Source: an uncultured virus (IMG/VR IMGVR_UViG_3300013383_000030) | Lineage: Duplodnaviria; Heunggongvirae; Uroviricota; Caudoviricetes | Reading direction: 5' to 3' (one strand) | Virus record (IMG/VR): IMGVR_UViG_3300013383_000030 | Length of the DNA stretch: 64,000 bases | Shown: one piece after another, positions 1 through 64,000 of the stretch | Layout of the letters: the number at the start of each line of letters is the position of its first letter | How positions within the stretch are numbered: the stretch's first letter is position 1 | Made by a program: the position numbers and the translations under genes | The notes under the pieces: generated by a model | Seen by the model: the letters and a program-made list of their open reading frames with translations, nothing else | Databases searched by the model: none | Told to the model about the DNA's origin: nothing

Positions 1-1416
1 CAGGACATAAACGACATCGACAAGCTGAATCTGGTTTACAGCAAACTCGACCACAAGCATAAGGCTGAAGACATAACCGATCTTGGAACAAAAGTCAAAG
101 ATATTACAAACAAAGACACAAATTTGTCTAAAAGTGGACACAAGCACAAGACGTCAGACATAACGGATTTCAAAACAGAAGTCGACAATATCTCCAAGAA
201 ATACGATGGTGAAGGGAAATACGTAAAACAAGCAAAATATCTATCCTAGACGAATGACAACACAGTAGGCTATGTTTATGTGAACCAGAATGGAACAGAC
301 AAGAAACTTTCTTTGACAAATATTGTATACACACCACCACAAAGCATAAATTCGTTGAATGTATATTTGTCACCATCTGGAAACGATACAGATGCCGCAA
401 ATTATATAACAACAGGTGGAACAAATGGAGATGCGGTTCGGAAACAACATCCATACAAGACATTAACTACTGCAATTCGGGACATGTCAAAAATCAGATC
501 CGACAGATCTGGATTTGTGTTTCGTCTGAACGTCGCGGCTGGAACGTATGTACTTCCAACCTCTGGATGTACTATTGCACATCCAGATTGTTCGCAGCCT
601 TCTGGGAATTATTTTGAGATTGTTGGACCATCCGGAACCACAAACACTGCAGTGATAGATGTGAAGAATGTAGTGTGTCCTGGTGGCACGGTGGAAAGCC
701 ATGTCAAATACACCGGTAAAAGTTGCGTTAACGTTCTCTGCAACACGAGGTTCTACAATATAAAAATAACAAATTCACTTTGTGGAAGTGTTCCATATTC
801 AAACCCAAAGTCCACCGGATGGGAATGGTTAGACAATACAAATGTAAGTGCCATTGGTGTTTCTAATGTCACTGTTTATCTGGTCAACGTAATGATTGAG
901 AATGTGTCAAGAATATATGCAGAAACAAATGCAACCGTCTTTGTGAATTCATTGACCTGCAAGAACATGAGTCGTGGCATTCATGGTAGCATGAATGCAA
1001 ATATATATTTGTATAAGGTGAGGTATGAAGGGGTATATCGAGGAATACACACCAATCTCGGTTCAAACCTTACGTTGTGGCTTGGGGTCAATCGTAGTGT
1101 TGACATAAGCGGTTATGTTACATACAAGTGGCTAACAATTTCAGAGAATGGGTCTGTTACATGCTCATACGCACTTGGTGGATCATATCCAACAAGAGAA
1201 TCTGTGCTGAAAGACAAGAACAGATTCATTTTCGACATTCACCTACAGGATCGTGAATTGGATGGAAAAAACGAACTCGCATATAGTATTGGCACGAAAA
1301 CTCAGACAATGAAAATAAATGGAACCTAGAGTACAGTTATACTAGATGATGGAGCAGTTTATGGAATTACAAGGGAATTGTTTGACAAGTACTTCGTCAT
1401 AACCGACGAGTCTTGA
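1..1416 (+). CDS. Tail fibre-like protein, 5'-partial, code 15 (TAG at 247 and 1327 read through)
   Basis: Frame 1 is open from base 1 with HKH..DITD repeats typical of fibres, followed by a beta-helix-like region. With TAG=Gln it ends at TGA 1414-1416, abutting the convergent gene at 1417. Confidence 0.6.
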
Positions 1417-1983
1417 TCATGGATTCTGATCAAGAGATTTGATGATATCCTCTTGAGAATATGCAGACGAACTTCCACTCATGTCAATAGTCTGGGAAAC
1501 CTGTTTTGATTCAAGTTTTTTCATGTCAAGTTCATGTTTGTACTTGATTTTCTCTATATCATGAGAATGTTTTATCTGTTCTAAACGAATTTTGTCGTAG
1601 AATGCAAGTCTGTCCTTGTAGAGGTTGATGTATTCTGCGACTGTAAGATGCGTCGCCTCAAGAAGCTTCGAGAGAGCCTGGAGAGCTTCCGGATCGACAA
1701 GTTCGGTTGACACAATCTGTTCATATGTGTGCCTTATTGTGTCCTTTGAGATGTTGATGAGATCGCGTATCTCCTTTAGACTCGATTGTATGTCGGCAAC
1801 ATTTACACACTGTACACCGTTCTCCTTGTACTCCTGAATCTAGGTGTCAATCTTGTCGGTGTTTTCCCTGACCTGTTCATCGATGTTGTCCAGTTGTGTG
1901 ATGTCGTCCTTCACGTCGAGATCCGAAAGAAATCCCTCGATACTGTCTATTCCAAGTGCTTCGTTGATTTTTTTTGTGCTCAT
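1417..1983 (-). CDS. Hypothetical helical protein, possibly a T4 gp16-like small terminase; one internal TAG
   Basis: ATG at 1983, 3 nt after the stop of the upstream gene; 188 aa with TAG=Gln. The segment IRDLINISKDTI...DPEALQALSKLL loosely resembles gp16. Confidence 0.4.
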
Positions 1984-1986
1984 TTC

Positions 1987-2859
1987 TCAAAACTCCGTGA
2001 ATCCGTCGTAGTCGTTTCCTTCGAACTGGTTGCCGAGGCTCTTCCGCATGCTGGAACCCGGGAGATCAGCCTCGAGGTTGATCATAGCCCTCTTCGTCAT
2101 CGCCCTCTTGATGTTCACCTGCTAGTAGTGCTTCGCGAGTATCGACTTGAAGGAGTTGAAGCAAGCTTGTGATATGTAGGCAAAGACATTGGTGAAGCGA
2201 AAAGAGAAGTTGAAGAGACCCCTTATTATCTTCTCGTACGAGTATGATTGGCAGTCCTGCTTCAACTCGAGTGGGTAGTTCCTGAAGTACGAGTGGTTCG
2301 AGATTTTCTGTGCTATTTGCATAATCATCATCCCGAATCTTTCACTTATCATCCTTCCGTTTACAGGATCCAGGGGTTCGTCGATGTCGAAGCACCACCC
2401 ATCGTTCCTGACTATGTGTGTAACATCTTCGACAATCCCCCTCTTGTCGTCCTTTATGATAATTGGGCGTTCCACATTTTTCACATTTGCCGCGTCATCC
2501 TTTCCGGTCTTTTTGATCTTTTCCTCTTGTTTGCGTATCCGTTCCTGCCACTCACTGAAACGGTTGTGTGTCTTCGGATATCTGACGTAGTATTTGACTC
2601 CTTCAACGTACTTCTCGTGGAGCTATATGGTGTCTGGATATATTCTTGTTCTTATGAGACTTCCCCTTTTGGTCATTTTCATGATTGGAAGACCGTTTGT
2701 TGACGAGTTTCTCCACTTGAACATCTCCTCGAGAAGGTTCTTGTTCGTGCAGTAGAACCTGGGATCCTTCGACTGCTCGATGACTTCCTGTGGTATTGTG
2801 AATTCGGGACAGTTCTTCTATTTGCCCTTTTGTTTTCTGTTGTTTTCGTCCTGGAACAT
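1987..2859 (-). CDS. T4 gp55-like late-transcription sigma factor, code 15 (3 internal TAG)
   Basis: N-terminal FYCTNKNLLEEMFKW and core ISERFGMMIMQIAQKISNHSYFRNY...NVFAYISQACFNSF match gp55 motifs. The two parts join only by reading TAG at 2818, 2623 and 2122 as sense. Confidence 0.75.
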
Positions 2860-2930
2860 AATTTGTGAAACGGTATAATACTCTTTTAGAGTATTCTACT
2901 GTTCTATGTACAGTTAATGGCACAAAAACC

Positions 2931-2937
2931 GTAAATA
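2931..2937 (+). promoter_or_regulatory. Putative late-promoter motif GTAAATA (also 8665+, 16111-, 17691-, 19191-, 23570-, 25820-, 26733-, 45505-, 46155-, 47816+, 48482+, 48511+, 54858+)
   Basis: Recurs a short distance upstream of structural, packaging and TAG-containing genes; resembles T4 late TATAAATA; a gp55-like gene is present. Confidence 0.65.
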
Positions 2938-2964
2938 TTCTTTGAAAATTATTTGGAAAACGTC

Positions 2965-4245
2965 ATGAAAACGCTAGATCTTAGGAAAATTATCGACGAG
3001 TCTCTTGAAAATATGGTCTGTGAGAGCGGAAACGATAGACCGAGACATCTTTACGAGGACTACAAGATGACATTCAATGAAATGAGGGGTATTTTTAAGG
3101 ATATATTCTCGGGGAAGACGAAGCTGACGGAGAAATGCGACGGTGCACACATCGAGGTGACTTACAGGGACGGCGGATTCCGTTTCGCGAAGAACAGGAG
3201 GCAGCTGAAGGATCCGCTGAAGCTCGAGAAGCTCGGCTCGTATTTCGATGGTAACCCGAAGGTGAAGGAGGCTTACGTCAACTCCGCGAACGACCTCGTG
3301 AAGGCACTGAACTCAATAGAGGCGACTGACCTCGAACGGCTTTTCCAAAACGGGAGGAAGTACGCCTCCTTCGATATCGTATACCCTCCGTGCAGGAACG
3401 TCCTCGACTACGGGAACAGGTGCTTCCTCCAGCTGAACGGCGTGAAGGAGTACGGCGATGGCTGTGAAATCGTATCTGAGGATGAGGGTTCGTCGAAGTG
3501 GCTCTACGAGACGCTGAAGAACCACAAGGCTCTGAAACAGGAGATGTTCGAGATATCCGAACCAAACCTTCTCAGGATGCGCGACAGCGTGAGCGCAGAA
3601 AAGGCTCTAAAGGAGCTTATGGAGGACTTCGACCGCGTGATTGACGGATACTCCACGAAATGCACCATTTAGGACTACGCGAACGAGCGTCTCCGCAGGT
3701 GCATAATCAACGTCTGCAACCACAACGGCATAGAGGTTGACCGAGACTGCCAGTTCGTGAAAGAACTCGCTGACAGAATAGGAAACTTCTCCGGAAGGCG
3801 TCCGACGAAAAGCGACATATGCACTTTCGCAAAGCGTTGTGGCATTGACGTTCGCTCCGACAGCTACAGGAGGCTCATGGAGACACTCGACAGCCAACGG
3901 GACGCGATAAACGAGGAGGTCATGTGTCCGGTTGAGAACCTTGTCATGAAGGCCGGGACGCTTCTCTTCAGGAATCTAACTGGATTCATGAGCGCGGATC
4001 CCCAGAAGACCTCTCAGAAGCTCGCCACGGAGCTTGAGCACGCGATTTACGAGGTTGAGAAGGACAATTCGAGGCTCACGACCGACAAGCTGAAGATCTT
4101 CCGCCGTCACGTCAAGAAAATCGGGGACTGGAAGGAGAAGTGCTTCCCGACAGAGGGAATAGTTTTCCGCCACGGTCCGAAGGTCTACAGGATAACGGGG
4201 GGCTTCGGCTCAATTGGGCAGATTCTCAACATCCTGAAGCACTAA
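2965..4245 (+). CDS. Jumbo-phage protein with ligase/nucleotidyltransferase-like motifs (EKCDG...EGIVF...RITG); one internal TAG at 3670
   Basis: ORFs 2953-3672 and 3757-4245 are in frame across a single TAG. The KxDG and EGxV motifs lie on opposite sides of it. Confidence 0.55.
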
Positions 4246-4256
4246 GAGGGAGCAAA

Positions 4257-6788
4257 ATGCTTGAGGAATCTCTTGGTGAGGGTCTGAAGCTGGCGAAACA
4301 GGCTTCCGAGCAGTTTGAGAAGGATACCGTCGACGGGATAAGGAAGTTCCTTGACGGTTAGGTCGGCGATTATGGGAAACTTGAGGTCGAGCACTACGAG
4401 GGAAGCGACCGGAAGTACCATTCGGACATACGAATCCTGAACCCGGCAACCGGCAAGGAGGTCTGGATTGAGGCCAAGAAGAACAAGTACGCAAACCTCG
4501 GCTCTGTCAGTTTTAAGTTTACGGACTGCGGGTGGAGGTGTACGACACTTGACAATGACGATCCGCTCACCTCGATGTTTCTTGACGCGCTGAAGGACAA
4601 CTCGAAGGATTTCATCGCGTTCTGCAGGAAGTTTCTCGGCAAGTACGACATTTCACTCCCGAAAGAGCTGACGAAGGAGCTGGTTGACGCATGGAGGGCT
4701 TCGGGTGGGGTCGATGACACGGACAACGACACGCAGTTCATCACAAACAAGATTCCGCTCGAGCAGTTTGGATTCAAGATAGCGGAGTTCTACAAGTTCT
4801 CGAAGAACGAGCAGGTCTATTACATCCAGGTGGGAGACAACCTCTACATAATCGACCCAAACTACAACCCCCTGAACCTCGCATGCAGGAACGGGGAGCC
4901 TCTGAAACCACTTTCCGAGGTCTACAGGAGGGGAAGGATACAGTTCCGCATGAAGGGGCAGGAGAAGGCTTCCGGTGGGACCGTAAAGCACTACTATTCG
5001 ATTTTTTGCGACGTCAAGATATTGGCAGACAAGGACAACATGAACGAAAACTACAAATGCTCATTCCTACAACCAGAGAAATATCCAGTTGTTGAAAATG
5101 GAGAGAACATATCAGCAATGGCGGAAATCCTCGAGGCAATTGATAGGATCATGTCTGAGAACCTTACGATTCCGGAGAATCCGGACGACAAGGTGGAGAA
5201 GGAACTCAGGAGGAAGCTTGACAAGAACTACGACCACGCGGACAGGATAATCAGGTGGTACAGGGCTGACAAGAAGGCTGGAACCGACGAAAAGGAACTT
5301 AAGCGGATGTATGTCAGTAACCTTGACAATATAAAAGACCTTCTGAAGACATACGACGAGTATATTGGAAAGCTGAAAAAGCTCAAGATGCATTCAAAGC
5401 CGGTAGAGATAGAGACAGACAAAGGAAGGAAAATCCAGTTTGATCCAGTGAAGGATTTCGACAAGATAAGGAGACTTTCGGGTGCGAGGAAGCTTATATC
5501 TGCGCTTGGTAACATTGCACATTCAGATGCGACAATCGACGTCGATGACCAGAAGTACGCGATAACTGACAAGGACAGGAAAAACATAAAGATCGTCGCG
5601 TTCACGGAACACGTCGTCTGCTGGCAGACACAGGGATACGAAACGACGAACAAGCTCGTATATCAGCTCTGGAGAAACCCAAACACAATTGGACGTGGCG
5701 ACGTATATGGGGATCCGGACGAGCAGACTCCGTACTGCACACATTCAAGGAACCATTGGGATGAGTATGCCGAAGAGTATGGGGACGACTATAAGCAATT
5801 CTGGTATCTTATAAGAATGGATAATGGAAATGTTGCAAAAATGTCGGCTCTAAACAAGATGTCGTCCGAAAAATATACAAACGAAAGAAAAAATCCTGAC
5901 ATCGTAAATCGGGAAATGGAGTTGAAGAAGAGCGCGAAGTACATTATTGGCGATTTGACGAACCCCGAAGTTTCGAGAACCTTCAACCTCATGTCGTATT
6001 CCGGTCCCTATACAATCATCGCCATGAATGATTCGGGCAATGACTTTCTTGACAAATATGACAATGAGTTCTATAGTTTTTCACATCTTCAGTATGGAGA
6101 TGAAGTCAAGAAAATCGACGATCTGCTTGATGACGAAGCGAGCAAGTCTGCAGAACAGTATGTACTGGACGAGTTTGTCGATGCACACGGAACGGTGTTT
6201 ATCGATGATGATTTCATTTCCAATATGGATAAAAATGGTTTCACTGGCATCATGTGCAGATTTCCGAAAGCGGTTAAGGAGATTGTTCCAGCCTCAAACG
6301 ACTCAGCCAAGATATTTAGAAGAATGACGAAACTGAGGGTGCTTCCACCTGTGAATTTGAGAGAGTGCACCAAAGCAGATCGTATGTTTCAAGGGCTTGA
6401 GAATCTCGAGGAAACACCGTAGTTCACGGAGACCGAAAATATCGGTAGCGCAACATTCATGTTCTGTGATTGCGACAATCTTCGCACAGTGAATGACCTT
6501 GAATTTAAGAACTGCTTAGACCTTCGCGGCATGTTCCATAATTGCCAAAGTCTTGAGGCTGTTGGAAGAATAGTTGCTCCACGGGCGACGTCCATTAGGG
6601 AAATGTTCTATGGATGTGGAAGTTTATGGCATGTTGATGACATTGTCGTGTCCCCTAGATTGACTGTCGTTGGGTTTGGCGGTATTAATGCCAGAGTCGA
6701 TGACCACACAGAGGAACTATTTGACAGAATAATCGAGAAAGCGAAAAATGAGAGATATGAACGAGCCAAGCAAGAGGGAGTTCACTGA
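4257..6788 (+). CDS. Multidomain protein of 843 aa: N-terminal PD-(D/E)XK nuclease-like domain, C-terminal BspA/DUF285-like leucine-rich repeats; 2 internal TAG
   Basis: Continuous frame with TAG at 4359 and 6420 read through. Motifs SDIRI...VWIEAKK and repeated MF..C.NL / MFHNCQSL / MFYGCGSL. Confidence 0.55.
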
Positions 6789-8109
6789 GACCTCAACCGA
6801 GGAAGCTCACCCCTTCAGGGGTGGGAGGAATCGGTTGGAATTTTGCAACTAATGTTGTTCGCTAAAAGCGAACTTGGTACAATACTTGACGAAATGCTGA
6901 CGTACAAGACAAAGCTGGTGTTCGAGAACCAGGAAGTCTTCGACTTCTGGGTCTCGCAGATGCGCCTCGTGCGCGAGGCGTACAACCTCGTCTCGGAGGT
7001 CGCGTTCGCCGAGCGGCTCCCGCTGCAGCTCAAGGCGTTCCACCACCGGATGTACCGCATGGAGCGCGAGAGGTTCCCGGGGCTTCCGGCACAGATGTGC
7101 GTCAAGGTCTACAAGCAGGTTCTCGCCAACTACAGGACCACGAAGGCGAACGGGCACACGCCGGAGAAGCCGCTCGTGATGCGGAATCCTGCCGTCCGGC
7201 TCGACAAGCGGCTGTACTCTGGCATGACGCGGACGTCCGTCCGGCTTGCGAGCGGGAACGGGAGCAGGCGGGGGGTCGCAAGGTTCCTGACCTACCCGAA
7301 GTTCGACAAGCTCGCCTCCCGGTACCGGATGTGCGACCCCGTGCTGAAGTTCGACGAGCATCGTGGAGAGTTCTACGCCTGCATACCGTTCCTTGTCCCG
7401 GACACGACGCCGTGCGACGGGGACGCCCTCGGCGTCGACCTCGGGCTGAGGCGTCTCGCGACGCTCTCGGACGGGACCGCCATCGTCGACAGGGAGTACC
7501 TCGCCCGGGGGCGTAGGATTCGCCACAACAAGAGGGTGCTGCAGCGGCACAGGAAGGGGTCGCACTCTGCGAGGCGGAAGCTCGCGAAGCTCCGCCGCAA
7601 AGAGCGGAACGCCTCCCGCGACACGTGCCACCACGTGGCAAACGCCATCCTCTCGCGTCCCGCGTCGGTCATCGTCATGGAGGACCTCTCCGGCATCAAG
7701 CGCGACACGGCGCGGACGCCCGACGGACGCCTCCGCGGGAGGCACAACAACGCCCTCTCCCAGATCCCCTTCTATACTTTGAAGTCAATCCTCTCCCACA
7801 AGGCACCACTGCGCGGCAGGCGCGTGGAAACGGTTTCGCCGGAGTTCACGTCACAGATGGACTGCAGGACTGGCAGCCGCTACGGCTGCGTCCGCAGGGG
7901 ACGCAGGTTCCTGGCGGCTGACGGGCGCGTCTTCGACGCGGACTGGAACGCCGCGTACAACATCAGGAACAGGTATGCAAAACGCCCAGCCTCGTTCAGC
8001 CTCCCGTTAGACGGTCGGCTGAACCTGGTTGGCAGGCGTCGTCAGGACGCCAATGGTGGGGTGGCTCGTCCGCCCTGCAAGCTCACGGCTTCAGCTGTGG
8101 GTATCTGAC
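6786..8109 (+). mobile_element. IS200/IS605-family (IS1341-type, tnpB-only) element, GC-rich
   Basis: Left-end hairpin ctcacccc-ttca-ggggtggg inside caaccga...tcggttg; right-end hairpin ctcacggc-ttca-gctgtggg ending in TGAC. Inserted after TCAC. Visibly more GC-rich than its flanks. Confidence 0.85.
6894..8108 (+). CDS. tnpB: TnpB RNA-guided endonuclease
   Basis: RuvC motifs GVDLG, VMEDL and DADWNAA are intact; zinc finger is degenerate (TSQMDCRTG); no internal TAG. Confidence 0.9.
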   Translation: MLTYKTKLVFENQEVFDFWVSQMRLVREAYNLVSEVAFAERLPLQLKAFHHRMYRMERERFPGLPAQMCVKVYKQVLANYRTTKANGHTPEKPLVMRNPAVRLDKRLYSGMTRTSVRLASGNGSRRGVARFLTYPKFDKLASRYRMCDPVLKFDEHRGEFYACIPFLVPDTTPCDGDALGVDLGLRRLATLSDGTAIVDREYLARGRRIRHNKRVLQRHRKGSHSARRKLAKLRRKERNASRDTCHHVANAILSRPASVIVMEDLSGIKRDTARTPDGRLRGRHNNALSQIPFYTLKSILSHKAPLRGRRVETVSPEFTSQMDCRTGSRYGCVRRGRRFLAADGRVFDADWNAAYNIRNRYAKRPASFSLPLDGRLNLVGRRRQDANGGVARPPCKLTASAVGI

Positions 8110-8149
8110 GGAAGTAAAACTCCCAATAAAATATAAAAACTTTAGTCAA

Positions 8150-8560
8150 TTAAATAAAACTGTATTTAAACAATAGTTTTTGACTATAGAATTTACTGAA
8201 AACTGCGTTATGGACATAATCCTGAAGCAGAAACCGATATTTCACTTTCGATTTTTTGATTTCCTGAAAAGCTGATTTCCAAGTGTCAAATCCAGATAGT
8301 GTTTGCTTCCATAGCTCATCTATTCTTTCATCTTTGATATTTGGATAAAACCAACTTTTCTCAAATTTTCTGTATCCTCTTCTTGCTATTTCAATACTAG
8401 CTGCTACCATATCTGGAGTGTTTTCATTCCCATACATGATGTTTCCAATGAATGAGCTATAGCAAGGATTGACTTCAACTAAACTGAAATTACATAAAAG
8501 ACTTAAACTTTTCAATTTATTGACAAACAAATTTCTATTCCATACATTATTGCATAATAG
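8150..8560 (-). pseudogene. tnpB: 3' fragment of an IS607 tnpB
   Basis: Near-identical to the last ~400 nt of tnpB 48523-49821 (NKLKSLSLLCNFSLVEVNPCYSSFIGN...). Confidence 0.85.
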
Positions 8561-8613
8561 GGAGGTACGGGGGGCTGAACATTGAGGTGGAAGTTCTGAA
8601 TCTTACCCAACAC

Positions 8614-8664
8614 GTGAACTTCATGTCAAGCTGAAGACCTGGCATCTTTCTCGTCATTTTTTCT
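8614..8664 (-). repeat. ~50-bp IS605-end mini-element, class A (guide AAAG, target TTAC). Other copies: 11150-11200, 16118-16135 (remnant), 17698-17747, 18299-18349, 19198-19247, 25827-25877, 26740-26793 (left end only), 60628-60678
   Basis: Consensus TTAC|awaaaawttgacgagAAAGatgccatgtcttcagcatggcatagagtTCAC. The 3' half matches the tnpB right end at 58262-58302. Confidence 0.9.
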
Positions 8665-8690
8665 GTAAATATAATTTAGAGGGTTTTCAT

Positions 8691-11093
8691 ATGGAATCAA
8701 ATGAGAAAGAGACTTATGCCGATAAAACAAAAAGAAGAAAGAAATTTCTCAGGCTTTTTGGTGGACGGTTTGCTATAGTGAACCAAGAGCATAAGTTCAT
8801 TCGTCGGGTCAGGAGGGGGAGGAAGACAGTTGCATATACATGGACGGACGATGTTTCAGAGACTATTCCATTTAAGACAAACGACATGGCTAACGGCTTC
8901 ATAACTATGTTTGGCAATCTTCCACTCTTTGGCAACAAGAACGGAACGGTTCTTTAGTCTGAACATGTTCGCATTGTCAAGATATACAGGGATCCTGAAT
9001 TAAACGAATCTGGATTTAAGGCCGATTCGTCAATTTTCGAGACTTGTCTGAATGAAATCGACGGTGATATTGGTGGTGACGAGTCTGAAATTGGAGATGA
9101 AATAGAGACCGGAAGGAAAATTTGGATTGACGACATCCGCGAAGCTCCGGAAGGATACATTTGGATAAAAACAGTAAAGGGTTTCATAGACTACTGTGTT
9201 GCGAATGGTCTTGATGAGATAGAATTGATAGACACGGATCACGATGCCGGTGAATATCAGAAGGACGGCGGTGACTACATCCGGTGTTTCGACTACCTTG
9301 ATTACTGTGGAATTCCAGACATCACGGTACATATCCACAGCGCAAATCCTGTTGGTGCGAACAACATACGTAGGATAATATCCAGAAATTCCGAGAACGG
9401 GTGGAAGGAAATACGGAACACGAACGAGGGTGTCCCAACAGACGGCAGGGCGGACGAAGGCACCATTCCACGCGAGGACGTCGAGAGATTCGTTGATGAT
9501 ACTGCGAATGAAATCGTCGGGGTCCTCGGAGAGTCTGGTAATGATGTAGACGTTGCGCAAATCAAGGATGAAATGTATGGGTTCATGTCAAAAGTGAACA
9601 CAAAGGATGAGCTTCGGGATTTCATGCGTGAGTACCAGGCAAAAGTCGACAAGTACTGTTCGGAAAATCCAAATTCTAAGACGTGTGTATTCCTGAGGAA
9701 GACGTGGGAGATGCTGAAGAAGATTGCGAAAGTTGGTGCATTTGTCGCACAGAATCTCCAAACAATCCTTGTTCTTCTTGCTACAGTATATGTCTGCGTA
9801 AAGTTCCATGTCGGACCGATTCGTGCAATCCAACTCGCATTCCAGGCTACGAAAACGATATATTCGGCCGCAAAGACGACGCTTGACACAACGACACGAT
9901 CTGTCGAGATATATAAAGACGTTTAGAACAGATCGGCTGAAATAGGCGACAGGGTTGGTGAGATTATCGGAAAGGGGATCGGGTGGTATGACACACTGAA
10001 GGGAAAAGTGTTCGGTTCATCGGGGAAGTCGAGGAAATACAATGAGACACAAGTTCTCGAAGACACCACCCCACTGGACATAACGGAGTCAATCCACTTC
10101 AACTTCAACGACGATAACATCGCGAAAGCAGATATTAGGATGATAGCCTACAGTGTTCATGTCGATGAGGACGATGACACAAGGGCGTATAATCCAAAGA
10201 ACAATCCCGACAAGGCCATTGACATAATTTTCGACTATCCACAGAACAACCTGAAGATTGAGCTTTTTCTCGATACGGAGAGTGGGGAATGGGATTCGTG
10301 GGTTAACGGAAACACCGGAAAAATCTCCCCGGAACAATATTCTGACTTTTTCCGTACGGCATTCTACAGAAGGCTCAGGGACAAGCTTAAATCGACATGG
10401 GCGAACACAGATCCCGTGTTTGCAAGACTTCTTGGTGCAATAGACAACAAGAAGTACAAAATAGATGGATGGGACAGACCAAGTGTGGACGCCAACAGGG
10501 TCGAAGAGGATTCGAAATTCGGAACCGGGAAGGCGGACATCGAGAAATCAAGGGAGAAAAATGCCGCTGGAAAGCAGATTAGAACCAGGAGTGGGCGGAA
10601 ATATATCAACCCAAGTGATTTCTCCGTGAAGCATGATGACAACGAAAAATACTACTGTTGGCCAGATCAGAGGGGGAAGGGTGTCTACAAGTTCGCCAAT
10701 TGGAGGAACTGGAAGAACATACGCCCCCTGTGCCGAATGAGGTTCGCAATGTCAAACCCGGACCACGTTTACGGGATCTCGATTTCCCCCCTTCCCGACG
10801 CCAATGAGAATCGCGGATTCCGTGCGTATGATCTGACAGCACAGCCTCCGCTCCAGTACCTTACACCAGAAGAGACCGCCATGATAATGGATCTTACAAT
10901 AGTACGGAAATTCCTGAAGAACGCAAGGGAGAGGATTGAGAGGTATCTTAGTGAGCCGGACGAGGAAATTTACAGGAAGATAAACAATCCGTCGAAATGT
11001 ACTCTCGATGATATAAGGCAGACAAAGAAGGCTATTAAGAACGCACTTGATGCGATCAAGAACTTCCGTGCAGATACCTACATTTATACTTGA
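8691..11093 (+). CDS. 800-aa multidomain protein containing a cyclic-phosphate-processing receiver-like domain; 2 internal TAG
   Basis: Three listed ORFs join in frame across TAG 8955 and 9924. Motif KIWIDDIREAPEG...DTDHDAG...IHSANPVG. Confidence 0.6.
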
Positions 11094-11217
11094 AGTTGGC
11101 ATGCCAACTTCAATTCTGGAAAGAGCATACATTTTGGTCAGATAGTTACAATAAAATTGACGAGAAAGATGCCATGTCTTCAGCGTGGCATAGAGTTCAC
11201 ACGGATCGAGAAATCTC

Positions 11218-11246
11218 TTGACTTTTTAGAGTCAAAATGCTATAAT
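11218..11246 (+). promoter_or_regulatory. Sigma70-type early/middle promoter TTGAC-N~17-(TGC)TATAAT. Similar sites near 19318+, 19764+, 29521-, 33089-, 34486-, 35441-, 41000-, 41933-, 44176-, 51765-, 60232-, 60373-
   Basis: ttgact-17 nt-tataat with an extended -10 TG. The same motif precedes most TAG-free genes. Confidence 0.8.
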
Positions 11247-11255
11247 TTCCAATAC

Positions 11256-12071
11256 ATGGAAAATTGTGCATTCGTTGACATATTCACTACACAGAACGAC
11301 CTGTATGGAAGCCATCAGTGCCCGATACAATTCTGTCTTGAGATATTCACCAATTCCGAGATATATGATGATGTGTTTTACAGTCCAAAGAGAAGGGTGA
11401 TGTTGAATTTGATTCCAGACGAGAGAATCATGATGCCAGGATTTGTAACATCTGGCATATCACCCACTTCCGTAAGCAGCTCTGATTACAATGGGTTTGA
11501 ACTGAAGGTTGGACTTGAGAGGATATATCACATTCTGAAGTCGATTTCTGACAAGGGACTATATATAATTGGATACAACCACGTGAATTATGATCTTAGG
11601 ATACTAAATGAGCATTTTGTGAGAATTCTTGGAGATGCACCTATTGTATTCGACAAGAAACTGATGCTTGACGTCATGAGGATGTCCGAGAGGTTGGTTT
11701 CAATAACAGAAACTGGCAGTTATTCGATGGAATCCATGTTCGCGTATCTTTTTGGCGATATTCGGAGGCTTTCGAACATCAGGTTGAACAAAACAACGGC
11801 GGCAGAACTCAGATTGACAAAGATGATGTTCCGTGAAATCGTGAAACGCGTTTTTCAGGAAAAACCGGAATTGCACAGTATTTCGGAATGGACAAATCTT
11901 CCGTTGGATGCTTCCGTCATGAGATTCGGAAAATACAAGGGGTTGCCACTTGAGAAGGTTTTTGAACTTGATCAGAAATATCTCAATTGGATACGGGGAA
12001 ATAAGGACATGAAGTTGTCAAATCCGGAACTTGTTGAAGCTGTAGAACGTATTTTCAGTGAGTCAACTTGA
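11256..12071 (+). CDS. DnaQ/DEDD-like 3'-5' exonuclease with a degenerate ExoI motif and a C-terminal FGKYKG domain
   Basis: VDIFTT in place of DxETT, IGYNHVNYDLRIL, and MRFGKYKG...YLNWI. Confidence 0.55.
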   Translation: MENCAFVDIFTTQNDLYGSHQCPIQFCLEIFTNSEIYDDVFYSPKRRVMLNLIPDERIMMPGFVTSGISPTSVSSSDYNGFELKVGLERIYHILKSISDKGLYIIGYNHVNYDLRILNEHFVRILGDAPIVFDKKLMLDVMRMSERLVSITETGSYSMESMFAYLFGDIRRLSNIRLNKTTAAELRLTKMMFREIVKRVFQEKPELHSISEWTNLPLDASVMRFGKYKGLPLEKVFELDQKYLNWIRGNKDMKLSNPELVEAVERIFSEST

Positions 12072-12094
12072 CATCTACTATAAATTTGCTATAC

Positions 12095-12144
12095 ATAAAA
12101 CTTGCAAGATAGATGCCATGTCTTCAGCATGGCATAGAGTTCAC
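12095..12144 (+). repeat. ~50-bp IS605-end mini-element, class B (guide ATAG, target ATAC). Other copies: 19464-19513, 22340-22390(-), 27351-27378(- partial), 43355-43404(-), 46607-46656
   Basis: Consensus ATAC|ayaaaattcgcaagATAGatgccatgtcttcagcatggcatagagtTCAC. Confidence 0.9.
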
Positions 12145-12149
12145 AACAA

Positions 12150-13127
12150 ATGGAATCAAAAGAAAAACTGAACCGCATTCTCGTTGCGATGGACGTGTCA
12201 AACTTCGTCTATTTCGTGATATTCCTTGCCGAGAAGCAATGGGGTTCTGAATGTAGATCAGATTGGGAATCCGTTCTTGGGGAGTATGTTGAAAAGGACC
12301 CCGACAACCCTCCCGATCTTCTGAACTTCGACCGCTTCCGGGTAATCCTTAGGAATGTCGTGCAGAAAAGACTCGAGGCAATAAACTGGATTGTCAGGAA
12401 TGCCCACCAAAACGAGGTGGATATGTCGGATGGTATAGACATAATACTCTCTGAAGACTCCCCACTCGACGGTTCGTTCAGGAAAAGGCTCTATCCCGAA
12501 TACAAGGCTAACAGGAAACTTGTCATACACAAGTATAACATATTCGCGTTGAAAAGATACGTCCAAAATGTGATATTTAAGGAACTGGAAATTGAAGAAA
12601 AATATGGGTACAGAATCGTGAAGGTGGAAGGTTGTGAATCTGATGATATAATAGCCGTTCTGATGCGCAGGTTCGACAACTACACGCTTCGGATTCTCCT
12701 TTCGTCGGACAGAGATTTCCTCCAACTTGATGGAGTATACCAGTACACGATGTCCGGGATGCCAGTGCAGAGGAAAATAGCAAAGAGCACGAAAAACAGG
12801 AATGGATTTGATATGACCCCGAACGAATTTCTGTTGTGGAAGATAATACGCGGGGACAAATCTGACAATATCAAGAACGTGTTCTCTGGATATGGTGAAT
12901 TGAAGTCATACAGGCTGATGAAGGATAAGGCTACACTCAGGAAGATGCTTTCTGAAAGCCAGGAGTCGTACAACAGGTTCATGCTTAATAGGAAACTGAT
13001 TGACTTTCGTGAGATACCGAAGGAACTCGAGGACAAGATCTATTCTGTTCTGAAAGAGAAGCTTTCACAAAAGACACAGGTTGATCGTGTCGAGGAGTTC
13101 TCCCTGAACAGCTGCATGGAAATTTGA
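12150..13127 (+). CDS. rnh: T4 RNase H-like 5'-3' exonuclease
   Basis: FRKRLYPEYKANR, ESDDIIA, SSDRDFLQL and GDKSDNI motifs. Confidence 0.85.
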   Translation: MESKEKLNRILVAMDVSNFVYFVIFLAEKQWGSECRSDWESVLGEYVEKDPDNPPDLLNFDRFRVILRNVVQKRLEAINWIVRNAHQNEVDMSDGIDIILSEDSPLDGSFRKRLYPEYKANRKLVIHKYNIFALKRYVQNVIFKELEIEEKYGYRIVKVEGCESDDIIAVLMRRFDNYTLRILLSSDRDFLQLDGVYQYTMSGMPVQRKIAKSTKNRNGFDMTPNEFLLWKIIRGDKSDNIKNVFSGYGELKSYRLMKDKATLRKMLSESQESYNRFMLNRKLIDFREIPKELEDKIYSVLKEKLSQKTQVDRVEEFSLNSCMEI

Positions 13128-13129
13128 AA

Positions 13130-13327
13130 ATGAACAAAGAAATGAACAACGAGGAAATAGCCGAAATCAATGCAGAAATCGAGAGGATGGTCGAGAGGAT
13201 TCAGACCGTGAAGGATCTTATTACAGACTACACCGTCTACAAGTCTGAGGTCGCGAGGAAGATGCTCGACGCTGCTCTCAGGAAGTATGCGCATCCGTTC
13301 ATTTCCGAGCGCAAGCAGGAAGAGTGA
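13130..13327 (+). CDS. Hypothetical protein
   Basis: Short ORF tightly packed in the operon after rnh. Confidence 0.5.
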   Translation: MNKEMNNEEIAEINAEIERMVERIQTVKDLITDYTVYKSEVARKMLDAALRKYAHPFISERKQEE

Positions 13328-14016
13328 TGATTCTCGTTCCGAAGTTCAAGCTCATCTACTACAAGCACCTTCTTGAGAATGCGTTTTCAAGATTCATAGG
13401 AAGACATGGAGACGATTTCGCGAGAGATGACGGAAAATATGTCTTTTCCTCAACGGTTTCAAGGAAAAGAATCAAGAACGAGCTTGAACATGACATCTCT
13501 TCCGAGATTTCAGGATATGCTGGTGGTTTCTCTGTTGAAAAGCCGGAGTATCTCATTGTAATAGGTTCCTGCTTTCCGAGATCGAACATACTGCTGAAGA
13601 ACCTTCCGCACGGAGTCTACATACCGGAAAAGCTCATGAGATACATGGAGGAGCACCCGGATGTCAGGTACTTCCATCGCGAGAAGGATTTGAAGTTTGA
13701 TGACGAGTCTATGAATTGCGTATTCGAGGAGTTGTTCAATCGGTTTGTCGGGAATCCACCCGGAAGGAACGTTGTCTTCATCAGGCACAGGAACCTTGAC
13801 TGCTATCTGATGTTCAAGGTTCTCAAGAGGATTTACGGAAGCGCGAATGTCGTCAACCTCCACGACGAGATGAAAGGCGACATGAGGGACTCCCTTGTCA
13901 GCATAAATGGATGGATTCTGAAGTACGCTAAAAAGAGGAACATAATAAATAATGATGACATGAGGCTGACGGTCGAGGAGATACACCAGCACCTCAGGGA
14001 GAGGATTGGGTTGTAG
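13327..14016 (+). CDS. Hypothetical protein; ends in TAG, and readthrough would add about 40 aa
   Basis: 229-aa ORF whose start overlaps the upstream stop (TGATG). Confidence 0.55.
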   Translation: MILVPKFKLIYYKHLLENAFSRFIGRHGDDFARDDGKYVFSSTVSRKRIKNELEHDISSEISGYAGGFSVEKPEYLIVIGSCFPRSNILLKNLPHGVYIPEKLMRYMEEHPDVRYFHREKDLKFDDESMNCVFEELFNRFVGNPPGRNVVFIRHRNLDCYLMFKVLKRIYGSANVVNLHDEMKGDMRDSLVSINGWILKYAKKRNIINNDDMRLTVEEIHQHLRERIGL

Positions 14017-14177
14017 TGGGAAGGAACAAGAGAAAGCAAATTACATCTACAAGCTGATACCGAAGGAGATCATGAGGAAGTTCGGGACTCTCGCGGAGTT
14101 CCGCTTCACGAGAAAGACGAAGAAACCGTCAAGGGTTTTTGACAGCTATCGTACGATTGAAGAGGTACTTGGAAAGC

Positions 14178-14702
14178 TCAGATGAAACGTTTCAGTTTCT
14201 CGTCAAATTTCCAGTGATACTTCGAATCCTTTGAAAGCCTTTGCTTCACCTCACACCATGCGTTGACTGGAATGTTTCCGGAATCAAACGTGTCGACGAA
14301 ATAGTTGCAGCTTTTCTTGCAGTTGACGTAGACAATGTGACCGCCGTCCTTCCAGTCGTTGACGTATACGAGATAGATTTTCCCGTCGTTTCTGTGAGCC
14401 TCTACCCATTCGTCAAGGGGAAGCTCGCCGTCGAACTTGAATGGATCATCCTCGTTTGGAAGAAGTTCTTCAATTGGTCCAATCCATTTTCCGAGCGTTT
14501 CTTCGAGTTCATAGAGATCGATGCCGTCGTCTCCTGTGAAGCCAACACCCTTTCTGCAGTCGACCTTCAGGAGTTTGCATGCGACCTCATAGTCGAGACC
14601 GAACGCACCGACAACGGCACGGACGAGACAGTCTCCGATGTTCTTTCCCCACTTGTTGAAGTTGAACAACTTAAGATTCTTGCTTTTCTTCTTCCGTTTC
14701 AT
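14178..14702 (-). CDS. Putative papain-like/C39-type peptidase-fold protein
   Basis: GDCLVRA...GGHIVYV...DTFDS gives a Cys/His/Asp pattern; resembles 35832-36629. Confidence 0.4.
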   Translation of the reverse strand: MKRKKKSKNLKLFNFNKWGKNIGDCLVRAVVGAFGLDYEVACKLLKVDCRKGVGFTGDDGIDLYELEETLGKWIGPIEELLPNEDDPFKFDGELPLDEWVEAHRNDGKIYLVYVNDWKDGGHIVYVNCKKSCNYFVDTFDSGNIPVNAWCEVKQRLSKDSKYHWKFDEKLKRFI

Positions 14703-14904
14703 TATTTGGTTCAAAGTTAGAACACCAGTCGATTGCGGGGATATTGATTTTCGGGAAGTTTGAGGTCGTGACCTAATATCCTCCCATGTTGACCGTCATT
14801 GGGACAGGTGGATTCAGCCTACAGAAGCACGGACGCGAGTCGAACCACCTGCAGTTGGCGCAGCAGGTTGCCTTCGGATCGACCTCATATTCCTCTGGAA
14901 TCAT
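14671..14904 (-). CDS. Small Cys-rich protein; one internal TAG
   Basis: CANCRWF...CRLNPP...(TAG)...FP...DWCSNF; the motif is completed only by readthrough. Confidence 0.55.
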
Positions 14905-16043
14905 TTTGCTTCCATTTCCTCTTGCTTGACGACCATCTTGTTGAGTTTCTCGAATTCCCTGTCGGTCAGGAATTCGGTCGGATCGTTTTTTGTCCACCTC
15001 TCCGATAGAGACTTGAGGAAGTTCATTTTCTCCTGGAGCGTCATGTTGACGAATGACTTTCCGATGTTCGTCTTCTTCAAAATGTCCTTGTAAATCCTTG
15101 TGTATTCTTCGCGGAGGGAGTTCTTTTCATCGGCAGTAAGATTTTTCGGTTCCTCGGCTGGAGATTTGGTTGGTTCTACCTTTTGCTCATCACCTTTCGT
15201 ATCATCCTCGTTTTCTTCAGAACCGTCGCCAGAAGGACTTTCCTGTTTTGGAGCATTGTCGTCCCGTTTCAGATCTTCCTGGTTGGGTTCGTTTGTCTTT
15301 TTTGTATTGTCGGTTTGTGTACTACCCTTTGTGGTAGCGTCATCACCAACTCCAAACGACGAAACATCTTCGGTCTTGTTTCCAGACCTAGAATCGGTCG
15401 AGACATCTCCCGTCTCCTGTTTCTCAAAATCCTTCGAATCGTCTTCTGATAAGTCGTAGAGGTTCACACCAGGCTATTCCCATGTGATATTTGGATCGAC
15501 CGCTCCGGACTACTCGACACCAAGAACCTTGATTTCCGTGCATCCAAGCCCGGCAACACTTGAAATGCACTCCTACTTTGCCCCATCCATGTTAAATGCG
15601 TTGGAATAGTACTCACCAACCTTCGGGTGTCCATCCTTAAGCGCAGAATAAAGGACGGTGAAAGATGGATTTGTACAATTGTTTGTCTGAACTGCCGTGG
15701 TGTTGTCCGCCCCAAGCGGCGTAAGCGAGTCCCCTGGACCACCACAGAGAGTGTTGGCGTAAGGATCGTCACGTTCACTTTTGGGTTCCACACCAATTTC
15801 ATCTTCACTTTGCTATTCATCCTTGACCAAACCCCGTTTCACCGCGCACTCGTAGAGCTCCTCGACCTTTTTTCTGTCGTCCTCATTGAGGTTCTCTTGA
15901 TCGAGCGTATAGAGATAGGGGTGACATTTGCACATCTTTTTGCACGACAAGAGGCTCTGTATTATGTCGTATGTTCTGTCGAATTTGTTCTGGTCGATTT
16001 CCTCTGAACAAGACTCGGCGAATATCCCGGCGAGTTTGCCCAT
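14901..16043 (-). CDS. Acidic hypothetical late protein, 380 aa, 4 internal TAG
   Basis: ORFs 15813-16043, 15573-15791 and 14901-15467 share one frame separated only by TAG; GTAAATA lies upstream. Confidence 0.6.
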
Positions 16044-16198
16044 TTGTTCTCTCTAAAAGTGGCGATAGTCGAAGTCAAGATTCATCTTTTTAACACCTTT
16101 TTGACAAAGATATTTACAAAGAAATGACGAGAAAGGGTTTGATTTCAACTCGTGGAGGAAAACATTGCAGTGTGTTTTGAGGGTCCGTCATCGTGTTT

Positions 16199-16237
16199 TT
16201 GAAGCTAACAATCATCTTCAGTGATTGTTAGCTTCAA
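16199..16237. repeat. Palindromic IS605-end-like hairpin ending TTCAA; relatives near 49908-49940, 56526-56570 and the collapsed palindrome 11090-11113
   Basis: ttgaagctaacaatca-tcttcag-tgattgttagcttcaa has the same CTTCAG loop as the other mini-elements. Confidence 0.6.
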
Positions 16238-16283
16238 GTCAGCATTCAGAATTTTTTGCATGAAGATTCAGAAAAACCAAATA

Positions 16284-17465
16284 TCACGATACCACTCTCC
16301 CGTACAATTCATATGTCACCTTTTCGCCAGACTCATTCTCAAGTGTTATTGTAACTTTTTCGTTCGTCTTTACACACTCGTCAAGAGACTGATGCGTAGT
16401 GAGGAAACCAGAATCGTTTGTAAGTTGTGACGTTTTTGATGGAATCATCTGGTCAACCTCTGCCTTGGAATACGTCTCGGTCTTTGAATAGGCTTCATCC
16501 TTGGAATATGCCCCGACGTCTGACGCCACAAGTGCGATGTCGGACGAAAGAGCCTTGCCGTTCACCTTCCGGGACACCGGGACATCTCCTTCGAGGTGCG
16601 TCACGGTTGATGCAAGCGCCCCGACGTCTGACGCCACAAGTGCGATGTCGGACGAAAGAGCCTTGCCGTTCACCTTCCGGGACACCGGGACAGCACCAAC
16701 CTGTGTGGCCGTGACACCGTGTGGGTTTTTCACGTTCGCCACATGGTTGGCAATCGTTGTGTTCGTCGTGCCGGTCTGTAGGTCGACATAGGTCTTGACG
16801 ACCTTGTTCTGGACCGGATTTTCGCTTGTGTCACTAAGCGTGTCATCAATGGTTATCGGACCGGGGAGGTCGTTGTTTGTGATGTACCCGGTGTCATTCG
16901 TAAGCTCAGACACCTTTGTTGGAATTACGGGAGCCGAGTAGTCCGTTATGTCCGAGAGAACGTGTTTGTGTCCGATCATCGAGACAACGTCCGGATCTAT
17001 TGAAATCGTCTTGTCTTCGGAAATGTTAATACCACTACCGCCATTGAAGATGAACACATCCGAAATGTCGACATCTATTGTAACGGTACTTCCGTCAGCC
17101 TTGTTGAACGTTATCACAAGAGAATGTGAATCCTTCTTGTAGACGACGTTTTTGACCATCCCGGTGAAGATAAACTTCGATATGTTTATACGGCGCTCAC
17201 TGGCGTCGGTCTTCAGTACAAGATCGTGTTTCGTTGTGTCATATGTGAACTCCATTGTCGTGTCGTCCACATATGTATCGCTTATCGTATTCAGCGTATC
17301 AAACTCGTCCTTGAACGATTTCCTGAGACTATTCACAAGATTTGCATAATCAAGACCAAGCGATCTCAATGCGCTTGAGGAAGTCCTCTTCGATATGAGG
17401 AGAATGTCCCCGTTCGAGACCTCTCCAGCCCTTGCAAGTTCAGATATTTTCTTTATGTCATCCAT
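16284..17465 (-). CDS. Tail fibre-like structural protein with an internal duplication
   Basis: HKHVLSDITD, KVSELTNDTG, NPHGVTATQVG and two copies of VPVSRKVNGKALSSDIALVASDVGA (DNA direct repeat ~16510-16583 and ~16618-16691). Confidence 0.7.
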   Translation of the reverse strand: MDDIKKISELARAGEVSNGDILLISKRTSSSALRSLGLDYANLVNSLRKSFKDEFDTLNTISDTYVDDTTMEFTYDTTKHDLVLKTDASERRINISKFIFTGMVKNVVYKKDSHSLVITFNKADGSTVTIDVDISDVFIFNGGSGINISEDKTISIDPDVVSMIGHKHVLSDITDYSAPVIPTKVSELTNDTGYITNNDLPGPITIDDTLSDTSENPVQNKVVKTYVDLQTGTTNTTIANHVANVKNPHGVTATQVGAVPVSRKVNGKALSSDIALVASDVGALASTVTHLEGDVPVSRKVNGKALSSDIALVASDVGAYSKDEAYSKTETYSKAEVDQMIPSKTSQLTNDSGFLTTHQSLDECVKTNEKVTITLENESGEKVTYELYGRVVS

Positions 17466-17469
17466 TTTG

Positions 17470-17685
17470 TCATTCCTCCGAAATTCTCCACCCGTCCTCG
17501 AAGACTATGTAGGCGTCACCCTCCTCCGTCTCAAATCCTTCGTCCCAGGTGATCATGACCGGCGTGTGGAAGAACCTGTAGAGCGCCGTGTTCCTTCTTA
17601 TGCTATTCAGGAAGATGCCCTCCTGGTAGTCTCTGTTGTTTCTCCCACTGGGGTTCGCTTTAAGATTGCTTCCAAACTCGTTCAT
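17470..17685 (-). CDS. Small hypothetical late protein
   Basis: ORF between GTAAATA (17691) and the fibre gene. Confidence 0.45.
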   Translation of the reverse strand: MNEFGSNLKANPSGRNNRDYQEGIFLNSIRRNTALYRFFHTPVMITWDEGFETEEGDAYIVFEDGWRISEE

Positions 17686-17808
17686 GAATTTATTTACAAA
17701 AAAACGACGAGGAAGATGCCATGTCTTCAGTATGGCATAGAGTTCACTGTTTTTGGTTGTTGCAAAAATGTTGTTGCAAAAATCTACTGGAAATGCTATA
17801 ATGTCACT

Positions 17809-18288
17809 ATGGAAATCATCGGAGTAACGAACGAGACGAAGTTCAATGACGCGAACTACAAGAACGCAAAAGTGACGATTTCACTTGTTCCATTCTCGAA
17901 CGACGTCAACTCATTCAGACTGTTCTGCAACGTCAACAGGGAGTACAATCTTGTAGACTACGGGGACTATTTCGTTCCGTACTATCATGCGAACGGATGT
18001 CTCGGAGCGAAGACGATAATGGTCGAGACCCACATGGAGCGTTGGCGCACCTGTGAGGAAAGAATAAAGAACGAATGGAGAAACCACTTCATCAGCAAGA
18101 CGTATATCGACGAAAACGGAAGAAGCATGCCGGAATTCTACGGTTATTTCGACAGCCTCCGGAGGGCAAACCGGGAGTACAACATGAAGCTGAAGCCTTA
18201 CCTGTTGGAAAAACTGATTCCCTACGAGAGGATAAGCGATAAAAAACTGGTCGAAACGATAAGAAACCTTAGGTTCTCGTAGGTTTAA
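17809..18288 (+). CDS. Hypothetical protein ending TAG-GTT-TAA, compatible with either code
   Basis: ATG follows TGCTATAAT. Confidence 0.55.
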
Positions 18289-18345
18289 TGATATTTACAT
18301 AAAATTTGACGAGAAAGATGCCAGGTCTTTAGCATGGCATAGAGT

Positions 18346-19182
18346 TCACTCTCCCAATAAACAAATGTTTCCGTACGCCTCTGAAGACCTGAGCTCCTCG
18401 GTGAACTTGTCCCACTCAGCCTGTCCCTGCTCGCCGATTGACGTGTCCAGAGTTCCTCCACCAAGAAGCTGAACTGACTGGAACTTCTTCCTTATGTCCC
18501 CGAGCTGTATCTTGCACTTCGCGAGGAAAAGCTTCTTCACGTACTCGTTTCCGAGAAGCTCCTCCACTGGCGGCTCGCATTCGCAGGTTATGAGAATGCT
18601 GTCCTTGCACGGATACCCGAGCTTCGGAGTCGGGATAATCTTCAGCCTCTGCGAATTCCTGAAGAACCTCCACTGGGGTGCACTTCCAGTAACCCTGTTC
18701 GCCATCTCGATGAACTCATGGAGATTGTGGAGCGAGACCCATCCCTGGTTTCCTATTCCCGCGCCGTTCCCCCCGGGGAAAATGCCCTGTCCGGCATATG
18801 AGTTCATCATTCCATAGGGACCGAAAATGAAGTCGCAGCCCCAGAGCTGAAGAAAAGCATCCCTCCTGAACGAAATATCATGTATGTCGGCTATCTTGTA
18901 CTCGGAAAGGTCAAGTCCGCACTTCGGATCGTACTTCTCGAGGGATACTACGATGTCTTCCACGTCGAACGATGCAAACTTCGTGTAGAGCTCCAGTGCT
19001 TCCTGAAGGGCTATTTCGTAGTGTTCCCTCGTCAGCTCGACAGTCTGGAGCGGATATCCGAGCTTCACCTATGCATAGTGTATCATGTCGTCCAGCGTCC
19101 TTATGTGCGGACGAAGGAACGTTGAGGAAGCCTCATCGTCATGCCTCCTATTTGACTCTTCAACATCTGGATTGACGACCAT
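18346..19182 (-). CDS. T4 gp13-like neck protein; one internal TAG at 19069
   Basis: LDDMIHYA(Q)VKLGYPLQTVEL...YVKKLFLAKCKIQLGDIRKKFQSVQLLGGGTLD. Confidence 0.8.
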
Positions 19183-19352
19183 AACGGACATATTTACAAA
19201 AATTTGACGAGAAAGATGCCAGGTCTTCAGCCTGGCATAGAGTTTGCGGTTTTTCCGGAAGGTCCTTTGGCGAATTTCCTGAAAATGTCTTGAAATGTGC
19301 GGTCTGATTAAATAGGGTTGACAAGTGTGTATGAAAATTATATAATTTTCTC

Positions 19353-19738
19353 ATGTTTTTAGAAAAAAAGCCACGTCGAAGCTTCAAGAGTACGCACGTC
19401 TCCACTTCCGGAAGAAGAGGGAGCGCGAGTCTCTTCTGGGAACCCATGAGGAGAGCGAAATACATGAAATTCGCAAGATAGATGCCGTGTCTTTAGCATG
19501 CCATGGAGTTCACGGGTACTGGGTGAAACACGAGAGGGGTGATCCTCGCTTCAACAGGCGCAACGTTTGCATCTGCGTCTTTAAACACCGCGAAAGGTTT
19601 TCTTATGGTACTCCTCTCGACTATTTCAGAATTGCGCTGAAGTGGTCCTGGAACGATGGGCAGGTCTGCGAGGTGGCGCCGAGGGCGGGGCTGGACGGAC
19701 ATGGGGATCTCTGTGAGCTGCTCGAGAAATGGCGTTGA
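19353..19738 (+). pseudogene. Hypothetical gene frameshifted by a 50-bp class B mini-element (19464-19513)
   Basis: Removing the element joins ...RRAKY to GYWVKH... into one 111-aa ORF behind a consensus promoter. Confidence 0.6.
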
Positions 19739-19957
19739 TGCGTCAAGATTCGAAAACCGACTTGACTTGCGTGGAACATATGCTATAATGGTGGCAGAAA
19801 AGGAAACATAAAAAATGAATGTATTTAATCTTGACGTTCCGTTTGAAATCATCGATTTCTTCAAGATGGCTCCGCGAGCGACAGAGAACGAATTGGTCGA
19901 CTTCGGCAATGTCGAGAAGGACACAATCATCAACCTTTTCAGGAAGGAGAATGCGAA

Positions 19958-20551
19958 GTGAGCGAAAAGAAGGGAACAGACGAAACGGCAAACGACACGA
20001 ACTCGATTTTCTCCGGACCGTGCGACAATTTCGTCAAGAACGGGGTCGTATATATCCTTGGAGAATTCGACAATACGATTTCGAAAAACGTCATCCCGGA
20101 AATTGTAAAGATGATTGAGGAAAAGAAGAGGATATCGGAATCAAAAATAGATATCTACATCAACTCTCCTGGTGGTCTTGTTCACGAGTTAATCGGATTA
20201 CTCTCTGTTCTCCAGTTGGCGAAGAACGCGGGGGTCACAATCTGCACCTACAACATCGGGATAGCGCACAGTTGTGGAAGTCTGTTGTTCATCTTCGGTG
20301 ATGTAAGGGCGATGTACAGAAATGCAGAATCTCTCATGCACCTTGGCTGTGCGGGTGATTTCTATTCGACATATGAACAACTGGAACGCTCAACGAACCG
20401 CACAAAATGGCACTTCGATAGAATCGTGAACATGTATGTCGAACACACTAAGATGAATCGAAGAAAAGTCGAGAAGCTGCTGAAGGACGACAACTGCTAC
20501 ATGGACGCCGACACATGCCTGAAAAACGGCATCTGTGATGAGATTTTCTGA
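19958..20551 (+). CDS. clpP: ClpP-like protease
   Basis: IYINSPGG, IAHSCGS (Ser), LMHLG (His), DNCYMDA...GICDEI. Confidence 0.8.
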   Translation: MSEKKGTDETANDTNSIFSGPCDNFVKNGVVYILGEFDNTISKNVIPEIVKMIEEKKRISESKIDIYINSPGGLVHELIGLLSVLQLAKNAGVTICTYNIGIAHSCGSLLFIFGDVRAMYRNAESLMHLGCAGDFYSTYEQLERSTNRTKWHFDRIVNMYVEHTKMNRRKVEKLLKDDNCYMDADTCLKNGICDEIF

Positions 20552-20604
20552 AAAACTCTTTTGGCAATTCTCAAATTTTTGTGATTTTAGCAAAGGAGAA
20601 AACA

Positions 20605-21177
20605 ATGGGCACGGACTACAGGCTTATCATCAGGCGCAAGTACGACAACAAGCTTCTTGGGATTGTCAACTGCAACCAAATTAAGTCGATTCTCGACTCG
20701 TCGTTCTCTGAGAAAATCGGCTGCTCGTCGAGATTTGATGCGGACGGAAGGATTTTTACATTCGATAATCTCAAGAATCTCACGGACGCGTGTTTCAAGA
20801 GGCTTGATGAGTTGAACCAAAAGATTCTCATGAACAGGATCATGATCATGGGAGCGAGGAGTATGGATGTAATCGGGAAGTTCGAAGAGGACAACGACTG
20901 CATCGAGAACGACTGCATTCCGGAGGTGAAGTGTGTGCTCGAAGCTTCCGTGTTCATCCAAGGTCTTGTGAGTGCAATCGTCGAAGATCGGTTCAGGAAC
21001 CCTGCACCATTCAACCATGATGGAGACAACAAGGAAACCGACAACATTCCGGCTTACATCTACAACGGAGAGGATCTTCCGAAGGCGACAATCAAAGGAT
21101 TGGGCGACAAAACACACAAGAACGGTGTGATGATCTGGAACGGCGACGTGAATCTCGAAATAGAGGCGAACTACTGA
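20605..21177 (+). CDS. Hypothetical protein
   Basis: AAGGAG RBS followed by a 190-aa ORF. Confidence 0.6.
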   Translation: MGTDYRLIIRRKYDNKLLGIVNCNQIKSILDSSFSEKIGCSSRFDADGRIFTFDNLKNLTDACFKRLDELNQKILMNRIMIMGARSMDVIGKFEEDNDCIENDCIPEVKCVLEASVFIQGLVSAIVEDRFRNPAPFNHDGDNKETDNIPAYIYNGEDLPKATIKGLGDKTHKNGVMIWNGDVNLEIEANY

Positions 21178-21315
21178 AAACCGACCTGACATCGACATCT
21201 GATATGCTATAATGTCCGAGTTAAAAGGAAAACCATGACACCGTTCGAGAAAATCACAAACGACAAACATCACAATGGACTGCAACACATATCTCACTTA
21301 AGGTAAAATACTTCA

Positions 21316-22263
21316 ATGGAAAACCTGAAAGAATACTGGACGGAGGAGTTCGCCCCGAAGACAATTGATGACATGGTTCTCGTTTCTGATCTGAAGGAAA
21401 AGATCAAGAACCAGCTCGGTTCGAAGACGAAGTTCTATGCACTCTATGCGGGTCGTGCCGGAATAGGGAAGACAACTCTTGCAAACATAGTTGCAAAGAC
21501 GCTTAACGCCTCCGTCCTCTTCATTCCGTGTGGCGTAGAGGGAAATGTGGCAACCGCACAGGGGAAAATCAAAACATTCTGCGAGTCCCTTAACATAGAC
21601 GGAAAGCCAAAACTCGTGATTCTAGACGAGCTTGATTCTGCTTCCGGAACACAAGATAATTCTATGCAGAAGGTGCTTAGGAACATCATAACGGATTCCC
21701 CCGACACGATGTTCATAGGTACATGCAATTATCCCGAGAAGGTGATTGAACCCTTGCAGTCCCGTCTTGGTGGTGTGAAAAAACTTGAGTTCAGCGCCAA
21801 GGATCTCTTCGGGAGACTCGTTTATATACTCAACACAAAAGGCATCAAATACACAAACGAATCCCTTTCGGCGTTTGTCAAGAACATTCTCAAGGTGTAC
21901 TATCCGGACATCAGGAAAATTATACTTGAGCTCCAAAGCTGCTGCTCGACCGGAACGCTTGTTGTTACAACAAACGCATCTGCCGCAGATTCGTCGTTTA
22001 TCGATGAACTAATCCAAAAATGCAGAACAGAAAAGAATGTGCTTGAACTCAGGCGGTTTTATGTTTCCAACAAGAGCAGAATTTCAGATTATCTGACACT
22101 CTCGTCTGAATTGTTCAATAGGCTTCTTGATGTTGGTTTGATAAATGACAGGGACACCATCCTGAAGATGAGCAACATCATCTATCAAATGAATCTCGTG
22201 ATAGATCGTGAGGTTTGCTTTTTTTCACTAATAACGCTCTTGAACAAAACTTTTTTAAGTTGA
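21316..22263 (+). CDS. Sliding-clamp loader, large subunit (T4 gp44-like)
   Basis: WTEEFAPKTIDD, GRAGIGKTT, ILDELD, TCNYPEKVIEPLQSR, YPDIRK. Confidence 0.9.
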   Translation: MENLKEYWTEEFAPKTIDDMVLVSDLKEKIKNQLGSKTKFYALYAGRAGIGKTTLANIVAKTLNASVLFIPCGVEGNVATAQGKIKTFCESLNIDGKPKLVILDELDSASGTQDNSMQKVLRNIITDSPDTMFIGTCNYPEKVIEPLQSRLGGVKKLEFSAKDLFGRLVYILNTKGIKYTNESLSAFVKNILKVYYPDIRKIILELQSCCSTGTLVVTTNASAADSSFIDELIQKCRTEKNVLELRRFYVSNKSRISDYLTLSSELFNRLLDVGLINDRDTILKMSNIIYQMNLVIDREVCFFSLITLLNKTFLS

Positions 22264-22446
22264 AGTTCTCCAACGGTCTTCTTCGCCATTTGCCAGAACT
22301 CCTTGTGTGTGAACTTCTATGGCATGTCTTTAGTATGGTGTGAACCCTATGCCATGCTAAAGATGTGGCATCTATCTTGCGAATTTTATTGTTTTTTAAA
22401 AGTGCTTGATATTTTTTCAAAAAATGATATAATTTTTTCAAAAGAA

Positions 22447-22773
22447 ATGGAAAAGAAAGACAAAAGAACGGCGGAAAAGAAGAAAAGGTACACAAACCAG
22501 TATATCTTCGACTACCTGAGAAATATTTTGACAACAAAGTCAATTGACATTTTTCACAGACACGTAAACGACACGGAGAATTTCAAATCAATACCATCCG
22601 TTGTCATATTAAGGTACCTTTCCATGTGTCCCGATGAGCGTGTAAGAACTCTAATAATGTCGAATCAGATATTCCTTGAAAGGCTTGACAAGATTTCACA
22701 TGTTCAGTTCTACAGATGGTGCATAATGAATGTTCCGAGACAGTCTAGTTCGTTCATCAACTACATAAAGTGA
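22447..22773 (+). CDS. Clamp-loader small subunit (gp62-like)
   Basis: Follows gp44; IFDYLRNI...ILRYLSM...FYRWCIMNVPR pattern. Confidence 0.55.
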   Translation: MEKKDKRTAEKKKRYTNQYIFDYLRNILTTKSIDIFHRHVNDTENFKSIPSVVILRYLSMCPDERVRTLIMSNQIFLERLDKISHVQFYRWCIMNVPRQSSSFINYIK

Positions 22774-22774
22774 A

Positions 22775-23551
22775 TCAGATGTCGTTGGATAGGCGAATCA
22801 GTTCATCAATCTGCTTCTCGTCGAAAATCTTCTTGCACCTGTCATACAGTTTGCGACACCCATCATAGTCCCTTTGTGCCCTCGACCTCTCTGACAGATC
22901 GTATCCGAATGTGTGGACAAATTCGTCCAGCGATTGACCATCCTTCACAGCCTCGCAACCACACCCGAATTCCGACACCATTGTCTCCAGACTGGACCTT
23001 TTACCGCTTTCGGTGTTCGCAACCGAATCCCAGAAATAGATCCAGGCACTACCCTTCTTGTTAGTCAGTGTCACCTTGAACTTATTATGCCTGTTCAGGT
23101 CGTCGGGACCGAAAATTGGAGACGGCTCGCATGCAACTTTTTGAATCCTAACCTTCGTCTCGGTCTTCTTCATGAAGTCGTTGAGATCGTCGGTCTTGAA
23201 ATCCTCTTTCTTCGACTTCTCGTCATCTGGCTTGTCTTCCCAACCATCAGAATCCTTGGGAACATCCGAACCACCCTGTTTCGTGTTGTCAGAAGTTTCG
23301 CCATCTTGACCTTCAGCATCATCTCCCCCAAATGAAGGAATGTCATTTTCCTCCATTATCTCAGATATGCGTTCTCCAAGTGACATCTTTTTCAGATCCT
23401 CAATGTGGCTTATGGCTTTCTCGTCCTTGTCACATCCGTCATTTCCGTTTCCACATCCCCTGCCGGACACAGCCCCGCCGAAGAACGTTTCAAACCCTTC
23501 GTCATTGACGCCGCTTTCCACAATTTCACGAATTCTGTCCTCGGGTTCCAT
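22775..23551 (-). CDS. Hypothetical acidic late protein
   Basis: 258-aa ORF behind GTAAATA. Confidence 0.6.
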   Translation of the reverse strand: MEPEDRIREIVESGVNDEGFETFFGGAVSGRGCGNGNDGCDKDEKAISHIEDLKKMSLGERISEIMEENDIPSFGGDDAEGQDGETSDNTKQGGSDVPKDSDGWEDKPDDEKSKKEDFKTDDLNDFMKKTETKVRIQKVACEPSPIFGPDDLNRHNKFKVTLTNKKGSAWIYFWDSVANTESGKRSSLETMVSEFGCGCEAVKDGQSLDEFVHTFGYDLSERSRAQRDYDGCRKLYDRCKKIFDEKQIDELIRLSNDI

Positions 23552-23576
23552 GTCAAAAATCCTTTTGAATATTTAC

Positions 23577-23791
23577 ATAAAATTTGACGAGAAAGATACC
23601 ACGTCTTCAGCCCGGCATATGAATCGTCATTCTTTCTCATTGTTTTTTGCAAATAGAATCGTACCGACGGAACATCTGGAAATAACGCTTGTGGAGTTCA
23701 ATACCTCTGACAATGGCACTTGTAGTGTTGCTGGTGGGTCTGGACGTTGAGACAAGAAAACGCTTTGTCTTTAGCGTTGCATAGAGTTCAC
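23577..23791 (+). mobile_element. Non-autonomous IS605-type mini-element: left end + omegaRNA scaffold + right end, no tnpB
   Basis: Inserted after TTAC. Left end with tgacga...tcgtca inverted arms; 23661-23791 aligns with tnpB 3' end/right end 58172-58302. Confidence 0.8.
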
Positions 23792-23800
23792 AACTTGAAA

Positions 23801-25801
23801 TCACCACATCGGTCCGTCGTCATCGAAACCAGCAAGTGGATCCGAAAACGAGTTTCCCGTCCCGAATATCATAGGGGACCGCCCGGATGACACGTCTCCG
23901 CGAGCCTCCCTTGTCCGGGCAATCATATCCGACTGCGAGAGAATGGCGCGCTCCTCTGGTCTCTTGTGTATTCCGAGCATGTCCTCCTGGGTGTACACGA
24001 TGCGGTTTGGGTTTTGTTGCGGCGCATGGTTCGACACAATCGTCTGCGCCCCGAGTATCTTCATTGTGTTCTACTCCCTTTCCGTTATATCATGTTCCAT
24101 TTTCTCGAACTCCTCCCTGTGGAGCGTCTTGTAGGTCAGGAATTGCTGTACCTGGGGTATCTTCAGGACAGACTTGATTTCGTCATCTGTCACATCAAAC
24201 ATGGAACCAATCGTTCTCGGGAACACGTTTCCTATTGATGACGTGAACGTGTCCGCGACAACGAAATACTTCTCTATGTTCTCCGGATTCAGAATCCAGC
24301 AAGCCCAAATCATCGTCATTATGTGGTCGTCGTGGTTGTCGCCGACAGCTGCGTAGATGTTCTGTATCTTCGTGTCCTTCTTGACGAATGTTCCCATTTC
24401 GTCGATCAACTCGAGATCGTTCAACTCGAATCCGAACCCCATTGTCGTCATCATGTCCCTGAACCACAGACAAGCCCTTGACTTCACCTATACGTGTGAC
24501 TGTATGCCACATCCGTTGTCCCGGTTCATCCTGACGAAGTTCTCGTATTCGTATGTTATCCTTAACTGCTCGATGTACCCGAGGGCTATCCCGTTCGATT
24601 CACAAGCGAGAAACGGGCTGTTGTACATCCTCGCTATCTTGAGTGTAACGAACGCAAAGTCGAGTATGGATATGTTGGGGTCGCTAAACTTAAGACACAT
24701 TCTTATGTTGGACGTGTCTGTTATGTCCCAGACATAGAGAACGGATGCGTCCTTTCCGACACCTTCTGCGACATCGGATGTAATGAGATATGTTCTGTTG
24801 GGGTTGAACTCGTGGAACATCCTGAGTGTGAACGTCTTTGTTCCGTCTTCCGAGAAAACGGCAAGCTCCTTCCCTTGGTTGAATCCGTTCTTTTTGTTCC
24901 CCACCAGGATCATCCTATACTTCTCGATTATGTCGTCCGGAATGAGCTTCTTTGCGTCATCGCTGTCTATGAACTGGCAGTTGTATTCCTGCTGAAATCT
25001 TCTTTCGCCAATAGCCGCTATTTGAGCTTGTTTCCATTCTTCCGTATCATGTCCTGGAACCTGCCAATAAAACATCTGAAACGGCTACCACCCGTCAACA
25101 TTCTTTGTTTTGTCCTTTGACTTTGCCTGTGACCAAATCTTATAGAACAGGTTGTTTTTTCCATTTGGTGTTGAAACAATTATTATCTTTCCATTTGGGT
25201 CTTGAGAGATGACAGGATATACAGATGCAAACAGTTTGTCCTCTATGTTTTTCGGAAGAAATGAAAATTCGTCGAGTATTAGCACATTCATACTCTGTCC
25301 TCTTGGTCCGTTGCTCGAACTTGAGAACGCCTGTATCGTCGATCTGTTTGCAAACCTGACATTTTTCTTGTTCCATTCCTCACATGCTGGTTTCAGAAAT
25401 GATGGAAGATATTCATAACCCGTCTTGATCCTGTCAAGAAGTTCAAGGGCAGTTGTTTCAGCCTGTGCAAGCATCATGATTCTCTTGTCTTGATGAAAAC
25501 AAGCTAGCCAAAGAGCATATATGCAATATATCGTAGATTTACCCTGCTGACGCCCAGAACAACAAATTATCTTGTTGTGTTGTGTCAGAAACTGAAGAAA
25601 TTCCTTCTGCACATCATACAGCTTGATGATATGCAACCCTTTAGCCGGATGAACAACTCGATAGTAGTTTTCAGCAAAATAAACAATGTCTCTTCTGCAT
25701 TTGATTATCTCTTTTATTCTCTGCTGATATTCTTCTCGTGATATGTATTCAACATGGCCGGGTTTCTTGATTGTTGACAATTCCTTATTTTCGATTGGCA
25801 C
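23801..25801 (-). CDS. terL: Terminase large subunit (T4 gp17-like), 666 aa, 3 internal TAG
   Basis: SGRQQGKST, LILDEF, STPNG, DVAEGVGKDAS, HDDHIM. Four ORFs join across TAG 25085, 24488 and 24071. Confidence 0.95.
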
Positions 25802-25949
25802 ACAATTTCCTCCTGTCTCTATTTACAATAAAAATGACGAGAAAGATGCCATGTCTTCAGCATGGCACAGAGTTCATTTAAAACACTTAAATACTGCGCT
25901 GAGAACGTGGCGGCTTTCCCGTCAAGTTTTTTGTAATTGTCTTGGGTGT

Positions 25950-26726
25950 TCAGATCGCGACGTCATCAATCGTGTAGTTCGAGTAGGCGAGTGTTATGGA
26001 GTGCTTCACTTCATCTGCGGTCGCCGCATCAAGCGTAAGTTCCTGGAATATCTTCACCCAGCAGTTATGGAACGTAAATGATATGATGTTGTTCTTGAAG
26101 TGGTCAAGGAGAAATATCCTGCAGTCGACGAAGTCCTTGACCGATATGCCGTTCGCATCAGACGTGTCTATTACCCGGTTTATCTACCCTTCGAAGGCGG
26201 AGCACCACTTGAAGAGAGCCCGATAATTTCGCCACTTTTCGTCGACGATGTACTCTATCGTTATCTCCTTCTAATCTGCATCAAGAAGATGGGTCGGAAA
26301 TTCACATGAATATCCCTTGAACGATGCCGATGTCGACCCCATGACCTGCTGTGGAATGGCGAAGTGTGTTAAGTTAAGCTCGAGATCCGAGTACTTCCTC
26401 CCAAGCACTTGTGATATGGGAAAGTACCCCCACCAGTGGTTTCCATGTGCATATTCGGTATCGAGACCGTTCATGGATGGGACGTATATTCCGGAGTTCT
26501 TGTCGTCCCTGTTGATCTTGTCTATCTTGTCCTGCATCGGATCCGAGCCGAGGTCGTTCCATGAGTTTAACGAACCCCCAGAAGATCCAGACGACGAGAC
26601 CCCGGACGACGAGACCCCGGAATTGACCTGTCCGATGGAGGGTGCGTCGGAGAGACTGTCCTTCCTTTCGTTGTTCCGATTCTTCCCACCAATTCCGATT
26701 ACCGCACCAGCATTATTCGTGATCAT
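25950..26726 (-). CDS. T4 gp3-like tail completion/sheath stabiliser; 2 internal TAG
   Basis: After readthrough: ITIEYIVDEKWRNYRALFKW...IFLLDHFKNNIISFTFHNCW...ELTLD. Confidence 0.75.
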
Positions 26727-26824
26727 TGAAAATATTTACAAGAGAAATGACAAAAAAAGATGCCATGTCTTCAGCCCGGTATGGAATTTGATTTAATGCC
26801 TTAAATGCTTTTCTTCGTCTGATT

Positions 26825-27235
26825 TTAGACTGGAATCAGACGCGATAGCTTCGTAATTTTTCCATCCTCTAGTTTCTTGAGAAGCCTGATCTGCTCCTCG
26901 TTCATGTTATCGAGGAGTTTTTTGTTCTCAATCTCACCCTTCTTCGCATACTCAACATCCCTCTTCGAGAGACCGGACTCGAACATTCTCCTCTCATACG
27001 GATCCATGTTCAACGGGAGTCTGTCGAGTTCGTTCCACGACGTACTTTGACCCCCAAACGAGATTTCGATTTTCTTATTTCCCCAACATTCTGCTGTTCT
27101 TCCGTCCTCGGACCCCTTACTTACGATTTTCCCCGTTGACTTTGAGATTAGTGTACCGTCTGACAGCTGAAACAAATCTCCTTTGAACCTCGAGCCCAAG
27201 GGCGGTGTGGGTGGTTCTGGATTGATGTTAGTCAA
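26825..27235 (-). CDS. Hypothetical protein, start uncertain
   Basis: 136-aa ORF with a TTG start. Confidence 0.35.
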   Translation of the reverse strand: MTNINPEPPTPPLGSRFKGDLFQLSDGTLISKSTGKIVSKGSEDGRTAECWGNKKIEISFGGQSTSWNELDRLPLNMDPYERRMFESGLSKRDVEYAKKGEIENKKLLDNMNEEQIRLLKKLEDGKITKLSRLIPV

Positions 27236-27382
27236 CGCAGACAGCCTTTCCGCAGAGTCCGGTTACGCTGCTCCAGATCATTTCACCATCATCATCGTAG
27301 ATTGCAGAATTGTTCCCAAAGTTCAATGTTCTTCCTTCAAAGTTCGTGTTGGCACATGGCATCTATCTTGCGAGTTTTGTAT

Positions 27383-27665
27383 ATATTATATAATTTTCAT
27401 ACACACTTGTCAATACCTTTTATCTTTTTTCGCAAATAGTGTATATGAAAGCAAAAGAAGTAAGAAAACTGCTGGGAATAGCACAGTTCACCCTGTACCG
27501 CTACCTTAAGGAGGGAAAGGTGAAACTGAGGTCAAAACTGTCGAAAACATATCGATTTCTGCTTCAGGATTATGTCCATAACGCAGTTTTCAGTAAATTC
27601 TATAAACAAATGAAAATTAATGTTCATTAGTTTTCATAAATGTTTATGAAAATTGTATTTTATAG
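27383..27665 (+). mobile_element. Internally deleted IS607 derivative (tnpA 5' fused to tnpB 3')
   Basis: MKAKEVRKLLGI... is joined to YRFLLQDYVHNAVFSKFY; the ends resemble those of 47750-49861. Confidence 0.75.
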
Positions 27666-27948
27666 CACTTCGCCATATTTTTGTCAAGTCATTTCAGATC
27701 TCTTTCAGCCTTCTGTTGACAAGATCGAGCACTTCATTTAGTATTTTCCCTCGGAAGGACAAATTCGATTTTTGGTTTCCCATCCCTAAAATCAGCTTTC
27801 CACCCCATTTCCTCGTCCCGAACCTCTAGTCGTAGAGTGCGTACGCGGAGTTCTCCTCGTAGTCCTTTTTTTTGACGTGTTGTTTCCGTTTGTCTTCAGT
27901 CGAGTGTGGAGTAGTTGCAGTTAAGGAGCCCCCTGACTTCTGACGCTT

Positions 27949-28530
27949 TCATTTGATGGCTGTTATGTTCTTCCGCAGGGGACGCAGAGTGCAGCCGAGA
28001 AGCCTTCCGTTGTCAGACGTGTTGTCTAGAACAGCGATTCCGTCGAAATTCGTGAGAATTTTCTTGATGAGATCGACAGCCATGTGTTTCGTGTTGAACA
28101 TCTCGCGCTTGGTGAGTTTTATTGTGATCTTCACCTTCAGGAGATCCTTGATGAGGAAGTCGCGAATTTGGGAGATCTTGTGGTTGTAGTCGCCGTCGTC
28201 AATCCGGATTGTAAAAACGACCTCCTTGGCTTCGGCGTTTGCGATTCTCGACTTCTTGGCGGCTTCCTTGTCGCGTTTCTTCTGCTCGTACTTAGCTTTC
28301 GAGAAGTCGTAGATCTTGCACGTGGAGCGCGGGTCGTTCGTCTTGTTGTATGCGACCTGGACGAGGTTCATCCCGCTTTCCTTCGCCATGAGGATAGCCT
28401 CGTCCCTGTCGACGATAACAGACGTGCCGTCATTCCTAATAAGACGGATCTTCCCGGGGAAGATGTCGTAGTCCTTGTAGATTTGCCGTTCCCGGCGGTT
28501 TCCGTTCCTGTTGTTCTCGTTTTTGTTCAT
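27949..28530 (-). CDS. infC: Translation initiation factor IF-3
   Basis: IRLI...AILMAKESGMNLVQV...CKIYDFSKAKYEQKKRDKEA...KEV.F...IDDGDYNHK...KVKITI. Confidence 0.85.
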   Translation of the reverse strand: MNKNENNRNGNRRERQIYKDYDIFPGKIRLIRNDGTSVIVDRDEAILMAKESGMNLVQVAYNKTNDPRSTCKIYDFSKAKYEQKKRDKEAAKKSRIANAEAKEVVFTIRIDDGDYNHKISQIRDFLIKDLLKVKITIKLTKREMFNTKHMAVDLIKKILTNFDGIAVLDNTSDNGRLLGCTLRPLRKNITAIK

Positions 28531-28541
28531 TTGTTATCTTT

Positions 28542-29510
28542 TTAGACAAAAAACTGTGCGTAACCCATGAATTTCTTGTGGTCGAGTTCCTCCTGTCTCC
28601 TCCACTCGTCGTTCGTCCACGGCTCGGAGACGACCTTCCACTTTTCTGTGTCAAGGAAGAAATCTGGTGTCCACCACACCTCCTCTCCGGTTTTGGTGTT
28701 CATATGCTTGTGGTGGCAGTTCTCGCAGTACCCAAGTGGATTCATGATGTATTTCGCTTTCCCGACGTTGAACACCTTCCTTTCATGGAGGTGACCGCTA
28801 ATGACAACCTTGATGTTCGGGTGCTTCCCGATCCAGGCGGTCTTGTCGGTTACGTACGAGGCATACAAGGTCTTTGGCAAGTATTTCTGCGAAAGGCATC
28901 TGCGGCTCAGGCAGTGGTGCGTCATGAGGATGATGTTCCGATTCGGATTTTCCTCGACGATTCTCGTGATTTCCGCGAACGTCCTGTTGAAGTGCTCGAG
29001 GTAGTCCTCCGGCTTCAGGTGTTCCGGTCCATCCTTCCCGTTCCGCGCGAAGAACATGAAGTCGTTCATGTAGCTTCCGCTCATCTTCGGACGGGCTGAG
29101 AACATATTCATCTCAACCATCTTCCCTATGGGATACTTTGAGTATGTCATGTCTGGGCGGAATGTGTAGTCCGCGTACAGGACGTCAGCAACAAGGAGGG
29201 TTCCGTCTGCAAGCTCCTTGGTTATTGACCCCACGTCGCTGTCGAGATACGAGATGTCTGACTCGACAGGAAACTTCTCGTGGTAGAACTTCTTGACGTC
29301 CTGAAGGGTCGTGTTGTCAGCGACGTAGCAGTCGTGGTTCCCCGATATGAACGCACCCTTATTGATGTTGTCCTTCAGCCATTTCTCGGCTCGAAATCTG
29401 TCCCCTCCGAGATCTCCCGCAATCAGGTTGTAGTCGCAGTTGGACTCCAGGACGAGGGGATATTCCCAGTTGATGTCAAGGTGAAGATCTGAAATTATTC
29501 TTATGAGCAT
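28542..29510 (-). CDS. Calcineurin-like metallophosphoesterase
   Basis: SDLH, AGDL, GNHD, THH and GHLH motifs. Confidence 0.85.
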   Translation of the reverse strand: MLIRIISDLHLDINWEYPLVLESNCDYNLIAGDLGGDRFRAEKWLKDNINKGAFISGNHDCYVADNTTLQDVKKFYHEKFPVESDISYLDSDVGSITKELADGTLLVADVLYADYTFRPDMTYSKYPIGKMVEMNMFSARPKMSGSYMNDFMFFARNGKDGPEHLKPEDYLEHFNRTFAEITRIVEENPNRNIILMTHHCLSRRCLSQKYLPKTLYASYVTDKTAWIGKHPNIKVVISGHLHERKVFNVGKAKYIMNPLGYCENCHHKHMNTKTGEEVWWTPDFFLDTEKWKVVSEPWTNDEWRRQEELDHKKFMGYAQFFV

Positions 29511-29574
29511 GTTGCCTTGGATTATAGCATTTTCCGTGGTGATGTCAAGTTGTTTTTGTAATTTGTGGTGTAAT

Positions 29575-30153
29575 TCATGACTTAAACTGCATGATATTTG
29601 ACATGTCGCTGTATCGTTCGAGAAGCCTGTCGTACACTTTCCTGAACCTGTCGCTTTTTCCCGCTCTCAGCTTCGTCCGCTCAATTGTGAAGTTGAATAG
29701 GTTCATCAGACCGTTTGCGAAAGCCGTCCTAGGCATCATCAGCTGTTCCATTTTCGTCTTCAGAAAGAAATGCAGAAGGATTTTCGGGTTCCAAATGTCA
29801 GCCTCGTAGAAAAGCGTGACAATCGAGAACTTCGGCATCTTACCCAAGTTGCATGGACCGAACTCGTCGTAGTCGTTCATGTAGGCTCCATCCTGCCCGA
29901 CGAGTGTGCAGACAAGTGAAGGATGTCTCTCCACGATTGAGTCAAGGTTCTGGAATTTTCCGAGCGAGTCCCTTGTGAACTCATATGCACCCCTGTGTGT
30001 GATTCCCTCGAAAATCCTGTAGACGGAATGGTCGTCAAGACTTACGTCGGCAAGCATAGCCTTGATTTCGAGCTGCGCCCAGTTCGAGATGTTCCCGCAC
30101 ATTATGCTCTTGATTAGCTCGAATTGCGGATCGCTTGAGTTCACGAACTGCAT
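29575..30153 (-). CDS. Hypothetical protein
   Basis: 192-aa ORF in the operon. Confidence 0.55.
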   Translation of the reverse strand: MQFVNSSDPQFELIKSIMCGNISNWAQLEIKAMLADVSLDDHSVYRIFEGITHRGAYEFTRDSLGKFQNLDSIVERHPSLVCTLVGQDGAYMNDYDEFGPCNLGKMPKFSIVTLFYEADIWNPKILLHFFLKTKMEQLMMPRTAFANGLMNLFNFTIERTKLRAGKSDRFRKVYDRLLERYSDMSNIMQFKS

Positions 30154-30310
30154 TTCTCGTTCCTAGGGCTGTCGAGAACGTCGATGATGTCAAAATTCTC
30201 GTGCAGATTCGGGAACTTGACGACGACGGAAGGCTGCTCTCCGCCCTCGATGAAGTGGTCGAGCACCTTCGAAAGCGGAACGTCTGCGGAAATCCTCTCG
30301 TCGTAGACCA

Positions 30311-31480
30311 TCAGGACACCCTGAGGAGGTATTCGCGGGACTTAGCCTTGAAGTGGGGAAGGGTCATTGACTTCGTGTTGAATACACTCCCCTCGCGGAG
30401 GCTTGCAGGACGTGCTGCGACTTCTTCAAGATACTCACACGTAAGTTTCACGACCCCGAGAACCGGAACGGTCTTGATTTCATATCCGGTGATTTCCCTG
30501 CACACCCGGTTCACCTCGAGGAAGTGCCACGGAGTCCCCCAGAGACCGATTCGGCAAGCATAGTCTGGATCCTTCGGAAATGAGACTGCGAACATGTTGA
30601 ACGACAGCCGTCCCCTTGCGTCCATGTTGGCCTTCGACGCGTTGATCCCTTCTCCCACCGTCTCGCCGCGTACACAGATTGTCTTTCTGTAATGTTTCGC
30701 GAGTTCCCTTACGAGAGGAATGACATCCTTCACTGCTCTGGTGTACACGTTGTCGCACTCAAGTTTCAGGTCAAGGGAACGGCTCATGACATGAACCTCG
30801 CCGTCCGGAGTCGAAAGGATTGATGTCGAGGTTCCGTCGAGCTTCGCCGTCTCCAGGACGTCCTCACCCCACGGAAACTCCGAATTGTCGATGTTCTCGA
30901 AATTCTCCTCGTCCGTCTTCCACACGCCGTCGCAGAGAGGACCGCGAGCGTCGGTCTGACCCATCGAGCCTCCTGCAATTGGTGCGACCCAGTGCTCGAC
31001 GCCGAAATGCTGTTTCAGGAAGTTCGCCCCGTTATCCTCGTCGCGAATTCTCCTGTTTATGTCATTGAAGAACTCGTCGCCGAAACACGAAGACGAAATG
31101 CCGAGATTTCCGATGACGTCAGACCACTTCAGGAGAATCCCCATGCTCAGGTGTCCGCGAAGCTTGATTGTCTTGACGCGACCGTTTGAACCGAGATACC
31201 CCATGAGGTTCGTCTGCCACGGGAACTCGGCTTGCCAGGCGTCACATGTCATGAAATCGCCGGTCTTCATCGAGGTGTGTTCGTCCTCGATCCTCTGCCT
31301 GTATGCGTCGAAGCACGACAGCTTCGCGTCATCGCGGATATAGAAGCACCAGTCGCCCCCGCAGAACTCTCCCTTCCTGACAACACATGGGAAGTTCGAG
31401 ACCAGTGCAATCTCGAGGTTGTCCGAGTTCTCGCAGGGCTTGATTTTCTGAATCTTCTCAAATGTCGCGTCTGTTGCCAT
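30311..31480 (-). CDS. RNA ligase, DRB0094-like family
   Basis: N-terminal IKPCENSDNLE...VVRKGEF; KTDEE, KLDGTS, RGETVG, REGSVF, FKAKSREYL. Confidence 0.8.
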   Translation of the reverse strand: MATDATFEKIQKIKPCENSDNLEIALVSNFPCVVRKGEFCGGDWCFYIRDDAKLSCFDAYRQRIEDEHTSMKTGDFMTCDAWQAEFPWQTNLMGYLGSNGRVKTIKLRGHLSMGILLKWSDVIGNLGISSSCFGDEFFNDINRRIRDEDNGANFLKQHFGVEHWVAPIAGGSMGQTDARGPLCDGVWKTDEENFENIDNSEFPWGEDVLETAKLDGTSTSILSTPDGEVHVMSRSLDLKLECDNVYTRAVKDVIPLVRELAKHYRKTICVRGETVGEGINASKANMDARGRLSFNMFAVSFPKDPDYACRIGLWGTPWHFLEVNRVCREITGYEIKTVPVLGVVKLTCEYLEEVAARPASLREGSVFNTKSMTLPHFKAKSREYLLRVS

Positions 31481-31500
31481 ATCCTATATCCTTTCGGCGG

Positions 31501-31722
31501 CTACATTGTGTACAAAGATGCCTTGAGGTTGTCACTTGTCTTGTTCACCTGTGCAATGACACTTGTTCCATTCTCGTTCTGGTATCCGAGACCGTTGACC
31601 TCTTTAAAGCTGACGTACTAGTGGGTGTCCTTGTTGAGGACGTAGTATTTCGTGCTGTCGGCATCCTTACCGAACGAGACGAGACTTGCGGCACAGACCG
31701 CTGCAAACATGAGCTTTTTCAT
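31501..31722 (-). CDS. Small protein with a signal peptide; stop ambiguous (TAG at 31618 and 31501)
   Basis: MKKLMFAAVCAASLVSFG is signal-like; the frame continues past the first TAG. Confidence 0.4.
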
Positions 31723-31744
31723 TTTATTTTTCCTTTTTGTCGTT

Positions 31745-33061
31745 TTAGTCATTCTTGAAGCGGGTCTTCTGACCCCACTTGCAAAAATTGTAGTCTGCGC
31801 CGTCCTTGGAGAGAACCCAGAGGACCGGATACGGCGGCGGATCCTTCGGGGCGTCGCCACAACCGTCCGTCAGGTAGACAAGTGTTGTGCATTCGTATGC
31901 GTTCTTCTCGATGTGCTCAAACACGGGACAGAAGCTAGTTCCACCAAAACCACCCCACCTGAACGACTTCGGGTCATCAATCGGGAATGGGTTCAGCTCA
32001 TCGTACACGTCATCAGACTGAACATCGGCGTCACACTGGATGAGCCGCACCTCATATCGTCCAAACGTCTCAAGAAGAGACACGAGTTCTCCCATGAACT
32101 TCGGGAGCAAGCACTCTGTGGATCCGGACGTGTCTACAGCAACCACAACATTGATTTTCTCGCCGCGCCGAGACTGCGTGTATGTCTCAGACCAAACACC
32201 TCGGCGTAGCGGTGGAAGCCACTGTCTTCTGTCTCCAAGTGTCGCTGTCACGAACTGTGCGAGATATTCACGCCACGGAATCTCGGCGCTTTGCAGTTTA
32301 TCGATGACAGTCCTTATGGAATCGGGGACCGAGCCGCGTTCGATGCGCTCGGACCTCTGAGCCTCGGAGATTACCATTTCACGAACCCTCTCCGCCGCAT
32401 CGCCATCAATCTTTGGGCAGAAGTCGGGATCGTCACCCTTTTCTCCCCATTCGTCTTTCGGAAGACACTCACCTTCCTTGGACTCTCCTCCCTGTTCGTT
32501 TGGGTCGACGTGATCGTCAAACTGCCCCTCGAGGTCTCCATTTGGGGTTTGGTTTTTTCTGTCCGATCCTTTGTTGCGCTTCTGTTTCTTCAGGAGATAT
32601 TCATAAATTTCCTCTGCGTTCTTTCCCTTGACCTCGGCATCCGGAAAACATAGTCCTTCTGGTGGGTTGAAGCCGTCGCCCTTAAGCATGTTGTTGATTT
32701 CACAGTCGGACGCAACATTCCACAGAATGTGGTCCCTGTTCTGCTTACGAAGCTGGTGGAGGTAGACGACGTGCCAGATTTCATGTGCAAGTACGAAGAT
32801 GCGTTCCTTGTCATTGAGCCTCTTGTAAAAGTCGATGTCGAAAAATATTCGTTTGAAGTCCGTGCAGGCTGTCTGGCAGAAACGGCTTCTGACGGGGACA
32901 AGCTCGAAGCGCATGAGCATTCCACCGAGGAACGGTCGTGTCACAATGAGCTTCTGCCTGTCGAGAGAAAGTGAGTCTGAAACGTTCTTCTTCAATTCCT
33001 TCAGCTTTTCGTCGGTAAGGGACGTGTCAATTTTGTCAAGTGTGAGTTCTCCTGTCTTCAC
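31745..33061 (-). CDS. DUF2201-like metallopeptidase plus VWA domain protein
   Basis: AHEIWH zincin motif; VAVDTSGS, GGTSF and YLTDG MIDAS motifs. Confidence 0.85.
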   Translation of the reverse strand: MKTGELTLDKIDTSLTDEKLKELKKNVSDSLSLDRQKLIVTRPFLGGMLMRFELVPVRSRFCQTACTDFKRIFFDIDFYKRLNDKERIFVLAHEIWHVVYLHQLRKQNRDHILWNVASDCEINNMLKGDGFNPPEGLCFPDAEVKGKNAEEIYEYLLKKQKRNKGSDRKNQTPNGDLEGQFDDHVDPNEQGGESKEGECLPKDEWGEKGDDPDFCPKIDGDAAERVREMVISEAQRSERIERGSVPDSIRTVIDKLQSAEIPWREYLAQFVTATLGDRRQWLPPLRRGVWSETYTQSRRGEKINVVVAVDTSGSTECLLPKFMGELVSLLETFGRYEVRLIQCDADVQSDDVYDELNPFPIDDPKSFRWGGFGGTSFCPVFEHIEKNAYECTTLVYLTDGCGDAPKDPPPYPVLWVLSKDGADYNFCKWGQKTRFKND

Positions 33062-33203
33062 TTTGCTTTCCTCTTTTGTTATACTAACATTATAGCATAT
33101 CTTCCGCTCAAGTCAATCCATTTTTCAATTTGACGAGTTCGGACTGCCCAAGTGAGGAGTTGCAAGACCAGAACGCACATTTCCCTCTTTGAGCGGATAG
33201 TCA

Positions 33204-34343
33204 TCAGATTACAATCCTGCGGCGTAGAGCCTTGCCGTACTTTTCGGTCCACTCCTTATACATTGGGTGGTGGTATAGCTTCATGGCGCAATCTGACGAG
33301 AGTTCCTTCGAATTTCCGGACATCGCGGAAACCATTGCCATTGCGGCGAAGTCAGCAGGAAGTTCCATTGAAATGCGGTAAAACCCACTCAGGCGATTGT
33401 TTTCGTCCTCCTCGTCCTTGCCGCGCCACAAGAGGTAGTTCATTGTCGAGACAAGGGCATAACGCATGTCAGAACGCTCTGGAATCACGATTTTTTTGTT
33501 CTGGTTGGTCATGATTTCGAGGACGTTGTCAAACTCCCTACTGACTTTATGGAATTCAAAAAACTCGACTCCGGCACGGTTTCCGACGAGACCGTAGATG
33601 ATCTTACGGAGAATTGTGTCACTGCAGTTCTTGCACAGCTCAAGCATCCGCGACACACGCTCCCACGAGCGAGGGGTTGGGAACCCACGTCCAAGAACCT
33701 CACCCTCCATGTGGAAGAGGAATTCGGGTTTGTAGTTGATGAATCCAATCACAGAGGGGTGGATGTTGTTGAACTGTGCCCACTTGACCCAATCCTCCGC
33801 GTTCGCCTCCAACTGGAAATGCATGAACCGGTTCGCAAGTGCAGATGGCATCGCGGCGGCAACGGCGCGGTCCGTAACGAGGTTCCCGGCGGAGACAATA
33901 AGCCACCTCTTCGGAAGCCTGTACAGGTTTCCAAGCTTGCGTTCAAGAATCAGCTCGTATGCGGCCACGGCAATGGACTTGTCGATCGCCGTGATCTCGT
34001 CGAGAAAGAGGATTCCGGACGAGTCGGGGTCGCGCGGCCAGGTTCCGTTGACATACCACTCCATGACATGCTCCTCCCTGTTCGGAACTGGAAGACCCTT
34101 GATGTCACACGGTTCAATCTGCGAAAGCATGACCGGAATGAAGTTGACGCCCATTTCCTTCGCGACGGTCTCGACCAGCTTGGACTTGCCGATTCCCGGG
34201 CTTCCGTGGATGCAGATTGGGGGGAGTTTCGACGATGTCTCGGGGTCGTCGAGAATAGCTTGCATCTGCGTCTTGATGATGCTTTCAAGATCCACAATTG
34301 AAATTGTATTATGGATGTCAATAATCGTCTTTTTCTTTTCCAT
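33204..34343 (-). CDS. MoxR-like AAA+ ATPase
   Basis: GSPGIGKS, LFLDEI, SAGN, ALANRF, TPRSW; adjacent to the VWA gene. Confidence 0.85.
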   Translation of the reverse strand: MEKKKTIIDIHNTISIVDLESIIKTQMQAILDDPETSSKLPPICIHGSPGIGKSKLVETVAKEMGVNFIPVMLSQIEPCDIKGLPVPNREEHVMEWYVNGTWPRDPDSSGILFLDEITAIDKSIAVAAYELILERKLGNLYRLPKRWLIVSAGNLVTDRAVAAAMPSALANRFMHFQLEANAEDWVKWAQFNNIHPSVIGFINYKPEFLFHMEGEVLGRGFPTPRSWERVSRMLELCKNCSDTILRKIIYGLVGNRAGVEFFEFHKVSREFDNVLEIMTNQNKKIVIPERSDMRYALVSTMNYLLWRGKDEEDENNRLSGFYRISMELPADFAAMAMVSAMSGNSKELSSDCAMKLYHHPMYKEWTEKYGKALRRRIVI

Positions 34344-34521
34344 TTCTTTTTTTAATTTCTTGTGGCTGGATTATATCAAGTTTGTTTCTGATTTACCATC
34401 CGAAATAGAGGATTCGGTCGTTCTCCAACATGTTCTGTTCCTGGTTCTTCGAATTTTCCATTTGTTGCTCCTTGAAATTACCACAATTATAGCACATGCC
34501 AAGAGGAAGTCAAGAGCGTTT

Positions 34522-35412
34522 TCAGAAACCGTAATTCCTAACTGCGATTTCCGTTATCTTTCCACGTCCGCTTCCCTTCGAGTTTATCATCCGGCTTGCA
34601 GAAACGCGCAGTACCTCAAAACCACTGAACAGTTTGTCGAAGAACATGTCTTCGGGATCCGTGTTGTGTGGATCCGAGTTCGAGAGAAACCACTTGACGC
34701 CACGTTCGTCCAGCTTCCTGCACAGTTCTGAAAGCCTCCTCTGCTCATTTTCGTCGAACCCCCCCTTTGTATATGCAAGGAAACTGTTCGTCTTCGGAAG
34801 AGGACGGTACGGAGGGTCGAAGTATGCGAACACATTTCCTCCGACCGCATTGAACGGTTTCTCAAAGTCCCCGTTCATTATCTCGACTTTTCCAAGAAGT
34901 TCGCTGTCCGCAAAGATCGTCTCAGAATCACAAATCTTTGGACTCATCGATTTTCCGAAGGGGACGTTGAACCCCCCCTTCCGATTCACCCTATGGAGAC
35001 CGTTGAAGCACGTCTTGTTCAGGAAAATGAAAAGCGCGGCTTTTCTGAGGGAATCGCACTCGGAGTGGTTGTACTCATTCCTCCTATTTAGGTAGCAGGA
35101 TTCCTTATCGTTCAGCGTCTTTAATCCCATGTATTCGTCCTGCATCTTCTTAAGCTGGGATACAAGACCGCTCGGGTTGTCCCTGACAGTCATGTATGCG
35201 TTGATGAGGTTTCCATTGATGTCGTTGATGACAGCCTTCGAGATGTTTCCGTACTTCTGTAGTACGTGGAACAGCATTGCGCCACCGCCCACGAACGGCT
35301 CTACATATGTCAGCTCTTTCATGGACGACAAGTTCACCGGAAACAAGTTTTCCAGTTGCGGAATCAACTGGCTCTTTCCGCCAGCCCATTTAACGAACGG
35401 TTTTGCAGACAT
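34522..35412 (-). CDS. dam: Dam-family DNA adenine methyltransferase
   Basis: KWAGGK, EPFVGGG, FNVPFG, DPPY. Confidence 0.9.
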   Translation of the reverse strand: MSAKPFVKWAGGKSQLIPQLENLFPVNLSSMKELTYVEPFVGGGAMLFHVLQKYGNISKAVINDINGNLINAYMTVRDNPSGLVSQLKKMQDEYMGLKTLNDKESCYLNRRNEYNHSECDSLRKAALFIFLNKTCFNGLHRVNRKGGFNVPFGKSMSPKICDSETIFADSELLGKVEIMNGDFEKPFNAVGGNVFAYFDPPYRPLPKTNSFLAYTKGGFDENEQRRLSELCRKLDERGVKWFLSNSDPHNTDPEDMFFDKLFSGFEVLRVSASRMINSKGSGRGKITEIAVRNYGF

Positions 35413-35483
35413 GTTTTTCTCAAAAAAAAATGACGCCGAAATTATAGCATATCTCGGCGTCAAGTCAAGCGTGTTTTTAAAAA

Positions 35484-35804
35484 TTATTTTGTTTTCCAGC
35501 CAATTCGTATCAGGAGCGGAACCCCGTAGTGGTCGTCCCCATCGTCACCACGGTCTTCTTTTGTCACGACAAGATACAAATTGTCTCCATTCATAAGTTC
35601 AGCATGGAGATTCCTGAACGTTTCGTTGTCGGACGAGCTGAAAATCTCATTCATCCTGTTGATGACCTTTTTCGCCTGTTCGGAAGCCCTCGCAAGGCGC
35701 TCCTTGCTGGTTATGTACTTTTCATTTCCCGGAACCAAACTAAACCCCTCATACACGTGACCGGCACCAAGCATCATGTATGTGTTTGCACCGGTCTTTT
35801 TCAC
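35484..35804 (-). CDS. Hypothetical protein
   Basis: AAGGAG RBS with a GTG start. Confidence 0.5.
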   Translation of the reverse strand: MKKTGANTYMMLGAGHVYEGFSLVPGNEKYITSKERLARASEQAKKVINRMNEIFSSSDNETFRNLHAELMNGDNLYLVVTKEDRGDDGDDHYGVPLLIRIGWKTK

Positions 35805-35831
35805 ATCTTCTCCTTCTTGTTTTGTTCCGAA

Positions 35832-36629
35832 CTAAATCCACGAAACCGGACACATGTTTCCCCAATAACTGTCGTTGTAACTCCTCAATTCGCTGTCGTT
35901 GTTGAGAACACGAAAAAGATCGCCGACCGTCTTGTCCGAGAACCTCCTTCCGACCGCCTCTCCAACGATTTGTCCGGCTTCCTTTGTGTCGGCGCGTGTC
36001 GCATTGCGAACCTTCATGAACTCTTTTTTTATCTTTTCAAGTCTTTCTCCCTTCAGTCTCTTAGCCTCGGTTTCCCAATAGAACCTCGAATCTTTCTTGA
36101 TGTGACCGTTGACTTTATAAAGAGCCATGACAATCGCGTTCCGTGTATCGTCAAGGTCGTATGCCGTCGCTTCGCCCCCACCAAACCTGATGTATGTCGC
36201 ATGATATTTCGTCGTATTGTTCAACATGACATCCGGGTTGGACCACACATCGGTTGGTTTCAACTTGCAGAGGGCTACGACATCTCCGGTCGTATCGAGA
36301 TTGTCCATCCATGTCCTGAGAGTAAGACCACCATATTCGTCGTAGTCCTTCAGATCCCTATATGACAAGTCGAACTCCGCATCCGTCTCAATCTTCTCAA
36401 AGTCAAATATACTGTACTTGTCGATAAATTCGGGAAAAACATTCAACGGAATTCCTCTTGTCATCCCGAAACCGGATTCGTACGATTCACCAAGTTCCGG
36501 ATCGACTTTTATGAACATTTTGCAGAGCGTCTCATAACCACACCTTGTGCTGGGAACAAGCGCACGAATAAGGCAATCCCTCGACACTTTACCAAATGGG
36601 TTTGCGTTGAATTTCACGATTTTTGACAT
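35832..36629 (-). CDS. Hypothetical protein with a DCLIRAL...H motif; ends in TAG
   Basis: The N-terminus resembles 14178-14702. Confidence 0.55.
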   Translation of the reverse strand: MSKIVKFNANPFGKVSRDCLIRALVPSTRCGYETLCKMFIKVDPELGESYESGFGMTRGIPLNVFPEFIDKYSIFDFEKIETDAEFDLSYRDLKDYDEYGGLTLRTWMDNLDTTGDVVALCKLKPTDVWSNPDVMLNNTTKYHATYIRFGGGEATAYDLDDTRNAIVMALYKVNGHIKKDSRFYWETEAKRLKGERLEKIKKEFMKVRNATRADTKEAGQIVGEAVGRRFSDKTVGDLFRVLNNDSELRSYNDSYWGNMCPVSWI

Positions 36630-36797
36630 AATATGATTCCTTTATATACATGCTGAAACGCGAACTCCACGCCGCGCCGAAGACACGTCATCTGTCCTGC
36701 AGGTTTCATGCATATATCCAACGGGAATATTTACGGAAAGTTTGATGAGAACGTTCTCGTGTCTTCGGCAATTGAAAGCGGCGAATTGCCAGCTTCA

Positions 36798-37574
36798 TTA
36801 GACCAATCCATTTGTCCTGTTTTCTCTCCGAAAGTAATATGGAACATCAACATCGTTGGCATTGAGATTATCCCCGTAATACTTGTCAATAAGCACACGA
36901 AGTGGTGTTATGTATCCTCCCAAAGACGGAGGTGTCTTACTAGATTGAACGGGGTTATCATTGACAAAAGCTTTGAGACCATTCCTGATCTCCTCGATTG
37001 TCATTTCACTACCCATTGATGCTACAGAATATTTCCCGGTGTTAAACAAGACCATAAACATGGAATCGATGTTTTCGTCCCTGTTCAGCGCCGACAGTTT
37101 CTTGACACCTTCCGGGATTGAGATTGCAAATTCCTTTTTGTTGTTTGAAAACCAGAGTTTGTACGAGTTGTCGTATAGGCTATCGTGGATGAATGAGACG
37201 AATTCGTATTTCCTGAAGATCCCAGACGTGTCGTCGAAGAACAAGCTTCGTGTTGACATCACGACATCCCTTACGAGCTCCGAATCCATCCCGACCCTCT
37301 CGTATTCTTCATAAGCCTTGTGGACATTCGACAAGAATATGTCTTTCGAAAGGAATCTTCCTACTTCCGTGTGCGTATCAAGAAGATACATCCTCTTTAT
37401 GTCGATAAGCTCAAGGATCTTCTCGTTGATCTCTTTCACCTTCTCGGAATTTTTTCTGACAACGGACATGACGTCCGAATACCTTCTCGAGAAGGATTCA
37501 GCGGCAGCCTTCTTGGGTCCGTCCTTCTCCAGCCAGTTCACTTTTGTTGTTTTGTCAATGTATTGGATGTTCAC
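36798..37574 (-). CDS. Hypothetical protein
   Basis: 258-aa ORF. Confidence 0.6.
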   Translation of the reverse strand: MNIQYIDKTTKVNWLEKDGPKKAAAESFSRRYSDVMSVVRKNSEKVKEINEKILELIDIKRMYLLDTHTEVGRFLSKDIFLSNVHKAYEEYERVGMDSELVRDVVMSTRSLFFDDTSGIFRKYEFVSFIHDSLYDNSYKLWFSNNKKEFAISIPEGVKKLSALNRDENIDSMFMVLFNTGKYSVASMGSEMTIEEIRNGLKAFVNDNPVQSSKTPPSLGGYITPLRVLIDKYYGDNLNANDVDVPYYFRRENRTNGLV

Positions 37575-37577
37575 CTA

Positions 37578-38234
37578 TCAAGCCTTTCTCCAACCCAACT
37601 TGTCTTTGCCGAATCTGTCTATGCCAACCCACTTCATTCCGATTTGTGGGAGTGGATCGGTTTCAAGAAGCGTAATGATCTTTGTGTTCGAGATATCAGA
37701 ACCGAACAACTTCTCGATTCTGTTCCAAATACCATTCTCGCAGGATAGCGGTGTTTGGAGTCTGTCAAAACTTCCATCCTCAAGCATGATTCGCATTACC
37801 TGTGCAGGAGAATATGTGTATTTGACTTTTTTGACGACTTGCTTCTTCCGAAGTTTCCCCCTCCAATCTATTGTCGTGTAGTGTGCGTGTACGCCAAGCT
37901 CGACCGTCTCATACATCTCGGTTTCAGACGTTTTGTTCAAAGTGTTTGTGTCGTCATATGATACGTTGTTCTTCATAATTTTCGGCCGAGGAAACGCAGC
38001 CATCTTCAGTGGATGTGACGAATCGGCTTTTCCTTTCATTGCATATTCGTTTTTGCAGTCTTTTTCGATGTCTTTGAAGAAATCGCGAAGGTCGTTGCGT
38101 TCAGATGCAAATACATCGAGAGTGGAATCGTCCGCGAGAAGTTTCAGGATCTGGGGTATTTCGTCGACATAAACACCGCTCAGTCGACCAGATTTGTCAA
38201 TGTAGATTAGATCCCAGTTTTCGTTGGAAACCAT
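37578..38234 (-). CDS. Hypothetical protein containing an in-frame IS left-end remnant (37977-38028)
   Basis: The peptide ADSSHPLKMAAFPRPKI derives from the class C element. Confidence 0.5.
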   Translation of the reverse strand: MVSNENWDLIYIDKSGRLSGVYVDEIPQILKLLADDSTLDVFASERNDLRDFFKDIEKDCKNEYAMKGKADSSHPLKMAAFPRPKIMKNNVSYDDTNTLNKTSETEMYETVELGVHAHYTTIDWRGKLRKKQVVKKVKYTYSPAQVMRIMLEDGSFDRLQTPLSCENGIWNRIEKLFGSDISNTKIITLLETDPLPQIGMKWVGIDRFGKDKLGWRKA

Positions 38235-38389
38235 CCAGGTGACGAATTTGTCGGTCAGTTCTTCCAGGATCGTCTTTTTTCCAAATTTTTCACATATGCC
38301 GTATTCATTTTTGTTTCGACTTTTTATGGTCCTTATATTGCCTGGTTCAAGCGCATATTAAATGCGGTTTTCTGTTTCTGGTCTGTCCA

Positions 38390-39196
38390 TCAGTTCCCGA
38401 TTTCGTTCAGGATCTCCGCAAAACCGAATCCTTTTGGGTTGTATTTCGGACGTCCGTTGACATTGTCGGGACCAACCGGAGCAAACCCTGTCTTGAACAG
38501 ACGGGTTCTCATGATTCTCACACCCTTGTTGACCATCTGTCTTACCCTCTCGCGCGTCACCCCATACCGCTTTGCGATTCCGGCGAGCGTCAGTCGCGAG
38601 CCGTTTGGATTCGAACCGCAGTAGTATTCGATTGTGCAGTCGAGGTACTTGCGTTCCGTCTTTGACTTGCATCCGTGCAGAAGAGCACGAAGCAATCCGT
38701 TGAAACAGTCGCGCCGCGAATCGTTCTCGACATATTGCGTGGTTTCCTTCAGCACGAACGACTCGGGGTTTATGTCCTTGTGGATGATCTGCTCTAGGGT
38801 CCGCCCACCGTCGTCATCCGCAGCGTTTCCGTTGGACGCAAGTGGCGCGTCGATGTGGTAGCATGCGAGATCAATCTTTGTCGGGGTTGTTTCCCTGATG
38901 ATGTGGCGGCGGATTGTCGTCACGGCGTAGGAACAGAACCTGTACCCGGTCTTTGGATCGAACCCGTCTGCCGCCCTCCGGAGACCCTCTATCCCATAGG
39001 ATATGCACTCGTCCCTCATGTTTTCGTTTCTGATCCACCACATCTTGTTGACGACGAAGGGGACAAGCATGATGTTATGGAGGAACAGTTTCTCCCTTAC
39101 CCCCCTGGGATCCTTTCCGTAACCGGACAGGAGTTCTTTCTCCTCGGCACAAGTCAGTTTCGGATACTTTTCTACAATACTGCTGAGATCGTACAT
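38390..39196 (-). CDS. Sigma70-family (RpoD/RpoS-like) sigma factor
   Basis: LFLHNIMLV, GIEGLRRAADGFDPKTGYRFCSYA (region 2); TLAGIAKRYGVTRERVRQ (region 4). Confidence 0.9.
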   Translation of the reverse strand: MYDLSSIVEKYPKLTCAEEKELLSGYGKDPRGVREKLFLHNIMLVPFVVNKMWWIRNENMRDECISYGIEGLRRAADGFDPKTGYRFCSYAVTTIRRHIIRETTPTKIDLACYHIDAPLASNGNAADDDGGRTLEQIIHKDINPESFVLKETTQYVENDSRRDCFNGLLRALLHGCKSKTERKYLDCTIEYYCGSNPNGSRLTLAGIAKRYGVTRERVRQMVNKGVRIMRTRLFKTGFAPVGPDNVNGRPKYNPKGFGFAEILNEIGN

Positions 39197-39677
39197 TTTT
39201 ACCTTGTTTTTGACGTTTTCCCTGATCGGTCGTGGCTGTCCAAACCACCATCCGGAATTTTCGAGAATCCAATGTGCGTGCCTGGCATCTCGCCCATCTG
39301 GACCCCGTTCATCTCATCGGTTGATGTGCGGATGTCGTGGTCCTGCGATTGGCGTATTTTTTGCAGACACCGTGTCCTGTCCACACACACCTGTGTGCAC
39401 GGAGCCGACGCAACGCCCGAACGAGAGCGTCTTTCCGCGTCCGCGATTTCCGCATGCATACATTGCGTTCCTTTTTCATTTTCCATCCTTCTTTACCTTG
39501 ACACGCCGAATAGTATAGCACACAAGATTCGAAAGTCAAGTGGTTTTTCAGTTTTCCCGTTTTCCGGACAGCCCCGCTCTCGCCAATCTCGAGGACGGGA
39601 GTCCCGTGAACGTCGGCGACCCCCCACACACGACGGACACCTGGTACACCGCCCCCGGGAAAAACCACCAAAGCCAT

Positions 39678-40961
39678 TCATTGCCGGGGGGCTCCCGCAA
39701 GCGGACCATTCGCGACCACCTGTGCGGCCGCGTAGATTCCAGAAGCCTCCACCTCATCAAGCCCGGTTGACGCAATGAACCCCTGTAGCTCGTCGGAGGC
39801 TATTCCCTCCGGTGTGAGGTAGCCACTCTTCACGAGCGTTTCGGCAACAGACCCGGGGATTCCAAGTGTCTCCGACAGGTTCTCGACGGCGGACCTGCAC
39901 TGTTCTTCAAATGTCATTGCGACGGTCGACTTCCTGACATTCAGCTTGACGCCGACGAGCCGCTGTGCAAGCTTGATATTCACGCCGTTCCGTCCGACGG
40001 CGACCGGATATTGCTCCTCGCCGACGACCACATCCCACGAATTCTGGGACAGGTGGTTCTCTGTGACACTCTCTGTGTATGCCGGAAGGAGTGCATCCCG
40101 AATGAACTCGTCGGTGTTCTGCGACCATCTCACGATGTCGATGCGTTCGCCCGACATCTCGTCCGAAATCCTGTTGATCCTGGTTCCGCGCCGTCCGATG
40201 CAGGCGCCGGCCGGGTCGATCTTCTTGTTGTTCGACCTCACGGCGACCTTCGCCTTGGAGCCGGGTTCGCGCGCGATTCCTACGATCTCGACGTCGCCGT
40301 CTGCGATTTCCGACACTTCCTGGCGCATGACTGCGTCAAGGTAGCCGTTGCACGATCGCGAGAGCACGACCGGAGAACCCTTCTGGCGTTCGTCTATCCG
40401 TTTTACAAGTGCGTTGATCGGGTCGCCGACCTTGTATTTCTCCTTCCGGATTTGCTCGTTGCGCGGAAGCACCGCGGTGGAGTTTCCGACGGACACGATG
40501 ATGTTTCCGCGCTCGATTCCCGAGACGGTCCCGTGTACGATTTCCCCGATTCTGTTCCCGAGTGAATTGACGGCACACGTCCTCTTGAACTCCCGCATCT
40601 TCTGGAGGATGAGCATACGCGACTCGTTTGCGACGATCCTGCCGAGCTTTGACACCGGAAGATCGACAGTTACGAGCTCGCCCTCCTCGGCGCAGACGCC
40701 GCCCTTCAGGAGACGGGCTTGACGCATAGTGACAATCCCGGGTCCGCCCCCGGAGTTTGACGCCACGAAGACATCCCTGACGTGCGGCACGAGCGTATCC
40801 CGGTCGATTACCACCTTGAGGTCGGTTGTGAAGTTCGGGTTTTTCCGCGCAGCCTTGAGGATACACGTCTCAAGAGTCGAAAGAACCGCCTCCCGTTCCA
40901 CTCCATACTCTCTCTCGATGTACGAGACGAGAGATTTGATGTTGAATTCATTGTTTTCCAT
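39678..40961 (-). CDS. nusA: Transcription termination/antitermination factor NusA
   Basis: S1 and KH motifs AREPGSKAKVAV, GACIGRRGTRI, ERIDIVRWS, AVGRNGVNIKLA; C-terminal HhH-like tail. Confidence 0.95.
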   Translation of the reverse strand: MENNEFNIKSLVSYIEREYGVEREAVLSTLETCILKAARKNPNFTTDLKVVIDRDTLVPHVRDVFVASNSGGGPGIVTMRQARLLKGGVCAEEGELVTVDLPVSKLGRIVANESRMLILQKMREFKRTCAVNSLGNRIGEIVHGTVSGIERGNIIVSVGNSTAVLPRNEQIRKEKYKVGDPINALVKRIDERQKGSPVVLSRSCNGYLDAVMRQEVSEIADGDVEIVGIAREPGSKAKVAVRSNNKKIDPAGACIGRRGTRINRISDEMSGERIDIVRWSQNTDEFIRDALLPAYTESVTENHLSQNSWDVVVGEEQYPVAVGRNGVNIKLAQRLVGVKLNVRKSTVAMTFEEQCRSAVENLSETLGIPGSVAETLVKSGYLTPEGIASDELQGFIASTGLDEVEASGIYAAAQVVANGPLAGAPRQ

Positions 40962-41337
40962 TTTCTTTTTTTTTCTTGAAGTTCGTGGTTTACGGCGAAA
41001 TTATAGCATTTTCACAGAGAAAGTCAAGCCGGTTTTCAGTTCCCACGGGGAGTGGAAGATGAATTGTGGCGTTCCTCCGTCAAGATTCCTGAACTTTTCC
41101 GTCCGGTATTCTTCTTGCGACCCGGCAACCCAGCGGCGACGCACAAAGGGCGGACTCTTCGAATGTTTCAAACTTCCTGTCACCTGGTCCCGAAAACGGC
41201 GTCCACACACCGCAGGCGTTACGCTCGAGGGACATTATGGCATGTTTTCCACCTTCATGCGACAACGCGATGACCTTTCTTTTTGACGTTCCGTGCGTTC
41301 CGGGCGGTCTTTTGGAACCCCGGGGTGTCGGGCATCC

Positions 41338-41883
41338 TCACTCCCAGATTCTCTTGATGCGCGATGCGTTGTCGGTGAAGTAGGGGAAGCGCACCGCGCC
41401 CTTATTTGGCTTGAACCAGCTTGCCCTATCCTCTGGGCAGTTCACCTCCTCGTGGGAGAGGATCCAGAACTTGTCGTGGGTCACATAGTCCTCGGTGTGG
41501 ACGTCTTCTGTTTTGACGAGCTTGAGAAACTCGGGGTCGAACTTCTTTGCGAACTCGGGACCATTGAGGTACGCCCTGAGTTCAGAGTTTTTCCATTTGT
41601 TTGTCGAGGGGTCGAACCTGCGCCGCTCGAGACAGTCCTCGGAGTTGCATACGAGGTCTCCGTTTTCTTTTTTGGCGACGATGATGCACGGAATCTCCCG
41701 GTTTTCGTATTTGACGAGGATTCTGTCGCCGATTTGCGCAATCTTCTTGATTTCGTCCAATTCGAGGAGCTGGCATGCCCCGAGGAGCGAGAGTTTGATA
41801 TCCAGTTCCTCGACGCAGGACGAGGTATTGCAAATTTCAGAGATCTTCTCAGCCTTATCCTTTGGGATGTACTTGAACTTCAT
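41338..41883 (-). CDS. Hypothetical protein (DUF6273-like)
   Basis: NKWKNSELRAYLNG...DKFWILSHEEV. Confidence 0.5.
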   Translation of the reverse strand: MKFKYIPKDKAEKISEICNTSSCVEELDIKLSLLGACQLLELDEIKKIAQIGDRILVKYENREIPCIIVAKKENGDLVCNSEDCLERRRFDPSTNKWKNSELRAYLNGPEFAKKFDPEFLKLVKTEDVHTEDYVTHDKFWILSHEEVNCPEDRASWFKPNKGAVRFPYFTDNASRIKRIWE

Positions 41884-42404
41884 TATTGATTTTTTCCTCT
41901 TTTGAGTGTTGTATTTCTTGAAAATGCCGACATTATAGCACACATGACGCGCAAGTCAAGCCCCTTTTCGGAACCGCACAGGGTGAACGCCACGGAGATC
42001 CCGTTCTTCTCGAAATGCAATCGACATGGACTCGAAGATGCTTGCAATGACTCCGAACGGGAACGAGCCCCGAAGGGTGAATCGAGAAACCACCCTCATT
42101 TCCGGCTTGAAGTGTTCTTGGGTTCTCCCGGACGGAAGAACAATCGACATTCTGGAATATTCCAAAAAAACAAGCCGAAAATCGAACAAAGGAAATTTTC
42201 AGAAAAACGAATACGGAAGAAAACCATAAAAGCAAGAAGACTCAGTTTTCCTTCCCAGATATGCGGAAAATGTGGTCTTAGATGAAAAAAACACTGTTTG
42301 TTCTTTGTACAGAGTGTGTGAACTCCATGCCGAAATCAGGGCATCCAATTTGCGGGTTTTCTGCATAGGAGAGGTGCGAATGCCATCATCAGCTTCAAAA
42401 ATTT

Positions 42405-42754
42405 TGCTTTGGAAAACAGATTCAACATAGTTGTCTAGGTTCAGTAAAGGCAAAACTTAAACAACTTCCTCAAACTATAATATTGGATAAATGGATTCCA
42501 ACAACCAAACTATGTCTAAAATGTGGAACAGTCAACAAATTCATAACCCTGAATGATAGAACTTATCATTGTGGATGTGGTTATGAGTTTGACAGAGACA
42601 TTCATTCAGCTAAAAACATGCTGTTCATTACGGAACATCGGAAAATAACGCTTGTGGAGTTCAAGACCTCTGACAATGATGCTTGTAGTGTTGTTGACAA
42701 GCCTGGACGATAAAACAAGAAAACGCTTTGTCTTTAGTGTTGCATAGAGTTTAC
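42405..42754 (+). pseudogene. tnpB: IS605 tnpB 3' fragment with omegaRNA/right end; smaller remnant at ~50130-50225
   Basis: Matches 57920-58302 (DKWIPTTKLC.KCG...DRDIHSAKNM). Confidence 0.85.
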
Positions 42755-43655
42755 AGGAATTCTTCAAAAAACCGAATATTTTGGGCGCCTATGGAACATT
42801 ATCTGGAAGTATTGCCTCCGGAGGAATTCCAGGAATATACTTTATGCGCCCATAAGTTGAATAAAAACGCATAAATAGGAAAAAAATGAAGAAAATCAAT
42901 ATCGGAAAAAAGAATATTGGAGGAGTTTACGAAGAAAAAGACTCTTCCTGATATTGATCTTTGAATTGATAGAATTATTTTATGATATTTAAACAAATAA
43001 AACTCATTTTTAGAAGACTAAGTCCTCGTTTGGAGATGTTTTCCAGAAATTATTTTTGAAATTTTCCCATATTTTCAGAAATCTCTAGAGATATTTGTGG
43101 TTATTTTCTATTGTTTCGTTCTTTTTTCATTTTCTATAATTGACAAAAATGATTTTTGACGTTTTTGTAAGTTATAGAGATATTTCCTCGGGATTTTTCT
43201 CAAAAACACCCTTATAACTTGCAGAAATGAATTCTGAAAAAAATATCGTTTTTGCAAGTTATCTCTATTTTTGGTGTTTTTGACAGACATTTTTCCATTT
43301 TTGTATTACCGGCTATTTCATGGTGGTGGATTTTCAACAATAGAACCATCATAAGTGAACCCCATGTCATGCTAAAGACATGGCATCTATCTGGTGAAGT
43401 TTATGTATACACGATTCTGCGCGGTTGTCAGTTCCGTTTTCAGACCGTGAACAACAACGCGAAGGACTTCCCGTCGGACAGGAACAGTTCACTCCCTCTG
43501 GATACTTCCATGATAGCACTTCTCAGGTGGAGGTCAAGAGTGTTTCCGGAAACATCCCCCGAAACCCGGAAAGAACAATCCTCTGTTTGTGTAAAATCGG
43601 CTTTCCCCAAGTCTCGCATACCCCCGACATTTCACGTTTTCCCCAAACGAACAAA

Positions 43656-44165
43656 TCAGACCTCGCAGATGTCCATGTCGTCATCATAGAAATAAATATG
43701 CTTGTAGCCGACGATATTCAGTATGCGAAAACAGTTTGCACAAGGAGCGCTGTTCTTGCAACGGTTGTTCTTGTCTATGCGGATATTGTAGAAATCGAGA
43801 TTGGAACAGTCTTCCAAGCCAAGGCGAAACAATGCGCTCATCTCGGAATGTAGACTCGGAATGTATGTCTTCTCCCCATATTTCAAATACTTCGTCCTAA
43901 GGCTTGGAATGTATCCTATCATGAATCGCTGGTAGTTGTTTTGCCCAATGGACAACAACTTGGACTTCCTGGCGACAAACGTGAAATTCAACGTACGTCC
44001 GTTTGACGTAGCACCCTTCGAAAACATGGCTTTCGCTATGTCTACGTAATTGCACATTCTACTCCTGACCGTTTTCGAGACAACCGGCTTTGCGTCATTC
44101 AACATAAAGTAATGTCCAGAACGAATCACCGCAGAAACTTCATGTGTTTTACTTGTCTTGTACAT
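43656..44165 (-). CDS. Zinc-dependent cytidine/dCMP deaminase-like protein
   Basis: HSE...PCANC motif. Confidence 0.7.
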   Translation of the reverse strand: MYKTSKTHEVSAVIRSGHYFMLNDAKPVVSKTVRSRMCNYVDIAKAMFSKGATSNGRTLNFTFVARKSKLLSIGQNNYQRFMIGYIPSLRTKYLKYGEKTYIPSLHSEMSALFRLGLEDCSNLDFYNIRIDKNNRCKNSAPCANCFRILNIVGYKHIYFYDDDMDICEV

Positions 44166-44255
44166 TTTCTGTATATTATAGCATTTCGAATCGGGAAGTC
44201 AAATACACTTTCAAAGAACGCGGAATTGTATGTAAATCCATAAATAGAATAAACT

Positions 44256-45497
44256 TTATGGTTTATATTTCAAAACCAATGGCGAAACAACATCACCTCT
44301 ATTTCGTAAGCTGATTAGATCAGCATCTGAAAATACGTTTTTCTTTCTTAAAATTCCAATTGCACCATTTATGTCAGCATTTAGAATTTTGTTGCATGAA
44401 GATTCAAACAATCCTCTTTTTATTCTTTTACCTAAATAATTATCTTGTTTTTTCATGTCTTCATTAGCCAAATGATCGATTTTCGATGTGAAGCTTTCTT
44501 CTGTTTGAACAAAAGAAATTCCAACTTCTTCAGCTTTGTATTGGATTTTTTGAATAAGTGAATTGAAAGGAATTTGAATGAATTTTTGATTCATTTTCTT
44601 TCCAAGATCACATTTGTTTTTCCAATTCTTGTTGTGTCCTATGACGATGTTTCCAATATTGTTTTCAAGACAAAGATCAATTATTTTCTTTGAAAGACAA
44701 TGAAATTCATATTCAAGTTTGTTGTTTCTTTTCATATGAAGTTTTTGAATCTATCTTGATGTCTTTTGATTGTTGACAGTTTCAAGAATTGATTTTCTTT
44801 TAGCTAATTTTTTGTTGTAGAATTGGTTTATTGATTTGATGCATCCACCTTTGACAATCCATGATTTTTTAATTTGATTGTCTGTAGTTATAGAAACAAT
44901 GTTTTCAACACCAATATCTATTCCAAGATAATTGTTTTTGTTTAATTTTTTAATGTTTACGTCTTTTTCATAACTTATATTTAGCTTTACCTTTCCATAA
45001 AATTTTTTGACAATAATGCATTTGATTTGATGAATATCAATGTATTTTGGAATTTTGATGAAATAATTCGATTTAGGAAGAGATAACGTATTGTTTTCAA
45101 AATCTTTTCCTTTTAAACGAGTTCTATCAAAAATCAAAATCGTTGATTTGTTTCTTTTTGAAAGATACCCAGGAATCTTTGGAAGTCCTTTGAATTTTGA
45201 TTTATCTCTCTAAAATGATTTGAGTGCTTTGTGGAATGATGTCCAATTGTTGTTGACTTTTCTTAGAATATATTGTTTTGCGTTTATGTCAAGATTTGAA
45301 TTTTTCCATGATTCAGTTGTTTTAGCCAAATCATATAATTTGATTTTTTTGTAATTTGGTTGTTTGTTTTCTTTTTTAGCCTAAAAATATTCTTGACGAA
45401 GATAGAACAGAGCTTGATCATAGATAGCAGTAGCATCTGACAACCACTTGTCTATCTCATCAGTTTTCTTTAAAATCATTTTTTCTGTTCTAAGCAT
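44256..45497 (-). CDS. tnpB: TnpB, 3 internal TAG
   Basis: GIDIG, EESFTSK, NADINGAIGI; joined across TAG 45381, 45210 and 44751. Confidence 0.9.
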
Positions 45498-45533
45498 TTG
45501 TTTTTATTTACTTTATTTTATTTACTCTATTTA

Positions 45534-46148
45534 TTATTTACATCCAAATTCATTTTTGATGTCGTTTTCAATTTTTTTTAATTTATTTCTTCTTTTTCCA
45601 TAGAATTTCATTGAAAAATGATGAATAATTGAAATCAAATCATCAGTTAATTCTTGTTCAAATGTTTTTTCATCTGTCAAATTGACTTCGATAATTTCAC
45701 AATTATATCTTTCAAACAATGATTTCAAATATCCAAAACCAAATCTTGTCAAACGATCTCTATTTGAAATGATGACCTTGCAAATATTTCCTGTTATCAC
45801 TTCAGAAATAAGTGCATTTAGGCCTTTTCTATTTTCATTCATTCCAGATGCAATATCTGAAAATATCAAATTTTCTGATAATTTGTTTCCATTTGAAACT
45901 ACATATTCTCTAAGAAACTTAATCTAGTTTTCAAGATCTTTCTTTTGTTTTGTAGTTGAAACTCTTGAATATATTGCAATTTTAGGTTCAGAAGTAGATA
46001 TAAAACTTTTTGGAAGTTTATATAGATATTTTTTGTCTGAGATTTGTTTAGTTTCAATTCTTCCTGTTATTCTCATCTGATAAAGGCATTGAGATGTAAT
46101 TTGAAGAATATCTCTTATTTTTTTGCTTGAATACCAATTTTCTAACAT
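45534..46148 (-). CDS. tnpA: IS607 serine-recombinase transposase, 1 internal TAG
   Basis: YSRVSTTKQKKDLEN(Q)I...SDIASG...DRLTRFGF; the TAG sits at a conserved Gln. Confidence 0.9.
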
Positions 46149-47828
46149 ATATATTATTTACTTTATTCTATTTACACTATTTATAAATACATTCGGGCGG
46201 TTCTACGGCGAAATCGTCAAAGACATAAGTTCTCATGGACAAAACCGAGTTGAATGTCATGTCTGTTCCATGGCAGTCGGTGATAATCCATGGGGTAAGT
46301 GTTTTTGCTGTTTTTTGGGATTTTTGTAATTTGATTTCTGTTGGAAGCAGAATAACGCTCAAATCATCTAACTCGACATTTTAGATTTCGTTGTTGAAAT
46401 GTACTGGTGTGAAACCAAGAAGCGAAAGGTTGAGTATCTGTTCCGGAATGGTTTTGAATTTCTTGAGTGTTTCCGTATAGTCGTTTTTGCATTCTTTGTC
46501 CAGAATGACGGCATCCGAATCCAGATCAAGGGAGAAATTTTTGAAATGGAGCATATTCAGAATCCCTAAGAACTTTTATAGCCATATCATTGTGTTGAAT
46601 ATATACACAAAATTCGCAAGATAGATGCCATGTCTTCAGCGTGGCATAGAGTTCACTAGTCTGAGTAGCAGTTCTAAGATAACGGGTTGGATCTTCAGAA
46701 GTTGATTAGCTGCGTAGGTTTCATCGCATTTTTGGTTTCGGTTCCATGAATTCGGCTCTGTTGGATTCATGTCCACTATAACACGAAAACTGGGGAAATT
46801 CCAAAGAAAACACGGAAAATGCTGAAGGTATATGTGATGTTTGGCCTATATTCCTGGCTTCTCTGTAGGATTGCGGCGACGGAAGGTGTCAGAGTTCCCC
46901 TTTGTGTTCTCAGGACTGTCAATATTTCGTTTGAAGTCATATGCCAAGAGATTCACATGAAAATGGCATGGGGTTCACACCGTGAATGAAAACGAGAACG
47001 AATCATACTTGTTAACGCCTCTCCCGTTGATGGTGAGGTATCCGATGCAGTAGAAGTCGTCTTTCGGGTGTATTCCTGCCACGAAATGCCGGTGCTGAGG
47101 TGTCAGGGATCGGAGAAAATACGCGACTGCATGATGTTCTGGTGAATTCATTGTTCTTCAGAGTGTGAAGGATATGCTGACTTCGCCCGGATTTGGATAT
47201 AGGTAGAAGTTGATGTACCCTTTGGTGATTCCTGGCGTCTTACTCGGGAAGTTCCTGTTCGTGACTAGTCTTGACCTGATGAAATACATGAAACGTCTTG
47301 TTTTCTGGAGGTGTATGTGTTCAGATGACAAGGGAGATTGAAATGCCGGGATGTGGATATTGGTTCTGTTGGTTGTTTTTTGTCTGGTTTTCGTCTAGTA
47401 TGTATATATTCCAGAATATCGATATGTTCTCGATTTCCAGATCGTTTGGGTATTCCGGTCTACCCATGTCTTTTGTTTTCGATCTTCCGAAATACGTGAT
47501 TGACTGTTTTATCTTATCTGGCATGTTCAAGATTATAACAGAAAGCATCCGAAAGTCAAGTATTTTTTGGATTTTTATCAAATCTGTCAAGCGCTGAAGA
47601 CGGCTGTGTTTCCTGGATGGAACATTATGGGAGATTTGGGGTTGTCATGTTTATTGCTTTTGGGGTGGATGAATTTGTGTACAGGAAAAGGTTAGGTGGA
47701 AATGTCCAAGATTCAGACTCGGACGATAGATATAGTGAAGATGAAAGACATGATAATTGGTTGAAAATGTGTTATACAACTTTCATATAAAGTTATATGA
47801 TTTAATAAAAATAATGTAAATAGAATAT

Positions 47829-48446
47829 ATGAAAGCAAAAGAAGTATTAAAACTTTTAGGAATTACACAGTAGACATTATGGAATTGGTCTAAATCTGGG
47901 AAAATCAAAGTAGTTTCAAAATTATCACGTACATACAATGAATATGATAATGATTCTGTTTATGCATTAATTGGACAAAAATCTAAAAAGAAAAATAGAT
48001 TAGTAATTTCATATGCTAGAGTATCAACTTAGAAACAAAAGAAACAATTAGATGAATAGAATCAACGAATCTATGATTCGTGTATTTCAAGAGGATTGAA
48101 ACTAGATAAACAATTTTCTGACATAAAATCTGGAATGTCAAGTGATAGAAAAGATTTTCAAGAGATTTTAAGATTGATAATTCAAGGAGAAGTTGAATTG
48201 TTGATAATTGAAAACAAAGACAGATTAGTTAGATTTGGATATGAGATTCTTGAATAGATATTTAAATACTTTGGAACGAAGATTTTAGTATTGAATGACA
48301 TTCTTGAAAACAAAACGTATGAACAAGAATTGACAGAAGATTTGATTTCTATAATCCATTATTTCACAATGAAAAATTATTCTCATAGGAGAAAATTAAA
48401 TAAATTAAGGAAAGAATTAGAAAATAATAATGAGAAAAGTAAATAA
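47829..48446 (+). CDS. tnpA: IS607 transposase, 4 internal TAG (absent from the ORF track)
   Basis: MKAKEVLKLLGITQ(Q)TL...YARVST(Q)KQKKQLDE(Q)...SDIKSG...KDRLVRFGY. Confidence 0.9.
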
Positions 48447-48522
48447 TAATATAAATTTAATAAAAAATAATATAAAAATAAGTAAATAAATATATCAAAA
48501 CTATTTTTTTGTAAATACGATC

Positions 48523-49821
48523 ATGACAACGCTTAAATTGAAATTAGAAAATGAAATAGATATTCTGAAAGAACAGAAAGTTTTCAGCAATATTGTTCGT
48601 CTTTCATTTAATCGTTTTCAGGATGGTTTAAAAGAAAAAGATATTAGAACTTTTTTAAAAGATAAATTTGAAGGTTGGAATTCATGGTTTATTCAATGTG
48701 GAATAAAAGTAGGACAACAACTGTTTCAGAAACACAAAGATAAACATATTGTTTTTGGCGGAAAACATAATCTGAAACAATACTTGAAGAAGTTTATTTC
48801 TAAAGAACAATTCAAAGAAAAAAGACTGTTTCCTATAAATATTCAAGGAGAAAAACTTTATAAAGGAAATAGACTATTTGATTTTTATTTTGATGAAAAT
48901 GAAATTGTTTTCAAACTATCAAGAGAAGACCATAGAATTCTAAAATTCAAAACTCCTCATAAGAAAATCAGAAACAATTTAACAAGACTTCAAGAACTAG
49001 TCGACAATAAACAAATAACAATAACAGTCTCTTTGACAAAAGAAAACATTTATTTGACTTTTGATGAAACAAAGATAACTGATTGCAATTTTAAAAACCT
49101 AAAGACAAATAGAGTTCTTGGAATTGACATGAATCCTAACTATATTGGTATGTCTGTCTTGGAATTTGATGAAAACAATGAATTTAAAGTACTTGAAAAG
49201 AAAGTTTTTGATTTGTCAAAATTGACAGTCAAGTCAGGAAAATCTAGTTCAGACAAGAAATCAAAATATCTTGTAAACAAACTTAGATTTGAAACCATCC
49301 AAATAGCACATGATATAGCTAATCTTGTTGATTATTGGAAATGTGACAAGGTAGTTATTGAAGATTTGTCAATAAGAACTTCAGATAAAGGTCATGGAAG
49401 ATTTTTCAATAGATTATGCAATAATGTATGGAATAGAAATTTGTTTATCAATAAACTGAAAAGTTTAAGTCTTTTATGTAATTTCAGTTTAGTTGAAGTC
49501 AATCCTTGCTATAGCTCATTCATTGGAAACATCATGTATGGAAACAAGACTACTCCAGACATGGTTGCTTCATCAATAGAAATAGCAAGAAGAGGATACA
49601 GAAAGTTTGAGAAAAGTTGGTTCTATCCAAATATCAAAGATGAAAGAATAGATGAGCAATGGAAGCAAACACTATCTGGATTTGATAACTGGAAATCAGC
49701 ATTTCAGGAAATCAAAAAATCGAAAGTGAAATATCGATTTCTGCTTTAGGATTATGTCCAAAATGCAGTTTTCAGCAAGTTTTATAAAAATAAAAATACA
49801 GGTTTATATCGATTTGTATAA
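48523..49821 (+). CDS. tnpB: IS607-associated TnpB-like protein, 1 internal TAG at 49747
   Basis: GIDMNP, VIEDL, YSSFIGN...PDMVASSIEIARR. Confidence 0.85.
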
Positions 49822-50905
49822 TATTTTATGAAATTTGTATTTTATTTCAACCAATTATCATATTTTATAAATGCCCAAAAAGTGTCAAAAAATGTACAAA
49901 ACTTCTATGAAGCTGGTAATCACTGAAGATAATTGCCATTCCGACTTACGTGAGCATTGACAGAATTTTCTCTAACAAGAAATCCTGGTCAGATGAATAT
50001 TTTGTTGCAAGCATTAGAAATGTCAACTAGAAAACTATTCAAAAATATATTGAAGATTAGGGAAATGAATAATTATACCGATTCATGACAACCTCTGAAG
50101 ATGGTTGCCCTTTCTCAGCAAACATAATTTTAAATGATACAATATTTCATTGTGGTTGTGGATATGAATTTGATAGAGATGTTCGTTTGGCAAATGCCGT
50201 GTCTTCAATGTGACATAGAGTTTACATTCTTGGTATGGATTTCTGGGAAATTAAAGGGTGAACGAGATTGAAAACACATGGTTTTGTGTTGAGTAAAGAC
50301 TAGAATAGGTGATGTTTGGGTATTGGTTGTTGCTAAATGGCATAATAACAGACAACGATTTCATCACCTGCTTCATTGGAGATCTCAGCATATATATCAC
50401 CCATTTCGATGCATTCGGGTGGTTAGTTTGGTTTAAATTTGCAATCACAATGACTTTCGCCCGCAGTATTGCATTTTAGATGGAGAATGAGACATGAAAA
50501 GGTTCGTCGAGTCACGACAGAACTGCGTTGAATGGAAACAAACAACGGTTCTTCGGTTCCACATTGAATATGCAAATCATGAAAATTTTCACGTCATTTG
50601 ATCTCGACATCAATTTTCATAGTATTCATCTCCATTGGTTGTTCAATTCACTTAAATTTCGACTAAATAAACACGTCCAATGATCAGAAATCCATATTTA
50701 TCTTCAAATTCAAAGTTTCCACCTGAAAACGAATTATTGTTTTCATCAATAAATAGAGTTTCATTAATTCATCTCCGACAAGAAAACTATTTTGTGTCAA
50801 TTAAATACAATACGTTTCAAAACAATATGATTCATTAAACCAAAATATATTTCTCTTTTTAAGATATTCTACAGCTTTATTATATGTGATGTTTTCACTT
50901 TTGTG

Positions 50906-51724
50906 TCATAAACCGGACACATTTTCAAAGGGCTGTTTTTCCATTGTGTGTTCGCCACAAACCACACTGTCGCCAAAAATCTTTCCTTGGTGTTTGAGAT
51001 CGACAAGCTTACATGCTTCCGGATTTCCAAAGTTCAGCGGGATGTCAAAAAGAAACTTTCCGTCCGCTGATTTCTTAAAGTCATCTAGTATATTTTTCAA
51101 TATGACGTAATGCTGGTTGTCCAGTCTAAAATCGGTGGCGTGTGAAGTTTGTTTGTATTTTTCGGATAAACTTTCGAACATGGATACAGTGGCTTTTATC
51201 TTGCTGACAGCTATCTTTGTGATTTTCTTGTTGTATTTTTCAGGAGCGTGGCAGAACACAATAACAAGTTTTTCACACTCAAGGTATTGTGTTTCAAACA
51301 TAATCAAATCTTCGTATGCGGCGTGGTTGTTCTTCAATGCGGAAAAATTTGAGAGAAGGTGTCCAAGGAGGTTGCTAGCTTCGACGACTTCAATGTCTTC
51401 AGATATCTCCGCAAAAGCCAATTCCATATCCTTGAGTTCGCGTTCGGTTTTCTCGCGATCGGGGATTATGATTATGTCGCTTTCCAACGACAATCCTGAT
51501 AGGATTCTGGAGGCGTCAAAGAGCATGCGTTTGGCGTTTTCAATATTCTTCTGGACTTCGGACACCTTTCTAAGCTTCTCACCGGACTCTCTTTTCAGCT
51601 TCTTGTTGTATTTCACGATCAAGTCCAGGTATTCGATCGCCGCGTCGTCCACATATTCGACGTCAATGTCCTTGAACCACTTCATGTTGGAAAAGAAATA
51701 TTTCTCGTTCAGTTTTACTTTCAT
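50906..51724 (-). CDS. Hypothetical protein
   Basis: ORF behind a sigma70 promoter; a class C remnant abuts the ATG. Confidence 0.55.
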   Translation of the reverse strand: MKVKLNEKYFFSNMKWFKDIDVEYVDDAAIEYLDLIVKYNKKLKRESGEKLRKVSEVQKNIENAKRMLFDASRILSGLSLESDIIIIPDREKTERELKDMELAFAEISEDIEVVEASNLLGHLLSNFSALKNNHAAYEDLIMFETQYLECEKLVIVFCHAPEKYNKKITKIAVSKIKATVSMFESLSEKYKQTSHATDFRLDNQHYVILKNILDDFKKSADGKFLFDIPLNFGNPEACKLVDLKHQGKIFGDSVVCGEHTMEKQPFENVSGL

Positions 51725-51827
51725 AATTTTCAACCGAGGAATCGGCTTTCTCCTTTTGCGCATATTATAGCACCCGAAATACAAAAGTCAAGGTGTTTTT
51801 TGAAGAAAGCTGTGAACATATTGTGTA

Positions 51828-51876
51828 GTCAACTACGCACCGATCTTCAGTCGGTGCGTTTCCTCGGCTGAAACTT
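51828..51876 (-). repeat. 49-bp IS605-end mini-element, class C (guide GAAA, target TCAT). Others: 62576-62624, 37977-38028, 51725-51747, ~60573-60621
   Basis: TCAT|aattttcaaccgagGAAAcgcagccatcttcagtcggtgcgtagtTGAC; shares caaccgaggaa with the left end at 6794. Confidence 0.85.
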
Positions 51877-52185
51877 ATGAATATTTTCATAAGTTTTAAA
51901 TTGCTTCTAATTTTTCTTAGTTCTCCATTTTTATCAGTTTTTTATATTTTAAATCAATAGCCGATTTTTTGGTTGGTGTTGGAATCATCCTGAACAATAT
52001 ATGTGAGAATGTATAAGGCAGAGTCATATTTGTTGCACCGGTCACCGTCCAGCGGTCCCATGCACACCACATCTTCGGTTTCTCAGCCCTTGAACTCATC
52101 CTTTATTGGACATTCGTTTTCGGAGCCTTCGACCACAAATTGGCATTCTCCGCCTGTTGCTTCACAATATGGTTTTTCTGATCCA

Positions 52186-52791
52186 TCAAGTGTTTTCTTG
52201 TATTTGCATCCCATTTTTATCCATCCTTTCGTCTTGGAAGGTTTTTTCATATACTATTACCTGTTCTTTCCTCATTTCGGAAATCGGAACAAGAAGGTCG
52301 ACTATTCCTTCATTATAGATGTGGTTTATTTTGTAATGTACTTTCTTCGATTCCACCATTTCCCTCCACTTTGGCATGTCAACCACAATCATGCTGGAGA
52401 TACTTGTGCAATCCATGTCCGAGAGAAAGAAAACTATATAGTCAGCCTTAGTGAGATGGCTCCATCCACGAAACCGGTTGTGGGAAATTATCTCAAACGG
52501 TATATTTCCTGTTGTGGATGCTCGTGTATCAACCTTCACCTCGTATTTTCTGATGTCCTTATCCCTAAGAATCCTGGAAAGATCTATGTTCTCAAGATCG
52601 AGAATTTTCGGAGAAATCAGGAAATCTATGTCGACATCCTGGAATTCGGGTGTTTCTGATACGTCTATTAGATCCATGCGCCTTTTTTTGGCATATGGGG
52701 CGAACACCTTGGTGAACATCCTCTCACCAAACTTTCCGTATCTTTTAATGTCATTGTGAAAGTTGGGTTTTCTTGTCGTCTCAAATGGCAT
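52186..52791 (-). CDS. PD-(D/E)XK endonuclease-like protein
   Basis: GKFGE...QDVDIDFL...YEVKVD; overlaps the 3' end of the methylase gene. Confidence 0.6.
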   Translation of the reverse strand: MPFETTRKPNFHNDIKRYGKFGERMFTKVFAPYAKKRRMDLIDVSETPEFQDVDIDFLISPKILDLENIDLSRILRDKDIRKYEVKVDTRASTTGNIPFEIISHNRFRGWSHLTKADYIVFFLSDMDCTSISSMIVVDMPKWREMVESKKVHYKINHIYNEGIVDLLVPISEMRKEQVIVYEKTFQDERMDKNGMQIQENT

Positions 52792-53575
52792 AGTTGGATA
52801 TTATAATCTCCTTTCCGGGTTTTCCTTGCTGCATACCATAAGCAAACTCTATTGGCCTGACTTTGAAACCCGAGTAAAGTTCTCTTATGAAGTCACAGTC
52901 GTTGTATGTCATGAGCCACCTGTGAGGGGAGTCTTTCAGGGTCGTGAAGAGTCTTGTGTGGTCGAAGCTTTTGTGCATGTTTCCACCCTTCCCGTAGAGC
53001 TTCGATTTCTTCCCTATACAATATGGAGGATCGAGGAAAATGAAAACACCGTTACCCGGAAGATTGAGGAGGCTCGAGAAGTCGTCTCCGGTTATTTCAA
53101 CGTCGCCCGTGAGTATTTTGGCTGATTTTCCGAGTCTTTCTATCGAGGAATCCGTAAACCTCTTGCGGAACGACTCGTCGGAATAGCCCCCCGAGAGGGT
53201 CGTTCCGGAAAATGTAATCCTGTTGATTACGAAGAACTCGGCTGCCCTTTCGGCTTCCGAGGCGTCATGGGGGGTTGTCAGAAAGTTGTATAACATCCTG
53301 CCGTCGGTATACGACGACTTCAGCCTGATGACATTCTCAACTACAGAATCGGGACGGTCTCTCAGCATTTTCCAGAAAACGAACAGGTCCTGGAACAGAT
53401 CGTTTATGCGGAATTTCCTTTCTGAATATTCCTGTTTTGCACGAAAAAACACGGATCCTCCTCCAACGAACGGCTCCCTGTATTCGAGAAAGTCTCCCGG
53501 AAAGAGGGAGATAAGGAATTCCGAGAGCCTTGACTTCCCCCCGGGGTAGCGCAGTGGTGACTTCAGTCTCTTCAA
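52781..53575 (-). CDS. Dam-family DNA adenine methyltransferase (second copy)
   Basis: SPLRYPGGKS, EPFVGGGS, FLDPPY; TTG start inferred. Confidence 0.9.
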   Translation of the reverse strand: MKRLKSPLRYPGGKSRLSEFLISLFPGDFLEYREPFVGGGSVFFRAKQEYSERKFRINDLFQDLFVFWKMLRDRPDSVVENVIRLKSSYTDGRMLYNFLTTPHDASEAERAAEFFVINRITFSGTTLSGGYSDESFRKRFTDSSIERLGKSAKILTGDVEITGDDFSSLLNLPGNGVFIFLDPPYCIGKKSKLYGKGGNMHKSFDHTRLFTTLKDSPHRWLMTYNDCDFIRELYSGFKVRPIEFAYGMQQGKPGKEIIISNYAI

Positions 53576-53576
53576 C

Positions 53577-53981
53577 TTACCATACCCTTGTGAAGTGTGT
53601 GTGGAGCATTTCCGCCGGAAACGAGGATTTGGGTTTTGTCCACTTCCTCTGGACATAGATCGGATATGTGTATACATACTCGTCTTTGTCAATCTTCTCC
53701 TTGAGTGCCGACGAGATTTGTGCAAGTTCAGAATCCGTAAGGAGAAGTTCATTGAAGGCGACCCCCAGTTTGCCAGGGAGAACGTTCCGGATTGCGTCCT
53801 CAAGCTCCGCCGCATGGTACTTCTTCCTAAAGGTGTCATTCTTTCTCACGTCCGAGTATTCCGACCTTGCGTACCTGTAGTTGTTCCCGAAGTGGTATTT
53901 CAGGAGGTGCGGGAGGTACTCGCCCCCTTCCGTGTCGAGCCTTGCTGTTATCACGAAAATGTTGTCAGGCTTCTCTTGCAT
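53577..53981 (-). CDS. Hypothetical protein
   Basis: ORF packed in the operon. Confidence 0.55.
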   Translation of the reverse strand: MQEKPDNIFVITARLDTEGGEYLPHLLKYHFGNNYRYARSEYSDVRKNDTFRKKYHAAELEDAIRNVLPGKLGVAFNELLLTDSELAQISSALKEKIDKDEYVYTYPIYVQRKWTKPKSSFPAEMLHTHFTRVW

Positions 53982-54336
53982 TCATCTCCTCTATCAACTC
54001 GAGGGTTCTCTTGAAATTCTTCGTGTTCGTGTCGTCAAGCTTGAAAGCCCGCGTCCCGACGCTGTTTACGTCGAACTCGTCATGGGATTTGTTCCAGACA
54101 ATCGTGGCTATCAAGCAGCGGCATTCCTGTACGGCGAAACACGAAGCCGATATTGTGGTGTTTCCTTTGGTAAGCGATCCGTCCGTGTTTTCCGAATAGC
54201 CGTCCTTTAACATCGATTCCTTTTTCCCGAAATACTTGTTCGGATACAACAAGACGATTTCCTCGTATGTTCCGGTACCGTTTGGGCGTTTGGATTCGCA
54301 GTACTCTATGTTTCCGATTCTGATTCTCGCGGGCAT
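53965..54336 (-). CDS. Hypothetical protein
   Basis: ORF packed in the operon. Confidence 0.55.
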   Translation of the reverse strand: MPARIRIGNIEYCESKRPNGTGTYEEIVLLYPNKYFGKKESMLKDGYSENTDGSLTKGNTTISASCFAVQECRCLIATIVWNKSHDEFDVNSVGTRAFKLDDTNTKNFKRTLELIEEMNAREA

Positions 54337-54337
54337 G

Positions 54338-54745
54338 TCAGTTCCACATCTTCGAGTTTTTGTACTCGTCAGAATTCATGGTGTATTCCAGGGCACAGTC
54401 TGCCTTGAATATGTTGAGCGCCTTGTACAGGGCGGACTTCGCGACCTTTTTGGATTCGCACGACTGGTAAGCCCAGCACGCAATTCCCTTCACGATGTCG
54501 GGAAGATCGAGTTCTGCGTGGTCGAGATCGTATTCGCCAATGTCATCATTAGACCACGGTTTGTTACAGTATCTGGCATTAAGCGATTTCAGGTTGGCTT
54601 TCCGAAGCGCAACAAAGAGGTCTTCGGGACCGTTGATGTCTTCTGCTTCAAATGCTTGTTGAAGCGAGGTGTTGTATTTCCCGCGCTTGAAGATCTCATA
54701 TGCGAGACTTGACAGATTTTTTTTGTTCATCAGAAACGCCGACAT
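54338..54745 (-). CDS. Hypothetical protein
   Basis: AAAGGA RBS; N..SLNARY and YQSCE motifs. Confidence 0.6.
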   Translation of the reverse strand: MSAFLMNKKNLSSLAYEIFKRGKYNTSLQQAFEAEDINGPEDLFVALRKANLKSLNARYCNKPWSNDDIGEYDLDHAELDLPDIVKGIACWAYQSCESKKVAKSALYKALNIFKADCALEYTMNSDEYKNSKMWN

Positions 54746-54880
54746 GTGATTTCCTTTCTTTTGCGTATATTATAACATATGGATTTTGTTTGTCAAGTTG
54801 TTTTTTGACTGGATTGTGACCCCCCCCACGCCACACCAACAACCTTGCATTTCTCTTGTAAATACGAATATCGCGAAAGG

Positions 54881-56509
54881 ATGAACCCTATGACAACGGG
54901 AGTGCCAAAACTTTTAAAAAAAGAAACCAGTGAATTGGATTTAAACCAGGAAGTCGTATACGATATCGAAAACTTTAAAAAACTATTGGACAAAACCATG
55001 GTGTTTTCGAATTTGGAAGATGCGAAAACATATGCAAAAGGAAAAGAAACCAATGGCGAACAGCTCGTTGATTCTTCCCGTGTTGGTTAGATTTTGACTG
55101 TATATGAAAATGACATTGTCAAATCATATGTCATTGATGCTAATAGAGAGCTTGATGAAATAATTTTGTCTGATAATGGAATAGTTGAAATCAATGGTGT
55201 TTTGAATGCAACTCCAAATGGTCATTCTAACATATATTCTAAAAATGGTTCATCAATTGGCAAAGCATTCTTCAATGAGGTCAATGGAAAGACTGGTATT
55301 GTCAAAAATACTATTGGAAGTAAAGGTTTCCATGCAATTGGACTGAAAGTAGAAAAAGTAAACAATACTGATACTCTTAAAATCAAGTTAGATGGTGACT
55401 TAACCGAACTGAAGACTTTGGTTAAAAGTGAAAGTTATAAAGAAAACACAGGAAAATATTGGTTCAATCTTTATCTAGGATCGACAAACAATCATCGGTT
55501 TGGATATATAACTGATATTGATGATGACAATTGGGCTACTATAAACAGAAATTATTTTGGTGAAAATGAATGGAAATCTTTAAAAGATGTAACTGAAGAA
55601 ACATTCAGATCTTGGTTTGATTCAGATTTGACTCTTCAGAACATGAATGCATTGTTCTTTATCAATTATCCAACACTTGGGAATACTGTTGTCAATGTAG
55701 GAACATCAAATGCAATTGGAGTTGGTTGCAGTGCATCTGGACCTGGAGCTTTAGCTACTGGATATGTGACTAGAGCAAGTGGAATTGGAGCACATGCAGA
55801 AGGCGCTCAAACCACAGCAGTTGGAAGTGCACATGCAGAAGGTGTTGGCAGTGCAGCAATGTCAAATAATTCACATGCCGAAGGATATTACACTCAAGCA
55901 AAAGGATATTTTTCACATTCAGAAGGTGGAATGACAAAAGCACTAGCTAAAGCTTCGCATACTGAAGGATGGAATACTGTAGCAAATGAGGGTGCAGTAC
56001 ATTCATTTGTTGGTGGTTGCGATAATACAACCAATGGAGACACATCATTCACATTTGGTTATCAATTATATAATAATGCTAAACATACTATGTTATTTGG
56101 TGGTGAAGCATATGTTGGAAACATAGAAAGATCATTTGTATTTGCTCCAGTTTATCAAGGAAAAAATGAAAATGGTGCATATTTAGTCAGTAAACATGGT
56201 ATTAATCCTACAAGTGATGCTGAAATAAAGAAACTAAGCTATGCATTTATCGTTAATTCTAATAAACATGATGGTCTAGATTCAATTGTTGTTAGATCTA
56301 CTGTTGATGGTAAAGCCGTATTCAAGACATTAAAAGAGTATATAGATGAAAATTACATCAACAAGTCATTGTTCGATTCGATTTCGTCCGACAAGAAATT
56401 CAGTGCCGATGCCAAAGCAGACCTGACCACCAACGAAGGTAAAACAGACGCACTAAAACAAATTCTATTGTTGCTTGGAATGAAAGAATCAAACATCAAA
56501 ACACTTTAA
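54881..56509 (+). CDS. Tail fibre/adhesin-like protein with S/AHAEG (YadA-head-like) repeats; 1 internal TAG
   Basis: Joined across TAG 55088; AHAEG/SHAEG/SHSEG/SHTEG repeats; GTAAATA upstream. Confidence 0.7.
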
Positions 56510-56741
56510 GCAAAAGGAAAATCGTTTGAAGCTGGCAATCACTGAAAATGATTGCCAGCTTTCAGCAAGTTAATTGTGAACTCTATGCCATGCTAAAGAC
56601 ATGGCATACAATTATAATGCAATCGTACGATTTCTTGAAATGACGGCGACGTAGGTGTATGATTGTGAACTCTATATAGAGTTCACAATATTTAAGCAGC
56701 TTAAGAGTCATTTTGAAATTGACAAAGTCAAACTCTAAATT

Positions 56742-56829
56742 TGGCGGAGAGACTGAGATTCGAACTCAGGAACCCTTTCGGATCAACGGTTTTCAAGACC
56801 GCCGCATTCAACCGCTCTGCCATCTCTCC
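56742..56829 (-). tRNA. tRNA-Ser(TGA)
   Basis: Cloverleaf, loop CT-TGA-AA, long variable arm, encoded CCA. Confidence 0.95.
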
Positions 56830-57004
56830 AAAATAAAAACATTCGATTTTCAAAGATCAATTTAGAACCATAAATGTTTATGAAAATTATATCTTAACTA
56901 TTTTTTCATTATCAACGAATTTTTGCAACTTCACTTTACTTTCACTACTTTTCTACAACAACCAGTTAAACTATCCAAATCATTTCTCCGTCATCATCGT
57001 GAAC

Positions 57005-57089
57005 TGGTCGGGGTGGGGAATTCCGAGATCCCAAGGCTTTCGCACATGATCCCAAATCATGCCCGCTTCCACTTACGGTCTACACCCCG
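57005..57089 (-). tRNA. tRNA-Pro(TGG), atypical T-loop and extra arm
   Basis: CGGGGTG acceptor, catga-TT-TGG-GA-tcatg, CCA. Confidence 0.8.
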
Positions 57090-57099
57090 TTAAAAATAT

Positions 57100-57170
57100 A
57101 AAACATGTCGGACTTGCACCGATACCGCACTCCACAAGAATGCCGCGCTTAAGCCTCTACGAAGCTTGCA
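57100..57170 (-). other. Degenerate tRNA-like structure
   Basis: T-arm atcgg-tgcaagt-ccgac and hairpin gcattc-ttgtg-gagtgc, but no clean acceptor stem. Confidence 0.3.
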
Positions 57171-57236
57171 ATCGACACGGAGGCGGACTGTTTCACGTTC
57201 ATTGTACTTCAGACGCTTCGACGATCCTTACACCAA

Positions 57237-58302
57237 TGCTGAAATGGTTTCTTATTTCTTCTCTGTCATCAAACATAGAAGTTCTAGGTTCTCAAATCAA
57301 ACAAACTATAATTTCAAGAATGATTTCAAATGAGAAGACCATCATGGCTTTGGTCAAGAAAGGTCTTCAGAAACATGGAAATCTTAAATTCAAAAGTAAA
57401 CTCAATTGCATTCTTTTGAAGCAATATGGAACAACTTATTCTTTCAAATCTTTCAACAAGGTCAAAATCCAGGGTATTTCAGGAAAAGTTTTAGTCAGGA
57501 CAGGAAACCAGCTTCAGATAGTAGATGAATTAGCAAATGCAAACTTAATCAAGAAACCAGATGGATTTTATTTGAAAGTGACAGCTTACATAAACAAAGA
57601 AAATTTTAAAGAACAGAAGAAAAATGGAAAGGAAATCGGTCTTGATTTTGGTATCGAGACAAACATAACAACTAGTGAAGGTGAAAAACTTGATGTATCT
57701 ATTGAAGAAAGTGATCGTTTAAAGAAACTTCAAAAAGAAATGTTTCGAAAAGTAAAAGGATCAAACAACAGATACAAAACAATCAAGCTAATCCAAAGAG
57801 AGTACCAGAAGCTCTCAAACGGAAAACAAGACAAAGCAAACAAGATAGTTTCAAAACTGAAAAGATATGAAACTATTGTAATGCAAGATGAACAGATATC
57901 CAACTGGCATAAAGGTTTGTTTGGAAAACAGATTCAACATAGTTGTCTAGGCTTGGTGAAAGCAAAACTGAGACGACTTCCTCAGACAATTATTCTTGAC
58001 AAATGGATTCCAACAACTAAATTATGTCCAAAATGTGGAACAATAAACAAATTCATAACTTTGAATGATAGAACTTATCATTGTGGTTGTGGATATGAAT
58101 TTGACAGAGATATCCATTCAGCTAAGAACATGTTGTTCATCAAGGATCTTGTTTTCAAAAAGAACAATTTTGTACCGATGGAACATCGGGAAATCACGCT
58201 TGTGGAGTTCAAGACCTCTGTCAATGATGCTTGTAGTATTGTTGATAAGTCTGAACGATGAAACAAGAAGATGCCATGTTTTTAGCATGGCATAGAGTTC
58301 AC
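57237..58302 (+). pseudogene. tnpB: 5'-truncated IS605-type tnpB with intact omegaRNA/right end, inside the tRNA cluster
   Basis: GLDFG, MQDE, CPKCG...DRDIHSAKN; the N-terminus and left end are missing; the right end finishes GTTCAC. Confidence 0.8.
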
Positions 58303-58306
58303 ACTT

Positions 58307-58384
58307 TGGAGCATCGGATGGGACTCGAACCCACAAAAAATCCACATTGGAAGTGTGGTGCATTGCCATTCTGCTCACCGATGC
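58307..58384 (-). tRNA. tRNA-Gly(TCC)
   Basis: ccaca-CT-TCC-AA-tgtgg; U73 plus CCA. Confidence 0.9.
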
Positions 58385-58437
58385 ATTGAAATATCTGAAG
58401 CCGCATGACTTCTCTGCCAATCTCGCATTGAAAGGTT

Positions 58438-58520
58438 TGGAGCCGGAAGTCCGATTTGAACGGACGGTGTGGAATTCCTACTTACAAAGTAGGCACTTTC
58501 GACCTCTCAGTCATTCCGGC
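58438..58520 (-). tRNA. tRNA-Thr(TGT)
   Basis: GCCGGAA acceptor; cctac-TT-TGT-AA-gtagg; CCA. Confidence 0.85.
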
Positions 58521-58547
58521 ATTTTAAAATCTTCTTTACCAAAATTT

Positions 58548-58619
58548 CGCACCTACGAGGAATCGAACCTCGAACCGATGATTAGAAATCACCTATTATA
58601 TCCATTTAACTATAGGTGC
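58548..58619 (-). tRNA. tRNA-Arg(TCT)
   Basis: ggtga-TT-TCT-AA-tcatc; no encoded CCA. Confidence 0.9.
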
Positions 58620-58627
58620 ATAAAATA

Positions 58628-59254
58628 TCATGCTTCAATGCCTGTGATGATTTTGTTCATTATTTTCTTCCTGATGATCTTCTCGATTCCAGGACTCACA
58701 TGGTATACGTCCTTCAACATGATGCTCCTCACGTAGTTCCTCGTTATTGAGGTGTCTAGGTTGCTCCTGTCGAGTACGTATTCGACATGATGTCTTTCAA
58801 TCCACCCCTCGATTTCCGCTTTCGAGACGAGGAGCATTGGGCGGAAGATGTTGAACTTCGGGTTGTGGTAAGGAATCAGCCTTGGGTTTCCGGTGAGGGA
58901 GGTCATGACCCAAGTCTCGATGCAGTCCTTCAGGTGATGAGCCATGAGAATCGGCTCGTCTGAGAACTTCTTCAGAAAAGAATACCTGCAGTTCCTCCAG
59001 TACTCCTCCTGTGATTCGTTTTTCTTTCTGTTCCTGCCAATCTTCCCGAGATGGAGTTCGATGCTGTTTTTTTCGCAATAGGCTTTGATGAAATCCTCGG
59101 CTTCCTGGCAGCATTCCGTTCCGTGGTTGAAGTGGAGGATGTCGAAGCTGTTCCTGGGGTATCTCCTCAGGAAGTCGACAAGAACCATCGAGTCGCTTCC
59201 GCCCGAACATGCAACGTGGAAATGCTGCTTTGGGATATTTCCAAGAATTTTCAT
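58628..59254 (-). CDS. tilS: tRNA(Ile)-lysidine synthetase, compact form
   Basis: SGGSDS PP-loop, HFNHG, R..RY.F, AHHLKD..ET, RPML, DRSN...RN.VR. Confidence 0.85.
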   Translation of the reverse strand: MKILGNIPKQHFHVACSGGSDSMVLVDFLRRYPRNSFDILHFNHGTECCQEAEDFIKAYCEKNSIELHLGKIGRNRKKNESQEEYWRNCRYSFLKKFSDEPILMAHHLKDCIETWVMTSLTGNPRLIPYHNPKFNIFRPMLLVSKAEIEGWIERHHVEYVLDRSNLDTSITRNYVRSIMLKDVYHVSPGIEKIIRKKIMNKIITGIEA

Positions 59255-59273
59255 GTTTTCCTTTGTGTTTAAG

Positions 59274-59362
59274 TGGCTTCCCCCGTGGGAGTCGAACCCA
59301 CAATGTCCGTTTCCGGACAAGAGATTAGGAATCTCTCCGAGTGTCCATTGTCGCAGGGGGAA
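59274..59362 (-). tRNA. tRNA-Arg(CCT) with a long variable arm
   Basis: agaga-TT-CCT-AA-tctct; variable hairpin tgtccg-gaaa-cggaca; CCA. Confidence 0.85.
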
Positions 59363-59438
59363 TTTGAAAATGTTATCGTAGTCAACCCCATCTATGTGTC
59401 TTCTGTGGGATATAACCATCTGCGTACTTCTTGAAATT

Positions 59439-59487
59439 GTCAGATACCCACAGCTGAAGACCTGACATCTTTCTCGTCAAGTTTTCT
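59439..59487 (-). mobile_element. Chimeric mini-element: class A left end fused to the right end of the 6786-8109 element
   Basis: TTAC|agaaaacttgacgagaaagatgtcaggt followed by cttcagctgtgggtatctgac, identical to 8089-8109. Confidence 0.8.
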
Positions 59488-59495
59488 GTAAAATG

Positions 59496-59569
59496 TCCTC
59501 TCGGTTGGATTTGCACCAACAACGGATCGGGTATGAGCCGACTAGTCTCACTAATTGACTTACGAGAGG
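59496..59569 (-). tRNA. tRNA with CAT anticodon (Met or Ile2)
   Basis: CCTCTCG acceptor; gtcgg-CT-CAT-AC-ccgat; T-arm gttgg-tgcaaat-ccaac. Confidence 0.85.
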
Positions 59570-59686
59570 TAGAAATCGAAATGCTCCGTAAAAGACCGGA
59601 ATGAAAGAAAACGGCTGAAACCAGGAGCGTCCGGTTTGGATTGAGAAAGGAGACCAAACCGAGTTTCATTTTTTAACGAAAGAAGC

Positions 59687-59760
59687 TGGTGGACCGAAGG
59701 GTAGTCGAAACCCTAATCCCTGAATGCAAATCAGGAGTTATGCCGTTTAACTATCAGCCC
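59687..59760 (-). tRNA. tRNA-Ala(TGC)
   Basis: G3:U70 pair; cctga-TT-TGC-AT-tcagg; CCA. Confidence 0.9.
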
Positions 59761-59763
59761 AGT

Positions 59764-59851
59764 TATAGTGGGAGTGGAAGTCGAACCAAACGTGTGATTG
59801 CTCACTGGAGGTTATGAGCCTCCTGGACTTGAGTCCATGTCCGATCCTATA
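59764..59851 (-). tRNA. Atypical or degenerate tRNA with CAT anticodon
   Basis: ggagg-CT-CAT-AA-cctcc, D stem ggac/gtcc, extra arm, GGTTCGA; acceptor and T stems are imperfect. Confidence 0.5.
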
Positions 59852-60187
59852 CTCTGAAAAAATACACCTGTCACAAACACCGGAGATGATGGCCGGAGAA
59901 ACCCAACAGGCATTGGAACGAGGGAAAGAAAGGGAAGCCCTCGTTTCCGGATTTCTTTTTTTAACGAAAGAAAATGAAAAGGGGGTGGGATGTGGTTTTC
60001 CCAAAAATATAAAAATAGGAACATCCCGTGCCCCGGTACGTTGGTCTGGATGATTGTCTCTTCGATTTTCCCTTTCCAGACCAACCGCGCACGACCTGAA
60101 CCCTGTTTATCCTCGTCGTGCCGAGTCCAAGTGCTTTTTTCAAAACGCTTGTTTTTGTTTTGTTCTTTTTTTCAAGAAATCGTTCGG

Positions 60188-60400
60188 TTGTCAAAGAGCT
60201 TCGTCCATTCAAGAACTTCGTTTGTGCCAGTATTATATCATTTTGTTTCGGGTTTGTCAAGAGGTTTTTCACCTTTTCCTTCCCTTCACAAAGAAGTTTT
60301 TGACGAACATTTCAAAGAGCGTCGAGGTCGTTTGATTTAGTCGTGTTTTCCTCGTTCCTCACGACGCCGCATATTATAGCATGTGGCAGGCTGATGTCAA
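60188..60400 (-). promoter_or_regulatory. Tandem sigma70 promoters, each followed by a boxA-like element, upstream of the tRNA cluster
   Basis: TTGACA-16-TATAAT (60400-60373) then GCTCTTTGAAA (60320-60310); TTGACA-17-TATAAT (60260-60232) then GCTCTTTGACAA (60199-60188). Confidence 0.7.
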
Positions 60401-60755
60401 GACCGTTTTCGCTTTCCGTTCAAAAAGATTCGGGACGGCTTTCGACCGTCCCGTCCCCCCCCTATGTATGGAAGCACATGTCAGGCGGTCGTGGAACAAT
60501 GGCTTCCGGGAGCATATTTAGGTATGTTCTTTGAATTAGCATTGTTCTCCGGCTTCCCGCTCATGTGTCCACAATTTTCAGTCGTTGAAATGCAGCCATC
60601 TTCAGTCGATGCGTAGTTGACGTTTACAATAAAATTAACGAGAAAGATGCCACGTTTTTAGCGTGGCATAGAGTTCACTATTGAAAAAATGTTCTACTGA
60701 TTCATGGCAACCGCTGAAGACAGGTTGCATTTTCTCAGCATAGGAGTTATAAACC

Positions 60756-61319
60756 TCACGAGACGAAATACACCATTCCGTTCCATTTCACAAGGACGGA
60801 CTCCTGCTTGAACGCGTTCCTGAGCTCCTCGGCAATCTTGAACAGTGTGTCCTTTCCGATTCCAACGACGTCGATGCTGATGGAATTCTCATTGAATGTC
60901 TTCCCTGTCTTCTGTTCGGTGTATGTTCCGACAAGATATCGTCCGATTGTCCATGCATAGACTTCATGTTTCCTGCGGATCTTGTCAAGAATCTTCATTG
61001 CGAAACGCCTGTTCTTGAATGTCTCGTAGATCTGCATAAGCTTGTTCTTGAAGGAATTCTTGGACAGTTCAACTGAATTGACATCAGTGGAGAACACAAT
61101 CGTACCTCCATTTGCAGGATTGGATGTGAAGAGGTATTTCTCCCACCTATCCTTTATATCCTCACCTTCGTCGATGAACGTGATGTCACTTTTGTCAGCG
61201 ATGACATAGAGGCATCTGTCACGAGTTGGGGTAATTTCGAACTCACCCCTGTTCTCCATGTTCTTCATTGCCTCGAAAAGGCTACTTCCGCCACCGAGTA
61301 TTGCCTTTGCGCTATGCAT
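60756..61319 (-). CDS. Hypothetical protein
   Basis: 187-aa ORF ending ...FKQESVLVK. Confidence 0.6.
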   Translation of the reverse strand: MHSAKAILGGGSSLFEAMKNMENRGEFEITPTRDRCLYVIADKSDITFIDEGEDIKDRWEKYLFTSNPANGGTIVFSTDVNSVELSKNSFKNKLMQIYETFKNRRFAMKILDKIRRKHEVYAWTIGRYLVGTYTEQKTGKTFNENSISIDVVGIGKDTLFKIAEELRNAFKQESVLVKWNGMVYFVS

Positions 61320-61335
61320 TTCACTCTCCCGAGAA

Positions 61336-61947
61336 TCAAAAAATCCGATTCAGTTTCTCGCATTCCGAAACCGCGTCGGGGTTGGATTTTTCAGCAACAT
61401 ACAGGCTCTTCAGCGAAAAAACATGCTTTCCCTTGACGATTTGGCTGGCAGGACCTCCGATGCGTTTCTCGAAGATGTCCTTGGCAAGGTTGAGGTTAAG
61501 CATTGTATTCGACTTCGTGTCGAACATCCTAATCACGTCGTCGACATTGTGTCTCTTTCCTTCGTAGTCCGTAAACGGTGTCGTGCAAACCTCGGCGCAC
61601 TTGTCTTTCGACTTGAAGATGATGCTCGACTGCTCGTACTTGTTTCCGAGTTCCATCGCGTCTTGCAGGGAGATGTTGAAAACCATGAGGGAACGTTCGT
61701 CAGATGCCTCCGATTCACCCGTCTTCTCATTTGTTTCAACCCATCTGGCGACAAGTTCGATAAAACCCAGATTCAGCTTGTCCCTGACTATTCTCTTAAG
61801 TTCTTGAAGATCTGAACGGTTCTCCCTCTCCGTTTTCGGCTCGCCGTTCGCCCTTTCGGATCTGTATGTCGAAATCATCGCAAGCGTCTTTTCGTCCTGA
61901 AGATGCTTGATTAGCCTTGTCTTTGAAATCTCGTTGACCATTTCCAT
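61336..61947 (-). CDS. Hypothetical protein, paralogue of 62021-62575
   Basis: Shared A.IS.Y, LG..Y.Q.SIIFK and E.CT.P.TD..GKR motifs. Confidence 0.65.
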   Translation of the reverse strand: MEMVNEISKTRLIKHLQDEKTLAMISTYRSERANGEPKTERENRSDLQELKRIVRDKLNLGFIELVARWVETNEKTGESEASDERSLMVFNISLQDAMELGNKYEQSSIIFKSKDKCAEVCTTPFTDYEGKRHNVDDVIRMFDTKSNTMLNLNLAKDIFEKRIGGPASQIVKGKHVFSLKSLYVAEKSNPDAVSECEKLNRIF

Positions 61948-62020
61948 GATTCTATTCCTTTATATAATATATAATATATAATATATATAATTACAGGATA
62001 TTTCGATTTCCCGGAACTGC

Positions 62021-62575
62021 TCACAAAATAGGAAACAGTCTTTCTTCACGTGAGAATACGGTCGGTTTCGGATCCTCTACCTTATAAACTCCACTCAATG
62101 TGTATGAATTCCCATCACCGTTGGATTTGCCGCCGGGACAACCAACGCGTCTTGTGAAAATTTCCCTCGCCATGTCGGGTGTCTTGACATCGAAAGTCCT
62201 GACGACGTCTCCTTCACGATATCTTTTCCCATCAAAGTCCGTGTATGGGATTGTGCATATCTCCCGGCATTCACTCCCTGTCTTGAATATAATGCTCAAC
62301 TGGTTGTATTCCTTGCCAAGCAACATTGCCGTTTTCAATGGAATGTCGAAAACCATTGAACAGAATTCTTTAACATTTTCCGTATCATTCGTCTTGTCAT
62401 CGGTTCTAGACCATTTTAAGAAAAACTGCGTGACATAGAACTTCAGATGCCGGATTGACCATTTGAGACCACTCCGAGCCTCTTGGATTTCATCTTCTGT
62501 CATTCCATTTTTATATGCTGAAATCAGAGCATAAGACTTATACGTCTGGAACACGTTGAGAAAGTTTTCTTTCAT
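62021..62575 (-). CDS. Hypothetical protein, paralogue of 61336-61947
   Basis: Same shared motifs; a class C element abuts the ATG at 62575. Confidence 0.65.
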   Translation of the reverse strand: MKENFLNVFQTYKSYALISAYKNGMTEDEIQEARSGLKWSIRHLKFYVTQFFLKWSRTDDKTNDTENVKEFCSMVFDIPLKTAMLLGKEYNQLSIIFKTGSECREICTIPYTDFDGKRYREGDVVRTFDVKTPDMAREIFTRRVGCPGGKSNGDGNSYTLSGVYKVEDPKPTVFSREERLFPIL

Positions 62576-62644
62576 AATTTTCAACCGAGGAAACGCAGCC
62601 ATCTTCAGTCGGTGCGTAGTTGACGTTATCATAGTTTTTTGGTT

Positions 62645-62899
62645 TCACTCTTCCGCTTTCAGTGCTTCCTGATACCTCTCCTCTATGCTGTCGTGAGAGT
62701 TTCTGTTCCCGAAGAAGAAGCGGTAGAGCCCGTTGGAGAGGAACGGAATCGCAACGGTAAGAATGGCAAGCGCAACAATGACCATAAGGATGTTTTTGAT
62801 CGGGGTGTCGAACAGGTCGGAGAGGACTTCCAAGGTCACTCTCACGACAATCGTTCCGATGATGATGCCGAACACGAGCGCTATGACGACAAACAGCAT
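62645..62899 (-). CDS. Small two-TM membrane protein
   Basis: Two hydrophobic segments. Confidence 0.55.
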   Translation of the reverse strand: MLFVVIALVFGIIIGTIVVRVTLEVLSDLFDTPIKNILMVIVALAILTVAIPFLSNGLYRFFFGNRNSHDSIEERYQEALKAEE

Positions 62900-62905
62900 T
62901 TCGAA

Positions 62906-63586
62906 TCACTTCAGTGAATTGATGTACTTCTCGATGTCGTCCGTGGACATGCCGGAATCCTGTTCCGGTTCAAGCATGGTCTCCATTCTGACGGTTTCGC
63001 GGATTTCGTCGTCCTTCAGCTTCTCGACAGAGACGCCGACATCCGACTCGCCGATTCCGTTCACATCCTCGACGATTGAGTTCACGGACTTCAGCGTATC
63101 AACACATTCCTTCTTCGACTCGAGCGATGCGATATTTAGCTTGCTCCGGTCAAGATTGGACTTCAACACCTTCATTGTCTGGTTCAGTTTCGTGATGGCA
63201 TTTGAATATGTGCTGCAGATGTTCCTGTGGTTCGCGACCTGCCTGTTTACAATCTCATACTGTTCCCTCGTGCGCTTGAACGCCTCCGGGTCCGAGGCGC
63301 CGATTCTGATCAGTTCAGCTTTAAGGTGTTTCGACTGCTTCTCGAGAGACTCAACCTTCCTGGTGTTCAGCGTAAGTTCTACCGTGAACTTCCTGATGGA
63401 CTTTTCGCATTCAACCTTCCTGTCATGCAGCTCGACGTACTTTTGTTTGTAGTTGTCTACAACGAACCTGTCGTTCAAGTCGTCGTTGACCGTGTTCCTG
63501 ACGTGGTAGAATGCGCCCTTCAAAGACGGAAACACAATTAGAAGCAGCACTACAACGCCACTAACAATGATAACTTTTTTTGTCAT
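62906..63586 (-). CDS. Membrane-anchored coiled-coil protein (PspA/IM30-like)
   Basis: N-terminal hydrophobic helix followed by a long coiled coil. Confidence 0.5.
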   Translation of the reverse strand: MTKKVIIVSGVVVLLLIVFPSLKGAFYHVRNTVNDDLNDRFVVDNYKQKYVELHDRKVECEKSIRKFTVELTLNTRKVESLEKQSKHLKAELIRIGASDPEAFKRTREQYEIVNRQVANHRNICSTYSNAITKLNQTMKVLKSNLDRSKLNIASLESKKECVDTLKSVNSIVEDVNGIGESDVGVSVEKLKDDEIRETVRMETMLEPEQDSGMSTDDIEKYINSLK

Positions 63587-63657
63587 ATATTATTTCTCCT
63601 TCGAATATACCGCTATTATAGCATATTCGAAGGAGATTGCAAACACTTTTTGAAATT

Positions 63658-63894
63658 TTAGACCCCGAGGAGGCGGTTTTTCAGGGAGCGGAATGTGTAT
63701 GAGCCGCCGTTGTGAAAAAACGCAGACCCGGAAACCGAATAGACCCTTCGTCCATTCTTGTTTGAATAGAGGGTAAACGTGCCGAATTTGGTATGCGTTT
63801 TTCTGGAGCCTCTCTTGTGGAAGCTCATTTTGTCGATGTTGGCGAGAACCTTTCTCGCCTCTGTATATCTCATTTTCTTGTATGAGTTGTGCAT
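63658..63894 (-). CDS. Small basic hypothetical protein
   Basis: 78-aa ORF with an upstream AGGGA. Confidence 0.4.
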   Translation of the reverse strand: MHNSYKKMRYTEARKVLANIDKMSFHKRGSRKTHTKFGTFTLYSNKNGRRVYSVSGSAFFHNGGSYTFRSLKNRLLGV

Positions 63895-64000
63895 TTTTTT
63901 CAGTCCCTTCGTTATTTTTTTTCAGTCCCTTCGTTGCGGAAAATCTCAATATATGATGCGGTTTTCTTTTTTCTTTCTTGGGGCTTTTTCCCTTATGGCA

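What the first reader, a model, noticed from the sequence alone, without database searches (positions are those of the whole stretch)
1..56509. TAG is recoded to Gln, with internal CAG/TAG evidence
Seen: at least 15 genes join only across TAG, including terminase, neck, gp3 and gp55. The tnpB codon at 49747 is TAG where sister copies (8222-8224 minus strand, 27565) have CAG in LL-Q-DYV. TAGs in tnpA fall at Gln-typical positions. Known: code-15 phages exist. No CTA suppressor tRNA or release factor is in this window.
Basis: partly seen in the sequence, partly recalled or inferred. Interest (0 to 1): 0.7.

Follow-up and report, generated by a model that had tools for sequence, protein, structure and literature searches.

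The report
Jumbo phage reads TAG as glutamine
This stretch belongs to a large T4-like phage that uses the stop codon TAG as a glutamine codon in its late, virion and transposon genes, a kind of recoding already described for gut phages, although the tRNA that would read TAG was not found in the 74 kb of this phage that could be examined.

Summary
Reading TAG as sense gives 39 in-frame TAGs in 21 of 55 curated ORFs. Four are set aside: two lie upstream of likely starts and two in a tnpB remnant. That leaves 35 TAGs in 18 ORFs. Eleven ORFs have independent evidence that the protein continues across TAG. All 53 whole ORFs end in TGA (41) or TAA (12).

Gln is the best reading. In 27 TAG columns aligned to two relative contigs, Q is the commonest partner (12 of 27). 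It beats Glu by about 31 log-likelihood units. In IS607 TnpA, TAG sits at a column that is Q in 120 of 120 homologues.

TAG makes up 12 of 99 Gln-type codons in virion/late genes. It makes up 0 of 93 in replication, transcription and translation genes.

No tRNA-CUA, release factor or GlnRS lies in the window or in 10 kb beyond it. A relative carries tRNA-CUA at a syntenic locus that is full of IS elements here.

This is a new member of a known kind: code-15 gut and jumbo phages. The scan has already noted 80 such findings on other DNA.

The late sigma factor gp55 itself carries TAGs in all three relatives examined, which hints at a gate.

The parts
1..1416 (+). Tail-fibre-like ORF, open at the 5' end. 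TAGs at 247 and 1327.
   Evidence: ORF continuity only. No Pfam or PHROG hit. No orthologue in G001 or G002.
1417..1983 (-). Unknown 188-aa ORF. TAG at 1842.
   Evidence: Continuity only.
1987..2859 (-). gp55-like late sigma factor. TAGs at 2820 (codon 14), 2625 (codon 79) and 2124 (codon 246).
   Evidence: PHROG 234 at 4e-14. T4 gp55 (PDB 7d7c) aligns to residues 155-249, with a weak match at 30-58. In G002 the matching positions are TAG, Q and K. The only in-frame ATG/GTG/TTG or TAG codons in the first 50 are ATG1, TAG14 and ATG46; codons 19-45 differ from G002 by 8 synonymous and 1 non-synonymous change.
2953..4245 (+). Unknown ORF. TAG at 3670.
   Evidence: The orthologue in L022 (91% identical) has CAG there.
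4140..6788 (+). Unknown ORF with a DUF285-like C-terminus; likely start at ATG 4257. TAGs at 4359 and 6420.
   Evidence: In L022, 4359 is TAG and 6420 is GAG; 879 of 882 aa aligned.
8691..11093 (+). ORF with a cREC_REC domain. TAGs at 8955 and 9924.
   Evidence: Pfam PF20274 at 6.6e-15. 8955 aligns to GCC in L022; 9924 was not aligned.
13324..14142 (+). Unknown ORF. The TAG at 14014 sits at the end of the conserved part.
   Evidence: L022 also has TAG there, followed by short tails that are poorly conserved. It may be an ancestral stop.
14901..16148 (-). Unknown acidic ORF with five TAGs: 16055, 15815, 15575, 15512 and 15476.
   Evidence: L022 partners are CAG, AAG, CAG, CAA and GAG (minus-strand coordinates corrected).
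17761..18288 (+). Unknown ORF. TAG at 18280 is followed by GTT TAA TGA.
   Evidence: The G001 orthologue ends with TGA exactly where the window has TAG.
18346..19191 (-). Neck / head-tail adaptor. TAG at 19071.
   Evidence: PHROG 211 at 2.6e-16, covering residues 32-271. G001 has CAG there (92% identical).
23801..25801 (-). Large terminase. TAGs at 25087, 24490 and 24073.
   Evidence: T4 gp17 PDB chains align to residues 26-507 in one stretch. G001 partners are AAG, CAG and ATG.
TAGs at 26273 and 26186.
   Evidence: PHROG 45 at 4e-11 and Pfam PF06841 at 8.8e-6. L022 has CAG at both sites (89% identical). No PDB sequence match.
35484..36629 (-). Unknown ORF; the only gene in the 27.9-41 kb block that carries a TAG (35834).
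   Evidence: The orthologue alignment (211 of 381 aa) did not cover the site.
27949..40961 (-). Block of 12 curated minus-strand ORFs carrying a single TAG (35834). The eight named ones are IF3, phosphoesterase, RNA ligase, DUF2201, AAA ATPase, Dam, sigma-70-like and NusA-like.
   Evidence: Pfam. 0 of 93 Gln-type codons are TAG in the replication/transcription/translation class.
44256..46148 (-). IS607-type pair: tnpB 44256-45497 (TAGs at 45383, 45212, 44753) and serine-recombinase tnpA 45534-46148 (TAG at 45926).
   Evidence: Pfam. The tnpA TAG column is Q in 120 of 120 homologues. GC is 25-28%.
47829..49821 (+). Second IS607-type pair: tnpA 47829-48446 (TAGs at 47871, 48030, 48057, 48255) and a tnpB-like ORF 48523-49821 (TAG at 49747).
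8150..8530 (-). Truncated copy of the tnpB-like 3' end, with CAG at 8222-8224. A second remnant lies at 27549-27663 (+) with CAG at 27565.
54845..56509 (+). Fibre-like ORF. TAG at 55088.
   Evidence: PHROG 25468. An independent assembly, L021, is 100% identical over 53927-64000. A weak G002 paralogue carries one TAG.
56742..59851 (-). tRNA cluster: Ser-TGA, Gly-TCC, Thr-TGT, Arg-TCT and Ala-TGC, plus three weaker ARAGORN calls. None has a CTA anticodon.
41971..52247 (.). Interval syntenic to the relative's tRNA-CUA locus. Here it holds IS607/IS605 copies and remnants and no tRNA.
   Evidence: Flank matches. Alignment of 51780-52100 with the G001 tRNA region. Rfam at E<=1.

Best explanation
The window is part of a large T4-like phage. 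Its relatives suggest a genome of about 270 kb. In this phage TAG is a glutamine codon (NCBI code 15) and genes end only in TGA or TAA.

TAG codons arose mostly by CAG-to-TAG transitions. They are tolerated in genes that are translated once a UAG-reading tRNA is available: virion genes, the late sigma factor gp55, many unknown ORFs of the left arm, and resident IS607 transposon genes. Genes for replication, transcription and translation carry none, so they can be read under the host's standard code early in infection.

Shown here: TAG is read through, the homologous residue is Gln, use is partitioned by gene class, and a relative carries a tRNA-CUA. Inferred: the decoder in this phage is such a tRNA encoded outside the 74 kb seen, a glutaminyl-charging system charges it, and the partition acts as a timing device.
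For: - TAG count: 35 in-frame TAGs in 18 ORFs after exclusions. 41 of 53 ORFs end in TGA and 12 in TAA; among the 33 TAG-free ORFs, 29 end in TGA, 4 in TAA and none in TAG.
- Single proteins run across TAG: TerL against T4 gp17, gp55 against PDB 7d7c, and orthologues with sense codons at TAG sites.
- Amino acid: window TAGs pair with Q 9, K 3, E 2, A 1, M 1 (16 columns). Relatives' TAGs pair with Q 3, E 3, K, N, G, D, R (11 columns). Log-likelihood is Q -56.4, E -87.1, K -90.5.
- CAG was the partner in 4 of the 4 TAG columns lying in orthologue alignments at least 89% identical.
- TnpA TAG columns are Q in 61, 117, 120, 88 and 120 of 120 homologues. The column that is Q in 120 of 120 is also Q in 3 of 5 PDB IS607 TnpAs as HMMER aligned them.
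- In relative L028, TAG replaces the Q of the T-Q-A-C-F-N motif that T4 gp55 shares.
- Partition: 12 of 99 Gln-type codons against 0 of 93, Fisher p 3.6e-4.
- Relative G001 has a tRNA with anticodon CTA (Rfam 45 bits). Its nearest match in the phage collection is a CTA-anticodon tRNA annotated tRNA-Gln in a crAss-like phage.
- TAG is conserved as TAG at 4359 and 14014; the TAG near gp55 codon 14 has a counterpart at codon 17 in G002. An independent assembly is 100% identical over 10 kb.
Against: - No tRNA-CUA, release factor or GlnRS was found in the window, in 10 kb past its right end, or at the site syntenic to the relative's tRNA-CUA.
- The 184.6-kb relative contig G002 has no tRNA hit at all. 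G001 has no RF-1 or GlnRS family hit.
- 15 of the 27 aligned columns are not Q.
- The protein database holds the window's own TnpA at full length. Some of the 'Q' letters in close homologues may therefore themselves be code-15 translations of TAG.
- Two TAGs (18280, 14014) sit where the conserved protein ends and may still act as stops.
- No peptide or expression data were examined.
Confidence: 0.9

Rival explanations
1. TAG is a sense codon but stands for another residue, with Glu or Lys the most plausible. This would happen if the decoder were built on a different tRNA scaffold.
For: E and K are the next most frequent partners: E in 5 and K in 4 of 27 columns. TnpA residue 143 is E in 4 of 5 PDB homologues. 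By my own hand reading, not a tool result, the relative's tRNA-CUA has U11-A24, U13-G22 and a 4-nt variable loop; from memory these recall E. coli tRNA-Glu. Earlier scan notes report Glu- and Leu-type amber suppressors in other phages.
Against: The likelihood favours Q by about 31 units over E and 34 over K. TAG sits at columns that are Q in 120 and 117 of 120 homologues and at the motif Q of gp55 in relative L028. No TAG was seen at an invariant E or K column.
Confidence: 0.05
2. This phage encodes no decoder of its own. It relies on a host, or a co-infecting relative, that already reads UAG.
For: No tRNA-CUA lies in 74 kb, including the syntenic locus. In the relatives the only tRNAs lie in the part that corresponds to this window.
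Against: About 200 kb of the presumed genome is unseen. The 0-of-93 TAG count in early-type genes fits a host that stops at TAG. Borges et al. (bioRxiv 10.1101/2021.08.26.457843, section 6, read) detected TAG suppressor tRNAs in only 40% of TAG-recoded genomes, so a miss is common.
Confidence: 0.1
3. The TAGs are damage or artefact: pseudogenes, assembly errors, or genes truly split into pieces.
For: Some IS copies are remnants (8150-8530, 27549-27663, 42261-42713).
Against: Only TAG interrupts frames; there is no in-frame TAA or TGA (an assertion in the script checked this on the 49 ORFs it grouped). Essential genes such as TerL, neck, tube and gp55 are affected. TAGs are conserved in relatives. 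An independent assembly is identical.
Confidence: 0.01

Closest known systems
Alternatively coded (TAG-to-Gln, code 15) gut phages of Borges et al., bioRxiv 10.1101/2021.08.26.457843 (abstract and section 6 read; term search of the text)
   Same: In-frame TAG in terminase and structural genes. TAG aligns best with Gln. Suppressor tRNAs are present in only some genomes. The model is a standard-code early phase followed by a recoded late phase.
   Different: I could not place this phage in one of their named clades, because their sequences were not on hand. Recoding here is sparse, about 4 TAG per 1000 codons in late genes. The words 'sigma' and 'transposase' do not occur in that text, so TAGs in a late sigma factor and in IS607 genes are not discussed there.
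Code-15 jumbo phages of animal and human guts, PMC13037316 (passages read)
   Same: Large genome. TAG recoding is concentrated in hallmark genes. tRNA-CTA is found in part of the genomes, and RF2 in some.
   Different: That survey calls recoding from a gain of at least 10% in coding density. My naive cover rose only from 0.830 to 0.871 for TAG, and rose as much or more for TGA and TAA, so this phage might escape such a screen.
phAss-1 group, PMC10607447 (abstract and section 2.1 read)
   Same: TAG in 28% of ORFs, including TerL. Gln was inferred from alignments. tRNA-Sup-CTA is present and no dedicated synthetase was found.
   Different: phAss-1 is 136 kb and has three suppressor tRNAs in the genome. 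Here none is seen in 74 kb. No similarity to phAss-1 was tested.
crAss-like phages with code 15, confirmed by metaproteomics, PMC9523058 (search listing and start of abstract only)
   Same: The same reassignment. The relative's tRNA-CUA is 77% identical over 64 nt to the CTA-anticodon 'tRNA-Gln' of crAss-like phage cr53_1.
   Different: A different phage order. This phage has T4-type TerL, gp55, clamp loader and RNase H.

Membership tests
Code-15 (TAG = Gln) recoded phage | In-frame TAG inside conserved essential genes whose homology continues across the codon | tested here: met
   TerL, gp55, neck and tube. 11 ORFs in all have independent support.
Code-15 (TAG = Gln) recoded phage | TAG columns align with Gln in homologues | tested here: met
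   12 of 27 columns are Q, which is the maximum-likelihood residue. TnpA columns are Q in up to 120 of 120 homologues. Sense Q codons are read from DNA at 10 of 13 cells.
Code-15 (TAG = Gln) recoded phage | TAG is not used as a terminator | tested here: met
   0 of the 33 TAG-free ORFs end in TAG (29 TGA, 4 TAA). Two TAGs (18280, 14014) sit at the ends of conserved regions and remain ambiguous.
Code-15 (TAG = Gln) recoded phage | Phage-encoded suppressor tRNA with anticodon CUA | tested here: not met
   Absent from the window and from 10 kb beyond it. Present in relative G001. Published surveys find it in only 40-60% of such genomes, so it is common but not strictly defining.
Code-15 (TAG = Gln) recoded phage | Accessory factors (RF2, GlnRS) | tested here: not met
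   No hit among the 100 window ORFs scanned, nor in G001. These are optional in the literature.
Code-15 (TAG = Gln) recoded phage | Peptides with Gln at TAG sites | not testable with these tools
   No proteomic data.
Late-gene-biased recoding (Borges model) | Recoded codons enriched in structural/late genes and absent from early-type genes | tested here: met
   12 of 99 against 0 of 93 Gln-type codons, Fisher p 3.6e-4. Gene timing is inferred from function and was not measured. No lysis gene was identified.
T4-like phage (gene content) | gp17-type TerL, gp55 late sigma, gp44-type clamp loader, RNase H | tested here: met
   TerL is about 31% identical to T4-like phages. No phylogeny was made.
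Pyrrolysine decoding of TAG | pylS/pylBCD genes | tested here: not met
   No aminoacyl-tRNA-synthetase family hit among the 100 window ORFs scanned at E<=1e-3. ARAGORN's label 'tRNA-Pyl' only reflects the CTA anticodon.

The most novel reading that the evidence does not exclude
UAG decoding may act upstream of late transcription as well as on late proteins. The gp55 late sigma factor starts with a short variable leader that ends in TAG, at codon 14 here and codon 17 in relative G002. The window has no ATG, GTG or TTG between that TAG and the conserved body, which evolves under purifying selection (8 synonymous to 1 non-synonymous change). gp55 carries in-frame TAGs in all three related phages examined. 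The suppressor would then license the whole late programme. Resident IS607 transposases, 11% of whose Gln-type codons are TAG, would be locked to the same window of time. This phage has also lost the tRNA-CUA from the locus where its relative keeps it.
Probability: 0.3. Interest if true: 0.55.

Novelty: new member of a known kind. Interest (0 to 1): 0.3.

Why it matters
Annotating this phage with the standard code would break its terminase, neck, tail tube, late sigma factor and about a dozen other genes. The case also shows that sparse recoding can escape coding-density screens. It offers a tidy system for asking whether a suppressor tRNA times the late programme, because the late sigma factor itself needs TAG to be read. 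Finally, transposon genes inside the phage have taken on the phage's code, which bears on how genetic codes confine mobile elements.

Tried and rejected
- Coding density as a test. Total ORF length and greedy non-overlapping cover rise for any stop codon read as sense: 0.830 under code 11, 0.871 for TAG, 0.892 for TGA and 0.881 for TAA. This is uninformative, so I replaced it with the length of the next same-frame segment after each stop.
- Six-frame comparison with the relative. It mixed real and shadow frames, so I redid it on curated frames only. That script reported minus-strand coordinates 3 too high, and I corrected them.
- The window's own genome is not held.
- The right-end pattern is absent from IMG/VR. 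It is present in one metagenome contig, whose whole record could not be searched.
- The exact anticodon-arm pattern of the relative's tRNA found only that same contig.
- No Rfam ribozyme lies beside that tRNA.
- The minimum-free-energy fold of the tRNA is not a cloverleaf. The tRNA call rests on Rfam and ARAGORN.
- No orthologue of the fibre ORF 1-1416 was found in the relatives.
- The tail-tube ORF has no PDB sequence match.
- Fetching 50 kb of NC_055889 added nothing beyond.
- Literature: searches found no paper linking gp55 or TnpA/TnpB genes to in-frame recoded stops. This covers only the held library.

Full report
**What the window is.** The 64 kb (44% GC) carries T4-type genes.
- A large terminase about 31% identical to those of T4-like phages. 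It aligns to T4 gp17 structures over residues 26-507.
- A gp55-type late sigma factor (PHROG 234, and PDB 7d7c chain F).
- A neck/adaptor protein and a gp19-family tail-tube-like protein.
- A ClpP-like prohead protease, a clamp loader and an RNase H-type exonuclease.
- Genes unusual for a phage: IF3, a NusA-like protein, a sigma-70-like protein and a TilS-like PP-loop enzyme beside a tRNA cluster.
- Several IS607/IS605-type tnpA and tnpB genes.

No genome is held for the window.

Two IMG/VR contigs from one metagenome are relatives.
- G001 is 81.6 kb, with a CheckV completeness of 44%.
- G002 is 184.6 kb, with a completeness of 69%.
- They are 67-90% identical in DNA to most of the window.
- Together they add up to about 266 kb, so the phage is probably a jumbo phage. 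That is an inference.

A metagenome contig (L021) is 100% identical to window 53927-64000 and extends 10 kb further.

**Checking the observation.** They lie in DNA repeats, two of which are remnants, so this pair is weak evidence on its own.

With TAG read as sense I curated 55 ORFs, of which 21 hold 39 in-frame TAGs.
- I set aside four TAGs: 12135 (inside a repeated hairpin upstream of ATG 12150), 17507 (upstream of ATG 17465), and 42279 and 42366 (in a tnpB remnant).
- That leaves 35 TAGs in 18 ORFs.
- All 53 whole ORFs end in TGA (41) or TAA (12).
- Among the 33 ORFs without any TAG, 29 end in TGA, 4 in TAA and none in TAG.

A test free of my gene calls agrees. After code-11 open segments of at least 100 codons, the next same-frame segment has a median of 50 codons after TAG (n=61), against 16.5 after TAA (n=30) and 20 after TGA (n=111). 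The Mann-Whitney p is 8e-5.

**Does the protein continue across TAG?**
- TerL aligns to T4 gp17 as one stretch across the TAGs at residues 239 and 438. The ATPase domain lies before the first TAG and the nuclease motif after the second.
- gp55 matches T4 gp55 on both sides of TAG79 and across TAG246.
- PHROG or Pfam envelopes span the TAGs of the neck protein, the tail tube (residue 181) and tnpB (residue 249).
- Orthologues in G001 and G002 run through 16 of the window's TAG sites and three more in gp55.
- In all, 11 ORFs have independent support. The other 7 rest on ORF continuity alone.

**Which amino acid?** I compared curated frames only, and 38 of the 44 ORFs compared had an orthologue.
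- The window's TAGs pair with Q 9, K 3, E 2, A 1, M 1.
- Three more window TAGs face TAG in the relative.
- The relatives' own TAGs pair with window Q 3, E 3, K, N, G, D, R.
- I dropped two columns: 17488, which lies upstream of a start, and 14017, which sits beside an indel.

I took substitution frequencies from the same alignments (10,525 residue pairs). On these, Gln has log-likelihood -56.4, Glu -87.1 and Lys -90.5. Seven of the 8 Q partners are CAG, one transition away from TAG. All 4 TAG columns that lie in orthologue alignments at least 89% identical face CAG.

The IS607 serine recombinases give separate support.
- The four TAG columns of tnpA 47829-48446 are Q in 61, 117, 120 and 88 of 120 database homologues. 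The TAG of tnpA 45534-46148 is Q in 120 of 120.
- Against five solved IS607 TnpAs the partners are N/S/N/S/H at residue 68 and E/E/E/E/A at residue 143. At residue 77 they are Q in three as HMMER aligned them, or in five if the gap is removed by eye.
- One caveat applies. The database lists the window's own TnpA at full length, so it holds code-15 translations, and some close 'Q' letters may be TAG.
- I therefore read the DNA directly. Four IMG/VR copies show sense Q codons at 10 of 13 cells. A bacterial copy shows N, S, Q, Q.
- One viral copy (L019) has TAGs of its own where the window has K, E and E.
- In a third relative (L028), TAG replaces the Q of the T-Q-A-C-F-N motif shared with T4 gp55.

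**Where TAG is used.**

| Gene class | TAG / Gln-type codons | Genes |
|---|---|---|
| Virion/late, identified by homology | 12 of 99 | 8 |
| Unknown ORFs of the left arm | 11 of 73 | 5 |
| IS genes | 9 of 82 | 6 |
| Other unknown ORFs | 2 of 65 | 17 |
| Replication, transcription, translation, modification | 0 of 93 | 13 |

Fisher p is 3.6e-4 for virion genes against the last class. Off-frame TAG is present in every class, at 4.8-14.5 per 1000 positions, so the absence is frame-specific. Gene timing is inferred from function and was not measured.

This pattern is the one proposed by Borges et al. (abstract and section 6 read).

**The decoder.**
- ARAGORN and Rfam find no CTA-anticodon tRNA in the window. 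This also holds at relaxed ARAGORN thresholds and in the 10 kb beyond the right end.
- None of the 100 ORFs scanned hit a release-factor or aminoacyl-tRNA-synthetase family.
- Relative G001 has a tRNA with anticodon CTA (Rfam 45 bits).
- By my reading of that sequence, it has an unpaired A1/A72, a G73 discriminator and an encoded CCA. Its minimum-free-energy fold is not a cloverleaf.
- Its nearest match among 50,697 phage records is a CTA-anticodon tRNA annotated tRNA-Gln in crAss-like phage cr53_1, 77% identical over 64 nt.
- The flanks of that locus correspond to window 41971 and 52247. In the window this interval holds IS607/IS605 copies and remnants and no tRNA. A conserved hairpin next to the tRNA site is kept at 51836-51860.
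- G002 has no tRNA hit. G001 has no RF-1 or GlnRS family hit.

The decoder of this phage is therefore unknown. About 200 kb of the presumed genome was not seen.

**Points of detail.**
- TAG 18280 aligns with the TGA stop of the G001 orthologue and is followed by GTT TAA TGA.
- TAG 14014 is TAG in L022 too, with short tails that are poorly conserved.
- These two may be old stop codons that are now read through to a nearby back-up stop.

**gp55 as a possible gate.** In the window's gp55 ORF, ATG1, TAG14 and ATG46 are the only in-frame ATG, GTG, TTG or TAG codons among the first 50. Codons 19-45 differ from G002 by 8 synonymous and 1 non-synonymous change, so they are translated. G002 keeps a TAG at codon 17 after a divergent leader. 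L028 has TAGs in a leader and one in the conserved body.

gp55 thus needs TAG to be read in all three phages examined, which suggests that UAG decoding licenses late transcription. Non-canonical starts were not excluded, and L028 has an internal ATG after its leader TAGs.

**Comparison with what is known.**
- TAG-to-Gln recoding with late-gene bias and patchy suppressor tRNAs is established for gut phages (Borges et al.).
- It has been described for a 136-kb group (PMC10607447, section 2.1 read).
- It has been described for jumbo phages of rumen, pig and human gut (PMC13037316, passages read).
- It has been confirmed by metaproteomics in crAss-like phages (PMC9523058, listing only).
- The scan's own index holds 80 notes of this kind in at least 62 genomes.

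This window is a new member of that kind.

Three things did not turn up in the library searches or in the Borges text: TAGs in the late sigma factor, TAGs in resident IS607 genes, and loss of the tRNA-CUA from a syntenic site. These are leads and remain unestablished.

Noticed in passing
window 8623-60669 (16 sites, e.g. 11168-11191, 12112-12135, 58270-58293): A hairpin family, GATRCC..GTYTTYAG..GRCAT, has 16 copies against 0 expected by chance. It is absent from the fetched parts of relatives G001 and G002. One copy ends the tnpB gene 57059-58261, and a 137-nt repeat (23661, 42624, 58172) joins the tnpB 3' end to the hairpin. It looks like a transposon right end or guide-RNA module that has spread as miniature copies.
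   Followed up: partly
L001 about 1600-2350 (relative G001 TerL): The relative's terminase carries an intein-like insertion in the ATPase domain that the window's TerL lacks.
   Followed up: no
window about 16900-25800: This segment is inverted relative to the gene order in G001 and G002. In the relatives the tail-tube gene follows directly after the orthologue of 14901-16148.
   Followed up: no
window 27949-28530, 38390-39196, 39678-40961, 58628-59419: The phage encodes IF3, a sigma-70-like factor, a NusA-like protein and a TilS-like PP-loop enzyme next to tRNA-Met(CAT) genes. This is a sizeable translation and transcription takeover kit.
   Followed up: no
window 6843-8108 versus 44256-49821: The IS copies have very different base composition. 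tnpB 6843-8108 is 64% GC and has no TAG. The IS607 pairs are 25-28% GC and carry 9 TAGs, in a phage that is 44% GC overall. This suggests separate origins and different lengths of residence in a recoded genome.
   Followed up: partly
window 51836-51860 and L008 1441-1464: A conserved hairpin, ACGCACCGATCTTCAGTCGGTGCGT, lies next to the relative's tRNA-CUA. It is kept in the window although the tRNA is gone. Similar short matches occur at 60592-60621 and 62591-62624.
   Followed up: no
window 16510-16697: An 80-nt tandem duplication (98% identical) inside the tail-fibre gene 16284-17465 gives a repeated VPVSRKVNGKALSSDIALVASDVGA segment.
   Followed up: no

Follow-up and report, generated by a model that had tools for sequence, protein, structure and literature searches.

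Across the 64,000-nt stretch of DNA analyzed here (the window), which is part of a jumbo-phage-like metagenome contig, lie about 30 hairpin relics of ~50 bases from IS605-type elements. The repeats, which the first-pass annotation had recognized by a shared CTT(C/T)AG loop, are real: CTTYAG has 119 occurrences where 59.9 ± 7.6 would be expected, and a 33-nt core of class 1 has 23 matches at ≤12 mismatches against 0–2 per shuffle in 20 shuffles. Our curated table of the window holds 18 complete single-hairpin units of 49–51 nt each, besides ~8 truncated left ends, one two-hairpin PATE and several TnpB elements or remnants; a second IMG/VR pattern scan gave 22 matches, namely 18 single-hairpin units, three true left ends and one right end. 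Each unit runs from a left-end linker of the IS605/IS608 type through a guide and a hairpin to a right-end tail of 8–9 nt. The hairpin (8-bp stem, 7-nt loop TCTTYAG) is sub-terminal and terminal inverted repeats are lacking, as is the rule for IS200/IS605 ends; DNA fold z-scores were −2.6 and −1.95 for two class-1 units, and one stem position occurs as four base-pair variants that are compensated in every case. The left part is that of true left ends and the tail that of true right ends, so that the units, with these two parts, one palindrome, ~50 bp and no ORF, have the composition of terminal-only (fused-end) PATEs.

The complete units fall into several classes according to the tetranucleotide that flanks them and their guide (target/guide). 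Class-1a units with TTAC/AAAG lie at 8614..8664 (−), 11150..11200 (+; missing from the collinear region of the relative G001, where divergence blurs the junction) and 25827..25877 (+). Class 1a also includes 18299..18349 (+), with mixed hairpin arms (left AGG, right CAT); 19198..19247 (+), whose tail ends in TTGC, so that the single guide fits both ends; 60628..60678 (+), which follows a class-2 unit after 6 nt and shares the loop TTTTTAG with the right end at 58271; and 17698..17747 (+), in which a right-end-type guide, GAAG, fits the right site TCAC and not the left TTAC. Class-1b units with ATAC/ATAG are found at 12095..12144 (+), between a −10 box and the start of the gene at 12150 and missing at the same place in G001, and at 19464..19513 (+), 43355..43404 (−) and 46607..46656 (+), while 22340..22390 (−) has AAAC/ATAG and adjoins an inverted partial hairpin (22318–22342), and 36660..36709 (−) is a decayed class-1b-like unit with ATGC/ACAG. 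Class 2 (TCAT/GAAA) comprises 51828..51876 (−), whose stem is perfect and whose loop has the opposite orientation, 62576..62624 (+), with chimeric hairpin arms and two mismatches, and 60573..60621 (+), where the target is CCAC. The remaining two are a family F5 unit at 49907..49956 (−; TCAA, 15 nt, GAAT) with a weak hairpin fold, and an inter-family chimera at 59439..59487 (−), in which a class-1a part (linker, guide and left hairpin arm) passes, inside the loop, into the right arm and tail of the F3 right end; the F3 part has the same letters as 8095–8109, and no hairpin folds.

Incomplete and longer forms accompany these units. Class-1a left ends are represented by 16118..16135 (+), which stops at the hairpin foot after linker and AAAG, and by two class-1a-like copies, one without the right hairpin arm at 25891..25932 (−), where G001 homology resumes, and one with a decayed tail at 26740..26782 (+). 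A class-1b left end is broken off within the hairpin loop at 27346..27380 (−), a class-2 true left end (TCAT/GAAA, tail ACGAATCGG) lies at 37977..38017 (+), and a solo left end of family F4 (TTAT/AAAA, left-end-type tail) lies at 60705..60748 (−). The two-hairpin PATE (23577..23791, +) combines a true left end (TTAC/AAAG, tail ATGAATCGT) with a right end of 137 nt that is akin to the 3' end of the TnpB element. A high-GC TnpB-only IS (family F3) spans 6786..8109 (+): its left end reads TCAC, 16 nt, GAAG with a hairpin at 6806–6825, tnpB (6843–8108) matches Pfam OrfB_IS605 and Cas12f1-like_TNB, and the right end (8078–8109) consists of CAAG, a hairpin and the tail TATCTGAC, both ends fitting the pairing rule given below. 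A second tnpB gene, at 57059..58302 (+), has a right end (GAAG, hairpin, AGAGTTCAC) whose hairpin and tail match those of the window units, without a left end or tnpA. Further remnants are a TnpB C-terminal piece with a decayed right end (42396..42754, +), a left-end-like hairpin (50087–50128, −) adjoining a TnpB 3' remnant with its right end (50123–50225, +) within 50087..50225, and a hairpin of right-end type with its tail, lacking any left part, at 56576..56611 (−). Near the last, two facing tails form a palindrome at 56655–56676.

If these are ends of the IS608 type, guide and target should correspond. Recognition of the cleavage site by the guide in IS608 was reportedly described by Barabas (2008) and Guynet (2009), and the pairing includes 4:4; we scored target positions 1, 2 and 4 against guide positions 2, 1 and 4. 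The first-pass annotation had claimed such co-variation for about 25 mini-elements, and it held: the rule is obeyed by 21 of the 27 left ends with a readable junction. Because copies in one subfamily share ancestry, the independent evidence lies not in copy counts but in the subfamily pairs, of which 8/8 fit. These are six left-end specificities (TTAC/AAAG, ATAC/ATAG, TCAT/GAAA, TCAC/GAAG, TTAT/AAAA and TCAA/GAAT) and two intact right ends (TCAC/GAAG at 58302 and TGAC/CAAG at 8109); five of the former and both of the latter had been listed earlier, and TCAA/GAAT, at 49907–49956 (−), had been missed. The six misfits are 17698 (GAAG/TTAC) and 22390 (ATAG/AAAC), both rightly named before in a list that omitted 60573 (GAAA/CCAC), together with 27380 (ATAG/ATAT, ambiguous junction), 36709 (ACAG/ATGC, a decayed copy) and 50128 (AAAG/TAAA, where the TnpB remnant overlaps the left part). 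None of the three decayed right ends (23791, 42754 and 50225) fits. A scan independent of junction calls, covering 49 hairpins with this loop from the window and G001, found the predicted tetranucleotide 14–15 nt upstream of the guide 16 times and at most other offsets 0–2 times (with five cases at offset 12 and four at offset 5); it occurred 9 nt downstream five times. The association also extends beyond the window: in seven records, 45 of the 55 class-1 left ends that could be parsed fit with a linker of 13–16 nt, against 1–7 fits for seven displaced control blocks, with three more matches unparsed. By these counts, the 4 nt on the 5' side of the hairpin's foot form a guide that pairs with the cleavage or target site.

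For class 1a the effective target is longer than TTAC. TATTTAC is occupied at 9 of its 20 sites in the window (eight left ends and one short remnant), whereas few of the ~200 other TTAC sites are, and a recurrent phage motif, (A)ATATTTAC/GGTTT (slash, junction), surrounds the class-1a copies. It is conceivable, though doubtful, that class 1a is specialized on this motif, which appears promoter-like: from our reading of the flanks, it lies, on the opposite strand, 12–30 nt upstream of start codons. This position, the placement of nearly all relics in intergenic stretches or at an end of a mechanical ORF, and the stem position that stays paired in four variants would suit relics co-opted as phage regulatory hairpins, for example promoter-proximal or RNA-processing ones, that are under selection and not neutral debris. 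We consider such co-option highly improbable: relatives have the same sites without units and without visible replacement, many copies are truncated or do not fold, their orientation relative to adjoining genes is mixed, and transposase recognition in the parent elements would produce covariation in the stem just as well.

The parent form is represented in G001, which carries a full IS of ~1.9 kb at 75057–76968 (minus strand) with a Y1_Tnp gene and tnpB, the latter 80% identical to window 57266–58302. Its left end reads TTTAC, 15 nt, AAAG, hairpin, ATGAATCGT and its right end GAAG, hairpin, AGAGTTCAC; window units pair a left part of this type with its right tail. These correspondences support the assignment of the units as IS200/IS605 (IS608-like) ends. 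The tnpA of this IS is broken by a TGA stop and a 53-nt insertion, and its pieces match Pfam Y1_Tnp positions 40–93 and 96–120; the insertion is a class-2 unit that follows TCAT, and its removal restores the reading frame. The absence of a Y1 TnpA from the window, noted in the first-pass annotation, was upheld by a comparison of 77 ORFs with Pfam and by tblastx with the relative's tnpA. The wider search among phages that it had advised succeeded in part, in that the broken G001 gene is the sole Y1_Tnp match in nine records and the eight others have none. Multi-copy single hairpins with a conserved 5' tetranucleotide, some in inverted pairs (22318–22390), could also be REP-like, the substrates of a domesticated RAYT-type Y1 enzyme, and not IS ends at all. 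REPs have a fixed motif that is read by protein, but here the tetranucleotide is variable and co-varies with its flank, and a full IS605-like element with tnpA and tnpB has ends with the identical hairpin, guide and tails. No separate RAYT-like gene was found in the window or in the nine records searched, and the REP-like reading is hardly credible.

Empty alleles, which the first-pass annotation had also suggested seeking in related phages, place the junctions in G001 exactly 3' of the predicted tetranucleotide. G001 is empty directly after TATTTAC where the window carries 16118–16135 (G001 reads ATATTTAC/GG) and 26740–26782 (BLAST homology stops exactly at the C of TTAC, window 26739 aligning with G001 182574). 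Likewise, two minis of another relative, G003 (41802–41857 and 56187–56242), face sites in G001 that are empty on both sides, as does a 216-nt PATE of G003. Insertion therefore occurs exactly 3' of a specific tetra- or pentanucleotide and without target duplication. Two orthologous sites show that the core was deleted in place between these relatives: the 1.9-kb IS of G001 corresponds to a ~90-nt relic at the same site in G003, and a ~290-nt element of G001 (128921–129200) to a 51-nt mini in G003. Such long and short pairs were found only in relatives that are ~77% identical and for no copy of the window itself.

We regard it as probable, though well short of certain, that IS605/IS608-like single-strand transposons lost their core in place and left these units behind as fused-end relics ("terminal-only PATEs"), mostly immobile now. 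In this scheme, full elements or PATEs with two hairpins would have been placed by a Y1 HUH TnpA (supplied from elsewhere in the phage, from another phage or from the host) exactly 3' of whichever tetranucleotide the 4-nt guide at the base of the left hairpin pairs with. Each element has near-identical left and right hairpins in direct repeat, and recombination or replication slippage between the two would delete the core; the left linker and its guide would remain, followed by a single hairpin, often chimeric, and the 8–9 nt right tail. Guide and neighboring target would survive together, which would account for their co-variation. Class-2 units have a left arm of left-end type and a right arm of right-end type with two mismatches (fold z-score −0.69), and such chimeric arms, like the inter-family joint within the loop of 59439–59487, point to a core deletion between two palindromes. 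Copies differ in their crossover point, which lies ahead of the guide, inside the hairpin or beyond it; this argues for repeated independent formation. We infer that collapse in place, and not transposition of the short form, probably made most copies in the window.

Alternatively, the single-hairpin units could be non-autonomous transposons, with TnpA acting in trans to excise and reinsert the ~50-nt unit, so that most copies would have moved after one or a few fusions. This reading is unlikely, but has several observations in its favor: long forms are scarce in the window (one PATE and 2–3 TnpB elements versus 18 complete units), the 53-nt unit lies inside tnpA, and one linker variant occurs in different phages (window 60628 and G003 70779). 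Three near-identical class-1 minis of G001 (2148, 9502 and 149766) share a derived linker and an imperfect hairpin at unrelated sites and match neither end of the resident IS, as would be expected if the short form was copied or if a parent has been lost. Comparison with empty sites gives filled ones precise boundaries, and where the filled form is already a mini this is compatible with both collapse and movement of minis. Dyall-Smith et al. (PMC3119063), where they discuss the 52-bp form, suspected it to be mobilizable and so raise the possibility for the ISHwa23 relic. Against movement, the sole guide mismatches the right cleavage site in 16/18 complete units and fits it in 2/18 (among 23 right tails the guide fits its own right site in four, two of which are true right ends), the two bases after the hairpin are of right-end type (AG), and several hairpins are weakened or destroyed by chimerism. 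The guide that most relics retain does not match the right cleavage site, and for this reason they are probably no longer mobile. That the ~50-nt units are active transposons although the single guide matches only the left site is, on this sequence evidence, quite doubtful; TnpA would then need a mode of right-end cleavage that has not been described for IS608, possibly with a guide borrowed in trans from another hairpin in the second site of the dimer, and a single-hairpin unit would be the smallest known mobile DNA. Of the two origins offered in the first-pass annotation, recombination scars are documented directly in relatives by the same-site pairs and are supported by chimeric hairpins, and mobile PATE-like units are the less probable.

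Both terminal-only PATEs of 52 bp (Dyall-Smith 2011, PMC3119063) and natural guide/target covariation (Meers 2023, PMC10055086) are already published, and the window illustrates rules and relics already described. The account of HqIRS46/ISHwa23 in Haloquadratum walsbyi has repeat-mediated core deletion giving rise to 52-bp terminal-only PATEs (Dyall-Smith et al. 2011, PMC3119063); as there, the fused-end relics here are IS605-type ends of about that length with one near-terminal palindrome, and complete and collapsed forms occupy the same site in related genomes. Unlike in that archaeal chromosome, the setting here is a large bacteriophage, at least six target specificities lie together in 64 kb, and parent hairpins are often non-identical, so that chimeric and inter-family fusions are visible. 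With Helicobacter pylori IS608, as its ends are described by He et al. (2011, PMC3201880), the units share the left TTAC, the guide AAAG, linkers of 14–16 nt, a right cleavage site 8–9 nt past the hairpin, the dinucleotides AT and AG behind the left and right hairpins, respectively, and the crossed pairing of target 1 and 2 with guide 2 and 1; in IS608 these dinucleotides form triplets with the guide, and stable complexes depend on them. They differ in the right site (TCAC/GAAG or TGAC/CAAG here, TCAA/GAAT in IS608), in the divergent tnpA and tnpB of the full G001 element and in the longer class-1a target. Geobacillus stearothermophilus ISGst1–5, in the account of Meers et al. (2023, PMC10055086), likewise comprise several related IS families in one genome whose flanking motifs (TAM/TEM) co-vary with sub-terminal DNA guides, with many copies lacking tnpA and with gene-less PATEs; the PATEs described there keep both ends and often a guide-RNA scaffold, whereas most copies here lost everything between the hairpins. 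The REP/RAYT (TnpA-REP) system, the subject of PMC8266576 and PMC3479197, resembles the window in its multi-copy single hairpins after a conserved tetranucleotide and its link to Y1 HUH enzymes, but the units here are demonstrably the tips, left and right, of a transposon whose guide varies.

The repeated hairpin elements that the first-pass annotation described are real: a repeat search of the window returned families of 11–13 copies, a 33-nt core had 23 matches at ≤12 mismatches in the window versus 0–2 in each of 20 shuffles, and an nhmmer profile found the same places again, plus truncated copies. Unit counts, rule fits, and right-tail fits were taken from a hand-curated table of the elements in the window. 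This table contains 18 complete single-hairpin units of 49–51 nt, specifically seven of class 1a (target/guide TTAC/AAAG), six of class 1b (ATAC/ATAG; one decayed), three of class 2 (TCAT/GAAA), one of the end family F5 (49907–49956), and one chimera between families. Also present are about eight truncated or solo left ends, one two-hairpin PATE, i.e. a gene-less two-ended element (23577–23791), a complete TnpB-only IS (6786–8109), a TnpB gene accompanied by a right end (57059–58302), and two TnpB remnants whose right ends are decayed. On the element strand, a unit consists of the target tetranucleotide, a 14–16-nt linker, a 4-nt guide, a hairpin (8-bp stem, loop TCTTYAG, 8-bp stem), and an 8–9-nt tail. 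Upon reading the sequences, we rejected a role for the units as intrinsic terminators, as no T-run follows the hairpin, and as sigma-70 promoters, as no −10/−35 pair lies inside the unit. Some copies have intact stems but a loop that is reversed relative to the flanks, reading CTGAAGA rather than TCTTCAG (window 51828–51876; 74084–74139, 56600–56653, and 37564–37605 in the sequence records G003, G005, and G004, respectively). Separately, long perfect palindromes with a hairpin between a right-end tail and its reverse complement occur at window 16197–16239, 56528–56562, and 56655–56676, at G003 54648–54671, and at 162075–162120 in G001, a 184.6-kb IMG/VR record that is the closest relative found; in some of these the hairpin core is deleted (GTGAACTCTAT..ATAGAGTTCAC type), and our guess is that they derive from snap-back copying.

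Position 4 of an IS608 cleavage site pairs with position 4 of the guide. The guide bases, which lie 5′ of the hairpin foot, read the cleavage sites with the first two positions crossed over, position 1 of the site pairing with position 2 of the guide and position 2 of the site with position 1 of the guide, as in T-4/A-34 and C-3/G-35 (He et al. 2011, PMC3201880). The proposal that guides and targets in the window co-vary by this rule was upheld: the rule is obeyed by 21 of the 27 left ends whose junction can be read, a count in which copies of one subfamily are not independent of each other, and a random tetranucleotide would fit by chance at a rate of 1/64. All six left-end specificities (TTAC/AAAG, ATAC/ATAG, TCAT/GAAA, TCAC/GAAG, TTAT/AAAA, and TCAA/GAAT) follow the rule, as do both intact right ends (TCAC/GAAG at 58302 and TGAC/CAAG at 8109); three decayed right ends break it. 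The two exceptions originally named, 17698 and 22390, are indeed misfits, and the list has to be extended by 27380 (ambiguous junction), the decayed copy at 36709, 50128 (where a TnpB remnant overlaps), and 60573. The covariation is carried by guide 1/site 2 with three states (A:T, G:C, and C:G) and by guide 2/site 1 and guide 4/site 4 with two states each. Two offset scans were made independently of the curated junction calls. Taking the window and G001 together, 49 hairpins have the loop, and for these the predicted site was found 14–15 nt upstream 16 times and 9 nt downstream five times; the other offsets mostly gave 0–2 occurrences, with five at offset 12 and four at offset 5. Across seven records, 45 of the 55 class-1 left ends that could be parsed obeyed the rule with a linker of 13–16 nt (three matches were unparsed), and displaced control blocks gave 1–7 fits. 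We conclude that these guide/target pairs confirm the IS608 recognition code outside model systems; they constitute a natural data set of six left-end and two right-end pairs with one common hairpin loop within 64 kb.

Class 1a prefers a longer motif: nine of the window’s 20 TATTTAC sites are occupied (eight by left ends and one by a short remnant at 54839–54863), compared with few of the ~200 other TTAC sites. G001 contains 11 unoccupied TATTTACGG sites, often TATTTACGGTTTTT, and at least four of these correspond to sites that are filled in the window or in the IMG/VR record G003, which together with G004 and G007 represents pieces of one phage that is ~77% identical to G001 and rich in single-hairpin units. 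The preferred class-1a target is a recurrent phage motif, (G)AAATATTTACGGTTTTT (window 2931, minus strand, and 36728, plus strand; 11 sites in G001). In the cases read, the motif lies, on the opposite strand, 12–30 nt upstream of start codons; this context makes it a possible phage promoter element or class, perhaps resembling T4 late promoters. Class-2 units insert after (T)TCAT (window 62576 and 37977; G001 76825; G004 13893 and 15441), and this target reads ATGA on the opposite strand, which places several of the units immediately upstream of the start codon of an opposite-strand gene. Target avoidance was rejected: TTAC stands at 0.36 of the composition expectation, but relative to a Markov model its ratio is 0.83 (rank 20 of 256), so that the window shows no specific depletion of it. 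GGCC and CTAG are strongly avoided in both the window and G001, with GGCC at 0.12 and 0.04 of the composition expectation, respectively, and this looks like restriction-site avoidance.

The window makes up 64 kb of a 79-kb metagenome contig, which it matched at 100%, and appears from its sequence to come from a very large phage. Among its gene products, Pfam detected a terminase large-subunit N-domain, NusA-like, IF3-like, sigma-70-like, and ClpP-like proteins, an RNA ligase, and two Dam-type methylases; ARAGORN detected eight tRNAs and Rfam five at the gathering score, at which tRNAs alone matched in the window and no guide-RNA family was found. The 11 copies of a further repeat family (TTGAC..TGCTATAAT) are, in our reading, putative sigma-70-like promoters. 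G001 is collinear with window 1430–16101 and 25949–26739 at 71–85% nucleotide identity. Megablast of 12 kb of the window against the phage collection gave no match, no sequencing run was listed for window 10500–20400, the NusA-like protein had no relative in IMG/VR, and the protein encoded at 16284–17465 had, besides the window’s own sequence, distant matches alone in metagenomes and thus no close relative for empty sites. This latter ORF includes an 80-nt direct repeat (98% identical, 108-nt spacing; 16510–16697). The 9.8-kb segment at window 16101–25949 has no BLAST nucleotide match of ≥150 nt in G001, which has ~350 nt there; its edges carry two inward-facing truncated class-1a left ends (16118–16135, plus strand; 25891–25932, minus strand), and these hairpins may mark a rearrangement or mosaic junction. 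At 24071–25801 (minus strand), the ORF with the terminase large-subunit N-domain has just 238 aa, and two separate ORFs, of 195 and 138 aa, come after it; the gene may be split or interrupted.

The expectation that empty sites in related phages have their junctions directly after the predicted tetranucleotide was borne out against G001 at 16118 and 26740. Opposite window 16118–16135, G001 reads ..GGAATATTTAC, junction, GG.., and the left flank is conserved up to the C; before 26740, BLAST homology stops exactly at the C of TTAC (window 26739 = G001 182574). The units at 11150 and 12095 are likewise absent from G001, with blurred junctions in intergenic DNA too diverged for precise placing. For the G003 minis at 41802–41857 and 56187–56242, the G001 sites are empty on both sides (..TTTTAC, junction, CCCC.. 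and ..ATATTTAC, junction, AAAAACC..); for that at 36669, the opposite G001 site is precise on the left side, and for a 216-nt G003 PATE (44566–44781), the G001 site is empty. Moreover, a 53-nt class-2 unit lies after TCAT inside the tnpA of G001, and because the gene pieces on both sides match Pfam Y1_Tnp (40–93 and 96–120), this unit is a discrete insertion.

G001 carries a full parent IS at 75057–76968 (minus strand). Its left end reads TATTTAC, 15 nt, AAAG, hairpin, ATGAATCGT..; its Y1_Tnp gene lies on the strand opposite to its tnpB, which is 80% identical to window 57266–58302; and its right end reads GAAG, hairpin, AGAGTTCAC, followed by the element end. True left ends all have the ..GAATCG.. 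tail (window 23596, 37995, 6806, and 60729; G001 4805), and in true right ends the hairpin is followed by AGAGTTCAC or TAGTTGAC/TATCTGAC. Because the single-hairpin units combine the linker and guide of a left end with the tail of a right end, we conclude that they are left/right fusions through the hairpin. Accordingly, the guide fits its own right site in just two of the 18 complete units (17698 and 19198); among all right tails, four of 23 fit, the other two being true right ends. As originally stated, there is no Y1 TnpA in the window, and the sole transposase found in relatives is the broken TnpA of G001. A strict left-end pattern had no matches in the species genomes; a looser one had two, one of them a true, rule-fitting left end (ATAC/ATAG) on a contig of a Sphaerochaetaceae MAG, and this contig has no Y1_Tnp. 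Of other mobile elements, a 32%-GC island at window 44256–45869 (minus strand) has an IS607-like arrangement with a serine-recombinase (Resolvase) N-domain ORF and a TnpB divided between two ORFs (44256–44735 and 44751–45137). A 408-aa ORF without a Pfam family (48523–49749), followed by a 115-nt repeat (49731–49845) that recurs at 27549–27663 (77% identical) and partly at 56869–56896, may be another mobile element.

As to the origin of the fusions, we lean toward collapse in place. Where G001 has its 1.9-kb IS, the orthologous G003 site (54582–54671) has a ~90-nt relic, and where G001 has a ~290-nt element consisting of a left arm, a TnpB 3′ remnant, and a right end (128921–129200), G003 has a 51-nt mini (1614–1664). 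In class-2 units, the left arm (CGCAGCCA) is of the left-end type and the right arm (TCGGTGCG) of the right-end type, with two mismatches, and a two-hairpin parent of these units is present at G001 4790–4935. At window 59439–59487, a class-1a left part passes, inside the loop, into the right arm and tail found in the unrelated high-GC IS at 6786–8109, giving a sequence that cannot fold; other copies are cut within the loop (27346–27380) or at the hairpin foot (16118–16135). Class-1 copies change from left-type to right-type sequence at different points, some ahead of the guide, some in the hairpin, and some beyond the hairpin, and this variability points to repeated formation. We also considered that the short single-hairpin form is itself mobile, because short forms are far commoner than long ones, the three class-1 minis of G001 have common features that are missing from the resident IS, the pairs of filled and empty sites could also have arisen by insertion of the short form, and Dyall-Smith et al. 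(PMC3119063) also suspected mobilization. Nevertheless, we regard such mobility as rather doubtful: the unit guide mismatches its own right site, several unit hairpins are weakened, and the bases after the hairpin, which in IS608 engage in triplets with the guide and are required for complex stability (PMC3201880), are of the right-end type (AG). The window sharpens the question, dating from 2011, of whether single-guide fused-end relics can still be mobilized, and its sequences can be used directly as substrates for mobilization tests. Collapse in place, in turn, suggests that large phages can be heavily colonized by IS605-type elements that are then purged by hairpin-to-hairpin deletion, and offers annotators an explanation for a common class of ~50-nt phage repeats.

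Fused-end relics as such have been known since 2011: repeat-mediated core deletion of HqIRS46 and ISHwa23 gives 52-bp terminal-only PATEs, in which the ends are fused and one palindrome is left, and complete and collapsed forms are described at the same site in two strains (Dyall-Smith et al. 2011, PMC3119063). The same repeat-mediated core deletion probably gave rise to the window relics. That flanking motifs naturally co-vary with DNA guides is also known, from ISGst1–5 (Meers et al. 2023, PMC10055086). In a limited literature search, with partly too generic terms, no phage paper on single-hairpin IS605 relics came up. What is distinctive here is the phage setting, the six specificities with one loop, and the visible chimeras.
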